From an uncultured Flavobacteriales bacterium (lineage in GTDB: Bacteria > Bacteroidota > Bacteroidia > Flavobacteriales > BACL11): a DNA stretch of 64,000 nucleotides. Position numbers and translations under genes: made by a program. The stretch covers positions 6,123-70,122 of the forward strand of contig CASIBH010000002.1 of the NCBI GenBank assembly GCA_949372805.1. The letters are read 5' to 3'. The notes under the pieces were generated by a model. It worked only from the letters and a program-made list of their open reading frames with translations, ran no database searches and was not told the origin of the DNA. Positions 1-64,000 of this stretch are shown piece after piece (position 1 is the first letter of the stretch; each line of letters starts with the position of its first letter).

Positions 1-746
1 CGCATTGAATCCATTACAGGGCCAAGTAGCATGGCACTACCTGAATTAACATCAATTAAATCACTAATAAATTCTTCATTTGAACAGATCACACCTCCAA
101 CAGTGTCAGATGTGCCATTAATAAATTTTGTTAGTGAATGAATCACTACATCCGCACCCATTCTTGCTGGAGAGAAAATCATTGGTGTAAATGTATTGTC
201 AACAACCAATAAAATATTATGTTTTTTAGCTAATTTAGAAATTGCATATATATCAGAAACTTCTAGTAATGGATTACTCATTGTTTCACAAAAAATCATT
301 TTTGTTTTTTTAGTTATTGCAGATTCAATCTGATCAATTTTTGTTGTGTCAACAAATGATGTTTTAATTTGAAATTTTGGCAAATAATTTTTCATGAAAG
401 CATACGTTCCACCATAAATAGTTCTGCTGCTAACAATTTCATCATTACTTCCACATATTTGTAAAATTGTTGAACTAATAGCTCCCATTCCAGATGCTGA
501 AAGTATTGCTCCCTTTGTATATTCCATTTCAGAAATTGCTTGTCCTAAATATGAATTTGAAGGATTGGTATGTCTAGAATAAAGATAACATCCTTGTCTA
601 GTTCCTTCAAATACATCACCCATCGTATTTCCTGCCAGGTAGGTAAATGTTGATGAATCCGCAATTGATGGATTTACACCTCCATATTCTCCAAAAAATT
701 GTAGATCTTGTATTTTATTAGCTGGATTTTCCTTTTTAATTTTCAT
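1..746 (-). CDS. PLP-dependent Cys/Met metabolism enzyme (methionine gamma-lyase / cystathionine gamma-synthase family), partial, runs off the left edge
   Basis: Not in the ORF track. Manual translation from ATG at 746 gives MKIKKENPANKIQDLQFFGEYGGVNPSI...YLYSRHTNP...SGMGAI...YGGT...VVDNTF...HSLTKFING, which contains the family motifs and the PLP lysine. Confidence 0.9.
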   Translation of the reverse strand, partial: MKIKKENPANKIQDLQFFGEYGGVNPSIADSSTFTYLAGNTMGDVFEGTRQGCYLYSRHTNPSNSYLGQAISEMEYTKGAILSASGMGAISSTILQICGSNDEIVSSRTIYGGTYAFMKNYLPKFQIKTSFVDTTKIDQIESAITKKTKMIFCETMSNPLLEVSDIYAISKLAKKHNILLVVDNTFTPMIFSPARMGADVVIHSLTKFINGTSDTVGGVICSNEEFISDLIDVNSGSAMLLGPVMDSM

Positions 747-901
747 TTAATAACGTTTTTGCAAATCTGCTAAAAAAAAAATTGTTACATCAATTTATAT
801 CTTAATTTATAGTCATATATTATTTTGAATTATTTAATTATAGAAATTTTTTTGTATTATCATAAAAAATTATAGATTAGCAAAAATTAAATAAAAAAAA
901 C

Positions 902-1405
902 ATGAGAAATTTATTATTATTATTATCACTTATTGTTATCTTATCTTCTTGTACTCAATCAGATAATTTAGCTCTTTACAATACAAACTTATCAATAGTT
1001 AAAAAAGCAATGTCGTGCTATGAAACTCCAACTGATTTTGAAACATTTAAGTCATTATTAAGCGAGGATGTTAAGCATCAATCTCCTATGTATGGTCAGG
1101 GACTAGTTGATTATGACGGAGTTTTAGGTCAAGCTAGTTTTTATATGCAAGGCTTTACTAATGTGAAGTTTGAAAATGCTGTTTGGTTACCAGGTGTTGA
1201 TACTATATCACTAACTAATAACGGAAGTGTAAGAGTTTATGGAACTTGGTCTGGTGAAAGCATTGAAACAGGAAAATCTTTTTCAGTTGATTCATACCAT
1301 TATTTTGATGTTAATGAAGGCAAGATAATTTCTTCTGGTGATTACTTTGATGCTACCGGAATGGTTATGGCTGTTTCTGCACCAGCTTCTTTGGATGAAG
1401 AATAA
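902..1405 (+). CDS. NTF2/SnoaL-like lipoprotein
   Basis: Lipobox ILSSC; GSVRVYGTWSG and the C-terminal I..SGDYFDATG pattern typical of flavobacterial NTF2-family proteins. Confidence 0.7.
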   Translation: MRNLLLLLSLIVILSSCTQSDNLALYNTNLSIVKKAMSCYETPTDFETFKSLLSEDVKHQSPMYGQGLVDYDGVLGQASFYMQGFTNVKFENAVWLPGVDTISLTNNGSVRVYGTWSGESIETGKSFSVDSYHYFDVNEGKIISSGDYFDATGMVMAVSAPASLDEE

Positions 1406-1423
1406 AGTTAAATCAATTTTATT

Positions 1424-1457
1424 AAAAAAAGCCTTGAATTATTTCAAGGCTTTTTTT
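1424..1457. terminator. Bidirectional intrinsic terminator
   Basis: AAAAAAAGCCTTGAA-TTAT-TTCAAGGCTTTTTTT between convergent genes. Confidence 0.85.
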
Positions 1458-1543
1458 ATATAAATACTTTAAGTAACTACTAATTCAAACCTTAAGACTA
1501 TTAAAGCAATTAGTAAAATTGAGAATGAATTTGAAAAATAAAT

Positions 1544-1777
1544 TTAGATTGATTCAAGATATAGTTTTTCAACCTTATTTCTTGCCCACCTAGTTTTTCG
1601 TAAGAATTTTAAACTTGAATTTACAGAAGGGTCACTTTTGAAACAGTTGATATTGATTATTTCTCCAAGTTCCTGCCACCCATATTTTTTATGTAAAAAT
1701 TCAACAACTTCAGATAATTTTACTCCGTGTAAAGGGTTATTTGGTTGTGATGTGATTTTATTATTTGTCATTAACAT
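1544..1777 (-). CDS. VF530 (DUF2132) family putative DNA-binding protein
   Basis: QPNNPLHG.KL...YGW.EL...I.CF..DPS..SSLKFLRKT.WAR.KVE.LYL signature. Confidence 0.85.
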   Translation of the reverse strand: MLMTNNKITSQPNNPLHGVKLSEVVEFLHKKYGWQELGEIININCFKSDPSVNSSLKFLRKTRWARNKVEKLYLESI

Positions 1778-2123
1778 TAATTTCTTTAGATAAATTTTCT
1801 CTAGCTAAAAGTTTATTTGAAACTTTATATGTGGCAGAATAACTAAGTTTTTTTTCAGCAGTTTTAAATGTTAAAAAAGCTTTTTTATACCATCTTGGGT
1901 CTGTTGCTTTTTTTCTAAAATCTTCATTTATTGATATTGCATGCGATTTTTTGCTTTTCCAAGACTCTATAGAGTATATACTAATTCCGTAGTATTCAAC
2001 TCTTTCAAGAACAATCTGAAAATCTTCTTCAGAAAAACAACTAATTTCTTTTTTCTTGGGGTCCTTATTTAGGTTTTCTAAATCTTTAAATATGATGTTT
2101 TGTAAAAATTCTGTTTGTTGCAT
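1761..2123 (-). CDS. Conserved hypothetical protein
   Basis: 120-aa ORF with a TAGTTTTG promoter box upstream; overlaps the VF530 gene as in an operon. Confidence 0.7.
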   Translation of the reverse strand: MQQTEFLQNIIFKDLENLNKDPKKKEISCFSEEDFQIVLERVEYYGISIYSIESWKSKKSHAISINEDFRKKATDPRWYKKAFLTFKTAEKKLSYSATYKVSNKLLARENLSKEINVNDK

Positions 2124-2246
2124 TTTTAATGATTTTTAATAATATGATATTCGCAAAACTAACCAATCCAAATTTGAAATAAATATTTAATTTTTTATTC
2201 TTTTTATTAATTTTAATAATGATGAATGAAACTGTGATTTATCACT

Positions 2247-2254
2247 TAATTTTG
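2247..2254 (+). promoter_or_regulatory. Bacteroidota sigma70 -7 element (TAnnTTTG)
   Basis: TAATTTTG ending 17 nt before the ABC transporter ATG. Confidence 0.55.
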
Positions 2255-2270
2255 AATAAAATATTTATAA

Positions 2271-4007
2271 ATGTCAAAATCAAAAATTACAGTAGTTAAA
2301 GCTTTTAAAGAATTTATATGGCCTAGAAAATCAATTATGCTTGTGGGGCTAGTGTTAATTGTAATAAGCCGATTGTCTAGTTTAGTTCTTCCTCTTAAGA
2401 GTAAACAATTGTTGGATGAAATTATCCCGAATAAAGATTTTGATGCCTTAACGTCTATGATCTTTATTATTAGTGGTGCTATTTTATTACAGGCAATCAC
2501 TTCTTTTGCTCTCACAAGACTTTTAAGTGTTGAAGCTCAATTTTTAATATCTAAATTACGTGCTAAAGTTCAAAAAAAGATTCTTTCATTGCCTATATCT
2601 TATTTTGACAATAACAAATCTGGCGCATTAGTTTCAAGAATAATGCGTGATGTTGAGGGTGTTAGGAATCTTGTTGGTACTGGCCTTGTACAATTGTTCG
2701 GTGGTACAATTACTGCAATTGTTTCTTTTTTTCTATTAATAAATATAAGTGTTAAAATGACATTATTAGTTTTAACTCCTATTGTTTTGTTTGCTTTTAT
2801 TGCCCTAAAAGCATTTAAATATATTCGTCCTATTTTTAGAAATAGAGGAGTTATTAATGCTGAAGTTACAGGAAGGTTAACAGAAACAATGAATGGAGTT
2901 CGTGTTATTAAAGGTTTTAATTCTGAGGAGCAAGAAAATATTGTTTTTGAAGCGGGGGTAGATAGACTATTCCAAAATGTTAAAAAAAGTTTAACAGCAA
3001 CAGCAATTATCACTAGCTCTTCAGCATTTCTTCTTGGACTAGCCTCTGTTGGTATAATGGGAATGGGTGGGTCTATGATTATAGATGGCACATTAACTAC
3101 GGGAGATTTCTTGTCATTTACTTTGTTGCTTGGTTTTATGATTGCTCCTATTATACAAATGAGTAATATTGGTAGTCAGCTTACTGAAGCTTTTGCAGGA
3201 CTAGATAGAACAGAAGAGATTATGAACATTGAATCTGAATCTGATAATGAATTAAGAAAAATTTATTTGGAAGAAATAAGCGGTGATGTTGAATTTAAAA
3301 ATGTTTTTTTCTCTTATGATATAGGAAAAGAAGTTTTGCATGGTATTAGTTTTATAGCGCCAAAAGGGACTGTAACTGCTTTAGTGGGTTCTTCTGGATC
3401 AGGTAAATCAACAATAGCATCTTTAGTTGCAAGTTTTATTAATGTAGAAAAAGGATCTGTTCTAATTGATAATAATAATATTAATCATATTAATTTAAAC
3501 TCTTTTAGAAATCAACTAGGTGTTGTTCTTCAAGATGATTTTCTATTTGAAGGGACAATAAGAGAAAATATTTTATTTCCTAGACCAGATGCAAATGAAG
3601 ATCAACTTTTAAATGCTGTTAATGCGGCATATGTAAATGAATTTACCGATCGTTTTTCTGATGGTTTAGATACATTAATTGGCGAAAGAGGTGTGAAGCT
3701 CTCGGGTGGTCAGCGTCAAAGAATTGCTATAGCTAGAGCTATGTTAGCTGATCCTAAGATTTTAATATTAGATGAGGCAACTTCAAATTTAGACAATGAA
3801 AGTGAATCATTAATTCAAAAAAGTTTAACAAAGCTTATGAAAGGAAGAACTACTTTTGTTATTGCGCATAGATTGAGTACAATTAGACAAGCAAATCAAA
3901 TTTTAGTTATTGAAAATGGAGAAATAGTTGAAAGGGGAGTACATGAACAGCTTCTTAAGAAAAATGGTAGATACTTTGATTTGTTTACATATCAAAGTAA
4001 AATTTAG
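2271..4007 (+). CDS. ABC exporter, fused permease/ATPase (MsbA/MdlB-like)
   Basis: N-terminal TM domain; Walker A GSSGSGKS, signature LSGGQRQR, Walker B ILILDEATS, H-loop IAHRLST. Confidence 0.95.
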   Translation: MSKSKITVVKAFKEFIWPRKSIMLVGLVLIVISRLSSLVLPLKSKQLLDEIIPNKDFDALTSMIFIISGAILLQAITSFALTRLLSVEAQFLISKLRAKVQKKILSLPISYFDNNKSGALVSRIMRDVEGVRNLVGTGLVQLFGGTITAIVSFFLLINISVKMTLLVLTPIVLFAFIALKAFKYIRPIFRNRGVINAEVTGRLTETMNGVRVIKGFNSEEQENIVFEAGVDRLFQNVKKSLTATAIITSSSAFLLGLASVGIMGMGGSMIIDGTLTTGDFLSFTLLLGFMIAPIIQMSNIGSQLTEAFAGLDRTEEIMNIESESDNELRKIYLEEISGDVEFKNVFFSYDIGKEVLHGISFIAPKGTVTALVGSSGSGKSTIASLVASFINVEKGSVLIDNNNINHINLNSFRNQLGVVLQDDFLFEGTIRENILFPRPDANEDQLLNAVNAAYVNEFTDRFSDGLDTLIGERGVKLSGGQRQRIAIARAMLADPKILILDEATSNLDNESESLIQKSLTKLMKGRTTFVIAHRLSTIRQANQILVIENGEIVERGVHEQLLKKNGRYFDLFTYQSKI

Positions 4008-4022
4008 AAATCTTAAGATTTA

Positions 4023-5246
4023 TTATCTTTTCTTTTTTCTATTTTTAAAGAACTCTTGTTTTTTTCTGTTTTTTTCTTTTTCAAATTCCTTCTTTTGTTG
4101 AGCATTCATTGGTTTTTCTGTTTGTTTGAATGGCTGCTCACTTACTATTTCAATTTTCTTTCCAATTAGTTTCTCTATTGCTTTTACATAAACATTTTCT
4201 TCAGGTTCAGAAATTGAGATTGAAATACCTTTATTTCCAGCTCTTCCACATCTTCCAATTCTATGTACATATGTTTCCGCTTCATTAGGTATATCATAGT
4301 TTAATACATAGTTTAATTGGTCAATATCAATTCCCCTTGCTGCAATATCAGTTGCTACTAATACCCTTAGATTGTTATCTTTAAAGTCTTTTAATGTTTT
4401 TTGTCTTTGGTTTTGAGATTTATCACCATGAATTGCTGCAGAATTAATATTTTTCTTTTTTAAATTTCTTACAATTCTATCTGCTCCATGTTTTGTTCTA
4501 GAAAATACTAGTATTTGTTTAATATCATTATTTCTTAGAATATGAAATAGTAAATCTTTCTTAGTTGATTTATTTGTGAAGTATAAAAATTGTTTTATTG
4601 TATTGGCTGTTGTTGAAGTTTTATGTGCTATTACTTTTTCAGGATTTCGTAATATTTTATTTGAAAATTCAATGATGTTCTTAGGCATTGTAGCTGAAAA
4701 AAATAATGATTGTCTATTAGTTGGAAGTTTCTCTAATATTTTTTTTACATCATTAATAAAACCCATGTCCAGCATTCTATCTGCTTCATCCAAAACAAAA
4801 AAAGAAATATCCTTTAAAGAGATATATCCTTGCCCCATTAGGTCTAATAATCTTCCAGGAGTTGCTACTAAAATATCTACACCTTTTTTAAGTCTATCTG
4901 TTTGAGAACCTTGCTTCACTCCACCAAAGATTACTGTATTAGTTATGTTAGTATATTTAGAATAAAGTGTGAAGTTTTCAGCAATTTGAATTGCAAGTTC
5001 TCTGGTAGGGGTAACTACTAAAGTTTTTATTTTTCTTGAGCTATTACCTTGATTTATTAAGTGATGTAAAATTGGTAGAGCAAAAGCAGCTGTTTTCCCT
5101 GTTCCTGTTTGAGCACTTCCTAAAACATCTTTTTTGTTAAGAATAATTGGTATTGCTTGCTGTTGTATTGAAGTAGGGACCTCATACTTTAACTCCTTAA
5201 TCGCTTTTGTTAGTGATTGGTGTAGATTTAAATCATCAAATCTCAT
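4023..5246 (-). CDS. DEAD-box RNA helicase (RhlE-like)
   Basis: AQTGTGKT, PTRELA, TPGRL, DEAD, SAT and HRIGRCGR motifs. Confidence 0.95.
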   Translation of the reverse strand: MRFDDLNLHQSLTKAIKELKYEVPTSIQQQAIPIILNKKDVLGSAQTGTGKTAAFALPILHHLINQGNSSRKIKTLVVTPTRELAIQIAENFTLYSKYTNITNTVIFGGVKQGSQTDRLKKGVDILVATPGRLLDLMGQGYISLKDISFFVLDEADRMLDMGFINDVKKILEKLPTNRQSLFFSATMPKNIIEFSNKILRNPEKVIAHKTSTTANTIKQFLYFTNKSTKKDLLFHILRNNDIKQILVFSRTKHGADRIVRNLKKKNINSAAIHGDKSQNQRQKTLKDFKDNNLRVLVATDIAARGIDIDQLNYVLNYDIPNEAETYVHRIGRCGRAGNKGISISISEPEENVYVKAIEKLIGKKIEIVSEQPFKQTEKPMNAQQKKEFEKEKNRKKQEFFKNRKKKR

Positions 5247-5272
5247 AGTTTTAATACTTTTAGTAGTTATTG

Positions 5273-5280
5273 CAAATTTA
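5273..5280 (-). promoter_or_regulatory. Bacteroidota -7 element
   Basis: TAAATTTG on the minus strand about 27 nt upstream of the helicase start. Confidence 0.55.
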
Positions 5281-5382
5281 CTTCTTTTACTATAGTTTGA
5301 GTTAGACTTACTTATATAAGATTATAAAAAATAAAAAAGTTATTTCATCGACATAATGTTTATTTTTGTTTAAAAATTAATC

Positions 5383-5877
5383 ATGAAAAAATATTTACTA
5401 ATTATAATATTTTCAATAATATTCTTAGATGTTAAATCTGAAATTCATGTTATTAGTGTTTGGGATGGTTACCTTCAATTTATGCCTTCATCTTTAAATA
5501 TTAATTTAGGAGATACTATTCATTTTCTTCCCTTAGATTCTCCCTTAATGATGCATACAATCACATCATCTAATGTCCCAATGGGTGCTACTTCTTTTGA
5601 TCAAATATGGCAAGCTCCAGCGGATACTTTTTTTCAATACATCCCTCAAGTTGAAGGCTTTTATGAATATGTATGTACTCCACATATTTCGTCTGGAATG
5701 ATTGGTTCTTTTAATGTTATAAATACTGGAACATATGTTTTAGAAGATAATTCAACTAAGAATATTATTAAAAAAATTAATTTAAGTGGGAGGAATACTA
5801 ATGGTGAATTTAATAGACCGTTGTTTTTAATTTATGATGATGGTACAGTTGAAAAAAGAATAATATTTAATAAATAA
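5383..5877 (+). CDS. Secreted plastocyanin/azurin-like blue copper protein with short C-terminal sorting-like tail
   Basis: Signal peptide; F.P..L.I..GDT.., H, and YVCTPHISSGM (type-1 Cu ligands); tail GR-x8-PLFLIYDDGTVEKRII. Confidence 0.85.
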   Translation: MKKYLLIIIFSIIFLDVKSEIHVISVWDGYLQFMPSSLNINLGDTIHFLPLDSPLMMHTITSSNVPMGATSFDQIWQAPADTFFQYIPQVEGFYEYVCTPHISSGMIGSFNVINTGTYVLEDNSTKNIIKKINLSGRNTNGEFNRPLFLIYDDGTVEKRIIFNK

Positions 5878-5879
5878 TT

Positions 5880-7226
5880 TTGACTGATTTTAAAGACATT
5901 AAATTAAATAAGCAATTATTTCAGGCTATTGAAAACCTTGGTTTTGATAAACAAACTCCAATTCAAGAGCATACTTTTTCTAAAATTCTTTCTGGAAACG
6001 ATTTAGTAGGAATAGCGCAAACAGGTACTGGAAAAACTATTGCTTACTGTCTGCCATTACTTCAAGAGCTTATTTTTTCTAATCAAAATAATCCAAGAAT
6101 ATTAATCCTTGTGCCTACTAGAGAATTAGTTGCTCAAGTTGTTCAAACATTGAATGATTTGACAGAATATATTACATGTAGAATTGTTGGGGTTTATGGT
6201 GGTACAAATATGAATACTCAAAAGAAAATGCTTCAAGCTGGTGCTGATATTGTTGTTGCTACTCCAGGAAGATTATATGATCTAGCACTGTGTAGAGCTT
6301 TGCAGCTAAAAGGTGTTAAAAAAGTTGTTATTGATGAAGTAGATATTATGTTAGATTTAGGTTTTAGATTTCAGCTTACTAATATATTTGAGCTTCTTCC
6401 CAACAAGAAACAAAACATTATGTTTTCTGCAACCATGACTGAGGACGTTGATGAAATGATTGAAAGCTATTTTGAAAAGCCAGAAAAAGTTCAAATAGCT
6501 TTAAGTGGTACCCCTCTAGAAAATATTAATCAAGTAAAATATTCAGTACCAAATTTTTATTCAAAATTAAATTTATTAGTTGATTTAATTAAAGATAAAG
6601 ATCTAATGCAAAAGGTTATTGTTTTTGTTTCTAGTAAGAAGATTGCTGATAGTCTAGCCTATTCTTTTGAAGAATTGTTCATTTCTGATTATGCAGTAAT
6701 TCATTCAAATAAATCTCAGAATTATCGTTTTAGATCTATAAATCAGTTTAATGAAGGAAAAGTTAGAGTTTTAATAGCAACAGATATTATTGCTCGTGGA
6801 CTAGACTCTGAGAAAATTACTCATGTAATTAATTTTGACACTCCTACATTTCCTGAAAACTACATGCATAGGATTGGAAGAACAGGTAGGGCAGAGGAAG
6901 TTGGAAATTCTATTCTATTGTTTACCTCAAAAGAAGAGCCATACAAAGATAGAATAGAAGAATTAATGGATTTAGAAATTACTTTATTAGATATTCCCTC
7001 TAATGTTGAATTAACTCAGCAGTTAACCGAAGAGGAACATAGATTAAATAATAAGAGCATCAATAGGAATCTTAAAAAGCAGGATAGAATTAACTCTGGT
7101 TTCCATGAAAAAAGCGCCAAGAACCAGCAAGTGAATGACAGAGATAAATGGCGCAAGGAGCGAGCTAAGAAATATAAAAAATCTAAAACTCGTGGTGATA
7201 AAGGAGCAAACCTTAGAAATAAATAA
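5880..7226 (+). CDS. DEAD/DEAH-box RNA helicase
   Basis: AQTGTGKT, PTRELV, TPGRL, DEVD, SAT, HRIGRTGRA; basic C-terminal tail; TTG start. Confidence 0.95.
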   Translation: MTDFKDIKLNKQLFQAIENLGFDKQTPIQEHTFSKILSGNDLVGIAQTGTGKTIAYCLPLLQELIFSNQNNPRILILVPTRELVAQVVQTLNDLTEYITCRIVGVYGGTNMNTQKKMLQAGADIVVATPGRLYDLALCRALQLKGVKKVVIDEVDIMLDLGFRFQLTNIFELLPNKKQNIMFSATMTEDVDEMIESYFEKPEKVQIALSGTPLENINQVKYSVPNFYSKLNLLVDLIKDKDLMQKVIVFVSSKKIADSLAYSFEELFISDYAVIHSNKSQNYRFRSINQFNEGKVRVLIATDIIARGLDSEKITHVINFDTPTFPENYMHRIGRTGRAEEVGNSILLFTSKEEPYKDRIEELMDLEITLLDIPSNVELTQQLTEEEHRLNNKSINRNLKKQDRINSGFHEKSAKNQQVNDRDKWRKERAKKYKKSKTRGDKGANLRNK

Positions 7227-7270
7227 ATAAGTTTAATATTTATTAGCCTCAAAAAATATTTTCATTTAAT

Positions 7271-7278
7271 TATATTTG
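7271..7278 (+). promoter_or_regulatory. Bacteroidota -7 element
   Basis: TATATTTG about 40 nt upstream of the GH16 gene. Confidence 0.5.
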
Positions 7279-7317
7279 CTTATTGTATTTTATACACTTT
7301 AATTTAAATTTTTTATT

Positions 7318-10300
7318 ATGAAAAAAATACTATTTTTTTTACTTATTTTTTTAACTAATCTCACTCTGTTCTCTCAAAATACAGCACAAGTAACATTTCA
7401 AGTTGATATGAGTGCGGTTACAGATCCTTTTACGACTCCTGAAGTTAATGGAAATTTTAACTCATGGTGTGGAAATTGTTGGGCTATGTCTGATTCAAAT
7501 GGGGATAATATTTGGGATGTTGTAGGTACAATTAATATTAATACTGATTATGAATTTAAATTCTCTGCAGATAGTTGGGGAATTCAAGAAAACTTACTTC
7601 CTGGGTCGCCATGTACTGTAACCAATTTTGGATTTACAAATAGAACTTTAAATGTTTCTGGTGATACTCTTTTACCTGCTTTCTGTTGGGAGTCATGTCT
7701 TGATTGTGGTTCAGGTCCTTCTTCATATAATGTAACATTTGAAGTTGATATGCGTCAAGTTACAGACCCATACACTACACCTGAGGTTAATGGTGATTTT
7801 AATAATTGGTGTGGAAACTGCTGGGCTATGTCTGACAGTAATAATGATAGTATATGGGAATTTACTACAATCTTTGCTCCTGGAGATACTTTAGAATATA
7901 AATACTCTGCTGATAACTGGAGTATTCAAGAAGATCTTGATTCCAATCTGTCATGTATTATTATCAATTATGATCCTTCAGCTCCAAATGGCTATGGCTA
8001 TGTAAATAGACTTTCAGTCATAAATAGTGATACAATTATATCCAGTAGCTGGAATGCATGTTCAAACTTGACTAGTGGGTGTACAGATTCTTTGGCATCT
8101 AATTATGATTCCTCTGCTAATTCCGATGATGGAAGTTGTTTATACAGTGTAGTTTTTAATGTTGACATGAATTGTGATACTTCAACATTTAGTTTTGTTC
8201 ATCTTGAAAGTCCATATTTTGGTTGGTGTGGTGGATGTGTTCCAATGTCAGATCCAGATGGAGATGGTGTTCATACGGTAACTGTTGATCTTCCACTTGG
8301 GGATTTTGAATACAAATATGCTGTAGATAGTTTTGTAGGTCAAGAAAATTTAATTGACGATATGGTAAATGGAGGTAGTTGTGCTCCAATTACAGACTAT
8401 AGCACATATGCTAATAGACAATTAACAGTTTCTACTTCTACTTGGAACTTAGTTTGGGAAGAAAATTTTAGCGGAACAACACTAAATGATTCTGTCTGGA
8501 CACATGAAATTGGCAGTGGAAGTCAGTATGGACTTTGGGGCTGGGGAAATGGAGAGCAGCAGTTTTATCAGCCTTCAAATACAGAAGTTAATAATGGTAA
8601 TCTAAAAATAACGGCACAGCAAGAGCCTAATGGGCTTGTTGACAGTTGGGGTAATACATATAATTTATCTTCGTCAAGAATTATGTCAAAAGATAAAATG
8701 GAGTTCCGATATGGAAAAATTGAGGCAAGAATAAAAACTATTAATGGAGAAGGTTTTTGGCCTGCGTTTTGGATGCTTCCCTCTGGTGGATCTTGGCCTT
8801 GCGATGGTGAAATTGATATTATGGAGCAGTGGGGTTCAGACCTTCCTACAAATAGCACAACTGGAGCGGCTCATATTGGATCATGTCCTGGAACAAGTTC
8901 ATATAATAGCTTTAATCACAACAGTACCAATGGAAATTATGCTGATGATTTTCATACTTATGCAGTTGTATGGCAAGAAGATTACATTGCATGGTATGTA
9001 GACGGGGTAGAAGTACATTCTATTAGTCCCTCAAGCTTCTCATCAATTCCTGGCCAGCACAGTTGGCCTTTTAACTCTAATCAGTGGTACTTGATAATTA
9101 ATCTAGCTATAGATCAAAATGGACCAAATGGAAACACTCAGTTCCCCTCTTCAATTGAAGTAGATTACATAAAAATCTATGATAACAGCGTTAATAATTC
9201 TCAATCACCAAATTATAATTCTCAAACGGGCTTAATTGCTAATGATGTGTATGGGTCATGTGATTCTTGTGTAACATCTGGATTATCACTTACTCAAATT
9301 GATTTACCTATTTCTTGGGATGATTCAACAGTAAATTATACAACCACTCCATTTGGAGGAATAAATTCTAGTGTTATCTCCTGACCCGCTTGATTCTACA
9401 AATAACGTTTTAATGACAGATAGAACTGCTGGATCACCAACTTGGGCAGGTACAACTTTAAGTACTCCAAACGGTTTGGCTAACGCTATTGCTTTTGCAA
9501 GTGGATCTACTAAAATAAGTGGCAAATATTTATTCTCCCTTTTTTGGAGTTGTTGTAAGGTTGAAAGCTGAAGACCATACGGATCCAACAAAGTCAGTAG
9601 AAACTGAAGCGACTATAACTACAGCTAACGGTTGGAGTACATTGGTATTTGATTTTTCTAATGAGGCTCCAGGCACTGCAACAATTGATTTTAGCTATAA
9701 CTATGATATGCTATCTATATTTTTTGATTATGGAAATGTTCCATCTTCAAGTACTATATATTATTTAGATAGTGTTGCTTTTGGAGACTTTATTTTTGGT
9801 CAAAGTGGTTGTACTGATCCAAATGGCATCTAACTATGATCCAATATGCAACCTATGGACGATGGTTCATGTTTTACATGAATTGTTCAAACCCTGTTCC
9901 CTCTGGATTATCCGTTAACTGGACAACAGATACTAAAGCGTCAGTTTCATGGGATAATATGAATGATAGTGCATGTATGGTATTCAAATACTTTATAAGA
10001 TATAGAGTTGACAACTTAGATGGTACCTATGGTAGCTGGGTGACTAAGTCAGCAGGAGTTGGTAATGGTCTATGTAACTTTGGTCTTAATACCACTGAGA
10101 AGAGATTACAGTTCTTAACGCTGCAACTACTTACCAGTTTAAGATGAAAGCTTTCTACTGTGGTGGAACGGAATCAGGATATTCTTCCCCTGCAAGCTTT
10201 ACTACTGGAGCAGATTGTCCTCCAATGACTAACTTAGGTGTACAAACATTTAATGGGAATCAAGCTAAAGCTACATTCTCTTGGGATACTACAGGAGCTT

Positions 10301-10813
10301 ATGTTTTCGCAAGAATTGCATTAAGAGTTGATACTACAGGTGCAGCTTGGGGAACAGCTGGTGGATTTGGTATTTATTACCCACACTATCTGTTAATAAG
10401 TTTGGGCTAACTCCTGGACAGTCATACAGAGCTCAAGGAAGAACATTCTGTGATTCTAATGTTACATCTTATAGATCAACGTGGACGACCCCTGTACTGT
10501 GGACACAACCAGGAACATTGATTAAGAATGGAGGCGGATCAAGTCAGATCAATAACTTAGATGTTTACCCTAACCCATCAAGAGATGTCTTTAACATAAG
10601 CTTTGTATCTCAGAGGAAATACAAGAGCTTAAGAATTAGAGTGATCAATCATAATGGGAGAAGTAAGTGTATGACAGCAAGAGCATAGAGCAGTTTATTG
10701 GTGAGTATACACTAAGCAGATAGACTCTAACTAGATAATTCTAAGGGAGTTTACTTCTTAGAGATCACAATCAAATAATGCGGTAGTAAATAGAAAAACT
10801 AGTTATTCAGTAA
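7318..10813 (+). CDS. Multidomain T9SS-secreted GH16 beta-1,3-glucanase (laminarinase-like); several indels in the 3' part split it into at least 6 ORF fragments (~1,160 aa when joined)
   Basis: Signal peptide; three VTF.VDM...MSD..GD..Y.YK CBM/Ig-like repeats; GH16 WPAFWML and EIDIME catalytic motif; QIDLPISWDD module; GCTD linkers; FN3-like cassette; NNLDVYPNPSRD...GVYFLEI...KLVIQ* CTD ending at TAA 10811-10813. Fragments at 9371, 9519, 9836, 10144 and 10347 match the intact paralogs in order. Confidence 0.85.
9881..10813 (+). repeat. Shared C-terminal cassette, copy A (FN3-like pair + T9SS CTD)
   Basis: Long near-identical DNA runs with 33084-34001 and 35388-36308, e.g. attcaaatactttataagatatagagttgacaacttagatggtac is shared with copy B. 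Confidence 0.9.
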
Positions 10814-12323
10814 TTTTTTTTTAAGAAATAGAATTTAAGGAATGCATTAGCAGATTTTGCTAGTGCATTCTTTTTTTCATCCTTCATTTTGTCAAACATA
10901 TTAATCATAAATTTCATTCGTATATTTTTCTTAAATACCTCTCTATGATTATTTATAAATCTCCAGTATAGACCATCCCAAATATTCGTCCATTCCCCCT
11001 TGGTATTAAAGTCACTCATTTTCTTAATTATAGTTGCTTGAGCTTATGTATGGTTTTGTAGACATAATACCACCGTCCGAGAATTGACTCATTCCGTACA
11101 CATTTGGAACCATTACCCAGTCATAAGAATCTATAAATAATTCCATAAACCACATATATACTTCATCAGGGTCAAAACTCACATAGGAGCATGAAATTAC
11201 CTAATACCATTAACCTTTCAATGTGATGACAATAACTCTTATCTAATGTTTTTTTCAATAGCGGTTGTCTACAGGTAATATTCCAGTAGTTGCATTGTAA
11301 AATGATTTAGGAATCTTTCTTTTAAAGCCAAAGAAATTATTTTTTTCTTTCAAATGATCCTTTAAATATATAAATACCTCTAATAAATTCTCTCCACCCA
11401 ATTATTTGTCTTATAAAACCCTCAAGAGAATTAATAGGAACAAGATTTGAAAACTTTAGTGATTCATTAACTACAACATCAGGTGTTAATAGGCCAGTAT
11501 TTAAAAGAGGGGAAATTTAAACTGTGATTAAGAAATATTTCTTTTTCTACAATTGCATCTTCATAGACGCCAAATTCTGAAAATCTATTTTCTAAAAATT
11601 CCTTCAACCATTCTTTTGCTTGAGTAAATGAAGTTGGATATTGTGGGATTTCAGGAATTCTACCAGGGTTGTCTTTTAAAATGAAGTTTAATATAAGATA
11701 CTGCTTCTGTAAAGTATTTATCAGCTTGTAATTCTTTTATTTTTGGAGGGATTTTATTTTTGGGATATTTTTTTCTATTTTCTGAATCAAATGTCCATTT
11801 TCCACCTTCAGGTTTTCCATCTTTATCAATTAATATTCCATGTTTTTTTCTCTGCTCAGTGTTAAAATGATGAATGTAAAAATTTACTTTTATTATTTCC
11901 AAAAAATTTATCAATCTCAGCAGTAGAATTAAGAAACATTGGACTTTCAAGAATTTCTATTTCAATATTATTTTGATTAGAATAATTATGAATTCTAGAA
12001 TCAAGATAATTATCTTACACAGTTAATGTAAATGATATTATTAAACTTTTCTTTTTTTAAATTTATAATTAAATTTCTTACATCACTAAGTTTAGTTTTT
12101 ATTTTCAATATATGTGATATCTATATCTTTTTCTTTTAAAAAATTCATAGTAGAATTTCATCGAAGAGCGATGCATAATTAGTTTTTGGACATGAAACTT
12201 ATATTGACTAAAAAAAAGGGGCTCTTCAATTAAAAAAAACTCACCTTTTTTTTCTAGTAATGGATTTATCTCAAATAATTGATGTGGGAAAATTAAAATT
12301 GCTGTTTTAGTATCTTTATTCAT
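10807..12323 (-). CDS. Cryptochrome/photolyase family, bacterial (6-4) photolyase type (PhrB/CryB/PromaPL-like, COG3046); frameshifted in this sequence
   Basis: N-terminal LIFPHQLF...EE.LFF....FH.QKL..HR.SM; P.GGKWTFD.ENRK; [17 protein letters not shown]; [28 protein letters not shown]; C-terminal WDGLYWRF. Several indels, e.g. an extra T in gagttttgac near 11175. Confidence 0.85.
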
Positions 12324-13422
12324 TTAATCTAGATTTTTTAAGTTCCTTTTTTAGCTTTATTCCAATATTTAAAAAATGAAGTATAATTACCTTTAACATT
12401 TGTTAGCCAATCTCTACTTTTCTCTATTTCCAGTGTAGTGTGAGTTTAAAGGATGTTCTTTGTAGTAAATATTATTATTAATTATAAGTTTTGTAAGCTC
12501 AGTATATTCGCCAGTAAAAATTTGAATATTTTCTATGTTTTTTGATAGCTCTAGCATAAAATCCATACATTTTTTGCTTATGGGATGTTTTTCAAAAATA
12601 CTTGGCTCAATAATTAGTATTCTATTTGCTTTGTTCACAGTCCTCCACAATGGGTCAAGATTATAATAATTATAAACACAAGTTTGAATATTTGGATTAA
12701 TAATTAATTTATCACTTTTTGGTAAAATTGTTTTTTTCATCAAATAAAATTCTTTCCTCTAGTTCATTGGGAACAGACATATCTGTTATTTTTTCATAGC
12801 TATGATCTAAAAATGTATTTCTTTGATTTGAATAAGTATATTTATTAATATTTTCTTGATTGGCATAGTACTTTTTATTGCTATTTGCTCCAGCAACCCA
12901 CTGCCAGGCTTAATGAATTAGATGCTAAATCTCCATCAAGAAGATAATAATACATCCATTTAGCTGGATTTCTCCAGTTACTTTTGGAAATATTACAACA
13001 AATTGAAGCTATATACATTCTTAAATGATTATGTATGTATCCCGTTTCATATAAACCATTAATTACACGATCAATGATTTCAATTCCTGACTTTGCTTTA
13101 GTAATATTTAAAGAGATTTCATTATTACTTGTATCTGGTTGAAGTCTTTTTAAATCTGTATTGATATCATTTGCCTAACCATAATAATTGCCAATAATCT
13201 CTCCATGCAAGCTCCTGCACAAACTTTTCTATTTCACTTAAATCATATCCTTTTTTAATACAGATATCGTATATTAATTTTGTTGAAATAACTCCTCCTT
13301 GAAATATATGGAGATAAGTAGGTTACATCGCCATCTATAAAGTTTCTGTTTTTACAATACTTTTTAGGTGAAATGTTTTCTACTCTCTTAATGATATCTT
13401 TGTAATTAGTAGGGAAATTCAT
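12324..13422 (-). CDS. Short photolyase with N-terminal FAD-binding domain (NewPHL/SPL-like); frameshifted in this sequence
   Basis: Manual translation from ATG 13422: MNFPTNYKDII...KTRNFIDGDVTYLSPYI..GVIST...FVQELAWRDYWQ...LYETGYIHNHLRMYIAS...LLDGDLASN...WQWVAG, followed by the small C-terminal domain (ORF 12414-12743). The stop at 12324 abuts the next ATG. Confidence 0.8.
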
Positions 13423-13502
13423 CTATGTATAATTTAGTGCTTTAAAAAGTTATACAAATTTAAATAATCTATATTTGAAATGTTATTTTTATAAAATAAA
13501 AT

Positions 13503-14526
13503 TTGAAAAATTTAATATTAATCCTATTGTTATTACCAATTTTTTGCTTTTCTCAGCAAACTATTTATTCTAATGTTAATCATAATGGTATTTCTAGAGA
13601 TTATATTCTATATGTACCTCAATCATATGATTCTAATGTTAAAATTCCTTTAGTTTTTTCGCTTCATGGTAAATCTTTAACTAACGTTATAAATATGAAT
13701 ATTACAAATTTTAATGATATTGCTGATACAGCAAATTTTATTGTTGTTTACCCTCAGGGAGAATTAGATGTTTCTTTAACTACTGGCTGGAATGTTGGTT
13801 GGTCCTTCTCAAGTGGGGCTGATGATATTGGATTTATTGATACTATTTTAGAAATTATTTCTTTTCAATATAATATTGATCTAGAAAGAGTTTATAGTAC
13901 AGGTTTTTCAAATGGTGGCTTTATGAGTTACTTACTTGCTTGTCAATTAAGTGATAAGATTGCTGCAATTGCTTCTGTAGCAGGAACTATGACAAATGAC
14001 ACCTACAATAATTGTAATCCAATTCATCCAACTCCTATACTACAAATTCATGGTACAAATGATCTTGTTGTTCCTTACAGCGGTGATCAATCGAAGAAAT
14101 CCGTTGATGTTATTTTAGAATTTTGGAGAAATTATAATAATTGTTCTCTCAATCCAATTATCTCTAATCTTGCAGATATATATATTCTTGATCTGTCCAC
14201 TGTAGATCATTTTTTATTTGAAAATGGAGATAACGGAGTAACAACAGAGCACTTGAAAATTAATAATGGAGGTCATGAATGGCCTGGTTCTTGGGGGTAA
14301 TATGGATATTGACGCTAGTATTGAGATTTGGAACTTTTTCTCTCGATATAATATAAATGGACTGATCTCTAATGTTTCCTCATTATCCATTGATCAGAAC
14401 TTTCAAAATAGATCTCTTATTAATATTTTGGATTTAAATGGTAAAATCACTTCTTCTGATGAAAATAAGCCATTATTTTATTTGTATAGTGATGGGTCAA
14501 TAGAAAAGAAAATTATTATTAAATGA
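13503..14526 (+). CDS. Secreted PHB-depolymerase/LpqC-like alpha/beta esterase with short C-terminal tail; one indel near 14295
   Basis: PLVFSLHG, FIVVYPQG, GFSNGG nucleophile elbow, IHGTND, GGHEWPG. Removing one G from TGGGGGTAA joins ORF 14266-14526 (W-G-N-M-D-I-D-A-S). Confidence 0.85.
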
Positions 14527-14939
14527 TTAAACAACTTATAATTTTAAATATAATATTTTTACTTTTCCGTAATTTTGGATGTAATAAAACATTTACTGAA
14601 AACTGTATGACTGATAGATATTACTCTTCTTCCTTTCACAAATATAATAATGGTTATAGATATACTCAAAGAGAAATTTCTACCAATTTTTCTGAAGAAG
14701 ATTTTAATCAATTATTTAAAGAATCTAATCTTAGTTGTAAAGAAATTCTTACAAAATATTTTTATTGTAATATATGTTTTAACTCTGCTCAAGAACATAT
14801 AATTTCCTATAATGGAAATAAAATAATACTTGATTCTACAAATAGTGTTATTGACTTTACAGAAAATATATTATCAATTATTGCTAATATGCAAACAGGG
14901 GCCCTAGAGTATGATGATTTTAATAGTATTAATCCATAG
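14523..14939 (+). CDS. Hypothetical exported protein
   Basis: 138-aa ORF with hydrophobic N-terminus; overlaps the stop of the upstream gene; several Cys including YCNICF. Confidence 0.6.
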   Translation: MIKQLIILNIIFLLFRNFGCNKTFTENCMTDRYYSSSFHKYNNGYRYTQREISTNFSEEDFNQLFKESNLSCKEILTKYFYCNICFNSAQEHIISYNGNKIILDSTNSVIDFTENILSIIANMQTGALEYDDFNSINP

Positions 14940-15000
14940 ATTATTTTAATTAAATTATATTTTTGTCTATAATAAATAATCAAATTAAATACATATAAAA

Positions 15001-15531
15001 ATGAAAAAAAATATTTTATTATTATCAATTATTACAATTCTATTCTCATGTGGGAATGAAGTGCAAATGGAAGTTGGGGAGACGCCAAAAAATATTATTG
15101 GCTATGAAGTTAGTGATGCAGGGGAGAAAATATCTCTTTACAGTGGAGACATGTCTACTGTTGAAGTATGGGAAAATTATTTAACTGCACATAATGCTGC
15201 GGACCTTGACGCTATTAAGCTTTTAAATGCTGAAGACATTAAAGTTTGGGCCCCAAAGGGTGAGTATATTAATGGGTCTGATGCTCATATTGAATTTCTT
15301 ACTGCTTGGTTTACAAATAACACTCCAAAATGGAAAACTAAATATATGATTGCCAATGAAGTTACAAAGGGTGATGTTTTAGAGCAGTGGGTTACTTCTG
15401 GTCATGATTTAACTTTAAATGTAGAAGGAGACGTGATTAATGTTTTTCAAGTTCATGACGCATTAATTGTTGACGGTAAAGTTCAAAAATTTTATGTCAA
15501 TGAAAGAGTTGTTTTAGATTCTAAAGAGTAG
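15001..15531 (+). CDS. NTF2-like lipoprotein
   Basis: Lipobox LFSC; W..Y..AHN..D...I......D..V..P.G..I.G...H..FL..WF pattern. Confidence 0.7.
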   Translation: MKKNILLLSIITILFSCGNEVQMEVGETPKNIIGYEVSDAGEKISLYSGDMSTVEVWENYLTAHNAADLDAIKLLNAEDIKVWAPKGEYINGSDAHIEFLTAWFTNNTPKWKTKYMIANEVTKGDVLEQWVTSGHDLTLNVEGDVINVFQVHDALIVDGKVQKFYVNERVVLDSKE

Positions 15532-15553
15532 TAAATACATTAAGTTATTATAG

Positions 15554-15589
15554 AAACCTTGTAAGTATATACTTACAAGGTTTTTTTTT
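15554..15589 (+). terminator. Intrinsic terminator
   Basis: AAACCTTGTAAGTA-TA-TACTTACAAGGTTT followed by a T-run. Confidence 0.8.
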
Positions 15590-15618
15590 AAACATTCACA
15601 AATATATTTTTTAAAGCT

Positions 15619-15626
15619 TAAATTTG
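15619..15626 (+). promoter_or_regulatory. Bacteroidota -7 element
   Basis: TAAATTTG ending 24 nt before the 1417-aa gene. Confidence 0.55.
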
Positions 15627-15649
15627 TATATTAAAATTTTATACTAAAT

Positions 15650-18600
15650 ATGAAAAAATATACCTTCTTTCTTCTTGCATTTCTTTCTTTTACAATAATC
15701 TTTCATACAACAGTCTGTGCCAGAGTTATAAATATTCAAATCAACACTTTATCTAATGGGTCTGAAATAAGCTGGGACCTTTCCGATTCCTCTTCAATCA
15801 TTTTAATTTCTGGTGGTTCTTATGTTTCTGACACAACATATAATAACTATATTGATCTTTCAAATGGTTGCTATGATTTAAATATGTATGATTCATTTGG
15901 AGATGGATGGAACGGTGGTAATTATTCTATTATAGATTCTTTAACAAGTAATGTATTATATTCTGGAGGTCTATTAAATGGATCTTTTGGATCTGATCCT
16001 CTTTGTTTTGGTCCTTCTGGATGTACTGACCCTAATGCAACAAACTTTGATACCAACGCAATTGTAGATGACGGTTCTTGTACATATTTTACATGTACTG
16101 ATCTTGTTTTAACTATGAATGATTCATATGGTGATGGGTGGAATGGAAATGATTTTTCATTGTTTGATTCAAATGGAAATTTATATTTTACATCAACTCT
16201 AAATAATGGTTCTTTTGGTCTTGACTATGTATGTTTACCAGATGATTGTTATAGTGTAACCTGTAATGGTGGTTCTTGGCAAAATGAAGTTTCTTGGACT
16301 CTTGCAGATACAAACGGGATTGTTTTGCTTTCTGGCGGAGCTCCATTTAGTGGCTCAATATGTTTTCCAACGATTTATGGTTGTACAAATCCTCTTGCTA
16401 ATAATTTTGATTCTTTAGCTAATGTCGACGATGGTTCATGTCTTTTTGACTGTATTGACTCAGATACTTCTGAGAGTTTTGAATCTGGTCAGGGATTTAC
16501 ATGGATGTTAGATCCAAATAATACTGTTGATTGGACTAATCGCTCTGGTGGGACTCCATCTAATTCAACAGGTCCTTCATCAGCTTTTGATGGTTCATTT
16601 TATATGTATACTGAAACTTCACCTACAAGCTCATGGAATAAAGATGCTATTATGTATGTTCCCTGTATTGATGTAAGCGCTTGGACTCAATTAACATTTG
16701 TATTTGCATACCATATGTATGGGTCAGATATTGGTGATTTAAGTATTGATGTTTCATCTGATAGTGGAGCGACTTGGACTCAAGAGTGGACTCTAAGTAG
16801 TAATCAAGGAGATCAGTGGTTTGAAGCATTCGTTGATTTAAGTACTTATTCAGGATCTATTTCTGTTAGAGTGCATGCTGAAACAGGGACTGGGTTTAGA
16901 TCAGATATTGCTATTGATTACTTACGTTTTATGGAAGCCCCAGCTTTTGGTTGTACTGATACCTTAGCATTAAATTATGATACATTAGCAAATTATGATG
17001 ATGGTTCATGTTTGTACCAAACAGGGTGTACTAATCCACTGGCAGATAATTATAATTCTTCTGCAATAATTGATGATGGATCATGTTTATATGGCTGTAT
17101 TATTGCTGATACCTCTGAGAGCTTTGAATCTGGTCAAGGGATCACATGGGAATTAGATCCTAATAATACAGTTGATTGGACAAACCAAAGTGGTGGAACA
17201 CCTTCATTTAACACAGGCCCCTCAGCAGCTTTTGATGGCTCTTATTACATGTATACTGAGGCTTCATCTGGAAATGATAATAAAGAGGCTATTATGTATG
17301 TCTCATGCGTTGATCCTCTTGCATGGAATCAATTATCTTTTGTTTTAGCTTATCATATGCGCGGTACAAATATGGGCTCCTTAACTGTTGATGTTTCAAC
17401 AGATAGTGGAACTACCTGGATTCAGGAATGGACTATTTCAGGAAGTCAGGGTAACCAGTGGAATGAAGTACAAATAGATTTAGGTGCTTACACCCAAGAT
17501 ATATCAGTAAGAGTTCATGCTCAGACAGGTAATGGTTATAGTTCAGATATTGCTATTGATCTTCTTAGATTTGAAGAATACCCTGTTTCTGGATGTATTG
17601 ATCCAACAGCTTCTAATTTTGATCCCTTGGCAACAATTGATGATGGTTCTTGTTTGTATAATGGATGTACTGATGTTTATGCTGCTAACTATTGTAGTGG
17701 TTGTAATGTTACCGATAACACATTATGTATATATTATTTGTGTAGTGGTCTTAATTTTACAGATAATTTTGAAGGAAATAGTTTGTCTTCAAATGGATGG
17801 ACTGCATTTTCTGGGTCTTCAGCTTCTGTTACGCTAACAAGCTCAAATTCTATAGCTGATAGTGTAAGTGTAGAATTTGAAGGGGGCTCTGGAGGTACAT
17901 GGTCGGGCTATCAAACGGAATCAGATGCCTATGCCAACACATTACATATTGCTTCAGTATCAAAATGTATTGATTTTACTACAATAGGAAATAATGATTC
18001 TATAGCCCTAACTTTTGAAACGAAAATGTATTCTGGCTTTTTAAGTGAGTATTCTTGGATAAGAGTAAAAGTTGACGGTAATGTTATCTCTGATAATTTA
18101 GGGAATACTTCATATAATAATTTAACCCTTCCAATAGATACTTCTGTTGATAATACACTTTTAGTTTATGATCTAACTGCATTTGCAGGTGGGGATCATT
18201 ATATAACTTTTGAATCTGTAAATAAATATGGTGCCGGCTCTGGGTCATTAAATAATGTCTGGATAGATAATGTAAATTTTGCAATCAATTTAATTAGTGG
18301 ATGTATAGATACAAGTGCTGTTAATTATAATTCATTAGCACAGGTTGATGATGGATCTTGTTTATATACATGCTTTAATAATTCAATTTACTATTCAATA
18401 GAAACTGATTTAAATCCTTTAGAGTGCTCATGGGATATATCTGATATTTCAGGTAATATTCTTTTTTCATATGGTAATTATTCTGCTCCACAAACAATTG
18501 AAAATGATTCTTTTTGTATTGTAGATGGTTGTTATATATTAAATCTTTATGACTCTGCTGGTAATGGTTGGGGCTCAGGAAATTTCGGAAGTGTTTCTTT

Positions 18601-19903
18601 ATTTGATAGTATTGGAACAATCCTTGCAAATGGAACATTAAATAATGGCTCTAACTCAACTTTTGGTTTTAATATAGGAAGTTGTAATCTTCAAAACCCT
18701 GGCTGTACAGATAGTCTGTCATCCAATTATAATTTATTAGCTGATATTGATAATGGTAGTTGCTGTATTGATGGATGCATGGACTTAGCATCCGTAAATT
18801 ATGATTCTTTGGCTACATGTGATGATGGTTCTTGCTTACCATTCATTTTTGGATGTACAGATGCAAATGCATTAAACTATTATCCTGGTGCCAATGCTGA
18901 TGACGGTTCATGTATTTATGCTGGATGTACTGATTCAAGTGCAAATAATTATAACCCTAATGCATCTATTGATGATGGTTCATGTACTTACTCTCAATCA
19001 TGTTCATCACCTAAACCTTCAGGTCTTAATGCTTATGATATAATTGATACTAGAGCCAAAATATCTTGGGATAATATGAATGATTCTTCATGTTTAGTAT
19101 TAAAATATTTTGTAAGATACAGAGAGGTTGGAACTAATTCGTGGACTACAAAATCTGCTGGTGTGGGTAATGGATTATGTGTGTTTGGTCTAAATACTGT
19201 GGAAAAACAACTTCTAAATTTAAGTGCAAATACTTTATATGAGTTTAAGATGAAAGCGTTCTATTGTGGTGGAACTTCATCTAATTATTCTTCTCCTGTT
19301 CAGTTTTTAACTTTAGATGATTGTCCAGAAATGACAAACCTTTCTGCTCAAACTTTTAATAATAATCTAAACAAGGCTAGGTTTTCTTGGGATACAACTG
19401 GTTCATATGTTTTTGCACGAATTATTTTAAGAGTAGATACTGTTGGTTCTCAGTGGCAAACTGCTGGAGGTTTTGGAGTTTATTTCCCTACTTTTAATGT
19501 TAATAAATTTGGTTTAAGTTCAGGAGAGTCATACAGAGCGCAGGGGAGAACATTTTGTAATTCAAATATAACAGCATACAGATCTCCTACTTGGACAACA
19601 CCAATTTTCTGGACACAGCCCGGAAGTATTAAGTTAATCGGAGGTGATATTATAAATAACTTAAACGTTTATCCAAACCCTTCTTCTGGTAAATTCAGTG
19701 TATCATTTATAAGTGAAAAATTACAATCTTTAGAAGTTTCAATTTCAGATGTTATGGGCAAGATTATTTATAAGGAAGTTAGAGAAATTTTCGTGGGAGA
19801 ATATATTAAGACTATTGAAATTAATGATCATAGTAAGGGGCTGTACTTTTTAGAAATTAAAAATGATATAGGAGTTATTAATAAGAAAATTATTGTTCAG
19901 TAA
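15650..19903 (+). CDS. Large T9SS type A cargo, adhesin-like: DSxGDGWNG modules, two MAM domains, jelly-roll module, 11 GCxD linkers, FN3-like cassette, CTD
   Basis: Signal peptide; MAM motifs TPS..TGP..A.DG..YMYTE, F.YHM.G..G.L, QG..W, SDIAID; C-terminal VYPNPS...GLYFLEI...KKIIVQ. Confidence 0.9.
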   Translation: MKKYTFFLLAFLSFTIIFHTTVCARVINIQINTLSNGSEISWDLSDSSSIILISGGSYVSDTTYNNYIDLSNGCYDLNMYDSFGDGWNGGNYSIIDSLTSNVLYSGGLLNGSFGSDPLCFGPSGCTDPNATNFDTNAIVDDGSCTYFTCTDLVLTMNDSYGDGWNGNDFSLFDSNGNLYFTSTLNNGSFGLDYVCLPDDCYSVTCNGGSWQNEVSWTLADTNGIVLLSGGAPFSGSICFPTIYGCTNPLANNFDSLANVDDGSCLFDCIDSDTSESFESGQGFTWMLDPNNTVDWTNRSGGTPSNSTGPSSAFDGSFYMYTETSPTSSWNKDAIMYVPCIDVSAWTQLTFVFAYHMYGSDIGDLSIDVSSDSGATWTQEWTLSSNQGDQWFEAFVDLSTYSGSISVRVHAETGTGFRSDIAIDYLRFMEAPAFGCTDTLALNYDTLANYDDGSCLYQTGCTNPLADNYNSSAIIDDGSCLYGCIIADTSESFESGQGITWELDPNNTVDWTNQSGGTPSFNTGPSAAFDGSYYMYTEASSGNDNKEAIMYVSCVDPLAWNQLSFVLAYHMRGTNMGSLTVDVSTDSGTTWIQEWTISGSQGNQWNEVQIDLGAYTQDISVRVHAQTGNGYSSDIAIDLLRFEEYPVSGCIDPTASNFDPLATIDDGSCLYNGCTDVYAANYCSGCNVTDNTLCIYYLCSGLNFTDNFEGNSLSSNGWTAFSGSSASVTLTSSNSIADSVSVEFEGGSGGTWSGYQTESDAYANTLHIASVSKCIDFTTIGNNDSIALTFETKMYSGFLSEYSWIRVKVDGNVISDNLGNTSYNNLTLPIDTSVDNTLLVYDLTAFAGGDHYITFESVNKYGAGSGSLNNVWIDNVNFAINLISGCIDTSAVNYNSLAQVDDGSCLYTCFNNSIYYSIETDLNPLECSWDISDISGNILFSYGNYSAPQTIENDSFCIVDGCYILNLYDSAGNGWGSGNFGSVSLFDSIGTILANGTLNNGSNSTFGFNIGSCNLQNPGCTDSLSSNYNLLADIDNGSCCIDGCMDLASVNYDSLATCDDGSCLPFIFGCTDANALNYYPGANADDGSCIYAGCTDSSANNYNPNASIDDGSCTYSQSCSSPKPSGLNAYDIIDTRAKISWDNMNDSSCLVLKYFVRYREVGTNSWTTKSAGVGNGLCVFGLNTVEKQLLNLSANTLYEFKMKAFYCGGTSSNYSSPVQFLTLDDCPEMTNLSAQTFNNNLNKARFSWDTTGSYVFARIILRVDTVGSQWQTAGGFGVYFPTFNVNKFGLSSGESYRAQGRTFCNSNITAYRSPTWTTPIFWTQPGSIKLIGGDIINNLNVYPNPSSGKFSVSFISEKLQSLEVSISDVMGKIIYKEVREIFVGEYIKTIEINDHSKGLYFLEIKNDIGVINKKIIVQ

Positions 19904-20012
19904 AAGTTAATTTACTTTTGGATCAATAAGATTTACTATTTGCTGCTAATCTGATTTATTATTTGATGTAAAAAAAAATTGTATATTTATTAAATATTAA
20001 AAACTAAATCTA

Positions 20013-21461
20013 ATGAAAAAAATATTATTTGTAATTGCTTGTTTTTTAATCTCTTATAGCTCTAGTGCTACCCATTTAATGGGCGGTCAGATATCTACTT
20101 CTTATATTAGTTCAGATTCCTCTGGAGCGTCCTTATATACTGTAGAATTAGATTTATATAGAGATACTATTGGCGTTGATGTTGATCTAAATCAAGATCT
20201 TGATATCTATCAATTAGATCCTTTTACAGGTATTTACAGTCTTTTATATTCTATGTCTCCAGATTTTGACACTACAACTGGTGGTCTTGTTAATTCCATC
20301 TCTGTTTATGGAGTTGAGGTGTATAGATTTGTTGACACTCTTTCATTTGCTTCAGATGGTTATTATAAAATTGAATGGACTCAGTGTTGTAGAAATTTTG
20401 CAATTGTTAATATGTCTAGTCCTGGAGCGGAATATATGGATTTATCAACATATGTAAATGTTGATAGTGCCGATCCTAACTCTTCACCTTTATTTTTAAC
20501 TCCTCCTGTTGCTTATTTACCTATAACACAACTTTGGAACTACAATCCACTCCCTTTTGATCCCGATGGAGATTCTTTGTCATGGTCGTTAGTTGATCCT
20601 TTAAGTAGTGGTGTGTCTGTTATGGGGTATGAATCATTATCTGATACGCTATTATATTCTGATCCAGCTGGAGTCTTTTCTTTAGACTCTGTTACTGGCG
20701 AGATTTCATGGCAAGCAACAATGGTTGGTAATTTTGTTATTTCTCTAATAATTGAAGAATTTAGAAATGGAATTAAAATTGGAGAAATGAGAAGAGATAT
20801 GCAGTTTATAACTGTTGTGCCAGATTCTAGTTCTATGCCACAATTTTCTTACATTCAAAATCTTCCTGCCAATTCTGCTGGCTATCCCTATGTAAAGCTT
20901 CTTTATGGCCAAAATTATCAATTAGATTTGATAGGAAGTGATAATGATCCTGGAGATATTTTAACTATGGAAGCATATGGAGAATCTTTTGGTTTAAATA
21001 ACTCATCTTCTTTATTTAATAGTTTCCCTTATGGAAGTGGTAATGATATAATGGGAATGTTTAATTGGTCTCCTGATTTCTCTCATGTAAGGCCAGAGCC
21101 TTATATTAATGTCTTTAGAGTATCTGATGGTTTATTTACTTTTGATGCTACAATACAGTTTGAAGTTGTTTCTTCACTAAGTTCTTTAAATGAATTTGAA
21201 GGAGTTACTGTTAATGATATATATCCCAACCCTTCAAATGGAAACTTTATTTTATCTCTAAACCTTGATAAACCCCAAGAAATATATGTTGAAATATACA
21301 ATTTGCTTGGGCTGGAAGTCTCTAAACAAAAAATAAATTTATCTTCCGGGAACCATATATTATCTAGAAACAATCATCTTTCTAGTGGTCAGTATATAGT
21401 CAATATTTTAAATAATAGAGGGGTATCAATTACATCTAAAAAGTTAATTGTTACTAATTAG
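20013..21461 (+). CDS. T9SS type A cargo of unknown function (ATHxMGG.I N-terminal family)
   Basis: Signal peptide; ATHLMGGQI, CCRN, NSSP.F..PP, DPDGDSL and RRDMQF motifs; IYPNPS...GQY...KKLIV CTD. Confidence 0.8.
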   Translation: MKKILFVIACFLISYSSSATHLMGGQISTSYISSDSSGASLYTVELDLYRDTIGVDVDLNQDLDIYQLDPFTGIYSLLYSMSPDFDTTTGGLVNSISVYGVEVYRFVDTLSFASDGYYKIEWTQCCRNFAIVNMSSPGAEYMDLSTYVNVDSADPNSSPLFLTPPVAYLPITQLWNYNPLPFDPDGDSLSWSLVDPLSSGVSVMGYESLSDTLLYSDPAGVFSLDSVTGEISWQATMVGNFVISLIIEEFRNGIKIGEMRRDMQFITVVPDSSSMPQFSYIQNLPANSAGYPYVKLLYGQNYQLDLIGSDNDPGDILTMEAYGESFGLNNSSSLFNSFPYGSGNDIMGMFNWSPDFSHVRPEPYINVFRVSDGLFTFDATIQFEVVSSLSSLNEFEGVTVNDIYPNPSNGNFILSLNLDKPQEIYVEIYNLLGLEVSKQKINLSSGNHILSRNNHLSSGQYIVNILNNRGVSITSKKLIVTN

Positions 21462-21486
21462 AAAAACTCTTTTTCATTTTTAATTT

Positions 21487-22272
21487 ATGGATGTTCAGGT
21501 GTATCTTATTAATGCATTTGCCGATAATAAATATTTAGGTAACCCTGCCTGTGTGGTGCCGCTTCAAAATTGGCTATCTTCTAAACAGATGCTTAATATT
21601 GCAAAAAATAATAATGTAGCTGAGACTGCATTTTTCATTAAAAAAGAAAATTATTTTGACCTAAGGTGGTTTACTCCAGATATAGAAATGGATTTATGTG
21701 GTCATGCCACTTTAGCAACTGCACACTGTATTGTAAAGCACTTTAATTACTCTGATAAAATTATAAAATTTAAAAGCCTAAGTGGAGATTTAAATGTCAG
21801 TTCTGTAGATGGTGTTTATCATTTAGATTTGCCTAAAAGAGTTCCTATAAAGTCGGAACTACCAGAGTATATTTACCATTCTTTAAGTATAAAGCCAAAA
21901 TCTGTTTTAAAATCTAGAGATTATGTTTTAATTTATGATTCGCAAGATCAGATAGAGCAGCTTAGTATTAACAGAGTTTTATTTGATAAAATTAATTTAG
22001 ACACTGGTGGAGTGGTGGTAACTGCTAAGGGTAATGAATATGATTTTGTTTCTCGTTTCTTTACTCCCCAAGCTACTTTCCTAGAAGATGCTGTTACAGG
22101 CTCTTCTCACTGCTCTTTAATACCTTATTGGGCTTCTATACTTAAAAAAGACAAAATGATTGCACATCAAGTCTCTGAAAGAGGAGGGAAGCTATTTTGT
22201 ATTAATAATTTGGAAAGAATTAGCGTTGGAGGAAGTGCGATGACTGTTTCTAAGAAAAAAATGTCTCTTTAA
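21487..22272 (+). CDS. PhzF family isomerase/epimerase
   Basis: NAF....GNPA.V, ETAF, LRWFTP..E.DLCGHATLA, ED.VTGS motifs. Confidence 0.92.
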   Translation: MDVQVYLINAFADNKYLGNPACVVPLQNWLSSKQMLNIAKNNNVAETAFFIKKENYFDLRWFTPDIEMDLCGHATLATAHCIVKHFNYSDKIIKFKSLSGDLNVSSVDGVYHLDLPKRVPIKSELPEYIYHSLSIKPKSVLKSRDYVLIYDSQDQIEQLSINRVLFDKINLDTGGVVVTAKGNEYDFVSRFFTPQATFLEDAVTGSSHCSLIPYWASILKKDKMIAHQVSERGGKLFCINNLERISVGGSAMTVSKKKMSL

Positions 22273-22305
22273 TTACTGAATATATTTCTGCTTTTTAATC
22301 ATATA

Positions 22306-22488
22306 TTATTGACCAATTGGAATAACAGAGAATGATTCAAGGAAGTTATTTGCAATACTAAGTTCAAACTCTAAAGGGTTACAACAAACTTCACAGTCCT
22401 CAATAAAGCTTTGTGTTTCTTCAGATGGGTCAATCATTTTTAGCTGGTTTTCCCAACAATGCGGGCATTCAAAATAATGTTCAAGCAT
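22306..22488 (-). CDS. CPXCG motif-containing cysteine-rich protein
   Basis: CPHCWE...IEDCEVCCNP zinc-ribbon pattern. Confidence 0.85.
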   Translation of the reverse strand: MLEHYFECPHCWENQLKMIDPSEETQSFIEDCEVCCNPLEFELSIANNFLESFSVIPIGQ

Positions 22489-22520
22489 ATTAATTTTTAA
22501 ATATAAAAAGAGTAATTTAT

Positions 22521-23417
22521 TTATTCATTATAAAAAATATTCATAACAATTGCATGAGGTAATGTTATAACTGAAATTATAATTATTGATAGAAAAGGTA
22601 TGGAATAAGGGATGTAGCTATAGTATGATAGTAAAAGAAGTATTGTTGTAAAAAAGATACTTAAAATAGAGTAGGGAGCTAATAGCTTAAGGAAATCAAA
22701 AAATGAAAATTTAGGATTATCTTTTTTGAAAAAGTTTATCTCGTCTTGCATTACTTTAAGAGAGTGAAGAACAACAAAGTAAAGAGTAAAGCCAATGATA
22801 AATGGAAAAAGAATAAATGTTATATGAATTAAAAAAAGTAGAAAAAATTCAGAAAATAGTCTTTCAATTTTAATTTTATTAAAAACAACCAATAGAACCA
22901 TTGAAATAATAGTAACAGTATTAGTGAAATAAAAAAGTATTGATACATTTTTTATATCGTAAATTTTTTCTAAAATAAGTGTGTCATCAAAATATGCTGT
23001 TACGTTAGCTAGTTCTTTAATGTTATAGAATATTAGTGTAGATAGTAGGGCAACACCCCAAAAAAAATAAAAAGTATTCTTAAAAAATTTATTTAATTTA
23101 ATATCTTCAAACTGTGACTCTCCAAAATGAAAGGCTGATATCAGCAGAAAAAATATTAGGCTAATAACAGGGGTGATGTGCCACATTGTAACAAATGCTA
23201 CTATTAAGCCAAGGTAAATTAAGTAAAATTTTAGTTGTGTTATTTTTCTTTTTTTAAAAAAAATAATGTGGTCAATTGCCCCATGAGGTATGCCAAAAAG
23301 TAAAATTGAAAGGGAGGAATATATAAGCTGGTTTTCAATACTTATTTCTTTAAATCCTTCAAAAATATTTAGAAGTATAAAGATCCCGATTATATATATA
23401 AAGGTAAAAAGATTCAT
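22521..23417 (-). CDS. blh: Brp/Blh beta-carotene 15,15'-dioxygenase (retinal synthesis)
   Basis: Polytopic membrane protein with GIPHGAIDH, SAFHFGE, YF...HS and TLPH histidine motifs; directly downstream of the rhodopsin gene. Confidence 0.92.
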   Translation of the reverse strand: MNLFTFIYIIGIFILLNIFEGFKEISIENQLIYSSLSILLFGIPHGAIDHIIFFKKRKITQLKFYLIYLGLIVAFVTMWHITPVISLIFFLLISAFHFGESQFEDIKLNKFFKNTFYFFWGVALLSTLIFYNIKELANVTAYFDDTLILEKIYDIKNVSILFYFTNTVTIISMVLLVVFNKIKIERLFSEFFLLFLIHITFILFPFIIGFTLYFVVLHSLKVMQDEINFFKKDNPKFSFFDFLKLLAPYSILSIFFTTILLLLSYYSYIPYSIPFLSIIIISVITLPHAIVMNIFYNE

Positions 23418-23429
23418 GAGCTAATATAA

Positions 23430-23465
23430 AAAATAAAAGCAGGCCGTGAAGCCTGCTTTTATTTT
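23430..23465 (-). terminator. Hairpin/terminator between proteorhodopsin and blh
   Basis: AAAATAAAAGCAGGC-CGTGAA-GCCTGCTTTTATTTT, a perfect 15-bp inverted repeat. Confidence 0.8.
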
Positions 23466-23482
23466 GAAAATATAGAAACTAT

Positions 23483-24205
23483 TTATTTTGACTCAGTAAT
23501 TGCTATGTTGTAAACAACTAAACCAAATCCAATCTTATTTATTGCATCAGCAATGTTGTACCATAGGTCAACATTTTCTGATCCCCATCCTAAAGCAGAG
23601 TTTAACCATCCGCCGTCCATACACATGTATCCTATTGGGTAAATTGCCCATCCTACTAATACAAACCATGCTAACGTTCTCACACCTCTTTTAACAACAT
23701 CAGACTTACTTGCTTCAGCTAACTGAGCAACTTCACCTAACCATACTGTGTAAAGAATATATAGGTAACCTAGAGTTGATAATACACCCCATTGTACAGA
23801 ATGACCAGTAGATCCATCTGACATAGCCTCTCCAATGTAACCACATACTAACATCCAAGTTGACGCGATGATTAGTTTCCATAGTAAAGACTTAGTTGCA
23901 CCTGCAGCTTTAGTTAATAAGTAGAATTCAACACACATTAATGGAACAGTAAGTGTCCAGTCTACATATCTAAAGAAAGTTGGATTGTCTCCAGTAGCTA
24001 AATAGTAATCTCTCATGTAGAAGTAATGTACTGCAGCTATACCAGTAATTAGTCCTGAGATTAATAATGACATTTTCCATTTGTCTTCAACTCTACTTCT
24101 TTCGAAGAAAAAGAAAACTGCTGCTGCTGCCATTGCCATGTAGCCAATGAAGAAAGTAAAGCCCACATAATCATCTGGAGCCATTTTGATAATATCTAAT
24201 AACAT
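23483..24205 (-). CDS. prd: Proteorhodopsin, DTE proton pump, green-tuned (Met at the spectral-tuning site)
   Basis: Seven TM segments; AAVHY (His), RYVDWTLTVPLMCVEF (D97/T101/M105/E108 equivalents), GWAIYP, DAINKIGFG retinal lysine. Confidence 0.97.
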   Translation of the reverse strand: MLLDIIKMAPDDYVGFTFFIGYMAMAAAAVFFFFERSRVEDKWKMSLLISGLITGIAAVHYFYMRDYYLATGDNPTFFRYVDWTLTVPLMCVEFYLLTKAAGATKSLLWKLIIASTWMLVCGYIGEAMSDGSTGHSVQWGVLSTLGYLYILYTVWLGEVAQLAEASKSDVVKRGVRTLAWFVLVGWAIYPIGYMCMDGGWLNSALGWGSENVDLWYNIADAINKIGFGLVVYNIAITESK

Positions 24206-24229
24206 ATTTTTTATTTATTGGTTAAAGTA

Positions 24230-24237
24230 CAAACTTA
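24230..24237 (-). promoter_or_regulatory. Bacteroidota -7 element of the proteorhodopsin promoter
   Basis: TAAGTTTG on the minus strand 25 nt upstream of the ATG. Confidence 0.6.
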
Positions 24238-24407
24238 TAATTTTTTTTCTAAAATTGCGCGCTATATAGTTTAAATGTTGTTATGCTTATATTTTTTTGA
24301 ATTAGTTAAAGGTCTTATTTTCATTACTAAAGAATGTAATTTTTTTAAAAATTTATATTTTGTGTAAAATAAAATATAGATGTTTATTAAGGTTTGGTTA
24401 TGCTTAT

Positions 24408-24968
24408 TTATAAATTCCATGTTGTTTTACTATTAATCTCTAATCTTGGGGTTTTAATATTTGGTAAATTATCATATAATCCAGTATATATAAAACCTAA
24501 ACATCTTTGATTTTTTTCTAAATTTAGAAATGAATTTAGCTTATTACTATATTTTGGAGTGCTCCAGTAACAACCAATTTTATTGGCTGTACATGTTAAC
24601 CAGATATTTTGTACGGCCATTGATGTTGCTGCTATCTCTTCCCATTCTGGAATTAATTTTTCGTCACTTCTTTGCATGCATACGCAAATAATATGGCTTG
24701 TATTATTAAACTTTTCTTTAAGACTTTTTATTTTTTTATCACTGATCTTGTCTTTATTGATTTTATATATCTCATTTAATAATAGAGTTTTTTTCTCTCC
24801 AGCAAATACCTGAAATAACCAGGGCTGTGTTAATTTATGAGTTGGAGCAGTATTTGCATTTTCTAAAAGCTCTTGTATTAGTTTAAGAGGAATCTCTTGT
24901 CCATTGTACTGAGATGGGTAAATTGATTTTCTATTTCTAATTACACTATTTAAGTTTTCTGCTATCAT
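24408..24968 (-). CDS. Nitroreductase family protein (YdjA-like)
   Basis: I.NR.SI, AP.H..TQPW.F, A.QN.WL......IG.YWST motifs. Confidence 0.9.
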   Translation of the reverse strand: MIAENLNSVIRNRKSIYPSQYNGQEIPLKLIQELLENANTAPTHKLTQPWLFQVFAGEKKTLLLNEIYKINKDKISDKKIKSLKEKFNNTSHIICVCMQRSDEKLIPEWEEIAATSMAVQNIWLTCTANKIGCYWSTPKYSNKLNSFLNLEKNQRCLGFIYTGLYDNLPNIKTPRLEINSKTTWNL

Positions 24969-25057
24969 TTGTGTTTTTTTATCAAAAATAAAAATTGTTA
25001 TTAAATGCTAAGCATCCTATTCTAATTTTGATGATTTAAGTTTGATGAAAATTTAAT

Positions 25058-25501
25058 ATGAAAAAAATTATACTAATATTTTTATTTATTCCTTTTGTTT
25101 CTTTTTCTCAAGTATCCAAAAAATCTTTTTCAAAAACAACTGAAAACTACAGAGAGTTTAATCTTGGTATTTGCTATTTTGATTATGATGACTTCTGGCC
25201 AGGATTTTCTTTTCTATGGGGTAGAACTATTTATTTTAATAACAATAATACTGTTCTAGATTTTCAAGCTGGGCTTGCATTACCTAGCATTGTGACTGGA
25301 AAAATAGGTTATGGAATAGGAAATGTTAATTCAAACCTTTTAATCTCTTTACGGCCTCACCCAGGCTCTATTGGTCTTGAATATAATACAACAAAAAGAA
25401 GGTTTAGTATTGAGAAGATGTTTGGAGAATATGCAGCTGAATTTGGTAATGGAGGTTTTTTACATGACTGGCTAATTACTTTAGGATTTAAAATATTTTA
25501 G
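25058..25501 (+). CDS. Hypothetical exported protein, possible small outer-membrane beta-barrel
   Basis: Signal peptide; alternating aromatic/Gly strands; ends LGFKIF with terminal Phe. Confidence 0.55.
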   Translation: MKKIILIFLFIPFVSFSQVSKKSFSKTTENYREFNLGICYFDYDDFWPGFSFLWGRTIYFNNNNTVLDFQAGLALPSIVTGKIGYGIGNVNSNLLISLRPHPGSIGLEYNTTKRRFSIEKMFGEYAAEFGNGGFLHDWLITLGFKIF

Positions 25502-25562
25502 AATAACTTTTTAAATCATTATTTAAAAATTCTATCTTTAAGTATTAATTTTACAAAAAAAA

Positions 25563-26225
25563 ATGAAAAATATTTTACTTGCCTTTTTCTTAACTCCTGT
25601 TTTTTTATTTTGTCAAAATGTAGATTTAAATTTCAACCAAAGTAAGGATAAGCAGTTTTGTAAGCAGTATAAGAATTACTCTAAATTTGATTCTTATACT
25701 ACAAAAGATGGACTACTTATTTCAATTGGTGACACATTAACTTTAGGCAAGGCTTTTAAGACAAAGAAAAAGTACAATTTTAGTGATAGGTTTATTTATA
25801 TCGCAAAAGGTAAAGCAAAGGGGAATGATTCAAAAGATTTTAAGTTTTTAGAACACCACCAAGGGGAAGTTAGGGTTGTAGTTGAAAATATTTTTGTAAC
25901 TCACTCTGATGATAATGCCTATAGATTATGGACTAATAGAAAAGAAATGCCTCTATATGTTAGTATCTTTGTAAAGAACCCAGAAATTGGTTTAAATTCA
26001 GGCTCAATTCTTTCGGCTATTGGTAAAACTTCAAAGTTTACTGTTTTAGATATAGAGAAAGCTTTTGAGTTTGGTGAAGTTATTAATCCTAATAAACCTT
26101 TAAGCCGTTCAGAAGCAATTTTAAAATTAAAAGAAAGTAAAGATCTTTTTGAATTAGATTTGATTAGCGAAGAGCAGTACTTAAAACTAAAAGAAAAATT
26201 AACTCCAATTATAATGAGTAAATAA
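25563..26225 (+). CDS. Exported hypothetical protein with C-terminal SHOCT-like helices
   Basis: Signal peptide; EAILKLKESKDLFELDLISEEQYLKLKEKL. Confidence 0.65.
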   Translation: MKNILLAFFLTPVFLFCQNVDLNFNQSKDKQFCKQYKNYSKFDSYTTKDGLLISIGDTLTLGKAFKTKKKYNFSDRFIYIAKGKAKGNDSKDFKFLEHHQGEVRVVVENIFVTHSDDNAYRLWTNRKEMPLYVSIFVKNPEIGLNSGSILSAIGKTSKFTVLDIEKAFEFGEVINPNKPLSRSEAILKLKESKDLFELDLISEEQYLKLKEKLTPIIMSK

Positions 26226-26235
26226 ATAAATAAAA

Positions 26236-26910
26236 ATGAAAAAAATATTAATAATATTATGTCTTATACTTCAAATTTCATCTGTTAAGTCACAAACTCA
26301 GGTTGATATACATACAAATTATGGTGACATAAGACTTGAGTTATATGATGCCCTTGTTCCAAACACTGTAAACAATTTTGTTTCACTTATAAATCAAGGT
26401 TTTTATGATGGAGTAATTTTTCATAGGGTTATTGATAATTTCATGATTCAGGGTGGAGATGGTTTTCCAGCTCCTCCATCAATAATGGATGAATTTGATA
26501 GTACCCTGTCAAATGTTCAAAAAACTATTTCTATGGCTAATTCAGGTCCCAATACCGGTACATGTCAGTTCTTTATTAATCTTGTTGACAACACCTATCT
26601 AGACTTTGATAAAGCCCCTCTTACTTCCAAGCACCCTGTTTTTGGTATAACTGTCAGTGGGTTTAATGTTGTACAGGCAATTGGTGAAGTGCAAACAAAC
26701 TTTAATGATGTACCATATGTAGATGTAGTTATGGATAGTGTAAGGATTGTTAATTCAAATGTTGGACTAGAAAATATTATTTCACCTGATAGAAATAAAT
26801 TAATTGATATTATTGATTTTTCTGGTAAGTCTTTAAATAGAAAATCTTCTTTTCCTCTTATTTATATTTATGAAAATGGTTTAGTAGAAAAGAAAATCAT
26901 TGTTAAGTAA
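26236..26910 (+). CDS. Secreted cyclophilin-type peptidyl-prolyl isomerase with short C-terminal tail
   Basis: Signal peptide; FYDGVIFHRVIDNFMIQGGD, SMANSGPNT..QFFIN, HPVFG; tail GK-x8-PLIYIYENGLVEKKIIVK. Confidence 0.92.
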   Translation: MKKILIILCLILQISSVKSQTQVDIHTNYGDIRLELYDALVPNTVNNFVSLINQGFYDGVIFHRVIDNFMIQGGDGFPAPPSIMDEFDSTLSNVQKTISMANSGPNTGTCQFFINLVDNTYLDFDKAPLTSKHPVFGITVSGFNVVQAIGEVQTNFNDVPYVDVVMDSVRIVNSNVGLENIISPDRNKLIDIIDFSGKSLNRKSSFPLIYIYENGLVEKKIIVK

Positions 26911-26925
26911 ATCTCTTTCTTATTT

Positions 26926-27288
26926 ATGATTAAGAAAATTTCAATTTATATTATTTCTTTCGCTTATATCTTTGTAGGAATAAAACATTTTACAGATCCT
27001 CATTTTTTTTCACCTATTGTTCCTGATTATTTACCTTATCCTCTTGCTCTTGTTTATATAAGCGGTTTTTTTGAGGTTTTTCTTGGAGCTTTAATTCTAT
27101 TTTCTAAGTACAGAAAAATAGCTGCATGGGGTTTGATCTTACTTCTTATTGCAGTCTTTCCAGCTAATATTTTTTTAGTTCAAAATGTAGATGCTCAAAT
27201 AGCTTTGAATGTAACAAAAGATTTTGCTATTTATAGATTACCCTTTCAATTACTATTCATTTTACTGGCTTATTGGCACACAAAATAA
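26926..27288 (+). CDS. DoxX-like membrane protein
   Basis: G..HF..P......P.Y.P.P..LVY.SG..E...G and AVFPANI...RLP.Q motifs. Confidence 0.8.
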   Translation: MIKKISIYIISFAYIFVGIKHFTDPHFFSPIVPDYLPYPLALVYISGFFEVFLGALILFSKYRKIAAWGLILLLIAVFPANIFLVQNVDAQIALNVTKDFAIYRLPFQLLFILLAYWHTK

Positions 27289-27293
27289 AACAT

Positions 27294-27719
27294 ATGATAT
27301 ATAACAGAACTCTTACTAACTACGACCAAGAAATTGAAATTAATAATATTGTAGGTAAACCATTTTCTTTTTTCCAAAGTCTAAAGCTTATGGGAATTGG
27401 TTCCAGTAGATTTATTATTGAATCAGTTTCAACTAATTTTACTGATATAGTTAATGAAGTAGCTGATATTAATTATTGTAACATTGAATTAAGACCAAAC
27501 GGTGTTATTATTAATGTTACCCAGCAGTTAAATTTATTTTCATGGGTGATTCCATACTATCAGCTAGTTGTTTTTGATTCAGAAACTTTTAGTATTCACG
27601 CCGCTGGAGGCTTTATTAAAATGGTTAAGAATAAAAACTATTCTAATAACAAATCCTTTATTAAAAAGATGTATAAATTAAAAACTAGCTATAGTGCTAA
27701 AAATAATTTAGCAGTTTAG
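27294..27719 (+). CDS. Conserved hypothetical protein
   Basis: ATG at 27294 after the upstream stop; VGKPFS......M.G.GS, CNIELRPNG and W.IPYY.L motifs. Confidence 0.7.
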   Translation: MIYNRTLTNYDQEIEINNIVGKPFSFFQSLKLMGIGSSRFIIESVSTNFTDIVNEVADINYCNIELRPNGVIINVTQQLNLFSWVIPYYQLVVFDSETFSIHAAGGFIKMVKNKNYSNNKSFIKKMYKLKTSYSAKNNLAV

Positions 27720-28679
27720 TTATTTAAGGATTATTTTCTTCTCTATAGTTCCATCTTTATATATGTAAAATAATGGGCCCTTAGATGAGTTATTTGATTC
27801 CTTACCTAGCATATTTATTATTTTATGTACTTCTTTATTGCTGAAGTCTATTTGATTAATACTACTTAAAGAATAGTTGTAAAATGCTGTATCAGAAACA
27901 CATCCTTGAGCATCTGTTACTAATAGCCAGAAGATTCCATTTCCAGTAGGGTCGATTGTTGATGTAGTTTCTCCTGTACTCCAATTGTATGAATACGGTG
28001 CAGTACCTGCAAAGGCTCCACCTTCTAAATCTAGGTTGTCAGCAGTTATGTATGCTTTAGGGCTATCATCTGTTTTAACTAACAAGTGAATTCTTCCTCT
28101 TTCAACAGGAGGCTCATGAAAATAAGATCCCGATGGAGGTGATGTCGTAGATAGTGAAGATTGTACACCACACCAGTGTATCCGAGTCATTTTACCAGCC
28201 AATGAAATAGCGCTATCTGAAGTAGTATAAGAATTAAACATTTCTCCAGAGCTTATCTCATTTTTAGCTCCCACCACAGCATAATACTTATTTTTCTCAA
28301 TAATAACGCTACAGCTCCCCCAGCCATAAGGCATGTTTTGAGCCTGAAAAAGAAGTGTATGTGGGTTAGTTACTCCAGCCAAAAGATCTGTATAATCGTA
28401 TGGCATTGTATCTGTATTATTTAATGCAGTAAACTCAATTATTTCTATAGACTGATGCTGAGCAAAAGCTCCAGGGCCTTGAGGGTCTCCATCTCCAGCT
28501 TTAAATCCTACTATTTCAAAACCTGATAGGGCTTTAAACCAAAAACCTCTTGTTCTATTAAGCTGTGCATATGGGGTGCTTTCAGGGCCAAGAATAAGAG
28601 AATCCGTTTGTTCGCAATTTATTTGAGAGAATGAAAAGAATGATGTCGATAAGAAAAATAATATAGTAAGTATTCGCAT
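27720..28679 (-). CDS. Secreted protein: unknown N-terminal domain, SprB-like repeat, short C-terminal tail
   Basis: Signal peptide; GTAPYSYNWSTGETT...VTDAQGC SprB-type repeat; tail GK-x8-PLFYIYKDGTIEKKIILK. Confidence 0.75.
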   Translation of the reverse strand: MRILTILFFLSTSFFSFSQINCEQTDSLILGPESTPYAQLNRTRGFWFKALSGFEIVGFKAGDGDPQGPGAFAQHQSIEIIEFTALNNTDTMPYDYTDLLAGVTNPHTLLFQAQNMPYGWGSCSVIIEKNKYYAVVGAKNEISSGEMFNSYTTSDSAISLAGKMTRIHWCGVQSSLSTTSPPSGSYFHEPPVERGRIHLLVKTDDSPKAYITADNLDLEGGAFAGTAPYSYNWSTGETTSTIDPTGNGIFWLLVTDAQGCVSDTAFYNYSLSSINQIDFSNKEVHKIINMLGKESNNSSKGPLFYIYKDGTIEKKIILK

Positions 28680-28850
28680 TATTAAAATTTAAGATTTCCT
28701 CAAAAATAATTAATTTTTATTTAATTTTAAAAACTGATATTTTTATCATTAAATATGAACAGAAATTTTAAAATATTAATCTATTGTTTCTTATTAGGAA
28801 TGACTGTTGTCTACCTTTATTTTAGAATTGGTAATCTTTAAAAAAAAATT

Positions 28851-29033
28851 ATGAGTTATTTCCAACAAAAAGCAGATTTCAATCATAAAATAGGAATCAA
28901 GATTTATATGATTTCAACTACCTTACTTTGTGTGAAGTTTTTCCCCCAATTAATATCTCTTGATTGGTATTACTATGCCGTGATCTTACTATTATCTTAT
29001 TCCTACTGTATTAAAAGAGCTTTTATGAGTTAA
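28851..29033 (+). CDS. Small hypothetical membrane protein
   Basis: 60 aa with two hydrophobic segments; A-rich start context; stop 1 nt before the next ATG. Confidence 0.45.
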   Translation: MSYFQQKADFNHKIGIKIYMISTTLLCVKFFPQLISLDWYYYAVILLLSYSYCIKRAFMS

Positions 29034-29034
29034 T

Positions 29035-29835
29035 ATGAGGTTAATCATATTTTTTTTATTTGCTAATTTCCTCTATGGTGCTAATGTTGAAACAATTAGT
29101 GTTTTTAGTATGTCGATGAACAAGAAAATAAAAAATTTGGTTATTACTCCTGATCAATATGCAGATGTTTCTTTATCTACTGTATACCTTCTTCATGGGG
29201 CAGGAGGGAGTTATTTAGATTGGAACACAAAGGTTCAAGGATTAGAACAATATTGTGATAAGCTTAATATTATTCTTATTTGTCCCGATGGCGGAGGTAA
29301 TAGTTGGTACTTTGACAGCCCAATAGATTCAAATTATAGATATGAAACTTATATCTGTGAAGAACTAGTTGATTTTATTGATAATAAATACCTAACAAAA
29401 AAAGACCCAAAGTTTAGGGCTATAAGTGGATTGAGTATGGGAGGTCATGGAGCCTTGTATTTAGCTATTAAAAACCAAAATATTTTTGGATTAGCTGGAA
29501 GCATGAGCGGTGGCTTAGATATAAGAGGGTTCTCTAATAATTGGAATCTTTCAGATCGACTAGGAAATATTAAAGAAAACCCTAAGAACTGGGAAAATAA
29601 TACTGTTATAAAATTAATAGATAGAATTAAAATAAAGGATTTAAAGCTAATTATTGATTGTGGAAAAGATGATTTTTTCCTAGATGTAAATAATGCATTT
29701 AATAGTGAGTTAACAGAAAGAAATATTAATCATATTTACAGAATTAAAGAGGGCTCACATAACTGGATTTATTGGAGAAAATCTATCTTTGAACATCTAA
29801 ATTTTTTTACTGAAAATTTTAATAAAACTATATGA
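29035..29835 (+). CDS. Alpha/beta-hydrolase esterase family protein (XynC/FrmB-like)
   Basis: [41 protein letters not shown] motifs. Confidence 0.9.
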
Positions 29836-30281
29836 AAAATTATTTTATCCTATTACTTTTTCTTCTAATATCTTCTAACTCTTTCGGCCAGAGTTCTGAG
29901 ATTGATTACTTTAAAAAATTAAATTCTAAAGAGAAAAATGTTATCGTTAATAAAGGAACAGAATATCCTTTTACCGGGGAATATGATAAGCATTTTGAAC
30001 TGGGTGTCTATCATTGTAAGGCTTGCGATACACCATTGTATCACTCTTCTTTTAAATTTAAATCAAATTGTGGATGGCCATCATTTGATAATGAAATAAA
30101 AGGTGCAATAAAAAGAAATTATGATTATGATTTAGGCTATAGAAGAACTGAGATATGTTGTTCTAAATGTGGAGGTCACCTGGGTCATGTGTTTGAGGGA
30201 GAGAAGCTTACGGAAAAAAATATTCGTCATTGTGTGAATTCTATTTCTCTTGTTTTTAAAGCTTTAGAGCCTAAGAAATAA
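29832..30281 (+). CDS. msrB: Peptide-methionine (R)-S-oxide reductase MsrB, with signal peptide
   Basis: GTE.PFTG.Y, C..C, CGWPSF, R.EI.C..C.GHLGHVF, RHCVNS.SL motifs. Confidence 0.95.
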
Positions 30282-30320
30282 TTATAAACTTACCTATCTT
30301 TGTAAAAAAAAATATTTGTC

Positions 30321-30821
30321 ATGAAAAAAATCTTTATAGCTACCCTCTCATTTTTTATATTCTTTAGCGCTCAAGCCCAAGTTCTTCATACAGTTAATGG
30401 TGGTAACTTTTACTATAGTCCACAAACCTTAACTATTAATGTTGGTGATACAGTTAGATGGGTGAACAATGGAGGTTTTCACAATGTTAATTTTGATATA
30501 AATACAATTAGTGGATCAAGTTTTTCTAATCCAGAATCTTTTTCATCCACGCCTACTAATGATGTAGACATGTACACTTACGTTTTTACAATACCTGGAA
30601 CGTACGACTATGATTGTTCTGTTGGTCAGCATGCTGCTAATGGAATGGTTGGTACAATTATTGTTAATAGTTCTACAGCAGTTTCAGAGCTTTCATTAAT
30701 AAATAAAGAGGTCCTAAACATTTATAGCTTATCAGGAAAAAAAGTTTCTCAATCATTTAATATTCCCTTAATCTATCAATTTAGTGATGGTTCAATTGAA
30801 AAAAAGGTTCTCGTAAAATAA
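30321..30821 (+). CDS. Secreted plastocyanin/azurin-like protein with short C-terminal tail
   Basis: P..LTINVGDTVRW.N..G.HNV and YDYDCSVGQHAANGM; tail GK-x8-PLIYQFSDGSIEKKVLVK. Confidence 0.87.
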   Translation: MKKIFIATLSFFIFFSAQAQVLHTVNGGNFYYSPQTLTINVGDTVRWVNNGGFHNVNFDINTISGSSFSNPESFSSTPTNDVDMYTYVFTIPGTYDYDCSVGQHAANGMVGTIIVNSSTAVSELSLINKEVLNIYSLSGKKVSQSFNIPLIYQFSDGSIEKKVLVK

Positions 30822-30828
30822 TTTTTAA

Positions 30829-31884
30829 ATGCAAAAAAAATCTTTTTTCTATAGATCATTATTTCCTTTTGTATTGTCCTTGTTTATTAGTTTTTCTGCT
30901 TACAGCCAAAGCCTTAAAGACGTAAATTTTGGTTCAGAGTATAGTCTAGATGTTATTAGCTGGAACTTAGAATGGTTTCCAAAAAATGGCCAGACAACTA
31001 TTGATTCTTTAGCCCTGGTAATTAAATCATTAAAGCCAGAAGTTTTAGCCTTACAAGAAATAAATGATGTTTCTGCATTCAATTCCTTACTTACTCAATT
31101 GCCCCAATATGTAGGTAATTTTTCAAGTTTTTCTAATTTAAAGCTTGCCTTTATTTATAAGAAAAGTTTAACCATAAATAATATTTTTACTATTTCTGGC
31201 AATTCAACATATAATTTTGCTGGTAGACCTCCTTATTGTATTGAGATTGAGTATGATAATAACATTTATTATGTTATAAATAACCACTTAAAATGTTGTG
31301 GTGATGGCATCCTTCAGACTTCTGATTCATCTGATGAAGAATTTAGAAGGTTTAGTGCGATGAATATTATTAAGAACTATATTGAAGATAATCTAGATAA
31401 TAAAAGAGTCATAGTTTTGGGTGATTTAAATGATATTCTAACAGATAACTTGAGCAATAATATTTTCCAAGATATTATAAATGATAGCACTAATTTCTAT
31501 TTTGCTGATACCGAGATTGCTTATGGTTCTTCCTCAAACTGGTCATACCCAAATTGGCCTTCGCATTTAGATCATATTTTAATTTCTAATGAGCTATTCT
31601 CTATCTTTAATAGCGATAGTAGCTATATTGAATCTATTCAGATTGATGACTATTTATCTGGTGGTTTTTCTTCCTATGATAATTTATTATCTGATCATAT
31701 GCCTATAGGTATTAGTCTTTACACGGGAAATTTTTCTGCTGTAATAGATGAAAATAAAAGTTTGAAAAATAAATTAGTTCAAAGAATTAATCTCGCAGGA
31801 AAAAATATTAATCATGTTTTTAATCAGCCGATTATAAATATTTATGATAATGGAGATTCAGAAAAAATAATGTTTGTAAAATGA
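30829..31884 (+). CDS. Secreted endonuclease/exonuclease/phosphatase (DNase I-like) with short C-terminal tail
   Basis: SWNLEWFP, ALQEI, NNHLKCC, LGDLND, SHLDHILI and SDH.P catalytic motifs. Confidence 0.9.
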   Translation: MQKKSFFYRSLFPFVLSLFISFSAYSQSLKDVNFGSEYSLDVISWNLEWFPKNGQTTIDSLALVIKSLKPEVLALQEINDVSAFNSLLTQLPQYVGNFSSFSNLKLAFIYKKSLTINNIFTISGNSTYNFAGRPPYCIEIEYDNNIYYVINNHLKCCGDGILQTSDSSDEEFRRFSAMNIIKNYIEDNLDNKRVIVLGDLNDILTDNLSNNIFQDIINDSTNFYFADTEIAYGSSSNWSYPNWPSHLDHILISNELFSIFNSDSSYIESIQIDDYLSGGFSSYDNLLSDHMPIGISLYTGNFSAVIDENKSLKNKLVQRINLAGKNINHVFNQPIINIYDNGDSEKIMFVK

Positions 31885-31915
31885 TTTCCTCCTATTTATT
31901 TTTGAAATTGAATTT

Positions 31916-33007
31916 ATGGATATAAAAATTAATAAATTATCTTCTTTTGTTGATGGCCTTAAAAAACCTCTAATCATTGCTGGTCCTTGTAGTGCTGAGA
32001 GTAATGAGCAGCTTATTTCTACTGCCAGAGAATTAAAGAAAAATTCTATTAATATATTTAGAGCAGGAATCTGGAAACCAAGAACTAGGCCTAATAGTTT
32101 TGAAGGTGTTGGAGTTAAAGGTCTTCAATGGCTCAATAATGTTCAAAAAGAAATAGGTCTAAAGGTAATGACTGAGGTTGCCAATGCAAAGCATGTTGAA
32201 CAGGTTCTAAAGCATGATATTGATATGCTATGGATAGGAGCGAGGACTACAGTTAATCCTTTTGCTGTTCAAGAAATTGCTGATGCTCTTAAGGGAGTTG
32301 ATATCCCCGTTTTTATTAAGAACCCTATCAATCCAGATATGAATCTCTGGCTTGGTGCTATAGAAAGGTTATCAAATGTTGGATGTGAAAATTTAGTTGC
32401 TGTTCATAGAGGTTTTTTCTCCTATGGATCAAAGAAATATAGAAACCTCCCTCATTGGCAGTTACCCGTTGAGCTTAAGAGGTTAATCCCTAATATTCCA
32501 ATTATTTGTGATCCAAGTCATATTGCAGGCTCTAGAGATCTTATCCAGTCTGTTTCTCAGAAAGCCATAGATTTAAATTTTGATGGTTTAATGATTGAGA
32601 CCCATATAGACCCTGATAATGCTCTCAGTGATAAGAACCAGCAAATAACTCCTTCCTTTCTTAATAACCTATTATCTGAGCTAGTTGTAAGACATAAATC
32701 TATAGATGATAAAGAGTTTGCCCTTTCCCTAGAGGAATTAAGAACTAAGATTGATTCATTAGATAATGATTTGATCAATACTTTAATGAATAGAATGAAC
32801 ATAGCAGAGCTTATTGGTAAGCACAAAAAAGAAAATGATGTCACAATCCTCCAGCCTCTAAGGTGGAAGTATATTCTTGAGAATAGAACTATCAATGGAA
32901 TTGATAGTGGATTAAGTAAAGAATTTATGACCTTATTATTAAGAGCTATTCATCAGGAATCAATTAATATTCAGACTGGTGTCATGAATAATAGAAAGAG
33001 AAAATAA
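31916..33007 (+). CDS. Bifunctional DAHP synthase (class I-beta) / C-terminal chorismate mutase
   Basis: IAGPCSAES, WKPRTRP, IGAR, DPSH, GLMIE.H..PD.A.SD; C-terminal LR..ID.LD...R...IG..K AroQ domain. Confidence 0.95.
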   Translation: MDIKINKLSSFVDGLKKPLIIAGPCSAESNEQLISTARELKKNSINIFRAGIWKPRTRPNSFEGVGVKGLQWLNNVQKEIGLKVMTEVANAKHVEQVLKHDIDMLWIGARTTVNPFAVQEIADALKGVDIPVFIKNPINPDMNLWLGAIERLSNVGCENLVAVHRGFFSYGSKKYRNLPHWQLPVELKRLIPNIPIICDPSHIAGSRDLIQSVSQKAIDLNFDGLMIETHIDPDNALSDKNQQITPSFLNNLLSELVVRHKSIDDKEFALSLEELRTKIDSLDNDLINTLMNRMNIAELIGKHKKENDVTILQPLRWKYILENRTINGIDSGLSKEFMTLLLRAIHQESINIQTGVMNNRKRK

Positions 33008-33031
33008 ATACTCTTCCAAATATTTAACAAT

Positions 33032-33065
33032 AAAAAAAGCCTGAATGTGAATCCAGGCTTTTTTT
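33032..33065. terminator. Bidirectional intrinsic terminator
   Basis: AAAAAAAGCCTGAAT-GTGA-ATCCAGGCTTTTTTT between convergent genes. Confidence 0.8.
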
Positions 33066-33083
33066 ATCTTTAATTTTTTATTT

Positions 33084-34001
33084 CTATTGAATAATTATTT
33101 TTCTGTTCACTACATTATTATCTGTAGTTATCTCTAAGAAGTAAACACCTTTAGAATTATCTGTTAGATCAATCTGCTTAGTGTATTCACCAATAAACTG
33201 CTTTGCATTTTCTTCATACACAACCTCGCCCATGATATTTATTACTCTAACACTTAAGTCTTGTATTTTTTCAGATGTAAATCTTATGTTAAAGATATCT
33301 CTGGATGGGTTAGGGTATATATCTAAGTTCTTAATCTGACTTGTAGACTCCATTCTAATAAGTGTTCCAGGCTGTGTCCACATAAGTGGTGATGTCCAGG
33401 TGGATCTAAAAGATGTAACATTAGAATCACAGAATGTTCTTCCTTGAGCCCTATATGACTGTCCAGGAGTTAGCCCAAACTTATTAACAGATAGTGATGG
33501 GTAGTACACACCAAAACCTCCAGCTGTTCCCCAAGCTGCACCTGTAGTATCCACTCTTAATGCTATTCTTGCGAAAACATACGCTCCTGTACTGTCCCAA
33601 GAGAATGTTGCCTTAGCTTGATTTGAATTAAATGTTTGTACAGCCAAGTTAGTCATAGGAGGGCAATCTGCTCCAGTAGTAAAGCTTGCAGGAGAAGAAT
33701 ATCCTGACTGCGTGCCACCACAGTAGAAAGCTTTCATCTTAAACTGGTAAGTAGTTGCAGAAGTTAAGAACTGTAATCTCTTCTCAGTAGTATTAAGACC
33801 AAAATTGCATAGTCCGTTTCCAACTCCTGCTGACTTAGTCACCCAGCTACCATAAGTACCATCTAAGTTGTCAACTCTATATCTTATAAAGTATTTGAAT
33901 ACCATACAAGAGTTATCGTTCATATTATCCCATGAAACTGACGCTTTAGTATCTGTAGTCCAGTTTACAACTAGACCAGAAGGAACAGGACTAGCGCAGT
34001 T
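33084..34001 (-). repeat. Shared C-terminal cassette, copy B
   Basis: High DNA similarity to copies A and C by eye; protein NCASPVPSGL...WTQPGTL...KIIIQ. Confidence 0.9.
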
Positions 34002-35198
34002 TATGTATGTACATGAACCATCGTCACATCCTGCTAGCGGGTTATAGTTATTAGCTAGGGGATCCATACATCCGGGGATAGCATATATGCAGCTTCCATC
34101 ATCCATTGTTGCGCAGGGATTATAGTTACAAGTATTTGGATCAGTACAACCATATAGTGAATAGCAGCATGACCCATCATCTACATTGGCATTTGAATCA
34201 TAGTTTAAAGCTGTAGTATCTGTACATCCATTAAATAAGCACGAAGCATCATCTACTGTTGCTAGTGAGTCATAATTTGAGGCTAAAGAATCTGTACAAC
34301 CAAAAACTGGTGGGTGATGAGCAATAATTACTCCTTTCATTCCCATGCTAACATGTGGCTGACATACATAATAGAATGTATGGCAGTCATCTGGAACGTA
34401 GTATCCAGTAGATCCATAGCCATAGCTAAAACCTCCTTGTAAAGGCGTGCTGCCATTATTTATCCATGTTGAGTCACTTACTTCCACAGCATTATGATAT
34501 CCTCCTAAAATAAAATTAATGGTATCTCCAACATCACAAACAATTGTGTCGGGAGAAAATGTCATTCCCACTGTTGTTATTGTGTAAGAAGAATAATCAC
34601 ATGATCCATCATCTACATTTGCAAGAGAATCATAATTTAGAGCTAAAGAATCCATACATCCAGGAACTGGGGGAGTCCATGCTGCTATGGCATTATCTAA
34701 TAAACTTTCAATATTTCCAGCTGAACTTGTTGAAACACAATATTGTGGGCACATGGTCGTGTATGAACTGTCTGGGTAAATAACATAGAAACTTGGGGTA
34801 TAATATAGTTGATAATTAATTCCCGTTGGAGAAACATTATCTGCAATTGGAAAACTACCTCCATGTGCTGATTGAAAATTTACGATATCGGTGCTATCTG
34901 TATTTGCATTAATCTCTAGTCCTAGAAACCTGGCTACATTAGATCCACTAGGACCATTTGTTAGGTAGGAGCTTTCAACATGAGGGGCATACTGTATGCA
35001 GTGCCCACATGTAGTGCTCAGTAGTTCTAGAACAACAACAAAACCACTATCAAGATAATCATATATTGTGTGTGATGTGCCATTTATATCTGTGACAGTA
35101 AAATTTGGGGCATAGCCTGTTCCATCAAGTCTTCCTTGTTGAGAATAAGAGGTTAACGTAATGACTATTAAACTTATTACTAGAGCAATTTTTTTCAT
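33084..35198 (-). CDS. T9SS cargo: CxxC redoxin domain + cupredoxin domain + 5 GCxD linkers + FN3-like cassette + CTD
   Basis: APNFTVTDING...TTCGHC (TlpA/redoxin-like); FSPDT...GDTI.F...HNA...YVCQPHVSMGM (blue copper); IYPNPSRD...GVYFLEI...KIIIQ. Confidence 0.88.
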   Translation of the reverse strand: MKKIALVISLIVITLTSYSQQGRLDGTGYAPNFTVTDINGTSHTIYDYLDSGFVVVLELLSTTCGHCIQYAPHVESSYLTNGPSGSNVARFLGLEINANTDSTDIVNFQSAHGGSFPIADNVSPTGINYQLYYTPSFYVIYPDSSYTTMCPQYCVSTSSAGNIESLLDNAIAAWTPPVPGCMDSLALNYDSLANVDDGSCDYSSYTITTVGMTFSPDTIVCDVGDTINFILGGYHNAVEVSDSTWINNGSTPLQGGFSYGYGSTGYYVPDDCHTFYYVCQPHVSMGMKGVIIAHHPPVFGCTDSLASNYDSLATVDDASCLFNGCTDTTALNYDSNANVDDGSCCYSLYGCTDPNTCNYNPCATMDDGSCIYAIPGCMDPLANNYNPLAGCDDGSCTYINCASPVPSGLVVNWTTDTKASVSWDNMNDNSCMVFKYFIRYRVDNLDGTYGSWVTKSAGVGNGLCNFGLNTTEKRLQFLTSATTYQFKMKAFYCGGTQSGYSSPASFTTGADCPPMTNLAVQTFNSNQAKATFSWDSTGAYVFARIALRVDTTGAAWGTAGGFGVYYPSLSVNKFGLTPGQSYRAQGRTFCDSNVTSFRSTWTSPLMWTQPGTLIRMESTSQIKNLDIYPNPSRDIFNIRFTSEKIQDLSVRVINIMGEVVYEENAKQFIGEYTKQIDLTDNSKGVYFLEITTDNNVVNRKIIIQ

Positions 35199-35254
35199 AA
35201 TGATATTTTATAAATAAATTTTTATCGAAGATATTAAATTTTTATTTAAGATAT

Positions 35255-35365
35255 AAAAAAAACCCCTTAGAGAATTACTTACTCTAAAGGATTTTTAAAT
35301 TATTATCCTATATAGATAGGATGGTATATAAAAAAAGAAGCCCGAACTAATGTCCGGGCTTCTTT
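35255..35365 (-). terminator. Tandem intrinsic terminators downstream of the giant gene
   Basis: Minus strand: AAAGAAGCCCGGAC-ATTA-GTTCGGGCTTCTTTTTTT, then a small ATCCTAT hairpin, then CCTTTAGAG..CTCTAAGGGGTTTTTTTT. Confidence 0.8.
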
Positions 35366-35387
35366 CAAATTTAAGAACTGATTATCC

Positions 35388-36308
35388 TTATTGGATGATT
35401 AGTTTCTTATTCACCACACCATTAGTAGTTGTGATTTCTAAGAAGTAAACACCTTTAGAATTATCTGTTAGATCAATTTGTTTAGTGTATTCACCAACAA
35501 ACTGCTCTAACGCTTCAGTATAAACAACCTCACCAACTACGTTGATTACTTTAACCTCAAGATCTTGAATGTCTTCTGAAACAAAAGTTACATTGAAGAT
35601 ATCTCTCGATGGGTTAGGGTAAACATCTAAGTTATTGATTGTGTTTCCACCTTCAAATCTTATTGGTAGAGTACCTGGCTGCGTCCATGTAATTGGAGTT
35701 GTCCATGTAGATCTATAAGATGTAACGTTAGAATCACAGAATGTTCTACCTTGAGCTCTGTACGACTGTCCAGGAGTTAAACCGAACTTGTTAACAGTTA
35801 GTGTTGGGTAGTAAATACCGAATCCACCAGCTGTTCCCCAAGTTGCACCTGTAGTATCAACTCTTAATGCAATTCTTGCGAAAACATAAGCTCCTGTAGT
35901 ATCCCAAGAGAATGTAGCTTTAGCTTGATTTCCATTAAATGTTGCAACACTTAAGTTAGTCATAGGAGGACAATCTGCTCCAGTAGTAAAGGTTGCAGGA
36001 GAAGAATATCCTGATTCCGTTCCACCACAGTAGAAAGCTTTCATCTTAAACTGGTAAGTAGTTGCAGCAGTTAAGAACTGTAACCTCTTCTCAGTTGTAT
36101 TAAGACCAAAGTTACATAGTCCGTTACCTACACCAGCTGACTTAGTCACCCAGTTACCATAAGTACCATCAGAATTCACAACTCTAAATCTTACAAAGTA
36201 TTTGAATACCATACAAGAGTTATCGTTCATATTATCCCATGATACTGAAGCTTTAGTATCTGTAGTCCAGTTAACTGATAGTCCAGATGGAACAGGACTT
36301 GCACAGTT
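35388..36308 (-). repeat. Shared C-terminal cassette, copy C
   Basis: High DNA similarity to copies A and B; a diverged fourth copy lies at about 19001-19903. Confidence 0.9.
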
Positions 36309-39300
36309 AAAGTACGTACATGAACCATCGTCAATAGTAGCATTTGGATTGTAGTTAGATGCATTCGGGTCAGTACAACCAGAATAGATACATGAACCAT
36401 CATCCGTGTTTGCACCAGGATAGTAGTTTAATGCACTTGCATCAGTACAACCGTAGATAAATGGAATACATGAACCATCATCACAAGTAGCTAGTGAATC
36501 ATAGTTAACAGAATTCATATCCATACATCCATCAACACAACAAGAACCATCATCAGCAGTAGCTAATGGGTCATAGTTAGATGCTGAAGTATCTGTACAA
36601 CCAAATTGTAGTTGAGTACAAGTACCTACAGTAAATGCATAAGATGCAGTTGAACCAAATGGAAGTGTTCCATAAACTAAAGTTGCACCTGAAGCATCAG
36701 TTAGCGTTACATTTCCAAGAGTTCCTGAAATCCATCCATTTCCAGCAGCATCATGTAAGTTTAATGTATAACAACCATCAACGAAACATGTTGAGTCAGA
36801 AACAGTATTGAATCCATTAGGGAAATTACCATAAGATGCAACAACATATCCTAGATCATCTGTAACATCCCATGACATCTCAGATCCGGCAAAGTCAGTT
36901 ACCGTAGTATGGTAAATTGAATTGTCGTAACAAGTGTATAAACATGAACCATCATCAGTTACAGCTAAAGGATCGTAGTTAACAGCAGTAACATCAGTAC
37001 AACCAACGTTACAAGAACCAGCACCAATCTCTAGGTTTCCAGTAAATGGACATAAAGCACCAGGAGTTGTAGTTCCAAGTAATGTATCTCCATTAGAAGA
37101 AATAATTAACCAATAAACTTCATTTTGCCATGAACCACCATCAACAGTTACCTCGTAACAACCTGTAGCAATACAAGTATTTTCAGCTACATAATTTCCA
37201 GAAGGACCGTAGCTAAAGAAATTAGTATCACCAGCAGCATCAGTAATTAACATATAGTTACCATTCCAGCTATCTCCAAATGTATCAAACATTTGAATTT
37301 CAGCCCAGTCATCTAAACAACAAGTACCGTCATCAGTGTTTGCACCTGAATTATAGTTTGAAGCTAATGGATCTGTACAACCATATAAAAGAGTTATAGT
37401 ATTTGAAACTACAATATTGTCAACAAATACGTTATCACCATTTTGGTAGTATAGATATGGATATTTACAAACACCATCAAATGATAAACTAACTGTCTGA
37501 CCAGCGTAAGCTGATAAGTCATATGATATCGTTGACCATCCATCAGATGTAGCAGTAGCTGCTTGATGATACTCAGTACCATAATTATCCACTAATAATG
37601 TTCCATCAGCAGTTAATCTCATGTAAGCGTAGTTAGGATTAAATGAATACTCCATATTAAGATTAAAAGTAACATTTACAGGATCTCCAGCAGCGTATTG
37701 CGTTAAATCAACACACATAATGTAAGAACCTATCCAGTCACCTTTATCAGCAAAAGCATCTGCACCACTTCCAGGAGTTCCTCCCCAAGGAGCACCACCT
37801 TCAGTATGGAAAGCAATACCTTGACCTAATTGAGCTAGAGTATCAAAGCCAGTAACAGTTTGAGCACCAGCCAATGCGATACCATTTACACCATAACCAA
37901 GACTAAAGTCTTCGTTAGAAGCAAAAGCATCTAAACAAGGAGGGTACGTACAAGAACCATCATCAGTATTTGCACTAGCATCATAGTTTAAAGCTGTGTT
38001 ATCCATACAACCGTATGTGAAACATCCTAACCAAGCTTCAGAGATATCTTTAATCTCGTAAGATCCAGCCATAGTGTTAGAAGAAACATCTCCAGTAGTC
38101 ATCTCAGTAATTTCAAAGAAATTACCATTCCAACCATCACCGAATGAATCAATCATTTCAATTTGGTAACATCCATCATCGAAACATAGTAATGTATCGT
38201 ATGGTGCACCTCCTGAAAGAATAACAGCTCCTGAAGCATCTAGTAAGTTCCAAGAAACTTCACCTTGCCATGAACCACCACCACATGTAATATTTACATA
38301 ATGATTTGTGAAACAGAAGTGACAAGTACCATCATCAGCAGTAGCTAATGGGTCATAGTTAGCAGCTGTAGAATCCATACATCCATCAAGTGGTTGCATA
38401 CATGAACCATCATCAATATTCGCTGAAGGGTTGTAGTTTATCGCAGTAGGATCAGTACAACCAATCACTGGATTAATAACAACCGTAAACGTATCTGTTC
38501 CAGTACAACCGTAACAGTCAGAGTAGTTAACAATATAGTCACCAGCATTCAGGCCAGAGATATCTTGCGTAGTTGCTCCATTCGACCATACATAAGAGTA
38601 TAGAGAAGGACCAATGTACCACATATCCATGTTAGACCATCCACCAGAAAGTTGTGTTCCACCAAATGGACCACCAACAGCATTGTATTCAGCCATGTTA
38701 AATGTACTAGTAAGCCCTAAAGCTGTCCAGTAATTTGGATCATACTCAGCAGCAGAATTTCCCCAGAAGTAATTTTCATCAGCAATGTGATGAGCAATAC
38801 CAATAGTTTGACCAGGTAAAATCTCAAGATCTAATATATTAGTCATTGTAGCTACTTTTGATCCTGGATCACCAAGAATACCATTAGAAATAGCAACTTC
38901 CTCTCCGTGAAGAGTCCAAAGTGTTGGATCTGCCTCAGCACCATTCGCAGTACCTGGAGTAGACCAGATAGAGTTCATTTCAGTACCAGATGAAGTATAT
39001 TGGAAGTAAGTCTTAATTCCACGTACATATAAAGGAATAGATCCATTATTTGTAACATCTTGGAAGAAAGTATTTCCAGTTGAAGCACCTGTCATAATAT
39101 ATGGACCTAAGTAAGAACCATTATTAGTTCCTGGAGCATTAAGATCAATAGAATCTGCATTACAGTAAGAACCATCAGACTCAATGTCAATAGAACCATT
39201 TGCAGCACCTAAAGCAGAAGCATCTACGATAAAGCTGTAAGAAGTTGCTAACTGACAGTAGAAACAAGAACCATCATCGATAGTTTGTCCTGGCTCATAG

Positions 39301-42300
39301 TTAATTGCATTAGGATCGATACAACCTGTACATGAGTAATCACACTGTCCATTATCAGCAGTTGCAAAAGCATCATAGTTACAAGCACCAGGATCAGTAC
39401 ATCCACCAGTAGCTGGGAAACATATTGTGTCTAGGTAAGGAGCTCCACCACCAACAAGTGGCATATTCATAAGGTCTAATGTCCAAACAACATCAGCATC
39501 AGAAGAACCAGAAGTTACTTCAATAATGTAACAACCATCCGCTAAACATAGTGTGTCAAAAGAACCTGGACCAGCATATGTAGCATTAGAGATTAATACA
39601 CCTGCAGCATCAGAGATTGACCATATAGATCCACCCCATGAACCACCAACTGAATTAACATCCATAGATAAGTTGAAACCATTGTCAGCACATGTGAAAC
39701 ATGAACCGTTATCAATAGTTGCTAAAGAATTATAATTAGCAGCAGTAGGATCAGTACAACCATACACACAAGCACCTCCTCCTAAAGAGAATAGAGTTGT
39801 GTTCATGTTTCCATTGATCATAGAAGAATTATCTTGGTAAGCTAAAGTATCACCGTTAAGGTTTGTAACCATAGCCCAACCAGTAGATCCCCAGTTATCT
39901 CCATAAGAATCTTGAGCCTCTAGGATATAACATCCATTGTAAGCACAAATATTAGAGTCAACAACAAATTCATTGTTAGCATAAGGTCCACCTAAAGCTA
40001 CAGTATCTCCTGTTTGTGCATTAATTAATTGCCAGAAGATCTCAGATCCCCAGTAATCACATTGAACAGTAACAGTAAATTCATCATCGTAACCTAAGTA
40101 AGCACAAGAATATTCACAAGTACCATCATCAGTATTTGCACCTGAATCAAAGTTAGTTGCGTTTGCATCTGTACAACCATAGTATATACAAGAACCATCG
40201 TCAGTATTCGCAGTAGCATCATAATTATCCGCTAAAGGATCCATACAACCTAAGTCTGCGCTAGCATTGATGAAGAAAGTTACATCTTCAGAACAACCAA
40301 AGCAGTCAGTAATAGTTACAGTTTGAGGACCAACAGGTAAACCTGAAATATCTTCAGTAGTAGCACCATTTGTCCAAGCATAAGTATAGAATGGATTAGC
40401 ATAGTCTAATCTTCCAGAGAAAGACCAAGAGTTTGCAGATCCAACAGGAGCTAATAATGTACCACCAAAAGAAGGTCCATTGTAAGATCCATTTCCAGTA
40501 GAAGTAGCTAGGTTACCGTCATCATTTACAAAAGTTGTAAATGGACCAGCACCAAAGTTACCATGGAAATAACATTCACCTGGTGTATGGAAAGCAACTC
40601 CCACAGTTTGTCCAGGTTGAACTTGGATTGGAACCATTAATGGAACATCATAATCCCCATTTGAAGCCATAGTTGAAGCCGTAAATCCAAAAGAAGTATG
40701 TTGAGTCCATCCAGCAACTGAAGTTTCATAACCTGCAGCAGTAATTGGTCTAGACCAAACTTCTGCATTTCCAGGAACATTATTATTGTACATGAAGTTA
40801 TTTACATTAGTAATACCAATAGCGGCAGTACCAGTGTTTGTAACATCAAAGTACAAAGTATTTCCAGTAGAAGCACCAGTCATAATATACGGACCAGCCA
40901 TTCCACCTAATGAGTTACCAGTAGCAGCATCTAATGCATCATAAGTAGTTGGGTTAATATAACATGGAGTTCCTCCAGCAGCAGTTAAGTCAATAGAACC
41001 AACAGAATCAAGAGCACTTGTAGTGTTAACAACAACACCTGTACCAGTGATTTGTGTAGGCTCATCTACAAGAACTGTAGTAGAAGCTGAACATCCATTA
41101 GTTGCATCAGAAACAACACATGTGTAAGTTCCAGCCGAAAGACCAGTTACAGCACTTGTGTTACCAACGATACCTCCTGAAGAGTTTAACCATAGGTAAG
41201 AGTCTCCACCACCGTTACTTGCAACAACTAAACACATTGCTTGACCATCATTACCTCCAAAACAAGAAGTTCCAAAAGCATAATTTACAGCGATGTCATA
41301 GTACGTACAAGGAGTTACTTCAAATAAATTAATATTATCAAGTAAAACTTTAGAAGAACTAGTAGAACCAGTTCCAGCGTTACCATATTTACAAGAAGTT
41401 TCAAAAGTTACGTAATGGTTACCATTAGCATAAGCAGTTAAATCATAAGTAAGAACAGTATTTCCTCCCATTGGGTCAACAGGTAAAGTATTGTTATTAT
41501 ATGAAGTATTTCCAATATTATCAGCAACAACGTTTCCATCAACTTTTACTCTAATCCAAGAGTAGTCTCCTGTAAAAGTGTTACTTGTAGCAACCTCAAA
41601 AGTTAAGTTAATAGGGTAGTTAGCACCTCCAGTAGTTAAATCCATACATATAGTAGCAGCAGAAACGTGATCTACATTTGCATAAGCAGAAGTTTCATCA
41701 ACTGGATTTGACATAACCAGCTAAACCACCACCTTCAAATTGTAAACTTGTAGTATCAGCAATAGCATTAACATTTGTTAAAGACACTTGAGATTCAGCA
41801 CCTGAATAAGTAGTCCAGTTATTTGCAGTTAAGTTATTTGATTCAAAATCATCTGTAAAAGCTATAGTGTTACAAGGAGGGTACACACAAAGTGAGTTAT
41901 CCGTAACATTACAAGTTCCACAGTAGTTAGATGCATAGATATCAGTACATCCTGTAAATAAACAAGATCCATCATCAATAGTTGCATTAGGGTCGTAGTT
42001 ATCCGCGAAAGGATCCATACAACCTTGTACAGGAAGTTCCATGAACCTTAAAAGATCAATAGCCATATCAGAAGTAAAAGAAGTACCTGTTTCAGCTTGT
42101 ACTCTCACAGAAATCTGTGTAGTGTAAGCTCCTAGGTCAACAATTGCTTCCGTCCATTGGTCTCCTTGATCTCCAGATAATGTCCACTCTTCCGTCCAAG
42201 TAAGACCAGCATCTGTAGAAACATCAACACTTAAAGTTCCCATAGTTGCACCATACATATGGTAAGCAAATACAAAAGTTAAGTTATTCCAAGCAGCAGC

Positions 42301-43326
42301 ATCTACACAAGGTACATACATAATAGCTTCAGAATTAGATCCTGCACCAGAAGTTTCAGTATACATATAGAAAGAACCATCAAAAGCTCCAGCAGGACCA
42401 GTTGAACCAGAACCAGTAGGTCCAGTTTGGTTTGTCCATCCCACAGTATTGTTAGGGTCTAGCATCCAAGTACTTCCTTGACCAGCTTCAAAGCTTTCTG
42501 AAGTATCAGTATCTATACAAGGGTATAGACATGATCCATCGTCTGTATTTGCAAGAGCATCATAGTTAGATGCGCCAGGGTCAGTACAACCAAAGATTGC
42601 AGGTAAGCACATTGTTCCAGTGTAAGGAGCACCTCCTGAAGAAACTACAGTACCAGTAAGGTCTGTTAGAGTCCAAGAAACTTCACTTGCAAAAGATCCA
42701 CCAAGAACTGTTACATCGTAGCAGCCATCAGGAACACATACTGTATCAACGCCTAAAGATCCACTAGGTAATGTATTAGAGTAAAAATTAGTACCACTTG
42801 TTTGCTCATTTAAAGCAAAAGTGAAACCATTCCATCCATCACCATATGAGTCCATCATAGTAAGAATTAGGTCAGTACAGTTTGAGTATGTACATGAACC
42901 ATCATCAACTATAGCATTAGCGTCATAGTTATCAGCATTTGGGTCAGTACATCCAGCTGGGCCGAAGCACAGTAGGTCTGATCCAAATGATCCGGTTAGT
43001 AGACCTCCTGTATACAGAATATTACCAGTTAATGAATCTAAAACAGTGTAAGAACCACCGTTCCATCCATCACCAAATGAATCATACATATTCATGTCGT
43101 AACATCCGTCTACAAGGTCAATATAGTTATTATCTGTATAACCGTTACTGTAAGTACCACCGGACAATATAATTGTCCCAGTAGCATCTGACAGATCCCA
43201 GGTTAATTCAGAACCATATGAACCAGAGTAAATCTGTACATTCACTACTGTTGCAGAAACCGTTGACACCATAAGTGCAAACGATGCAACAAGAGCAAAC
43301 ATCATTTTGTTAAACTTGTTTTTCAT
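35388..43326 (-). CDS. Giant (~2,645 aa) T9SS type A surface protein, adhesin/S-layer-like; one indel near 41705-41712 joins ORFs 41698-43377 and 35388-41714
   Basis: Likely start MKNKFNKMMFALVASFALMVSTVSA (signal peptide) at 43326. MAM domain, DSxGDGWNG modules, SprB-like repeats, 18 GCxD linkers, FN3-like cassette, VYPNPSRD...KKLIIQ CTD. The paralog 15650-19903 reads continuously across the break (FEGG...AYAN..H). Confidence 0.88.
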
Positions 43327-43364
43327 AATAGTTAGTTTAGTTATTAAAATTGTTATTAAAATGC

Positions 43365-43491
43365 AAAAAACCACCACACTCTAGTGCAATGGCTTCAATA
43401 CATTCGTTAGGAATAAATGATAAAAATAGGTGGCAATTAAGACACGAATTCAACATCAGTGGAAGCTGATTAGAGCTATTTTTCATCATTT
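43365..43491 (-). promoter_or_regulatory. Candidate structured 5' leader with terminator-like hairpin upstream of the giant gene
   Basis: AAAUGAU(G)AAAAAUAG pairs with CUAUUUUUAUCAUUU around an AUCAG/CUGAU hairpin. It is followed by AGCCAUUGCAC-UAGA-GUGUGGUGGUU plus a U-run about 40 nt before the ATG. Confidence 0.45.
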
Positions 43492-43925
43492 TTAAAACTT
43501 GTTTTTAAGTCAACATCGCTTTTTCCTAAGAGTCTTCCTTATCTTTCCAGGATCTTCATAAAAACAATTAAAATTGCATTCATAATCAGAAAACTCCATT
43601 CAAAATCTCATAAATATCACCCAAAACTTCATCAATTCTAAGCTTTACTATGTGAGACCTTGTAAATCTAATTATATTTTTTTAAAAAATGAAGTAATTT
43701 ATCTAGTAAATTAATGTTTTAATGAATTAAATTACTTAAGTCATTGATAATTAGATTGTTGTAATTAATTTTCTTTTATAAATATTAAGAATCTGATGTT
43801 CATAACTTCACTATAGGGTTTTATACAATAAAGTATAATGAATTTAAGCTCTATAAAAACTAAAGATTTTTACTTAAATATTCTGTGATAAAAGAAATTA
43901 TTTACTTTCGCTAAATATTAAAAAA

Positions 43926-45827
43926 ATGATGATGTCAAAAAGAATTAAATATTTACTTATACTTTGTTGTTTCTCTACTTCTTTAGTATTCTCTCAGGAT
44001 AAAACTATCTCAAAAAAATTAGGTGAAGTTATTGTCAGTGAGAATAGAGCTTCAAGCTCAGAAAATATTACTAATGTATTTGTAATTAGTGCCAAGGAAA
44101 TTAAGGATGCTCCAGTTCAAACAATTGAAGATTTACTAGAATATGCTATTAATGTTGATGTCAGACAGCGCTCGGGTCAAGGAGTTCAGTCAGATGTTAG
44201 TATTAGGGGAGGATCTTTTGAGCAGGTTTTAATTATGCTTAACGGAATAAAATTTAATGATCCCCAAACTGGCCATCATAATATGAATATACCTATATCT
44301 ATAGAGCAAATTAAGCGCATAGAAGTTTTAACTGGAGGAGCCTCTAGAGTTTTTGGAAACTACGCCTACACAGGAGCAATTAATATTATTACTAAAAGAA
44401 AGACTAAATCATCATTAATTGTTAGTGGTGGAGAAAATAATTTTCAGTTTGGTGAACTAAACTATTCAAAAAAAATAAATTCTATTTATAACAACCTTTC
44501 TATTTCCTCAAAATCCTCTGACGGATATATTAAAGGGATGGATTATAAAATTAATAATCTTTACTACCAGGCAAATACTCAGTTAAACTCTGTCTTTGCT
44601 CTCTTTAATTTTGGTATAATAGATAAAGAATTTGGGGCATATAATTTTTATACTCCTGCTTACCCTGATCAGTTTGAAAAAACTAAAACAACTTTTGCTT
44701 CATTACAATTTAAAAGAAGTGGCAAAATATCTCTGCATAATAAATTTTACTGGAGAATGCATAATGATGACTTTACCCTTTTTAGAGATAACCCCCAATG
44801 GTATCAGAATTTCCATCAGACAAATGTTTATGCTATGGAATCTAATGCCATACACAAAACAAAAAATGGATCCAATGTTATTGGAATGGAGATTCGTACA
44901 GATCAAATATTAAGTAATGTATTAGGGGAGGACTTAGAAAATCCAATTGCAGTAGATAACGATAGTAACTACTATTATAAGGGAAAATCTGAAACTACTA
45001 CAAGTCTGTTTATTGAGAAAAATATAAATTTTGATAAAGTAAGCATATCCACAGGGGTAATGCTAAATATAAATTCTGTTTATGGAAATAATTATTTTCC
45101 TGGTATTGATATATCCTATAGCTTAAGTGATAATATAAAGGTTTTCTCTTCCTATAATGAATCCATGAGAGCGCCAAATTACACGGAGAGATACTATTCT
45201 TCTCCTACATATGAAGGAAATAAATATCTCAAAAGTGAGTACTCAAAAAATATGGAGTTTGGAATAAGCTTTAAAAACGATTTCCATACTTCCTCATTTA
45301 CCTTATATAAAAGAGAGGGGCAAGATATGATTGATTGGATTCTTTTAGATGGTGATAGCCTTTGGCGCACAGCCAATTTATCTGTGGTGAACTGTAGTGG
45401 GTATGAATTGAGTTCAAATATTAAATTAAACAAAATTCTTGGCCCAAAATTTCCTTTTAGCAGATTATCTCTTAACTACAGCTTTAATGATTTAGACTCC
45501 TCCAGTATTGGATTTCAATCTGCTTATGTTTTAGATAATATAAGAGAGAAATTGTCATTAAGTACTACCCAGAGAATAGGTAATAGAACAGTAATAAATT
45601 GGCGCGCTAATATGCAAGATAGGGAAGGGTCTTATATAGACTTTGTTTCTCAAGAAGAAATTGATTATGCTAGCTTTTGGCTTTTCTCAGCAAGGATCTC
45701 ACACACATTTGCCAAGAAAACAATTTTTGCAGAAATAAATAATATTTCAGATAATAATTATGTTGATTATGGTAATGTGCCCCAGCCAGGAAGATGGATG
45801 CGTCTAGGTTTGAAACTACCTCTCTAA
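43926..45827 (+). CDS. TonB-dependent receptor (BtuB-like plug and barrel)
   Basis: EVIVS TonB-box-like segment; plug SIRGG..EQVL..LNG...NDPQTGHH, RIEVL.G.AS..FG..A..GAINIIT; C-terminal N...Y.DYG.VPQPGRW..LG. Confidence 0.92.
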   Translation: MMMSKRIKYLLILCCFSTSLVFSQDKTISKKLGEVIVSENRASSSENITNVFVISAKEIKDAPVQTIEDLLEYAINVDVRQRSGQGVQSDVSIRGGSFEQVLIMLNGIKFNDPQTGHHNMNIPISIEQIKRIEVLTGGASRVFGNYAYTGAINIITKRKTKSSLIVSGGENNFQFGELNYSKKINSIYNNLSISSKSSDGYIKGMDYKINNLYYQANTQLNSVFALFNFGIIDKEFGAYNFYTPAYPDQFEKTKTTFASLQFKRSGKISLHNKFYWRMHNDDFTLFRDNPQWYQNFHQTNVYAMESNAIHKTKNGSNVIGMEIRTDQILSNVLGEDLENPIAVDNDSNYYYKGKSETTTSLFIEKNINFDKVSISTGVMLNINSVYGNNYFPGIDISYSLSDNIKVFSSYNESMRAPNYTERYYSSPTYEGNKYLKSEYSKNMEFGISFKNDFHTSSFTLYKREGQDMIDWILLDGDSLWRTANLSVVNCSGYELSSNIKLNKILGPKFPFSRLSLNYSFNDLDSSSIGFQSAYVLDNIREKLSLSTTQRIGNRTVINWRANMQDREGSYIDFVSQEEIDYASFWLFSARISHTFAKKTIFAEINNISDNNYVDYGNVPQPGRWMRLGLKLPL

Positions 45828-45969
45828 CAGTATTTTAACCCCTTTTTTTAATTGTTAATAAAGCATCAAATTCTTAATAGTTTTTATTTCAAGAATTATA
45901 ATTATCATAATATATTTGCCGCGAAATTAAAGTTTCATTATAGCTTTAAATAATTGTGTAAATAGATAA

Positions 45970-46239
45970 TTGAAGATGGTAAGTTTTGTAGTAGGGGCAT
46001 TATTGGTTACATTATTAATTCCCTTAAACGATTTAGTTTTATTGCTGGCCAAAAAAAACCCTAAGATGACCATGGGTATAGGCTTTGGTATGATTGCCTT
46101 TGACATGCTAATTACCCTTGTATATGGTTTTTTGTTAAAGAATGAAATGGCTGATAACAAGCTATTTATTGCAGGCCTTCTTTTAGCAATATTTTTTGCT
46201 ATGGTAGATAAAATAAAGAAGTTTCTAAAGTCTAAGTAA
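45970..46239 (+). CDS. Small hypothetical membrane protein (start may be ATG 45976)
   Basis: Three hydrophobic segments and a basic C-terminus; TATATTTG box at 45911. Confidence 0.5.
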   Translation: MKMVSFVVGALLVTLLIPLNDLVLLLAKKNPKMTMGIGFGMIAFDMLITLVYGFLLKNEMADNKLFIAGLLLAIFFAMVDKIKKFLKSK

Positions 46240-46360
46240 ATTTCACTAGTAAAAACTTTTTTTAACCATTTATTCTCAATCACCTATTTAGAATAATTAT
46301 TAATTAGTTCCTTCCAGGCTTTTAGAAGTTTATCTTCAGAATTGGTTCAGAATTCAAAGG

Positions 46361-46368
46361 TAAATTTG
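46361..46368 (+). promoter_or_regulatory. Bacteroidota -7 element of the hem operon
   Basis: TAAATTTG ending 24 nt before the hemA ATG. Confidence 0.6.
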
Positions 46369-46391
46369 CTATGTTTTAAATTAAACACTAG

Positions 46392-47654
46392 ATGATAGGT
46401 CTGATTAGTATAAATTATAAGCATGCCCCCGTAGAAGTTAGAGAAAGGTTTGATTTCTCTGATTCACAAAAATTAGAATTCCACCAAATTTTAAGAAATA
46501 ACTATGATGTTGAAGGGTTAATGATACTCTCTACATGCAATAGAACAGAAATTTACTTTGAATATGAAAATCATATTGGCCAGGAAAGTAAAATTATGCA
46601 CGGTATTTTAAAGGCTCTTGTAGATTATAAATCATTTTTTGAAAGTCTTTCTCCATTCATAAATAAAAAAACAGGTATAGATGTTTCTAAACATCTTTTC
46701 AGACTTGTTTCAGGTCTTGAATCCATGATTGTAGGCGAATATCAAATTGTGGAACAAATTAAAGAAGCCTTTTCTTTCGCCAAAACAAATGATATGCTTG
46801 GGCCTATTATTAGTAGAATGGTTCAGAAATCCTTTGAAGCAGGTAAATATATTAGAACAAATACCTTGATAGATAAAGGAGCTGTTTCCGTTAGTTATGC
46901 TGCTGTAGAGAAAATTTCTAGACTTTTTGACCTTAAAAAATCTAGTGTTCTAGCAGTTGGGGCTGGAGAGACCTCAATTTTAACTATTCAGCATCTACAA
47001 AAAAAGGAAATAAAGAATCTTGCTATCACCAATAGAAGTATTGAAAAAGCAAAAGAAATTGCTGGTGAGTATTCTCTGGAAATAAAAGATTTTTCGGATT
47101 TAAATTCTCACTTAAATGACTTTGATGTAGCTATATTCTCAACTTCTGCTAAAGTAGAGCTTCTTAGTTTCTCTTCTGTTCAGCAGACTATGGAGCAAAG
47201 AAATTATAAGCCTCTTTTACTTGTTGATTTGTGTGTGCCAAGGAATTTACCTAGCGCTATCTCTGAAATAAAAGGAGTAGAGCTCATTAATATTGATGGC
47301 CTAAAAGATTTGGTTAATGAAAATTATAATAAAAGAAAATCACAAATTTCTAAGGCAGAAGAGTTTATTGATTTTTTCTTATTAGAATTTGATGATTGGA
47401 CAACTTCAAGGCAGCTTCGTCCCTCTATTCTGTCTTTAAATGATCAGTTTAATTCTCTATTAAATTCTGATTTAGAGAGATGTAAATGTTGTTCCCTTCC
47501 TTTAAAAGATTGTAAAAATTTCTCTGACCAACACACAAGAATAAAAAAGAAATTTTTAAGTAATCTTATCAAGAAAATTAAAAATGTTAGTGACAACGGT
47601 AGAGATGAAGAAGTTTTAGAGGTTATAAACAAGATATTTACCGATGAAAGATAG
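46392..47654 (+). CDS. hemA: Glutamyl-tRNA reductase
   Basis: LSTCNRTEIY, GLESMIVGE.QI..Q, SVSYAA, GAGE and DL.VPR motifs. Confidence 0.97.
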   Translation: MIGLISINYKHAPVEVRERFDFSDSQKLEFHQILRNNYDVEGLMILSTCNRTEIYFEYENHIGQESKIMHGILKALVDYKSFFESLSPFINKKTGIDVSKHLFRLVSGLESMIVGEYQIVEQIKEAFSFAKTNDMLGPIISRMVQKSFEAGKYIRTNTLIDKGAVSVSYAAVEKISRLFDLKKSSVLAVGAGETSILTIQHLQKKEIKNLAITNRSIEKAKEIAGEYSLEIKDFSDLNSHLNDFDVAIFSTSAKVELLSFSSVQQTMEQRNYKPLLLVDLCVPRNLPSAISEIKGVELINIDGLKDLVNENYNKRKSQISKAEEFIDFFLLEFDDWTTSRQLRPSILSLNDQFNSLLNSDLERCKCCSLPLKDCKNFSDQHTRIKKKFLSNLIKKIKNVSDNGRDEEVLEVINKIFTDER

Positions 47655-48576
47655 TCTTGTTATTGGAACTAGAGGAAGTAAGTTAGCCTTATACCAAGCT
47701 AATCTTGTTAAAGAGGAGCTTTTAAGTTTTTTTCCAAAAAAAGATATTTCTATAAAAATTATTAAAACAAAAGGAGATCAGCTAATAGAGAAATCTCTTA
47801 CCTCTTTATTAGATAAAGGTTTTTTTACTAAAGAAATCCAAGATCAATTATATGCTGGTGATATAGATTTAGCTGTTCATAGTCTAAAAGACCTGCCAAC
47901 AGAGCTCCCCTTTCAAAGTAATATTGGCGCTATCCTTAAAAGAGAAGATCATAGAGATGTTTTTATAAGTAGCAACCATAAAGCTTTAAGTGAATTTTCA
48001 TCTAGTGATATAATTGGTACATCATCATTAAGAAGAAAAACTCAGCTCTTAAAATATAATCCATCTCTTAATATCAAGGAAATAAGAGGTAATGTTGATA
48101 CGAGAATAAATAAAATGTTACAGGGGGATTATGATGCTATTGTTATGGCTGCAGCGGGAGTAAAAAGATTAGGCCTTCAAAAGTATATTACTGATTACTT
48201 TGATACTGATCTTATGCTTACAGCCCCAGGTCAGGGAGCTATAGCTGTTGAAGTTAGATCTGATGATCCTATAACAAAAGATATTGTATCTAAAATAAAT
48301 GATGAGTCCACTCAAGTATGCGTAAATACTGAGCGTGACTTTTTAAGAAAACTTGGGGGAGGCTGTCAGGTTCCTTTTGCTTCTCATGCAGAAATAACTG
48401 GCTCAAGTATTACTATTGATGCCCTTGTTAATTCATTGGATGGAAAACAAAGTTTTAGAGAACAAAAAACTGTTGATTTAAACCAAGTACATATCCTTGG
48501 AGAGAATATTGCAGACACGATCTTATTAAAAGGTGCAGATAGCATTATTGAAGAGCTTAAAAAATCTAATATTTAA
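47644..48576 (+). CDS. hemC: Hydroxymethylbilane synthase (porphobilinogen deaminase)
   Basis: IGTRGSKLAL.Q, AVHSLKD.P, GTSSLRR, RGNVDTR, APGQGA and GGCQVP motifs. Confidence 0.97.
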   Translation: MKDSLVIGTRGSKLALYQANLVKEELLSFFPKKDISIKIIKTKGDQLIEKSLTSLLDKGFFTKEIQDQLYAGDIDLAVHSLKDLPTELPFQSNIGAILKREDHRDVFISSNHKALSEFSSSDIIGTSSLRRKTQLLKYNPSLNIKEIRGNVDTRINKMLQGDYDAIVMAAAGVKRLGLQKYITDYFDTDLMLTAPGQGAIAVEVRSDDPITKDIVSKINDESTQVCVNTERDFLRKLGGGCQVPFASHAEITGSSITIDALVNSLDGKQSFREQKTVDLNQVHILGENIADTILLKGADSIIEELKKSNI

Positions 48577-48579
48577 GCT

Positions 48580-49305
48580 ATGAAAGTTAGAGATATTATA
48601 CTTACAAATAGTGGCGATACTTCATCTTTTAATTCTCTTATAGATAGCGGCTTTGTTTTGCATCATTATCCAATGATTGAAATTTTTCATCAAGAACTAA
48701 GACCTTTTTCTCTTGATCAGTATGACTTTTATGTTTTTACTAGCAAGAATGGTGTAGATTCATTTTTTAATGCTCCATTTATAAAGGTTCAATATGAAAA
48801 GAAAATCTCTACTATATGTCTGGGAGAAAAAACAGCAAAAAAAATTAGAGAGTTTGGAGTTGTTCCTTCATTTATTTCTACTTCTAATTATTCAAAAGAT
48901 CTCTCTAAAGAACTCTTAAAAATAGATCTCTTAAAAAATAAGAAAGTTCTCTTAGTTCAAGGAAATCTTGCTAGTGATTTACTATACAATAATTTAAAAA
49001 ATATTTGTAATGTAGAGAGAGTAAATTCCTATTCAACTCTTATTCAAGAAAACTTAAATAATGATTTAAATAGTTTAATTGAAAATATGAATTCTATATC
49101 AATATTTTCAAGTCCTTCATCCTTTGAAGGTTTTGAAAAATTTTATGATATATCAAAAACAAATATTGTTTCTATTGGAAAGACTACTACAAATTATATT
49201 AAAAGTAAGGGGTTTAATCCAATAATAACATCAAAAAATCAGAGTTTTGAATCTTTATCTAAAGAAATTATTAATTATTTTAATCTAGATATAATTAACA
49301 TATGA
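48580..49305 (+). CDS. hemD: Uroporphyrinogen-III synthase
   Basis: P.IEI, VFTSKNGV, G.KTA, FSSPS and SIG.TT motifs; position in the operon. Confidence 0.88.
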   Translation: MKVRDIILTNSGDTSSFNSLIDSGFVLHHYPMIEIFHQELRPFSLDQYDFYVFTSKNGVDSFFNAPFIKVQYEKKISTICLGEKTAKKIREFGVVPSFISTSNYSKDLSKELLKIDLLKNKKVLLVQGNLASDLLYNNLKNICNVERVNSYSTLIQENLNNDLNSLIENMNSISIFSSPSSFEGFEKFYDISKTNIVSIGKTTTNYIKSKGFNPIITSKNQSFESLSKEIINYFNLDIINI

Positions 49306-50273
49306 GCTATCCTAAAACAAGATTAAGAAGACTAAGATATAATCCTTTACTAAGGGATTTAGTAAGGGAAACACAGCTTTCTACAAATGATCTTATTTAT
49401 CCATTATTTGTATGTGAGGGTGAGAATATAAAAAATGAAATCCCTTCTATGCCTTCACAATATCAACTTTCAATTGATAATCTTTTGCTTGAATGTAAAA
49501 GAGCTATATCAAAAGGAATAAAGAGTATACTATTATTTGGTATTCCAAAAGTTAAAGATGAAGAAGGTCATCTTGCTTGCTCCCAAAGTAGTATTGTTCA
49601 AAAGGCAATACTAGAGATTAGAAAAGAAAATTTAGATATTCTAGTGATTGCAGATGTGTGTAATTGCGAATATACTACCCACGGACATTGTGGTACAATT
49701 GTTGATGGTGATGTTGATAATGATTTAACTTTAATAACATTAGCTAAACAAGCCGTTTCACTGGCTCAAGCTGGTGCAGATATTATTGCTCCCTCTGATA
49801 TGATGGATGGTAGGGTAGCAGCAATAAGAGAAGCTTTAGATAATGCAGGCTTTTTAAAAATACCTATTCTTTCATACGCAGTAAAATATTCTTCTGCTTT
49901 TTATGGTCCTTTTAGAGATGCTGCCCAGAGTAGCCCTAAGTTTTTTGATAGAAAAACTTACCAAATGGATACCGCCAACTCTAGTGAGGCTATAAGAGAA
50001 ATACAAGAAGATTTAAATGAAGGAGCAGATATGATAATGGTAAAACCTGCTTTAAGCTATTTAGATATTATCTATAGGGTAAAACAATATTCTCATGTTC
50101 CAGTTGTTGCATATAGTGTTAGCGGGGAATATGCCATGGTAAAAGCTGCTTCTGAAAAAAAATGGATAGACCAAATGAGTGCTGCAATGGAAATAATCAC
50201 CTCTATAAAAAGGGCAGGAGCAGATATTATTATTACTTATTATGCTCTTAGAGATAGCAGATTTTTTAAATAA
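49302..50273 (+). CDS. hemB: Porphobilinogen synthase (ALA dehydratase), Zn-binding type
   Basis: RLRRLR, DVCNCEYTTHGHCG, APSDMMDGR, FYGPFRDAA, MVKPA, SGEYAM. Removing one base near 50248 would give ...ALEIADFLNKK* ending at 50280, adjacent to hemL. Confidence 0.97.
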   Translation: MSYPKTRLRRLRYNPLLRDLVRETQLSTNDLIYPLFVCEGENIKNEIPSMPSQYQLSIDNLLLECKRAISKGIKSILLFGIPKVKDEEGHLACSQSSIVQKAILEIRKENLDILVIADVCNCEYTTHGHCGTIVDGDVDNDLTLITLAKQAVSLAQAGADIIAPSDMMDGRVAAIREALDNAGFLKIPILSYAVKYSSAFYGPFRDAAQSSPKFFDRKTYQMDTANSSEAIREIQEDLNEGADMIMVKPALSYLDIIYRVKQYSHVPVVAYSVSGEYAMVKAASEKKWIDQMSAAMEIITSIKRAGADIIITYYALRDSRFFK

Positions 50274-50280
50274 AAAATAA

Positions 50281-51570
50281 ATGAAATTAGATAATAGTAT
50301 TAATGAATTTAAGTTAGCACAAGAAGTAATTCCCGGTGGAGTTAATTCCCCCGTTAGAGCTTTTAAAAGTGTTCATTGTTCCCCTATTTTTATTTCTAAA
50401 GCTAAAGGAAGTAAGATTTTTGATATCGATGGAAACGAATATATTGATTTTGTTTCTTCATGGGGCCCAATGATTCTTGGCCATGCTCATGATGATGTTT
50501 TAGATGCCATTAATACTACTGCAGCAAATGGTACCAGCTATGGTGCTCCAACAAGATTGGAGACTCTAATGGCTCAAAAGATCATAAGTATGATTCCTTC
50601 TGTTGAAAAAGTAAGGATGGTTAACTCTGGAACGGAAGCAACGATGAGTGCCATTAGACTGGCAAGGGGTTTTACAAAGAAGGAAGCAATTATTAAATTC
50701 TCAGGAAATTATCATGGCCATGGCGATAGCTTTTTAATTAAAGCAGGTTCTGGAGCTCTTACATTGGGTCTGCCGGATAGCCCTGGAGTAACAAAAAATA
50801 CTGCTAAAGATACATTGATAGCGGAATATAATGATTTAGATTCTGTAGAGAAATTACTAAAAGAGAAAATAGATGGTGTAGCGGCAATTATTGTTGAGCC
50901 TGTAGCAGGAAATATGGGTCTTGTACTTCCCAATAAAACTTTTTTACAAGGACTTAGGGATTTATCGGATAAATATAATTGTGTACTAATATTTGATGAA
51001 GTCATGACAGGTTTTCGACTCGCTCCTGGAGGCGCTCAAGAATACTATAATGTTAAAGCAGATTTAACAACTTTAGGTAAAATTATTGGTGGTGGTCTGC
51101 CAGTTGGAGCTTATGGTGGAAAAAAGGAGATAATGGATTTTTTAGCTCCAAATGGTCCTGTTTATCAGGCTGGAACACTTTCAGGTAATCCACTGGCTAT
51201 GTCAGCGGGGCTTACTGTCTTAAATAAACTTGATTATAATTTTTATGCAAACCTTGAGTATATATCAAGTAAAATTCATCAAGGCTTACTTAATAATATT
51301 AAAGAGACCAATACAAATGCCATAGTAAATAGAAATGGCTCAATGCTTACTCTTTTCTTTACCGATTTAGATGGAATCAATAACTATGAGGACGCTATAA
51401 AATGTGACACAGAAAAGTTTGCTGACTACTTTCAGATTATGTTAGAACAAGGAATTTATCTTCCTCCTTCACCTTACGAATGTTTGTTCTTCTCTTCATC
51501 CTTAGATGATAATGATATAAATAAATTTATTAATGCTAATAAAATAGCACTTGAAAAGTTAAAAAAATGA
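50281..51570 (+). CDS. hemL: Glutamate-1-semialdehyde 2,1-aminomutase
   Basis: PGGVNSPVRAF, VNSGTEATM, YHGH.D, FDEVMTGFR, GKIIGGGLPVG and QAGTLSGNP motifs. Confidence 0.98.
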   Translation: MKLDNSINEFKLAQEVIPGGVNSPVRAFKSVHCSPIFISKAKGSKIFDIDGNEYIDFVSSWGPMILGHAHDDVLDAINTTAANGTSYGAPTRLETLMAQKIISMIPSVEKVRMVNSGTEATMSAIRLARGFTKKEAIIKFSGNYHGHGDSFLIKAGSGALTLGLPDSPGVTKNTAKDTLIAEYNDLDSVEKLLKEKIDGVAAIIVEPVAGNMGLVLPNKTFLQGLRDLSDKYNCVLIFDEVMTGFRLAPGGAQEYYNVKADLTTLGKIIGGGLPVGAYGGKKEIMDFLAPNGPVYQAGTLSGNPLAMSAGLTVLNKLDYNFYANLEYISSKIHQGLLNNIKETNTNAIVNRNGSMLTLFFTDLDGINNYEDAIKCDTEKFADYFQIMLEQGIYLPPSPYECLFFSSSLDDNDINKFINANKIALEKLKK

Positions 51571-52598
51571 ATTCTATTTTCTTAGATACTTTAAATAATA
51601 AACACACTTCTAGACCTCCGGTTTGGTTTATGAGACAAGCAGGAAGGATTTTACCTTCTTATCAAGAGATTAAAAAAAATTATACTTTCTCTCAGATGAT
51701 GAAAGACCCTGATTTAGCAGCTAAAGTTACATTACTTCCTATTGATGATTTAGGGGTTGACGCTGCAATTTTATTCTCAGATATTTTAATTGTTCCAGAG
51801 GCCTTGGGGATGGGATTAGAATTCACAGCTAAAGGACCTCTTTTTGATAACCCTCTTACAAAATATGATAAACCCTCTCAAGCTCTTGTAAAGGATTTAG
51901 CAAAGCTTGATCACGTTTATAAAAATATTGAAAAAGTTTTATCTGTTAGAAAAAATGATACTCCACTAATAGGATTTTGTGGCGGCCCTTTGACTACCTT
52001 TTGTTTTATGTTTAGAGGTCATGTAAGAGATGTAACATTTAATGATGCAATTAAATTTTTGTATTCTAATCCCAAAGAAAGCATGAAAATCCTTGATGCT
52101 CTTGTTGAAACATCTATTGAATATGCTAGAAATCAAGTTAAACATGGTATTGAATGTTTTCAGCTTTTTGAAACTTACGGGGGCCTAATTCCAGAAGATT
52201 TATATAACGAAATCTTTCTTCCTTTATCAAAAAAGATTTTAAATAGTGTTAGAGATATGGGTATTCCTACCATATTTTTTCCAAAGAATTTTGGTAATGG
52301 TTTAAAGTATATCAATAAAGATATATGTGATTTTGTTAGTGTTGATTGGCAAGCAAACCTTTATCATGCTAGAAAGCTTGTTGACAAGGAAGTAGGTGTC
52401 CAAGGAAATATAGATCCTAGGCTACTATATTCTGATTATAGTGTGATTGAAAAGGAGTTAGAGAAATTGATTCCTTTTGGTCAAGAAAATCAAGATTGGA
52501 TTATAAATTTAGGTCACGGTTTTCTTCCTGATATTGATCATAAAAAAGCAAAATTTGTTGTTGATTGGATAAAAGATACTAATTGGAAAAGAAATTAA
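51567..52598 (+). CDS. hemE: Uroporphyrinogen decarboxylase
   Basis: PVWFMRQAGR, DAAILFSDIL, QGN.DP and NLGHG motifs. Confidence 0.97.
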   Translation: MNSIFLDTLNNKHTSRPPVWFMRQAGRILPSYQEIKKNYTFSQMMKDPDLAAKVTLLPIDDLGVDAAILFSDILIVPEALGMGLEFTAKGPLFDNPLTKYDKPSQALVKDLAKLDHVYKNIEKVLSVRKNDTPLIGFCGGPLTTFCFMFRGHVRDVTFNDAIKFLYSNPKESMKILDALVETSIEYARNQVKHGIECFQLFETYGGLIPEDLYNEIFLPLSKKILNSVRDMGIPTIFFPKNFGNGLKYINKDICDFVSVDWQANLYHARKLVDKEVGVQGNIDPRLLYSDYSVIEKELEKLIPFGQENQDWIINLGHGFLPDIDHKKAKFVVDWIKDTNWKRN

Positions 52599-52599
52599 T

Positions 52600-53976
52600 A
52601 TGAAAGTAGATTCGGATTTTTTAAAGAAATATAATACCTCTGGACCAAGATATACATCTTATCCTCCAGCAACATTTTTCACAGATAAGTTTACTAATAT
52701 AGACTTGAAAAATAGTGTTATAATTTCTAATGCAGAAAAACCCTCCAGTATATCAATTTATATACATATCCCTTTTTGTCCGCAGCTATGTCATTTTTGT
52801 GGCTGCACTACTCAAACAGGATATACAAAGCCTTTCCTTGAAAGTTATGTTGAAGCAATAATAATGGAGATAGAGCTTGTTGCTAGTGATATTGATAGCT
52901 CAAGAATTTTAACTCAAGTTCATTGGGGTGGTGGAACACCAAATGCTATTGATTATAAGTATATAAAGCAAATTACTGATTGCATTAAATCAAATTTCAC
53001 TTTTGATAATGAATATGAAATGGCAATAGAATGTAGCCCAGCGTATTTTGAGTTTAAGCATATTGAACTTCTTAAGGAATATGGTTTTAATAGAATTAGT
53101 GTAGGTGTTCAGGATTTTGAAAAAAATGTTCTAGATGCAATTAATAGAGAGCCTTCAAAACTTCCTTTAGAAGATATAGTTGCTAAAATTAGAAAGGAAG
53201 GGTTTACAGGAACAAATATTGATTTAGTTTATGGTTTGCCACTGCAAACAGTGGAGAGTTTTAATAAAACTGTTGATAGAGCTATAAAACTTGGGACAGA
53301 TAGAATTGTTACTTTCTCTTACGCCCATGTTCCATCTGTAATACCTAGACAAAAAACATTAGAAAAAATAGGTTTCCCTCTGCCTTCAGAAAAAGCAATT
53401 ATGTATCAAAATGCATATGATAAATTAATTGGTGCTGGATACATTGCTATTGGAATGGACCATTTTGCCTTACCACATGATGAATTAGCTATTGCCCTGA
53501 AAAATAAAACCCTACATAGAAATTTCCAGGGTTATTGCACTAGATTGACAACAGGTCAGGTCTATGGATTTGGAGCTTCTTCTATTAGTCAATTACATTC
53601 AGCATATAGTCAGAATGAAAAGAATGCTGCTAAATATGTTAATAGAATAAAGAAAGAAGGTTTAGCTGTAATAAGAGGCTATTCTATGAGTAAAGATGAG
53701 AAAATTATCCGTGCTGTTATTAATTCAGTCATGTGTAATTATTTTATTGATTTCAATTCTGTTGCTAATGATTTTGAAATTAATATGGCTGAAGTTTACA
53801 ATGCAGTAGATTTTTCAATGGATAAATTTCAAGATTTTATTGACGACGATTTAATGACTTTTAGTAACAACAGAATTATAGTTAACACCCTTGGAAGGTT
53901 AGTAATAAGAAATATTGCTATGAAATTTGATCCTTTAGTAAATCAAGGTGTTGGTACATATTCAAAAACTATTTAA
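52600..53976 (+). CDS. hemN: Oxygen-independent coproporphyrinogen III dehydrogenase (radical SAM)
   Basis: GPRYTSYP, YIHIPFCPQLCHFCGC, HWGGGTP, GMDHFA and RNFQGY motifs (true HemN rather than HemW). Confidence 0.95.
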   Translation: MKVDSDFLKKYNTSGPRYTSYPPATFFTDKFTNIDLKNSVIISNAEKPSSISIYIHIPFCPQLCHFCGCTTQTGYTKPFLESYVEAIIMEIELVASDIDSSRILTQVHWGGGTPNAIDYKYIKQITDCIKSNFTFDNEYEMAIECSPAYFEFKHIELLKEYGFNRISVGVQDFEKNVLDAINREPSKLPLEDIVAKIRKEGFTGTNIDLVYGLPLQTVESFNKTVDRAIKLGTDRIVTFSYAHVPSVIPRQKTLEKIGFPLPSEKAIMYQNAYDKLIGAGYIAIGMDHFALPHDELAIALKNKTLHRNFQGYCTRLTTGQVYGFGASSISQLHSAYSQNEKNAAKYVNRIKKEGLAVIRGYSMSKDEKIIRAVINSVMCNYFIDFNSVANDFEINMAEVYNAVDFSMDKFQDFIDDDLMTFSNNRIIVNTLGRLVIRNIAMKFDPLVNQGVGTYSKTI

Positions 53977-53978
53977 AA

Positions 53979-54983
53979 ATGAAAGGATTACTACTAATAA
54001 ATTTAGGCTCACCAGATAGTACAGATGTAAAAGATGTTAAAAAATATTTAGCAGAATTTCTTATGGATGAAAGAGTAATAGGTAAGAGTTATCTTTTTCG
54101 TCTTTTTCTTGTAAAAGGTATCATCTTAAACTTTAGACCTAAAAAATCTGCTGCTGCATATAAAAAAATCTGGTGGGATGAAGGGTCACCTCTTATTGTT
54201 CTATCTCAAAGGCTTTTTGATAAGGTCAAGAATCTTGTTGACATGCCCTCAGCACTTGCAATGAGATATGGCTCTATGTCTATTAAAAAAGGTATTCAAG
54301 AGCTTCATGATCAAGGTGTAGATGAAATTACTGTTCTTCCTTTATATCCTCATTATGCTATGTCCTCATATGAATCTGTTGTTGTAAAGGTTGAGCAGGA
54401 TATATCTAAGCATTTTAGTCACATATCAACTAATGTTATTCCAGCATTTTATAACGACCCATTGTACAAACAAGCAATGATTAATAATGTAAAACATCAC
54501 CTCAAGGGAATTGATTATGATTATATGCTTTTTTCTTATCATGGATTACCTGAGAGTCATTTAAAAATTTCTGATCCTACTAATTTTCATTGTCAAGGAA
54601 ACAACTGTTGCAATAAAGGTTCTGTTGCTCATACTACATGCTATAGACATCAAGTTTTTGAGACTACAAAAGATATTGTTAAGGGTCTTGGGCTAAAGGA
54701 AGGTACTTACAGTAATGCTTTCCAGTCTCGTTTAGCTAATGAGCCATGGCTTAAACCGTATACTGATTCAGAGCTTGAAAGGTTAGCAAAAGAAGGTATT
54801 AAAAAGGTGGTTGTTATTACACCAGCTTTTGTTACTGATTGTTTAGAGACTCTTGAGGAGATAGCTATGGAAGCTAAAGAAGAGTTTATGGAAGCTGGTG
54901 GAGAAGAATTTCATTATATCCCTTGCTTAAATGATAATGATGAATGGGCAGAAGTTATTTCTAAATGGTCAAAACAATACTAA
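53979..54983 (+). CDS. hemH: Ferrochelatase
   Basis: LINLGSP, MRYG, PLYP.Y, FSYHGLP, FQSR, WLKP and DCLETLEE motifs. Confidence 0.97.
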   Translation: MKGLLLINLGSPDSTDVKDVKKYLAEFLMDERVIGKSYLFRLFLVKGIILNFRPKKSAAAYKKIWWDEGSPLIVLSQRLFDKVKNLVDMPSALAMRYGSMSIKKGIQELHDQGVDEITVLPLYPHYAMSSYESVVVKVEQDISKHFSHISTNVIPAFYNDPLYKQAMINNVKHHLKGIDYDYMLFSYHGLPESHLKISDPTNFHCQGNNCCNKGSVAHTTCYRHQVFETTKDIVKGLGLKEGTYSNAFQSRLANEPWLKPYTDSELERLAKEGIKKVVVITPAFVTDCLETLEEIAMEAKEEFMEAGGEEFHYIPCLNDNDEWAEVISKWSKQY

Positions 54984-55513
54984 TGAGCTATCTATATTTT
55001 AAATCTCTACACCTTATTTTTATGGTTTGCTGGTTTGCAGGTTTATTTTATCTTGTTAGATTATTTATTTATTTTAAAGAAAGTGAAAAAAAACCTAAAG
55101 TAGAAAGAACAGTTTTAGAGACTCAATTTACTTTAATGACTAAAAGGCTACTATATATTATTACTTGGCCTTCTGCTGTTTTAACAACAATTTTTGGTTT
55201 AAGTATGATTTACTTAAATACTGCCTTACTAGATAGTCAATGGATGAAAGTAAAACTGTGTTTTGTTTTTTTTCTTTTACTATATACCTATTCATGTCAG
55301 ATTATTTTTAATCAAATGAAAGAAGGGAAAATTAAATTCAAAAGTACTTCTCTTCGAATATGGAACGAAGTAGCAACTATTTTTCTTTTCTCAATAATAT
55401 TTCTGGCTGTTTTAAGAACAACTATCTCATGGCTTTTTGCAACCTTAGGTCTAATTCTGCTTGCTGTTATCTTAATGATTTTAATTAAAATTTATAAAAG
55501 AATCTCTAGATAG
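54983..55513 (+). CDS. hemJ: Protoporphyrinogen oxidase HemJ (CopD-family membrane protein)
   Basis: TAATG overlap with the hemH stop; K.LH.I....WFAGLFYL.RLF.Y, W..VKL and R.WNE motifs. Confidence 0.9.
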   Translation: MSYLYFKSLHLIFMVCWFAGLFYLVRLFIYFKESEKKPKVERTVLETQFTLMTKRLLYIITWPSAVLTTIFGLSMIYLNTALLDSQWMKVKLCFVFFLLLYTYSCQIIFNQMKEGKIKFKSTSLRIWNEVATIFLFSIIFLAVLRTTISWLFATLGLILLAVILMILIKIYKRISR

Positions 55514-55519
55514 CATAAT

Positions 55520-57370
55520 ATGATTAAGCTTGTAAATTATATAAAAAGAATTCTAGTTTTACTATTTATATATTTTCTAAGTAGGGTATGTTTTTTTATA
55601 AATAATTCTTCACTTTTTTTAGAGAATGAAAACTTTTATTCTGCCTCCTCAATATTTTTAATATTATTTGAATCAATTCGTTTTGATCTATCTATTCTAC
55701 TATATATCAATGTTTTAGTATTTGTATTAATGCTTTTCCCAACTAACTTATATTTTAAGTTATGGTATAAAAAATTAATTGATTTTGTTTTTATGTTGTG
55801 CAATATTCCCTTTATAGTAATAAACAATATTGACATAGAGTTTTTCCAATTTAATCAGAAAAGAATTACAAATGATTTTATTGATTTAATGTTTCTGGGA
55901 AATGATTTTTTACAAACTCTTCCTTCATACACTGTTGAGCATTGGCCTATTCTTATAGTTACAGCAATTCAAGTTTATTTTCTCTTTAAAATAAAAGATA
56001 TTAAGCCTTCAAAAATTAAATTAAATTTTAATTCAATATTTAAATCTTCTTTAGTTTTTGTTTTCTCTTCACTCATTTTTGTGCTTGGAGCCAGGGGAGG
56101 AACACAACTAAAACCATTGAAAATAATAAATGCTGGAGAAATTTCTAATCCTGCTTTTTCTAGTTTGATTTTAAATACTCCTTTTTGTTTTCTTCATTCT
56201 TTTAGTGATAGCAAATTAAAAAAGTATACTTATTTTAATGATAAGGAGCTAAATGCTATTTACAATCCAAAACATTTGTCTGCAAATAATTTAATGGATA
56301 AAAAAAATGTTGTCATAATTATTATGGAAAGCTTATCTAAAGAATTTGTGGGCTATTATAATGATACGGGCTTAACACCTTTTCTTGATAGCTTGTCTAA
56401 TCATTCATTAGTATTTAACAACGCTTTTGCTAATGGCTTACGCTCTATTGAGGCACTTCCAGCAATTACGGCATCTATTCCAACACTTTCAAATACTCCT
56501 TTTATTACTTCTTCATATTCTCAAAATAATTTTAATAGTATGGCTTCATTATTAAATAAGAAGGGATATTCTACTTCTTTCTTTCATGGTGGAACAAAAG
56601 GCACTATGGGTTTCTATGGATACTGTAAAAAAGCAGGTTTTAAGAAATATTATGGATTAGAAGAGTATAACAATAACCAAGACTATGATGGCAGCTGGGG
56701 GATATATGATGAGCCATTTTTTAAGTTCTTTGCAAATAAATTAAGTGCTGAAACAAAACCATTTTTTTCTACATTCTTTTCTCTTTCAGCACATCCTCCG
56801 TATAGTCTACCTAAAAAGTATTTAAATAATTTTAAAGCTGGAAAATTAGAAATTCATAAACTAATTCAATATTCAGACTTTTCACTAAAAACTTTTTTCA
56901 ATTCTATTAAGAATGAAAAATGGTTTTCTAATACAATATTTGTTATTACAGCTGATCATACTTCACCAAAATCTGCAGATTCAAAATACAAGAACAGGGT
57001 AGGGAGATATTCTATTCCTATGCTGTTTTATGCTCCAGCACTAAATATTAAGGGGGTAGATTCAACTATAACACAACAAATTGATATTATGCCTACTCTC
57101 TTAGATTTGTTAAATTATGAAGATGATTTTTTTGCTTTTGGAGAATCTGTTTTTAATAAAGATGGATGGGCAATTCATTATAATAACAAGAGATATTGTT
57201 TGATTACAGAAAATGGTATTATAAACAATATTGATACCATTTATAATAATTATTCTAGCTGGAAACTTAAGGATTCAGTTCCAATAAACAATATTTCAAA
57301 AAATAAACTAAAAGCTATAAAACAGGTATATTCTAATACTATGAATAATAATAATTTGATTGTAAAATGA
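55520..57370 (+). CDS. LTA synthase / sulfatase-like membrane phosphotransferase
   Basis: N-terminal TM helices; NVVIIIMES, TPFLDSL, RSIEA, H.PY, ITADH and Q.DI.PT motifs. Confidence 0.88.
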   Translation: MIKLVNYIKRILVLLFIYFLSRVCFFINNSSLFLENENFYSASSIFLILFESIRFDLSILLYINVLVFVLMLFPTNLYFKLWYKKLIDFVFMLCNIPFIVINNIDIEFFQFNQKRITNDFIDLMFLGNDFLQTLPSYTVEHWPILIVTAIQVYFLFKIKDIKPSKIKLNFNSIFKSSLVFVFSSLIFVLGARGGTQLKPLKIINAGEISNPAFSSLILNTPFCFLHSFSDSKLKKYTYFNDKELNAIYNPKHLSANNLMDKKNVVIIIMESLSKEFVGYYNDTGLTPFLDSLSNHSLVFNNAFANGLRSIEALPAITASIPTLSNTPFITSSYSQNNFNSMASLLNKKGYSTSFFHGGTKGTMGFYGYCKKAGFKKYYGLEEYNNNQDYDGSWGIYDEPFFKFFANKLSAETKPFFSTFFSLSAHPPYSLPKKYLNNFKAGKLEIHKLIQYSDFSLKTFFNSIKNEKWFSNTIFVITADHTSPKSADSKYKNRVGRYSIPMLFYAPALNIKGVDSTITQQIDIMPTLLDLLNYEDDFFAFGESVFNKDGWAIHYNNKRYCLITENGIINNIDTIYNNYSSWKLKDSVPINNISKNKLKAIKQVYSNTMNNNNLIVK

Positions 57371-58089
57371 AATTGAAATATATTTTATTTCCACTTCTTT
57401 TGGTTTTTTATTTTATCTTCTATCAATTAAATATACTTGATATTTCTAGTGACGTTTTTTATGATAATTCTAATAAATTATGGGCTCATAGAATTTTAGA
57501 TCCCCAGAAAGTTAACGATCTTAAAGAGGAATTTATTGGCTATGAGATAGATGTTTTTTTTAATAATGATAAAAATATATTTGATGTACGTCATCATGGT
57601 GTAACTAATGATATTGACTTAGTTACCTTTTTAAATGAAATTGAAAATCTTCATTTAATAAAATTTTGGATTGATTTTAAAAACCTTAATTCATTAAATG
57701 TAGAATCAGCTATTTTTACTTTAGATAAAATTGCTTTGGAATTTGATGTTAAATCAAATATTATAATTGAATCTAAAAATATCAATTTATTAAGTGCTTT
57801 TAAATTAAAAGGTTTTTTTATTAGTTACTGGCTTCCTAGTTTTCATGTTTTTAAGAGTGTCTTTAATATTTTAAACATAAGAGATGATTTGCGTAAGTAT
57901 AAACCTAATGCCATTTCCATGCCTTATTCAAGTGTTTTGTTTTATTCCAAGAAATTCCCTAATTATCCCTTACATTGTTGGACAAATGAGATGACTTCTG
58001 ATTTAGATAAGATAAAAATTAAAAAATTAAGTAAAAAAAATAATGTCAAAATAATTTTAACAGATTTTAAAAATAATTTTCTAAAGTAA
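57367..58089 (+). CDS. Membrane-anchored PLC/GDPD-like phosphodiesterase-fold protein
   Basis: N-terminal anchor; LWAHR, GYEIDV, V.HH and W.DFKN resemble GDPD catalytic motifs. Confidence 0.55.
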   Translation: MKLKYILFPLLLVFYFIFYQLNILDISSDVFYDNSNKLWAHRILDPQKVNDLKEEFIGYEIDVFFNNDKNIFDVRHHGVTNDIDLVTFLNEIENLHLIKFWIDFKNLNSLNVESAIFTLDKIALEFDVKSNIIIESKNINLLSAFKLKGFFISYWLPSFHVFKSVFNILNIRDDLRKYKPNAISMPYSSVLFYSKKFPNYPLHCWTNEMTSDLDKIKIKKLSKKNNVKIILTDFKNNFLK

Positions 58090-58092
58090 ATA

Positions 58093-58677
58093 ATGGAATT
58101 AAATAAAAAAAATTGGAATTCAAGATATGATACTAAAGAAACTGGTTGGGATATTGGTTTTGTTTCGCCTCCACTAAAAGAATATATTGATCAAATAACA
58201 GATCTTAATATTAAGATCCTAATTCCTGGTTGCGGGAACGCATATGAGGCGGAATACTTATTTAATAAAGGATTTAAAAATGTTTTTATAGTTGATTACT
58301 CTCAAATAGCTATTTCTAATCTTATAAAAAGAATTCCTGACTTTCCAATATTTAATGCAGTTTGTGATGACTTTTTTAATATTAGTGGGCAATATGATTT
58401 AATATTAGAGCAAACATTCTTTTGTGCAATAGATCCAAAGCTGAGAAATAATTATGCTAAACAAATTTCAAGCCTTTTAAAAGAAAATGGTAAATTGGTA
58501 GGGCTTTTTTTTAGTGTCCCTATGTTTAGTGATCACCCGCCTTTTGGAGGCTCTAAAGAGGAGTATATAGAGTGCTTTAGTAAATTATTCTCTATAAATA
58601 CAATAGAGAAATGTTATAACTCTATCAAATCTAGAAACAATAAAGAGTTATTTTTTATTTTTAATAAAAAAGAATAG
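58093..58677 (+). CDS. TPMT-family SAM-dependent methyltransferase
   Basis: W..RY....TGWDIG, ILIPGCG, EQTFFCA and PPFG motifs. Confidence 0.9.
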   Translation: MELNKKNWNSRYDTKETGWDIGFVSPPLKEYIDQITDLNIKILIPGCGNAYEAEYLFNKGFKNVFIVDYSQIAISNLIKRIPDFPIFNAVCDDFFNISGQYDLILEQTFFCAIDPKLRNNYAKQISSLLKENGKLVGLFFSVPMFSDHPPFGGSKEEYIECFSKLFSINTIEKCYNSIKSRNNKELFFIFNKKE

Positions 58678-58678
58678 T

Positions 58679-59050
58679 TTATTCTAGTACAATTATTATT
58701 CCTTTCATGTTGAATTGAATATGAGGTTGGCAAACATAGTAGTATACTTTTGCTTGATCTAAAATAATATTTTTAGTCTCACCATAATTTATTGAAAAGC
58801 CATTATTTGATTGCGTATCATTATTTGTATATGTTTCTTCACTTACTTCGATAGCATTATGAGTTGGAGTCATTGAAAAAGTTATTGTGTCTCCAAGACT
58901 AGCTATAAGAGTATCTGGGCTAAAATACATTCCTGGAGATGTTATTGTTTTTATATTACTATTTTCATTTATCTCTAATGTATTTTTTGTACATGAGAAT
59001 AGTAATGATATTACTATTAAAATAAGGCATACTCTAATTTGTTTTTCCAT
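58679..59050 (-). CDS. Cupredoxin (plastocyanin-like) lipoprotein
   Basis: Lipobox LFSC; FSPDT...GDTITF...HNA; YYVCQPHIQFNMKG. Confidence 0.85.
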   Translation of the reverse strand: MEKQIRVCLILIVISLLFSCTKNTLEINENSNIKTITSPGMYFSPDTLIASLGDTITFSMTPTHNAIEVSEETYTNNDTQSNNGFSINYGETKNIILDQAKVYYYVCQPHIQFNMKGIIIVLE

Positions 59051-59051
59051 T

Positions 59052-59528
59052 TTATAAGATGATTTTATTATTTATTAGATCTTGAAACGTCAAGATATCT
59101 TTTTCGTTATATGTTTTAAATTTTCCAATATCAAAAGTAAAAAGATCGTGATCTCCAATATTTTTATAATGTTCTTTATATTTTAACTCTACCATAGCAT
59201 TTGTGTTTTTTAAAACTTCATAATTATTCCATTTAGTAATCAGATCTTTCTTTTTTAAGTATTTTTCTTTGTCGTAATTTTTTCCAGATTTTTTGCCTAA
59301 GCTTCTAATTATGGAAAGATTATCAATATTCAGAAGTTGTAATACAAATTTATTTTCTTTTCTGATATTTGTGAATGTATGTGTTTTTGGGTCAATTGCT
59401 AGGCAATAAATCTTTGGTTTTAAACTAATTACTGTTACATATGTACAGATATTCATATTAAATCCTTCTTCATTATAGGTTGCTAAACTATAGATAGGGG
59501 AGTCAATTATATTCCAAGGTCTTTTCAT
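59052..59528 (-). CDS. Flavin reductase-like protein
   Basis: MKRPWN....YSL.T...NMNICTYV..S..P, LG..SG and GDH motifs. Confidence 0.85.
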   Translation of the reverse strand: MKRPWNIIDSPIYSLATYNEEGFNMNICTYVTVISLKPKIYCLAIDPKTHTFTNIRKENKFVLQLLNIDNLSIIRSLGKKSGKNYDKEKYLKKKDLITKWNNYEVLKNTNAMVELKYKEHYKNIGDHDLFTFDIGKFKTYNEKDILTFQDLINNKIIL

Positions 59529-59715
59529 TTGTATATTAATTAAAGAAAATATTTTTTAAAGTTAAAATCTTTTAAAATAATAGAGACTAAATTTTATTTA
59601 AAATATAAATTACTTTCATTTTTTTTCTAGTGAATAATGTTCATAAATATTATGCATTTTGAAATATTCAGTGTATCCATTAGCTATGTTTGCTGACTTT
59701 AAATTATATCATTTT

Positions 59716-61308
59716 ATGAAACAGTATTTTAAATTTATTAAATCAACACAAGGCTCAATAAAAGATGATTTACTCTCTGGAGTAACTGTAGCATTAGCTT
59801 TAGTTCCCGAGGCAGTTGCTTTTGCTTTTGTAGCAGGTATCTCACCAATAATTGGTTTATATGGTGCTTTTATAATGGGAATTGTTACAGCAATCTTTGG
59901 AGGTCGTCCTGGAATGATATCCGGAGCTACTGGTGCATTAGCTGTTGTTATGGTAAATTTAATTAGTGAAGGTAATGCAATGGGTCCTGAAGGAGCTATG
60001 TTAGGCGTTCAGTTTCTTTTTGCAACACTTATTTTAGCTGGTATCTTCCAATCTCTAGCAGGTTTTCTAAAGATGGGGAAGTTTGTTAGAATGATACCTA
60101 AATCTGTAATGATGGGCTTTGTCAATGGTTTGGCCATTGTAATTTTTACATCTCAATTAGGAATGTTTAAATCCGAGGGGCAATGGTTAGAGGGAGGGTT
60201 GTTATACAGTATGCTTGGTCTAGTTTTTTTAACTATGATGATTATGTTTTTTCTTCCAAAAATTACTAAAAAAATTCCTGAAGCACTTGCTGCAATTATT
60301 ATTGTCTCTTCAATAGTAATTTTTGGAGATATTGAAACACAAACTGTAAAATCCTTTATAGTTTCTTTAGGGGGAGATGGTATTAAAGCAGGGCTACCAG
60401 TTTTTAATATCCCTCTTATATCTTTAAATTTAGAAACACTATCTTTTATTACTCCTTATGCATTAATCTTAGCCGCTATTGGTTTAATTGAATCATTAAT
60501 GACTTTAAACTTAATTGATGAATTAACCGATACACATGGAAATGGTAATAAAGAATGTATTGCTCAGGGAGCTGGAAATATTCTTAATGGTTTTTTTGGT
60601 GGAATGGGTGGTTGTGCAATGATTGGTCAATCAATAATAAATATCAAATCTGGTGGTAGGGGAAGACTTTCGGGTATTACAGCTGCATTATCATTATTAG
60701 TTTTTGTGCTATTTGCCTCAGATTATATTGAGATGATTCCAATTGCAGCTCTTGTAGGAGTCATGTTTATGGTTGTAATTGGAACCTTCGCATGGAATAC
60801 ATTTAAGATATTAAATAAAGTGCCCTTATCAGATGTTATAGTAATTGTTTTAGTTACTGTACTTACTGTGGTATTTGATTTAGCTATTGCTGTTTTTGCT
60901 GGTGTAATAATTTCTGCCTTAGTATTTGCCTGGGAGAACTCTCTGATGATTAGAGCACGTAAACACATAGATGTTCATGGAATCAAGCATTATGAAATTT
61001 ATGGTCCCTTATTTTTTGGTTCTATAGAATTATTTAATTCAAAATTTGATGTTAGAAATGATCCTCAAGAAGTTATTGTTGATTTTGCTGACTCTAGAGT
61101 TGTAGATCAATCAGCTATTGAAAGCTTAAATAAACTTGCTGAAAAGTATCAAAAACACGGAAAGATGATTCATCTTAGGCACCTATCTGCTGATTGCGTT
61201 AAACTTATAAAAAGAGCAGAGAAAATTTGTGATGTTAATGTATTAGAGGATCCTGATTATTTTGTTGCTATAGATAACTATAGACAAATTTTAGATAAAA
61301 TAAAATAA
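59716..61308 (+). CDS. SulP family anion transporter with STAS domain
   Basis: LSG.TVALALVPEAVAFA, GRPGMISGATGA, GGMGGCAMIGQS, GPLFFG STAS; ATG 59716 preferred over TTG 59659. Confidence 0.95.
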   Translation: MKQYFKFIKSTQGSIKDDLLSGVTVALALVPEAVAFAFVAGISPIIGLYGAFIMGIVTAIFGGRPGMISGATGALAVVMVNLISEGNAMGPEGAMLGVQFLFATLILAGIFQSLAGFLKMGKFVRMIPKSVMMGFVNGLAIVIFTSQLGMFKSEGQWLEGGLLYSMLGLVFLTMMIMFFLPKITKKIPEALAAIIIVSSIVIFGDIETQTVKSFIVSLGGDGIKAGLPVFNIPLISLNLETLSFITPYALILAAIGLIESLMTLNLIDELTDTHGNGNKECIAQGAGNILNGFFGGMGGCAMIGQSIINIKSGGRGRLSGITAALSLLVFVLFASDYIEMIPIAALVGVMFMVVIGTFAWNTFKILNKVPLSDVIVIVLVTVLTVVFDLAIAVFAGVIISALVFAWENSLMIRARKHIDVHGIKHYEIYGPLFFGSIELFNSKFDVRNDPQEVIVDFADSRVVDQSAIESLNKLAEKYQKHGKMIHLRHLSADCVKLIKRAEKICDVNVLEDPDYFVAIDNYRQILDKIK

Positions 61309-61482
61309 TTATTTTTTCTCTTCTAATTTATCAATCCTTTCTAGAATGTCATTTGCCTCTTTCTCAAGTTTATCACTCTCTGATCTATTCGTCTTAGATA
61401 GTATGAAAGCTTTTTCTTTAGTTTTCTTATAAAGAATAAATAATTTTTCTTTTTCTGTCTTTTTTTTAAATAATCCAAACAT
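61309..61482 (-). CDS. Small Lacal_2735-like protein (57 aa)
   Basis: Not in the ORF track. MFGLFKKKTEKEKL...AF.LS..NR..SD....EA; TAATTTTG box upstream. Confidence 0.75.
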   Translation of the reverse strand: MFGLFKKKTEKEKLFILYKKTKEKAFILSKTNRSESDKLEKEANDILERIDKLEEKK

Positions 61483-61554
61483 ATTTTTTAATTTTTTAGA
61501 ATCACAAAATTAGATTATTTTATTGTTTAAGAATTGGATTTCTATATTTTCAAC

Positions 61555-61587
61555 AAAAAAAAAACTCCCACAATAATGTGGGAGTTT
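61555..61587 (-). terminator. Intrinsic terminator for the lipoprotein pair
   Basis: Minus strand AAACTCCCACA-TTAT-TGTGGGAGTTTT plus a T-run. Confidence 0.85.
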
Positions 61588-61611
61588 AAAAAGTATAAAT
61601 ATTAATAACTC

Positions 61612-62031
61612 TTATTTAGTAATTGTTTCTAAATTATGTTTTGAGTTAAATAGTTTTTTACTATTGTCCATGCCAGAATCTGTATAAAAACGAACGAGTA
61701 CTCCATTTGTAAAGTGTGCATACAATTTATGATCATCTTGATATCTTTTAGAACCAGAACTTAAGGATGATTTATCACCTTTTGATTTTCTGTTGATTTC
61801 ATGATATGGTCTCTTATAATTCCAAACTAATACTTTAGTGTTTTCGGATAAGTTATAAGTTATATCATAAGGAGATATACCTAATTGGTTTATGACACTT
61901 GATTCAGACATTCCAACATTTAAAGAATATATTGAACCAGTTGTTGTAAATTCAGGTTTAACTACAAGTGAGTCAGAAGAACCACATGAAGAAAAAACGA
62001 ATATTAATGCTATGTATAAAATATTTTTCAT
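61612..62031 (-). CDS. Lipoprotein with SmpA/BamE-like domain
   Basis: Lipobox FSSC; L..GMS...V...LG..P and terminal F.NG.L pattern. Confidence 0.65.
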   Translation of the reverse strand: MKNILYIALIFVFSSCGSSDSLVVKPEFTTTGSIYSLNVGMSESSVINQLGISPYDITYNLSENTKVLVWNYKRPYHEINRKSKGDKSSLSSGSKRYQDDHKLYAHFTNGVLVRFYTDSGMDNSKKLFNSKHNLETITK

Positions 62032-62041
62032 TGTAGTAAAT

Positions 62042-62959
62042 TTATTTGTTAGTTAATTTATCTACAGCTTTCTGTAGAATTTTAGTCTTCTTCGAAATCT
62101 TTCCTTTTTTAGCATCTTTTGCTTTTGATTTTTCTAGTGCATCAGAAAGTTTTGAAATTTTCTTTTCTAAACCATTTTTTTTATCACTTTTTGATTTTGA
62201 ATTAGCAACTTTAGAATTAATAGCTTTAGAGTTAGAAGATGAATTGTTTGAGGACCATGGAGCAACCGTTGAAACATTGATAGTCGTATTAGCGCCTGCA
62301 TTTTTAACTAGATCACATATACTACAGTCATCATCCGATCCAGAGTTATGAGAATTTGAACCATTTGAGCTTGAAGCATCACCATTAATTGGAATGCACT
62401 TTTCACCACAATTTCTTATTGGGTCATAATCAGGATTTTTAATAAAATCACATGGGCAATAATCACAAGATCCATCATCTTTTGTAGCTGAATCATTATA
62501 ATTAAGAGCAGAAACATCAGTACAGCCAGAAACTGGACCTGCACATGAACTTTCAAGTTGATTTCCAAAATCCTCTAAATCAGTTTTGAATTTAAGACCT
62601 AAATCCGTAATAATATCAACTAGTTGATTATTTTCGAAATAAACATACACATCTTTTGGTTGTGTATAATGATCTTGGTTTCCAGATAAACCTTCTTTTC
62701 TGTTTTTTAATTTTGGATCAATTTTTTGATCGTTTAAAACATATTTGTAGCTATATAGCTCACATCCATCTTCTAGAGCATGATATGCATCAAATGGGTC
62801 TACGCTCATTGTATTTGCTACTCTGTTTTTTGTCATTCCATTTTCTAAAGAATTAACCTTTTCAACTGTTGTGTATTGAGGAAGAATTATTCTGTCAGAA
62901 CATGAAGAAACAAATAACAAAATAGAAAGAAAGCATATGATTTTGTTTAAGTTTTTCAT
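62042..62959 (-). CDS. Lipoprotein: SmpA/BamE-like domain + GCxD linker + Cys/Ser-rich and Lys-rich tail
   Basis: Lipobox VSSC; N-domain paralogous to 61612-62031; GCTDVSALNYNDSATKDDGSC. Confidence 0.7.
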   Translation of the reverse strand: MKNLNKIICFLSILLFVSSCSDRIILPQYTTVEKVNSLENGMTKNRVANTMSVDPFDAYHALEDGCELYSYKYVLNDQKIDPKLKNRKEGLSGNQDHYTQPKDVYVYFENNQLVDIITDLGLKFKTDLEDFGNQLESSCAGPVSGCTDVSALNYNDSATKDDGSCDYCPCDFIKNPDYDPIRNCGEKCIPINGDASSSNGSNSHNSGSDDDCSICDLVKNAGANTTINVSTVAPWSSNNSSSNSKAINSKVANSKSKSDKKNGLEKKISKLSDALEKSKAKDAKKGKISKKTKILQKAVDKLTNK

Positions 62960-63080
62960 TTTAGTTATTTTAATTAGTTTTCAAATATAATTTTTTTTCT
63001 TTATAATAATCTTTATTTAAGTTAGTGGTTTATAATAATTATAGATTCTTAATAATTATTTGTATAATTGATAAAAAAAA

Positions 63081-63647
63081 ATGAAAAAAATTCTAATTTC
63101 TTTACTACTATTAAGTAGTTTTTATTCAAATGCTCAATATAGTACTATAAATATTGGTTTAACAAATACTAGTTTTAATGATATATATAATAACTATTAC
63201 GAAAATAGCACCTCTTTGAATTCTCTTAGATTTGGCTTTTCAAAATCTTTTGTGACGTCAAAATGGTTGGATACTCAGCTTAATTTATCATACGTTTCAA
63301 GAGGATCTTCTGCTTCTGTAACAACATATGATTCTGTTGGAACAGGAACAATTGATTTAACCGAAAAGACAAATTATATTCAATTATCTAGTCATTTCAA
63401 GAAGAATGTTATTGGTGACTTTTCAATTTTTGTTGCTCCTTATTTTGCTTTTTCTGTTTCAAGTAGCTCTGAATACTACAGTTATTTTGATGAAATTGTA
63501 GTGACAGAAAAAAACACTAATCAAAGTAATATACTTAATACTTATTTTGGCATATCATATCTTTCTGATAATATGATTAATTTTGAATTAGGTTGGTCTC
63601 CAACTTTTTATAATGAACTGTATTTTAGTGTTGGTTATGTTTTATAA
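63081..63647 (+). CDS. Outer-membrane beta-barrel protein (PorT/OMP_b-brl-like)
   Basis: Signal peptide; L.Y..RG, NYIQL, PY; C-terminal FSVGYVL beta-signal. Confidence 0.65.
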   Translation: MKKILISLLLLSSFYSNAQYSTINIGLTNTSFNDIYNNYYENSTSLNSLRFGFSKSFVTSKWLDTQLNLSYVSRGSSASVTTYDSVGTGTIDLTEKTNYIQLSSHFKKNVIGDFSIFVAPYFAFSVSSSSEYYSYFDEIVVTEKNTNQSNILNTYFGISYLSDNMINFELGWSPTFYNELYFSVGYVL

Positions 63648-63895
63648 AAGATAAATACTAAATAATTATTAAATAAAAAGTATTTAGTTAAAGAGATTTT
63701 TGATTAAGGGTAGTATAGCAGTTTACTTTCCGATACAGAATATTTGGTGTTTTTTGTTGCAATCAGATAATCCTATATTTAATGTAATTTCCAACAACGG
63801 TTTAACAACACTTTTTACAAATTTATGAATCTTACTTTAAGTAAACTTCTTTGTTAGTAAGTTCTTTTGCTTGACTTTCTTATTTTTGGTAATAT

Positions 63896-64000
63896 ATGTT
63901 GAATGAAGCAAATACACGCAAACAACTTATTGATAGGGCACTTGAATCAATAGGGTGGAAAGATGAATACCTAAATTGTGAGTACACTTTTACCGATGGT
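63896..64000 (+). CDS. hsdR: Type I restriction enzyme R subunit, N-terminus (partial at the right edge)
   Basis: Not in the ORF track. MLNEANTRKQLIDRALESIGWKDEYLNCEYTFTDG matches the NEA.TR...ID.AL..GW...EY.FTDG start of EcoAI-type HsdR; only 35 aa visible. Confidence 0.65.
   Translation, partial: MLNEANTRKQLIDRALESIGWKDEYLNCEYTFTDG

Follow-up and report, generated by a model that had tools for sequence, protein, structure and literature searches.

The closest described counterparts of the domain reported here are the short CTDs of Prevotella intermedia, which the published account defines as CTDs of less than 60 aa that form one three-stranded sheet and keep the motif B loop; they measure 43–55 aa, and their three strands correspond to strands 3, 6 and 7 (PMC11969387). 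The same account reports cleavage sites for five short CTDs and a glycosylated mature C-terminus on six cargo proteins carrying CTDs of both kinds (PMC11969387). In the long type A CTD, the L-β3-β4 loop with its conserved Gly and a motif of the C-terminal strand have been singled out as functional (PMC11285876). That a signal can be carried by less than the full seven-strand domain is illustrated by HBP35 of Porphyromonas gingivalis, the last 22 residues of whose CTD (the last two strands) are described as indispensable if a GFP fusion is to be secreted (PMC11969387, PMC11285876). Alongside type A there is a second class of T9SS C-terminal signal, the type B CTDs (TIGR04131), described as an unrelated sequence family with dedicated PorP/SprF-like shuttles (PMC12618676).

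Translation and a frame search of the window, the whole 64,000-nucleotide stretch of an uncultured Flavobacteriales genome analysed here, bore out the observation of the first-pass annotation that six of its proteins share one C-terminal tail. All six match the pattern [DNS]-h-x-G-[KR]-x8-P-x4-[YF]-x-[DN]-G-x2-E-K-x4-5-K-stop, with the x8 spacing kept in 6/6. The genes carrying this tail, hereafter the mini-tail or mini-CTD, are as follows.

5383–5877, + strand: secreted cupredoxin of 164 aa with mini-CTD (tail 5731–5874; PF00127 31.5 bits; tail HMM E 1.4e-21)
13503–14526, + strand: PHB-depolymerase/carboxylesterase-type esterase with mini-CTD (tail 14380–14523; N-terminal part matched by PF02230 and PF10503; tail HMM E 2.5e-22)
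26236–26910, + strand: secreted cyclophilin-type peptidyl-prolyl isomerase of 224 aa with mini-CTD (tail 26764–26907; PF00160 136 bits, the domain ending at residue 170)
27720–28679, - strand: secreted protein of 319 aa, family unassigned, with mini-CTD (tail 27723–27866; tail HMM E 8.1e-22)
30321–30821, + strand: secreted cupredoxin of 166 aa with mini-CTD (tail 30675–30818; PF00127 48.7 bits)
30829–31884, + strand: secreted endonuclease/exonuclease/phosphatase-family protein of 351 aa with mini-CTD (tail 31738–31881; PF03372 52 bits; tail HMM E 4e-21)

The esterase reading frame shifts by +/-1 where a run of five G (G5) occurs near 14292–14300 (two frames read), and the signal peptide sits on the upstream frame piece; intact homologues with open frames of 339–371 aa are present in three relatives. 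The name "SprB-repeat protein", at first given to the 319-aa protein, was dropped, its Pfam match reaching 15.4 bits, below the cut-off of 28. Five further proteins of the window had been credited with type A CTDs; the first four domains listed below served as comparators.

19667–19900, + strand: canonical type A CTD of a 1417-aa protein (15650–19903; TIGR04183 46.7 bits, PF18962 55 bits)
21219–21452, + strand: canonical type A CTD of a 482-aa protein (20013–21461; TIGR04183 43.5 bits)
33087–33320, - strand: canonical type A CTD of a 704-aa protein (33084–35198; TIGR04183 55.7 bits, PF18962 66.4 bits)
35391–35624, - strand: canonical type A CTD of a 2110-aa protein (TIGR04183 52.1 bits)
10563–10772: fifth type A CTD of the window, broken by three stop codons

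The number of five is correct, with the reservation that the last of them is interrupted. Scored against the same models (curated cut-offs 23 bits for TIGR04183 and 27 bits for PF18962), the six tails all fell below the cut-offs, and neither these two models nor TIGR04131 matched any of the six window proteins even at E<=10. Having no TIGR04131 match at this threshold, the six window proteins do not qualify as bearers of type B CTDs.

To survey the source genome (64% complete), an HMM of the six tails was searched against its 6,922 ORFs (six frames, minimum length 40 aa), which returned 17 ORFs at E<=1.8e-6, the next match having E=0.3. The recurrence of the tail lies well outside what coincidence would give. 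Two divergent tails, both confirmed as C-terminal, came to light in a second round and brought the total to 19 tail-bearing genes vs 38 TIGR04183 matches above cut-off; the tail stands at the ORF end in 19/19, and a plain signal peptide follows from the first Met in 17/19. The tail-bearing enzymes are typical T9SS cargo with signal peptides, namely M14, M23 and M43 peptidases, esterases, CotH and PKD proteins and a nuclease. None of the 19 tail positions is among the 48 TIGR04183 and 46 PF18962 genome matches at E<=1, and PF18962 matched none of the 13 further tail proteins at E<=0.001. The motif B/L-β3-β4 loop is kept: the Gly of G-[KR] is present in 19/19 tails, followed by a basic residue (K or R) in 15 and otherwise by Q (3) or S (1), and preceded at three residues by D or N in 18/19. 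A late basic residue at the place of motif E/C-t. (alignment column 50) is Lys in 18/19. The pattern first proposed holds in the six window tails, but genome-wide its Pro occurs in only 9/19. Motif D (GxY) is not kept, the aligned position being Pro in 9/19 tails and variable in the others, with a Tyr a few residues further on in 15/19.

An AF2 model of the 166-aa cupredoxin, made with an 88-sequence alignment, folds tail residues 131–166 with pLDDT 88–95 into three strands (131–135, 149–154 and 159–164) behind a linker (119–126) below pLDDT 50; these strands reappear when the tail is folded by itself. The seven-stranded 4+3 β-sandwich was not predicted in either setting. Searches of PDB sequences with the tail profile (E<=10) and of structures with Foldseek and the 48-residue tail model (E<=0.001) returned no match. 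The mini-tail resembles the type A CTD in its extreme C-terminal position, its Sec-exported cargo, its functional loop and last-strand motif, the machinery in the same genome and its profile, but the type A domain as described comprises ~72–88 residues in a 4+3 β-sandwich with YPNP and GxY, whereas the mini-tail has ~40 residues, three strands and neither motif. HBP35, according to its published descriptions, likewise shows a signal residing in part of the domain, yet that is a natural five-stranded domain of one protein, in contrast to a three-stranded tail on many cargo proteins.

The relation to the long CTD was examined by profile-profile alignment. With hhalign, the 19 tails aligned to 33 long CTDs of their own genome with a score of 26.9 (P 2.9e-5), compared with 12.8 for the reversed alignment and a maximum of 14.5 (mean 8.8) over 60 column shuffles. 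The first tail strand and G[KR] fell on the long-CTD strand "v.I.n..GK.V" and the tail end on the last strands, while one 17-column gap spanned the long-CTD region "id.s.l.sGiY". The hhalign probability of homology between tail and long CTD was only 73.7%.

Orthologous cargo proteins bear one tail or the other. For the cyclophilin, 14 orthologue loci were considered, being those with Bacteroidota-type titles among the 80 matches listed: the mini-tail is present in four, all close (64–65% identity), a full PNP...GxY type A CTD occupies the same place in eight more distant ones, and two have no CTD. Homologues of the cupredoxin encoded at 30321 occur both as mini-tail forms of 162–167 aa and as forms of 211–213 aa, six of which, among the 120 matches listed, are recognized by PF18962. 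When long- and short-tailed orthologous cupredoxins were aligned with MAFFT, the difference came down to two clean deletions, one of ~29 columns and the other of ~18. Within the source genome, the members of two protein pairs differ in tail type: CotH (34% identity over 553 aa) and M43 (35% identity over 336 aa). Judged by these alignments, the mini-tail derives from the type A CTD by deletion, in which strand 3 with the DxxG[KR] loop and strands 6–7 appear to be kept and strands 1–2 (including the YPNP strand) and strands 4–5 to be deleted.

Comparison with P. intermedia was made by published description, the sequences of its short CTDs being given only in figures. Like those, the mini-tail is shorter than 60 aa, forms a sheet of strands 3/6/7, keeps the motif B loop and a terminal basic motif, and occurs alongside long CTDs (19 + 38 in the source genome, 48 + 32 reported for P. 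intermedia; PMC11969387). Both are also modelled to bind the PorV that serves long CTDs, and in the manner of long CTDs (for P. intermedia, PMC11969387). The domain described there has 43–55 aa, here a 36-residue fold with ~10 linker residues. The two differ on two of the points by which the P. intermedia domains are characterized: motif D (GxY/GxN) is described as strongly conserved there, whereas its Gly position is Pro or variable in the mini-tail, and long-CTD HMMs are reported to detect most short CTDs of P. intermedia, whereas TIGR04183 and PF18962 detect no mini-tail. The Flavobacteriales family has as features of its own a DG turn and the E-K-K in its last hairpin, and its hosts are marine, in contrast to the oral P. 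intermedia of the Bacteroidales; cleavage and glycosylation were measured in the latter. Since the architecture has already been published for P. intermedia (PMC11969387), the mini-tail is new only as a lineage-specific variant. Its origin is likely independent, because the tail profile found nothing in 397/400 sampled genomes of the phylum, a sample that may or may not include P. intermedia.

The source genome encodes SprA (2653 bits), PorU (1277 bits) adjoining PorV (505 bits), and PorQ (298 bits). A model of the tail with this genome's single PorV placed the tail with an ipSAE of 0.88 (0.89, 0.88 and 0.88 in three runs), compared with 0.00 for the best of three controls; the mark used for this score is attained by 116/157 solved complexes and 2/215 mismatched pairs. 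At least 81% of contacts were common to the runs, partner pLDDT was at least 73, and the lowest-error contacts with PorV involved tail residues 19–23 (the G[KR] loop) and 43–45 (the terminal K-K-I). The input alignments were small (5 rows for PorV, 19 for the tail), and as a solved T9SS complex with bound CTD exists (PDB 8GL6), the model may owe its score to likeness to known structures rather than to binding by this copy.

With the profile homology, the exchange of tails between orthologous cargo, the presence of the machinery and the 0/6 matches to standard models, the proposal of a truncated T9SS signal, derived from type A and missed by current models, gained support. We consider it probable, on grounds of sequence, modelling and analogy, that the mini-tail is a working, minimal type A T9SS C-terminal signal domain built from three of the seven long-CTD strands. 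Cargo would enter the periplasm by a Sec signal peptide, as the N-termini suggest; the mini-CTD would then pass through the SprA translocon, and the single canonical PorV would bind it, the G[KR] loop lying in the barrel, as modelled; PorU, on the analogy of P. intermedia and its short CTDs, would cut within the disordered linker that lies upstream of the tail; and the cargo would end up either free or fixed to the cell surface.

The first-pass annotation had gone further and suggested a signal class for small cargo, perhaps with its own shuttle or its own fate, such as release rather than anchoring. The curated type A models do miss the mini-tail, type B CTDs do have documented PorP/SprF-like shuttles (PMC12618676), and the genome does contain a third barrel of the PorV/PorQ family, its sole additional member (NF033709 134 bits; not an equivalog of PorV, PorQ or PorV2), whose gene comes after that of a 1393-aa protein. 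But the barrel occurs in 143/301 genomes of the order and is common where the mini-tail is scarce or absent: 39/41 genomes of family f16 have the barrel vs 3/41 with the tail, 5/5 vs 0/5 in f13, 7/7 vs 1/7 in f12 and 2/2 vs 0/2 in f18. Exactly one PorV scored above cut-off in each of five genomes of the tail-bearing family, and the tail was modelled into canonical PorV through motifs used by long CTDs. Three large genomes (5–6 Mb), which belong to other families within the same class, have one tail-bearing gene apiece, for which a dedicated shuttle would not pay. As to cargo size, mini-tail proteins of the source genome are indeed smaller (median 367 aa, range 164–588, n=19; long-CTD proteins 605 aa, 89–2108, n=33; p=0.011 by the Mann-Whitney test), but in relatives the tail ends open frames of 966–1340 aa, so that a weak bias is what is left of the small-cargo claim. 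A dedicated shuttle thus found no backing, and a separate class is improbable.

The mini-tail is widespread within its clade. In the same family it is present in 24/24 genomes of one sample and 42/42 of another, with 19–52 mini-tails vs 41–63 long CTDs in each of five genomes, and it is borne by a third to nearly half of exported enzymes; four further families of Flavobacteriales also have it. Genomes measure 0.8–2.3 Mb in families that carry it regularly and 2.0–4.0 Mb in the three single-match f16 genomes. Among 1.84 billion representative proteins, the tail profile matched 3,839 clusters (725 at E<=1e-10), and 145 of the top 150 run to the final or next-to-last residue of the protein. Across the 88 aligned cupredoxin sequences, the tail residues G139 and G157 never vary and D156, K161 and K162 are kept in at least 90%. 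The mini-tail is one sequence family, placed on unrelated enzymes instead of the long CTD throughout a clade of marine Flavobacteriales with small genomes. Missing matches to CTD models and the PDB, together with the missing GxY, could also be read as signs of an independent C-terminal module, a binding or anchoring peptide that resembles a CTD by chance and has no part in secretion; this we regard as very improbable, as orthologues carry a type A CTD at exactly the mini-tail position, the profile similarity exceeds every shuffle and the bearers are signal-peptide enzymes typical of T9SS cargo. That the tails are decayed, non-functional CTD remnants, as the small genomes and a frameshift in 1/6 window genes might hint, is the least credible reading of all and hardly compatible with a single conserved family of this extent, its invariant or near-invariant residues, a confident AF2 fold and its presence in all 42 sampled genomes.

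Tentatively, and with rather more doubt than conviction, we propose that these bacteria, separately from P. intermedia, pared the T9SS signal down to the core that binds PorV, the second such reduction, yielding a single-origin 36-residue module without GxY that was swapped in for the long CTD on a third to nearly half of the cargo. Behind it may lie the expense, in nutrient-poor water, of fitting small enzymes with a tag that is cut off and lost, which would agree with the small-cargo bias. If this is true, the mini-tail would be the smallest natural T9SS signal and a natural experiment on what PorV and the translocon truly need. In this family of small-genome marine Flavobacteriales, the mini-tail goes unseen by the standard search models.

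Translation, together with a frame search for the esterase, located the ~40-residue C-terminal tail reported by the first-pass annotation at the end of all six window genes, and each of the six tails (hereafter mini-tails) matches the pattern [DNS]-h-x-G-[KR]-x8-P-x4-[YF]-x-[DN]-G-x2-E-K-x4-5-K-stop. The catalytic parts of the six are those of two cupredoxins, a cyclophilin, an EEP-family nuclease/phosphatase, a PHB-depolymerase-type esterase and one protein without clear family; the label "SprB repeat", earlier given to one window protein, has behind it a Pfam score of 15.4 bits, short of the cut-off of 28. The esterase gene carries a frameshift at a GGGGG run near 14292-14300 (window 14257-14330), which leaves the C-terminal 75 residues, tail included, in another frame. 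Homologues in three relatives have open frames (339-371 aa), so the window copy reflects either a sequencing error or a gene that became a pseudogene recently. When the six window proteins were compared with TIGR04183 and PF18962, the models of the usual ~75-residue type A T9SS C-terminal domain (long CTD), and with the type B model TIGR04131, none was matched even at E ≤ 10 (0/6, the HMMER filters making the listing incomplete above E ~0.1). Elsewhere in the window (10563-10772) lies a type A CTD match of 27.8 bits, over the cut-off, broken by one TAG and two TAA codons, and positions 9519-10688 hold only short ORFs; this match probably remains from a T9SS cargo gene that has decayed.

An HMM built from the six window tails was searched against 6,922 six-frame ORFs (≥ 40 aa) from the source genome (1.17 Mb in 25 contigs, 30% G+C, 64% complete, 1.2% contaminated; the window is G000:C2:6123-70122), and 17 ORFs were recovered at E ≤ 1.8e-6, the next match standing at E 0.3. 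A second round added two divergent tails, both at ORF ends (E 1.1e-12 and 1.5e-11), giving 19 in total. Every one of the 19 occupies the extreme C-terminus, and 17 of the 19 proteins begin with a plain signal peptide. The 13 tail proteins outside the window include M14, M23 and M43 peptidases, esterases, CotH, arylsulfotransferase-like, Kelch, BNR, PKD and similar proteins, none of which was matched by PF18962. Across the genome TIGR04183 gave 38 matches over its cut-off (of 48 at E ≤ 1) and PF18962 gave 36, without overlap with any mini-tail. The most constant positions are the Gly of G-[KR] (19/19), the D/N three residues before it (18/19), the late Lys (18/19) and the Gly of DG (17/19), while the Pro occurs in only 9 of 19. 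The suggestion that the tail serves small cargo holds as a tendency and not as a rule: tail proteins have a median of 367 aa (n = 19, the frameshifted esterase entered as 340 aa) against 605 aa for long-CTD proteins (n = 33; Mann-Whitney p = 0.011), but relatives carry the tail on open frames of 966-1340 aa. On another contig (G000:C1:118618-125982), three tandem ~620-aa long-CTD paralogues are 41-45% identical to each other, and an arylsulfotransferase-like mini-tail gene sits after the first of them; it is unrelated to the three, which rules out this cluster as a case of paralogues with differing tails.

The relationship of the two tail classes was examined by aligning the 19 mini-tails with 33 of the 38 TIGR04183 matches over cut-off, leaving out a stop-broken copy, the CTD of the CTD-cutting enzyme PorU itself, the CTD-like end of a 1393-aa protein, one internal match and one ending 11 residues before the stop. 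hhalign returned a score of 26.9 (P 2.9e-5, probability 73.7%), pairing the first tail strand and G[KR] loop with the long-CTD "v.I.n..GK.V" strand and the tail end with the last strands, with a gap of 17 columns over the long-CTD "id.s.l.sGiY". Composition as the source of the match was excluded, since reversing the tail alignment lowered the score to 12.8, and the best of 60 column shuffles was 14.5 (mean 8.8). Solved CTDs comprise a four-stranded sheet b4-b3-b6-b7 and a three-stranded sheet b5-b2-b1, with functional motifs L-b3b4 and C-t., according to PMC11285876; in that numbering the tail retains b3, the L-b3b4 loop, b6 and b7. The 19-tail profile found no match at E ≤ 10 among all PDB sequences, and Foldseek with the tail-only model found none in the PDB at E ≤ 0.001. 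The Foldseek rows at E ≥ 1.2 are chance-level, and no weight was given to the one at rank 20 (E 3.3), a RemA CTD from a solved T9SS complex. The stretches upstream of both tail classes often contain the pattern [STNG]x[IVL]x[NDEQ][ILVA] (short tails 9 of 19, long tails 14 of 32), compared with 7.4% of 5,000 random 22-residue windows; as it was picked post hoc, after looking, a cleavage or linker motif common to both classes is suggestive only.

Orthologous cargo was found with either tail. Fourteen loci with Bacteroidota-type titles were read among the 80 listed for the full-length cyclophilin query: the four closest orthologues (64-65% identity) end in the mini-tail, eight more distant loci have a full PNP...GxY type A CTD in the same place, and two have no CTD.

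Cyclophilin loci by tail type, named from record titles
Mini-tail: uncultured Bacteroidetes AG-426-M23; Flavobacteriales SI034_bin35; Cryomorphaceae bin.103; Flavobacteriales Z_MB123_1
Long CTD: a Flavobacteriales MAG, a Cytophagales MAG, four Flavipsychrobacter MAGs, a Bacteroidetes MAG and a Bacteroidia MAG

Likewise, most of the 120 cupredoxin homologues listed are 162-167 aa long, and those aligned have the mini-tail at their end, while six of 211-213 aa among the same 120 carry PF18962; aligned, the long and short forms differ by two clean deletions of ~29 and ~18 columns. Tail type also differs between homologues within the source genome, in a CotH pair (34% identity over 553 aa, E 8e-78) and an M43 pair (35% identity over 336 aa). 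Separately, secreted-type cyclophilins 45-52% identical to that of the window were seen on contigs labelled Methanosarcinales, Nanoarchaeota or Euryarchaeota MAGs (loci L032, L033, L035, L037 and L053), and in four of the five the alignment starts at residue 1 or 2 of the query. Mis-binning of the contigs or gene transfer could account for them.

AlphaFold2 modelled the cupredoxin with 88 homologues at a mean pLDDT of 76.4, its tail (residues 131-166) reaching 88-95 with strands at 131-135, 149-154 and 159-164 behind a linker (119-126) below 50. The tail modelled alone from 19 sequences adopted the identical three strands (mean pLDDT 76.4). Combined with PorV, the T9SS shuttle binding CTDs (5-row PorV and 19-row tail alignments), it gave a complex score of 0.88 (runs 0.89, 0.88 and 0.88), compared with 0.00 for the best of three controls, passing a mark that 116 of 157 solved complexes and 2 of 215 mismatched pairs reach. 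The runs had at least 81% of contacts in common and a partner pLDDT of at least 73, and the contacts of lowest expected error with PorV are made by the G[KR] loop (tail residues 19-23) and the terminal K-K-I (43-45). Because a T9SS complex with a bound CTD has already been solved (8GL6), the pass may reflect likeness to known structures and is no proof for this copy; the model thus supports binding of the tail to PorV and does not show it.

In the same family as the source genome the tail was present in 24/24 genomes and, in a second sample, in 42/42. A survey of 300 genomes of the order (E ≤ 1e-5, up to 23 candidates scored in each genome) found it in coded families f2 (2/2), f8 (16/16), f9 (20/21), f15 (17/17), f12 (1/7) and f16 (3/41), and did not find it in f3 (0/5), f4 (0/42), f5 (0/4), f6 (0/1), f7 (0/41), f10 (0/9), f11 (0/2), f13 (0/5), f14 (0/2), f17 (0/41) or f18 (0/2). 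Genomes of the five families with a regular tail measure 0.8-2.3 Mb, and the three single-match f16 genomes 2.0-4.0 Mb. Among 400 genomes of the phylum at least 80% complete, three had one match each, two of them clear mini-tails, on a beta-lactamase-like protein and a GH16-plus-CBM protein in genomes of 5-6 Mb. Against 1.84 billion representative proteins the tail profile gave 3,839 matches at E ≤ 1e-3, 725 of which also pass E ≤ 1e-10; among the best 150 of the 3,839, the match runs to the last or penultimate residue in 145 and to within five residues of the end in 149.

The source genome encodes the T9SS translocon SprA (2653 bits), PorQ (298 bits) and PorU (1277 bits), the last directly adjoining PorV (505 bits). 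A further PorV/PorQ-family barrel of 363 aa scores 134 bits with NF033709 and matches none of the PorV, PorQ and PorV2 equivalogs.

Third-barrel gene pair
G000:C20:17361-22642 (locus L115, 362-5646): conserved pair; the 1393-aa protein with CTD / FlgD-type Ig domain-like end, then the barrel

The two may form a third attachment-complex-like pair. The barrel occurs in 143/301 genomes of the order, including f16 (39/41), f12 (7/7), f13 (5/5) and f18 (2/2), in which the tail is rare or was not found (3/41, 1/7, 0/5 and 0/2, respectively), a distribution on which it was rejected as a dedicated mini-tail shuttle. The proposal that the tail has a shuttle of its own is not supported: exactly one PorV stands over the cut-off in each of five family genomes, the third barrel is distributed without regard to the tail, and the tail is modelled into the canonical PorV.

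For the central proposal of the first-pass annotation, which takes the mini-tail for a truncated T9SS signal, there are several separate lines of support, all computational, namely the hhalign match, the orthologous cargo with either tail, the predicted structure and the PorV model. A signal of this kind has been described before, in one species. In PMC11969387, Prevotella intermedia is reported to have 48 short CTDs, of 43-55 aa, beside 32 long ones, the short form being a single three-stranded sheet of strands 3, 6 and 7 that keeps motifs B, D and E. Cleavage sites were fixed there for five short CTDs, C-terminal glycosylation was reported on six cargo of both kinds, and AlphaFold3 seated short and long CTDs alike in PorV. 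The mini-tail has the same architecture; it differs in belonging to another lineage, in lacking GxY, in a DG turn and E-K-K specific to its family, and in being wholly invisible to curated models, whereas HMMs from long CTDs could find most of the P. intermedia short CTDs. P. intermedia is called by the authors of that paper the only species reported with both kinds, and in open-access papers and bioRxiv we found no description of short CTDs outside it, Flavobacteriales included. What is new is a distinct, very widespread marine variant missed by standard annotation.

Five family genomes hold 19-52 mini-tails each (E ≤ 1e-3) beside 41-63 long CTDs (E ≤ 1e-4), so ~30-47% of CTD-tagged cargo goes unrecognised in this clade by TIGR04183 and PF18962, on which T9SS cargo prediction usually relies. 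Among those listed, the NCBI names of such tail proteins are without a T9SS label, and a dedicated HMM would mend the gap. Two relatives of ~2 Mb (G011 and G022), each assembled in 1-2 contigs, have ~110 CTD-tagged genes each (63+46 and 58+52 matches), T9SS cargo thus taking a very high share of their coding capacity. As a natural minimal signal, made up of strand 3 with its loop and of strands 6-7 and lacking GxY, the mini-tail narrows the recognition needs of PorV and the translocon and is a compact candidate export tag for Bacteroidota engineering; short CTDs are no oddity of a single oral species.

Follow-up and report, generated by a model that had tools for sequence, protein, structure and literature searches.

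The locus analysed here raises a simple question: why do genes with unrelated N-terminal parts end in the same segment, and what keeps the copies of that segment alike? The window, a stretch of 64,000 nucleotides from an uncultured Flavobacteriales bacterium (genome G000, 64% complete), holds four copies (A to D), and two further copies (E and F) lie outside it on other contigs (C7:69135-75296 and C3:29977-32786), which brings the count to at least six genes in the assembly. A preliminary description of the window had seen in them an interchangeable cassette homogenised by recombination, and had read it as a docking module.

Genes carrying the shared tail

As had been proposed, the first three carriers have unrelated N-termini in Pfam (GH16 with a CBM48-like domain; AhpC-TSA with cupredoxin; MAM with repeats), and alignments bear out that A, B and C share one terminal module, which had been placed correctly to about 12 nt. 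Gene A (7318..10815, forward strand) encodes a GH16 protein with CBM48-like domains in an open frame at 7318-9384, the rest being frame-broken, and its tail (~9873-10815, forward) has at least 13 private indels; in the congeneric genome G001 the orthologue is one frame of 1588 aa with GH16, MAM, SprB repeat, FN3 pair and CTD. Gene B (33084..35198, reverse strand) joins an AhpC-TSA-like redoxin, a cupredoxin, 24-aa cysteine repeats and the tail (33084-34013, reverse; FN3 pair ~33369-33992), and its orthologues in G001 and G022 measure 719 and 701 aa, respectively. The giant MAM and repeat surface protein (35388..43377, reverse) spans two overlapping ORFs, 41698-43377 (559 aa) and 35388-41714 (2108 aa), which implies one frameshift near 41700; its MAM domain matches at E 3e-17, and the G022 orthologue is a single frame of 2648 aa. 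It ends in tail copy C (35388..36320, reverse; Por_Secre_tail E 1.1e-16), made up of the FN3 pair (~35676-36299), a predicted disordered linker (~35607-35669), the type-A CTD (35391-35606) and the stop codon (35388-35390). Gene D (15650..19903, forward), a 1417-aa MAM protein, is paralogous to the giant protein along its entire length, and its tail (18974-19903, forward) is indeed a diverged fourth copy, with about 65% nucleotide and 63-65% amino-acid identity. It represents an older module subtype: together with its G001 orthologue D' (100/99; primes mark G001 orthologues throughout) and the D-type and M12B-type copies of genus g8, it falls outside the clade of A, B, C, E and F. Clean open frames run through B, C, D and E, and in translation the carriers begin with MKK and a hydrophobic stretch.

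Directly upstream of tail C lie four two-cysteine repeats of 24-26 aa (GCTDxxAxNYDxxAxxDDGSC; 36303..36604, reverse), and the same repeats, of families D1 and D2, precede tail B (33996..34325, reverse). Those before tail C are part of the segment that it shares with B and E, and the DNA similarity of B with C and of C with E begins about 1220 nt before the stop. Instead of a cassette of fixed length (~0.92 kb), we see a shared segment whose start varies with the pair compared, from about 940 to 1220 nt ahead of the stop.

Make-up and predicted fold of the tail

The tail, of about 310 aa, consists of two FN3 domains, a flexible linker and a T9SS type-A CTD. Pfam finds Por_Secre_tail on B, C and D (E 1e-16 to 1e-12), with PF18962 scores of 61.9, 61.3 and 48.0 bits, respectively (cut-off 27), in matches that end at the last residues, and TIGR04183 scores reach 48.4 (copy C) and 50.0 bits (cut-off 23). 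The CTDs of A, E and F were likewise matched in a genome-wide scan for type-A CTDs, which gave 39 matches in G000 (38 above cut-off), six of them with the FN3 pair. The same genome encodes the PorU sortase (1276.6 bits), the PorV shuttle (505) and the SprA translocon (2653), all above cut-off.

For the FN3 pair the Pfam model fn3 (PF00041) scores 19.3 bits on B and 20.7 on C, under its gathering cut-off of 25, which is exceeded in relatives from the same family (L062 31.3, L059 31.0 and L065 34.8 bits). A profile built from 25 modules retrieves FN3 tandems from the PDB (titin 1.5e-10, contactin-1 1.4e-8) as well as the solved T9SS CTD 8glk_D (8e-6). The AF2 model of the copy C tail (pLDDT 83.3 overall, ~90 over residues 10-215) places two beta-sandwiches in residues 1-215, followed by a low-confidence stretch (218-238) and the CTD sandwich, and its best Foldseek matches are FN3 tandems (fibronectin, tenascin, contactin, titin; E 4e-12 to 1e-9), with fibronectin FN3 12-14 at 4e-12. 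In the predicted structure, two seven-stranded beta-sandwiches stand in tandem, which is the FN3 fold. The four cysteines of the module are kept in 23-25 of the 25 sequences, and D-T-T sequons occur at module residues 140 and 155 in 17/25 and 15/25, respectively. Among the curated models that we found, none includes the FN3 pair (215 residues) or the two-cysteine repeats upstream of it.

Distribution and cargo

We found the FN3 pair in 24 of the 41 genomes searched, G000 counted: in 22 of 24 other genomes of the same family, in the one genome of a second family, and in none of 15 genomes drawn one each from 15 other families of the order. Of 1111 database candidates (387-1232 aa), 256 proteins reached E<=1e-10, and their partner domains are many and varied. 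Across the assembly and its relatives, the tail sits on many unrelated cargo types in one family of small-genome marine Flavobacteriales. Moreover, GH16/CBM48, redoxin-cupredoxin, giant MAM, LTD and M12B proteins carry it at the same position in three genera, which argues that the cargo fusions are old, and G001 preserves the gene order of G000 for 29 kb of a 441-kb contig. Despite these old fusions, the FN3 pairs are young within each genome. In G022, G013 and G015 the pair is kept in front of a sorting tail of a different, unrecognised kind, which suggests that its role is separable from that of the type-A CTD.

Evolution of the FN3 pair and of the CTD

To call the copies almost identical is an overstatement, since A, B and C agree at 83-86% of nucleotides overall, and A, B, C, E and F at 82-90%. 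Among these five, the FN3 pair is 87-95% identical (70-89% at third codon positions) and the CTD only 64-81%. The long identical DNA runs that had been noticed are there: the longest among A, B and C measure 48-87 nt, whereas shuffling the mismatches gives means of 27-30 nt, in a shuffle that ignores the rate difference between FN3 and CTD parts. Every motif-sharing pattern cited as a sign of mosaicism is present in the translations, yet the argument, built on three sequences, becomes mostly uninformative once E and F are added, because most shared motifs reflect a private change in the one remaining copy. With E and F included, all motifs shared by A and C are changes private to B, and of the three shared by A and B, IRYRVDNLDGTYGSW and PASFT reflect changes in C alone, while GAAWG truly separates A and B from C, E and F. 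The PHI check, in our own implementation, was borderline, with p 0.08 for the whole module in five copies, 0.0075 for the FN3 pair and 0.0095 for B/C/E/F.

Comparison with G001 separates the two parts of the tail. CTD identity between orthologues is 0.98 for C and C', 0.97 for E and E', 0.90 for B and B' and 0.87 for F and F', and between paralogues 0.63-0.80, whereas the FN3 pairs of A, E and F in G000 are 0.94-0.95 identical to each other versus 0.91-0.92 to their own orthologues. Accordingly, the CTD tree joins E with E' (93/100) and F with F' (100/100), and the FN3-pair tree joins E with F of G000 and places A' and F' with the C clade. For clades picked by cargo orthology, but after the identity matrix had been seen, AU tests on the FN3 pair rejected F+F' (p 9e-5) and A+A' (p 1e-3) and did not reject E+E' (p 0.18); on the CTD they rejected the grouping of E with F of G000. 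Third-position identity within G000 is 0.88-0.89 for E and F and 0.85-0.87 for A and F, and across 21 orthologue pairs of G000 and G001 it ranges from 0.62 to 0.91 (median 0.74). Paralogues are therefore nearer than orthologues at synonymous sites too, for A, E and F in G000 and for A', F' and C' in G001; this holds neither for B nor for the CTDs.

The same pattern extends over the family, as far as genomes that are mostly draft or metagenome-type assemblies, in which such repeats can be mis-threaded, allow it to be read. In the family tree, modules cluster by genome or genus rather than by cargo: the A, B, C, E and F copies of genus g1 form a single clade (100/100). Modules carried by the g8 proteins that correspond to A, E and F, with the same Pfam architecture, fall outside it, as do those of the G022 proteins that correspond to B and C. 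Three genomes (G022, G013 and G005) have sister copies on different cargo, and G010 and G024 have sister or near-sister copies. G022 is a near-closed assembly of 2 contigs, 99% complete, in which a tract of 833 nt at 97.4% identity, free of gaps, is common to two genes that lie 335 kb from each other and are otherwise unrelated; in G013 two genes have 802 nt in common at 95.9%. The copies of genus g8, 62-82% identical in nucleotides, pair mostly by orthologue, so that conversion is episodic and not universal.

By these comparisons, evolution within a genome is concerted for the FN3 pair and gene by gene for the CTD. The genome-wise clustering of the FN3 pairs, the AU rejections, the pairing of CTDs by orthologue and the 833-nt tract in G022 together give good support to the view that gene conversion homogenises the FN3 pair and not the whole cassette. 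The earlier proposal of homogenisation by recombination can thus be retained for the FN3 pair, while identity matrices, trees and AU tests speak against it for the CTD and for the cassette as a whole.

Copy A and the surrounding low-quality stretch

Copy A has no open frame, and the preliminary description had silently read through the frame breaks. The GH16 ORF ends at 9384 and is followed by five short ORF fragments in shifting frames. A stretch at 9373..13500 contains single-base insertions relative to natural populations and covers tail A and two fragmented photolyase-like genes (10807-13422, reverse), which are intact at the same place in G001 (495 aa and 363 aa). The inserted base is absent in all of four metagenome runs at 9373, 11028, 11174, 11249, 11263, 11340 and 11516, and in three of the four at 10839 and 11674; metagenome contig pieces show 8-21 gaps over 10733-14966 against 0-1 over 16513-20000. 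Since contigs from the four runs lack these extra bases, the frame breaks at ~9373-13500 point to a problem of assembly quality rather than to gene decay. Copy A resembles a pseudogene, yet its surroundings carry single-base insertion errors, and annotation can be misled by such a stretch. Frameshifts inside or at the edges of the module were also found in copy F (edges) and in F' of G001 (inside). Many module matches in relatives sit at contig ends, and none of the listed metagenome contig pieces bridges copy A, from which it appears that the repeat breaks short-read assemblies.

Proposed role of the tail and alternative readings

Our main reading, to which we assign a probability of roughly 0.6, is that the shared segment is a C-terminal T9SS export-and-anchor tail, with two divergent cysteine-containing FN3 domains, a linker of about 20 residues and a type-A CTD, and that the FN3 pair forms a cell-proximal stalk; we infer the stalk role from position and by analogy with other Bacteroidota. 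After export, PorU would cut off the CTD at a point within the linker, and the C-terminus so created would be fixed to the cell surface, so that the FN3 pair could hold enzymes and adhesins away from the outer membrane, as a stalk that may be O-glycosylated at the two conserved D-T-T sites. The cleavage and anchoring mechanism and the O-glycosylation motif D(S/T)(A/I/L/V/M/T) are set out in passages of PMC11611037, in which anchoring to A-LPS is established in P. gingivalis only and the anchoring mode of Cytophaga is left open. Under purifying selection the stalk copies would stay alike, with identical runs of 41-140 nt, to a degree that permits homologous recombination from one gene to another, and repeated non-reciprocal exchange, that is, gene conversion, would homogenise them, in tracts that tend to stop where the more diverged CTD starts. 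A spacer role leaves unexplained why the pair is found on only 6 of the 39 CTD matches and why four cysteines are conserved.

A doubtful alternative, though one worth keeping in view, is that the FN3 pair is an address or carrier domain and not a passive spacer, recognised by one lineage-specific, co-evolving partner such as a component of the attachment machinery, a glycan or lipid anchor at the surface, or the general O-glycosylation system. The clustering of modules by genome and genus, the retention of the pair before different tails in G022, G013 and G015 and the conserved D-T-T sequons are what it would predict; however, the partner itself is hypothetical, glycosylation is read from a short motif only, and neutral gene conversion predicts the same clustering. 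A more specific form of this idea, which we regard as unlikely, holds that the pair is a genome-specific address by which all carriers reach a single surface partner that co-evolves with it, be it an anchor, an attachment factor or the other carriers, such that a cargo subset of glucanase, redox/copper proteins, proteases and giant adhesins is displayed jointly. If it were true, gene conversion would be selected for, keeping each cargo compatible with the partner, and the display system would also include the two-cysteine 24-aa repeats and the alternative short C-terminal tail of other genera.

Quite unlikely, in our view, is the role originally suggested, a self-associating docking or polymerisation module through which enzymes and the giant protein co-assemble into a lattice or filament, homogenisation keeping the interfaces compatible. 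Selection for one interface would be expected to yield a concerted FN3 pair without a concerted CTD, and the four cysteines and many surface-independent positions are strongly conserved in a pair that is confined to a subset of T9SS cargo (6/39 CTD matches). The adhesin modules of the gingipains and HagA, moreover, form a surface complex. That these P. gingivalis modules share sequence, as passages of PMC5266723 describe, makes them a partial precedent. Yet no cohesin, dockerin, S-layer or pilin-type Pfam family was found on the carriers scanned, profile and fold both show the module as a plain FN3 tandem, recombination between similar sequences would also homogenise them without selection on an interface, and the giant protein is one carrier among many cargo types, with nothing to mark it as a scaffold. 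We found nothing in support of a lattice built from it, and a stalk beside the site of CTD cleavage and anchoring would be the simpler role.

Very unlikely, too, is an account without conversion, in which one tail was recently duplicated or shuffled onto several genes and then diverged under strong purifying selection: the diversity of the cargo, the cassette boundaries that vary between pairs as independent shuffling would give, and the largely orthologous g8 copies are compatible with it, but it would have to reconcile fusions old enough to be at the same tail position in three genera with young FN3 pairs, and CTD and FN3 trees that conflict within the same genes. It is hardly credible that the mosaic and the within-genome similarity come from a mis-assembled, chimeric or collapsed multi-copy repeat, for although copy A lies in a low-quality stretch, F and F' have frameshifts and many relatives' matches are at contig ends, independent assemblies hold the same architectures with orthologue-specific CTDs (and 29 kb of synteny in G001), G022 has its near-identical distant genes without gaps in 2 contigs at 99% completeness, and B, C, D and E are cleanly open.

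Under the export-and-anchor reading, a recombining stalk would be a neat evolutionary pattern, with no evidence in these sequences for a new surface lattice. For T9SS biology, it would mean that a defined part of the cargo in a family of abundant marine Flavobacteriales with small genomes has a two-domain stalk of its own, which is not the secretion signal and evolves differently from it; this offers a testable handle on cargo spacing, anchoring and sorting after CTD removal. For genome evolution, it would be a clean case of gene conversion acting on an internal domain pair and halting at the neighbouring signal domain. For assembly, the repeat itself appears to be a hazard.

Comparison with known systems

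The closest precedent comes from P. gingivalis, where the gingipains and HagA have modular tails. In RgpA, Kgp and HagA, recombination and gene conversion reshuffle the modules and swap them between genes, leaving mosaics that depart from the genome phylogeny (passages of PMC5266723), and like these proteins our carriers are T9SS cargo with differing N-terminal parts, common modular C-terminal domains and a conserved CTD. The modules differ: those of P. gingivalis are cleaved-adhesin and DUF2436 domains, for which none of the 23 carrier proteins scanned gave a Pfam match, whereas the tail here is FN3. In addition, the P. gingivalis exchange involves three genes in a single host-associated species and is interpreted as a source of diversity, while here a stalk appears to be made uniform over at least six cargo types, recurring across a marine family.

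That a conserved module before the CTD is unusual, as had been claimed, is true in part, given that strings of Ig-like or FN3 domains in this position are described for other T9SS cargo such as cytophagalysin CPL1 (in parts of PMC11674741), and an Ig fold before the gingipain CTD (in parts of PMC5266723). Our carriers resemble CPL1 and the gingipains in having a catalytic domain, then beta-sandwich domains, then a sandwich CTD of ~75 residues as export signal; those sandwiches were described within single proteins, whereas here one FN3-FN3 unit with four conserved cysteines is common to unrelated proteins. With the T9SS type-A CTD family (PF18962, TIGR04183) the match extends over the last ~75 residues, which exceed the curated cut-offs in every copy, the family definition covering the CTD alone, and with cohesin-dockerin systems the comparison yielded no dockerin or cohesin Pfam match on any carrier scanned. 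Concerted evolution in general makes paralogues within a genome alike beyond orthologues, sets the trees of adjacent segments in conflict and leaves long identical tracts. What would set the present case apart is that only an internal domain pair of otherwise unrelated genes seems to be converted, while the adjoining secretion signal escapes.

A common C-terminal tail on unrelated proteins

For genes A, B and C we found unrelated N-terminal parts (ORF scan, Pfam) and a common end segment (DNA alignments) at 9881-10813, 33084-34001 and 35388-36308, where the preliminary description had placed it. The feature is real, although parts of that description were wrong. Gene A (open frame 7318-9384, plus strand) encodes a GH16 glucanase with CBM48-like domains, gene B (33084-35198, minus strand) a 704-aa protein with an AhpC-TSA-like redoxin and a cupredoxin, and gene C (minus strand) a giant protein of MAM domains and repeats, in two overlapping frames (41698-43377 and 35388-41714). 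Gene D (15650-19903), which encodes a 1417-aa MAM protein, ends in a diverged copy. A tblastn search of the whole assembly (1.17 Mb, 25 contigs) revealed two full copies beyond the window, one ending gene E (C7:69135-75296), for a 2054-aa lamin-tail-domain and cupredoxin protein, the other ending gene F (C3:29977-32786), for an M12B reprolysin-like metalloprotease and with two frameshifts.

The tail is composed of two FN3 domains, a linker and a T9SS type-A C-terminal domain (CTD). In the PDB, a profile of 25 modules matched FN3 tandems (titin at 1.5e-10, contactin-1 at 1.4e-8) and, at 8e-6, the solved structure of a T9SS CTD (8glk_D). AlphaFold2 run with the same alignment (pLDDT 83.3) gave two beta-sandwiches over residues 1-215, a low-confidence linker at 218-238 and a third sandwich, which is the CTD. 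FN3 tandems were also the best Foldseek matches in the PDB (E 4e-12), and the scores for TIGR04183 and PF18962 exceeded their cut-offs. PorU, PorV and SprA are encoded in the genome, and six of its 39 type-A CTD matches (38 above the cut-off) come with an FN3 pair. Cysteines 36, 98, 117 and 195 are kept in 23-25 of the 25 module sequences, while two D-T-T triplets, present in 17/25 and 15/25, fit the Bacteroidota O-glycosylation motif (PMC11611037). Secreted proteins are abundant around gene D; directly 3' of it (20013-21461) is encoded a 482-aa protein with a T9SS type-A CTD and no other Pfam domain. Upstream of the window, a partial gene (C2:1-1716 of the same assembly) encodes about eight repeats of ~70 aa (…CDSxxTLxLTINNSS…) and ends, without an FN3 pair, in a type-A CTD with 60% identity to that of copy C.

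An almost identical cassette of 0.92 kb, as first described, is overstated on both counts: copies A, B, C, E and F show 82-90% nucleotide identity overall, and the common segment starts, depending on the pair, ~940 to ~1220 nt 5' of the stop, taking in one to four 24-aa repeats with two cysteines. Among these five copies the FN3 pair (first ~640 nt) is 87-95% identical (third positions, 70-89%) and the CTD (last ~230 nt) only 64-81%. Identical runs between copy pairs measure 41-140 nt, and similarity between the tandem neighbours B and C extends ~55 nt beyond the stop. Copy D has ~65% identity to every other copy.

The two-Cys repeat (~24-26 aa, GCTDxxAxNYDxxAxxDDGSC) joins domains in every tail-bearing protein. 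Divided by DNA family it has 19, 16 and 11 copies, and it is found at 33996-34685 and 36303-42956 (minus strand), at 16017-18985 and 8075-8139 (plus strand) and at 62465-62551, inside an ORF at 62042-62959. It matched no Pfam family, and a search of open-access text for the motif gave nothing relevant.

The giant gene of the window is split by one frameshift at 41698-41714. The congeneric genome G001 has two tandem giant genes (C2:123049-139701), both split too (279+2419 aa; 1924+741 aa), whose C-terminal tails are 99-100% identical, and in the relative G022 the gene is a single frame of 2648 aa. Third-position identity between the window and G001 reaches 0.86-0.87 in the giant gene (35388-43377), with most neighbouring genes at 0.62-0.79, which hints at recent interspecies exchange or at constraint on the DNA itself.

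Assembly quality around copy A

Inside the module, at least 13 indels are private to copy A. Past the GH16 frame there are five short fragments, with the frame shifting between them, and fragmentation continues downstream in two photolyase-like genes (10807-13422, minus strand); in the same place G001 has intact genes of 495 and 363 aa and a single 1588-aa GH16 gene. We compared positions 7000-20000 with Logan contigs from four marine metagenome runs of four studies. Among the rows listed, a base of the window is missing from the contigs of 4/4 runs at 9373, 11028, 11174, 11249, 11263, 11340 and 11516 and of 3/4 runs at 10839 and 11674, with a further 26 missing-base rows beyond these. Gaps per contig piece numbered 8-21 over 10733-14966 versus 0-1 over 16513-20000. 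The stretch ~9373-13500 contains single-base insertions absent from natural populations; gene A is most likely intact in nature, and copy A has probably been broken by assembly errors. An esterase ORF (13503-14300) seems to run on in another frame at 14266-14526, and the stretch with insertions also takes in 14266-14300.

The exact junction between the GH16 part and the tail is provisional in this assembly: none of the contig pieces listed from the four runs spans 9907-10733, and at 9818 and 9826 the contigs of two runs part from the window, via joints to other two-Cys repeat regions. The single piece reaching 9907 comes from the best-holding run, possibly the source sample. It is the G001 orthologue that supports GH16 and tail as one gene. 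That orthologue has an extra ~1.2 kb (MAM and SprB repeat; C2:97331-98568) between GH16 body and tail, which the window lacks at ~9818-9875; a deletion would account for the difference, and so would a collapse at the two-Cys repeats. Metagenome depth was higher over the module; depth is not a copy number and was given no weight.

Distribution and carriers of the FN3 pair

The search for the FN3 pair (this query, E<=1e-5) was positive in 24 of the 41 genomes covered, the present one included: in 22 of the 24 other genomes of the same family, in the one genome of a second family, and in none of 15 genomes that each represent a further family of the order. Genomes have multiple copies (up to 12 matches), many of them at contig ends. 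By Pfam, the carriers are GH16/CBM48 proteins with or without MAM and SprB repeat, redoxin-cupredoxin proteins, MAM giants, LTD-cupredoxin proteins, M12B and M43 peptidases with SprB repeats, an LVIVD protein with CarboxypepD_reg and a 3987-aa protein with laminin-G and C-type-lectin domains. Since the tail sits on the same cargo types in three genera, the fusions are old. A database search limited to proteins of 387-1232 aa gave 1111 candidates, of which 256 reached E<=1e-10, with additional partners present and source names that were generic only ("T9SS type A sorting domain-containing protein", "M12 family metallo-peptidase", Flavobacteriales bacterium).

Evidence for episodic gene conversion of the FN3 pair

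Recombination had been proposed from motifs shared three ways among A, B and C. We reject this as evidence of mosaicism, since without an outgroup such patterns are singletons; once E and F were added, every A+C motif turned out to be a change confined to B. Of the three A+B motifs, two are confined to C in the same way, and GAAWG stands as a true split of A+B from C+E+F.

Synteny between G001 and the window extends over 28,956 nt (87.5% identity), and all six genes have orthologues in G001, A' to F'. CTD identity is 0.98, 0.97, 0.90 and 0.87 between orthologues of the two genomes and 0.63-0.80 between paralogues. Among the FN3 pairs of A, E and F identity is 0.94-0.95, as against 0.91-0.92 with their own orthologues, and among those of A', F' and C' it is 0.92-0.94. 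Maximum-likelihood trees of the FN3 pair and the CTD conflict: for the FN3 pair, AU tests rejected F+F' (p 9e-5) and A+A' (p 1e-3) and did not reject E+E' (p 0.18), and the CTD data rejected the groupings of the FN3 pair. Third-position identity within the genome (E-F, 0.88-0.89; A-F, 0.85-0.87) is higher than for most of the 21 genes that were compared as orthologues between the two genomes (0.62-0.91, median 0.74, falling to 0.67 without the five module-bearing genes). Gene conversion of the FN3 pair, episodic and ending before the CTD, is well supported. The proposed homogenisation by recombination is supported for the FN3 pair, from the AU tests and the clustering by genome, and not for the CTD, which pairs by orthologue.

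We also built a family-wide tree of 47 FN3 pairs. It omits F' of G001 and A of the present genome, which have frameshifts, and de-duplication by exact protein sequence removed one of the two copies on the giant genes of G001. All copies of A/B/C/E/F type in this genus formed one clade (100/100), which excludes the modules on the counterparts of A, E and F, with the same Pfam architecture, in a second genus (g8), and on those of B and C in G022. Within one genome, different cargo had sister copies in G022, G013 and G005, and sister or near-sister copies, cargo left aside, were seen in G010 and G024. For G022 (two contigs, 99% complete), a redoxin gene has 833 nt in common, at 97.4% with zero gaps, with a gene for an M43 peptidase that lies 335 kb away, and the upstream parts of the two are unrelated; for G013, the common stretch is 802 nt at 95.9%. 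Against concerted evolution, which was expected to replicate there, the ten copies of the two g8 genomes (G009, G020) have 62-82% nucleotide identity and pair mostly by orthologue; a possible exception is g9_C44/g20_C63, with 0.83 identity in the CTD and only 0.70 in the FN3 pair. Our own implementation of the PHI test was borderline (p ~0.08 for the whole module and 0.008-0.056 for subsets, with 0.0075 for the FN3 pair and 0.0095 for B/C/E/F), and the case for gene conversion does not rest on it. Frameshifts lie at or inside the module in several copies, so some assembly chimerism is possible.

Among database matches to the FN3 pair of B, the best (96%) is on an M12B protease, ahead of an apparent B orthologue (94%; 704 aa, the same length, with cupredoxin and CTD), which is another sign that the stalks move between cargo types.

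Possible function and relation to known systems

Going by other Bacteroidota (PMC11611037), PorU would remove the CTD and the new C-terminus would be fixed to the surface. Each cargo would then retain the FN3 pair as its cell-proximal stalk, which we consider the most likely role of the pair, and homogenisation would be a side effect of the high similarity that purifying selection maintains. The relatives G022, G013 and G015 have FN3 pairs followed by a different short tail, with no type-A CTD, so the role of the pair is separable from the CTD; the same arrangement leaves room for a second reading, that the FN3 pair may serve a partner common to all cargo. The idea that the module docks enzymes into a lattice built on the giant protein is unlikely rather than refuted. 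Nothing here supported it, the carriers have no docking-type families, and the giant is just one among many of them; a homodimer prediction for two FN3 pairs (the alignment of 25 modules, residues 1-218) scored 0.00, no answer, and has no weight for or against.

On redoxin-cupredoxin, M43 and M12B proteins of these relatives, the short tail stands where the type-A CTD would be. This tail ends in a sequence like LFYIYxDGSVEKKIIIK and is seen at 14266-14526 of the window, at ORF ends in G001 (L032) and at loci L065, L066, L068 and L069. It matched no Pfam or NCBIfam family and may be an unrecognised sorting signal.

Strings of Ig-like and FN3 domains ahead of a CTD are already on record (PMC11674741). 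Searches of open-access main text gave no description of the FN3-pair tail or of its concerted evolution. Of the two proposals made for the tail, recombination is supported and the lattice model is not. The nearest precedent is that of RgpA, Kgp and HagA of P. gingivalis, where modular, recombining C-terminal adhesin regions precede a conserved CTD (PMC5266723). The modules there, however, belong to other domain families and to one host-associated species, and are taken to generate diversity.
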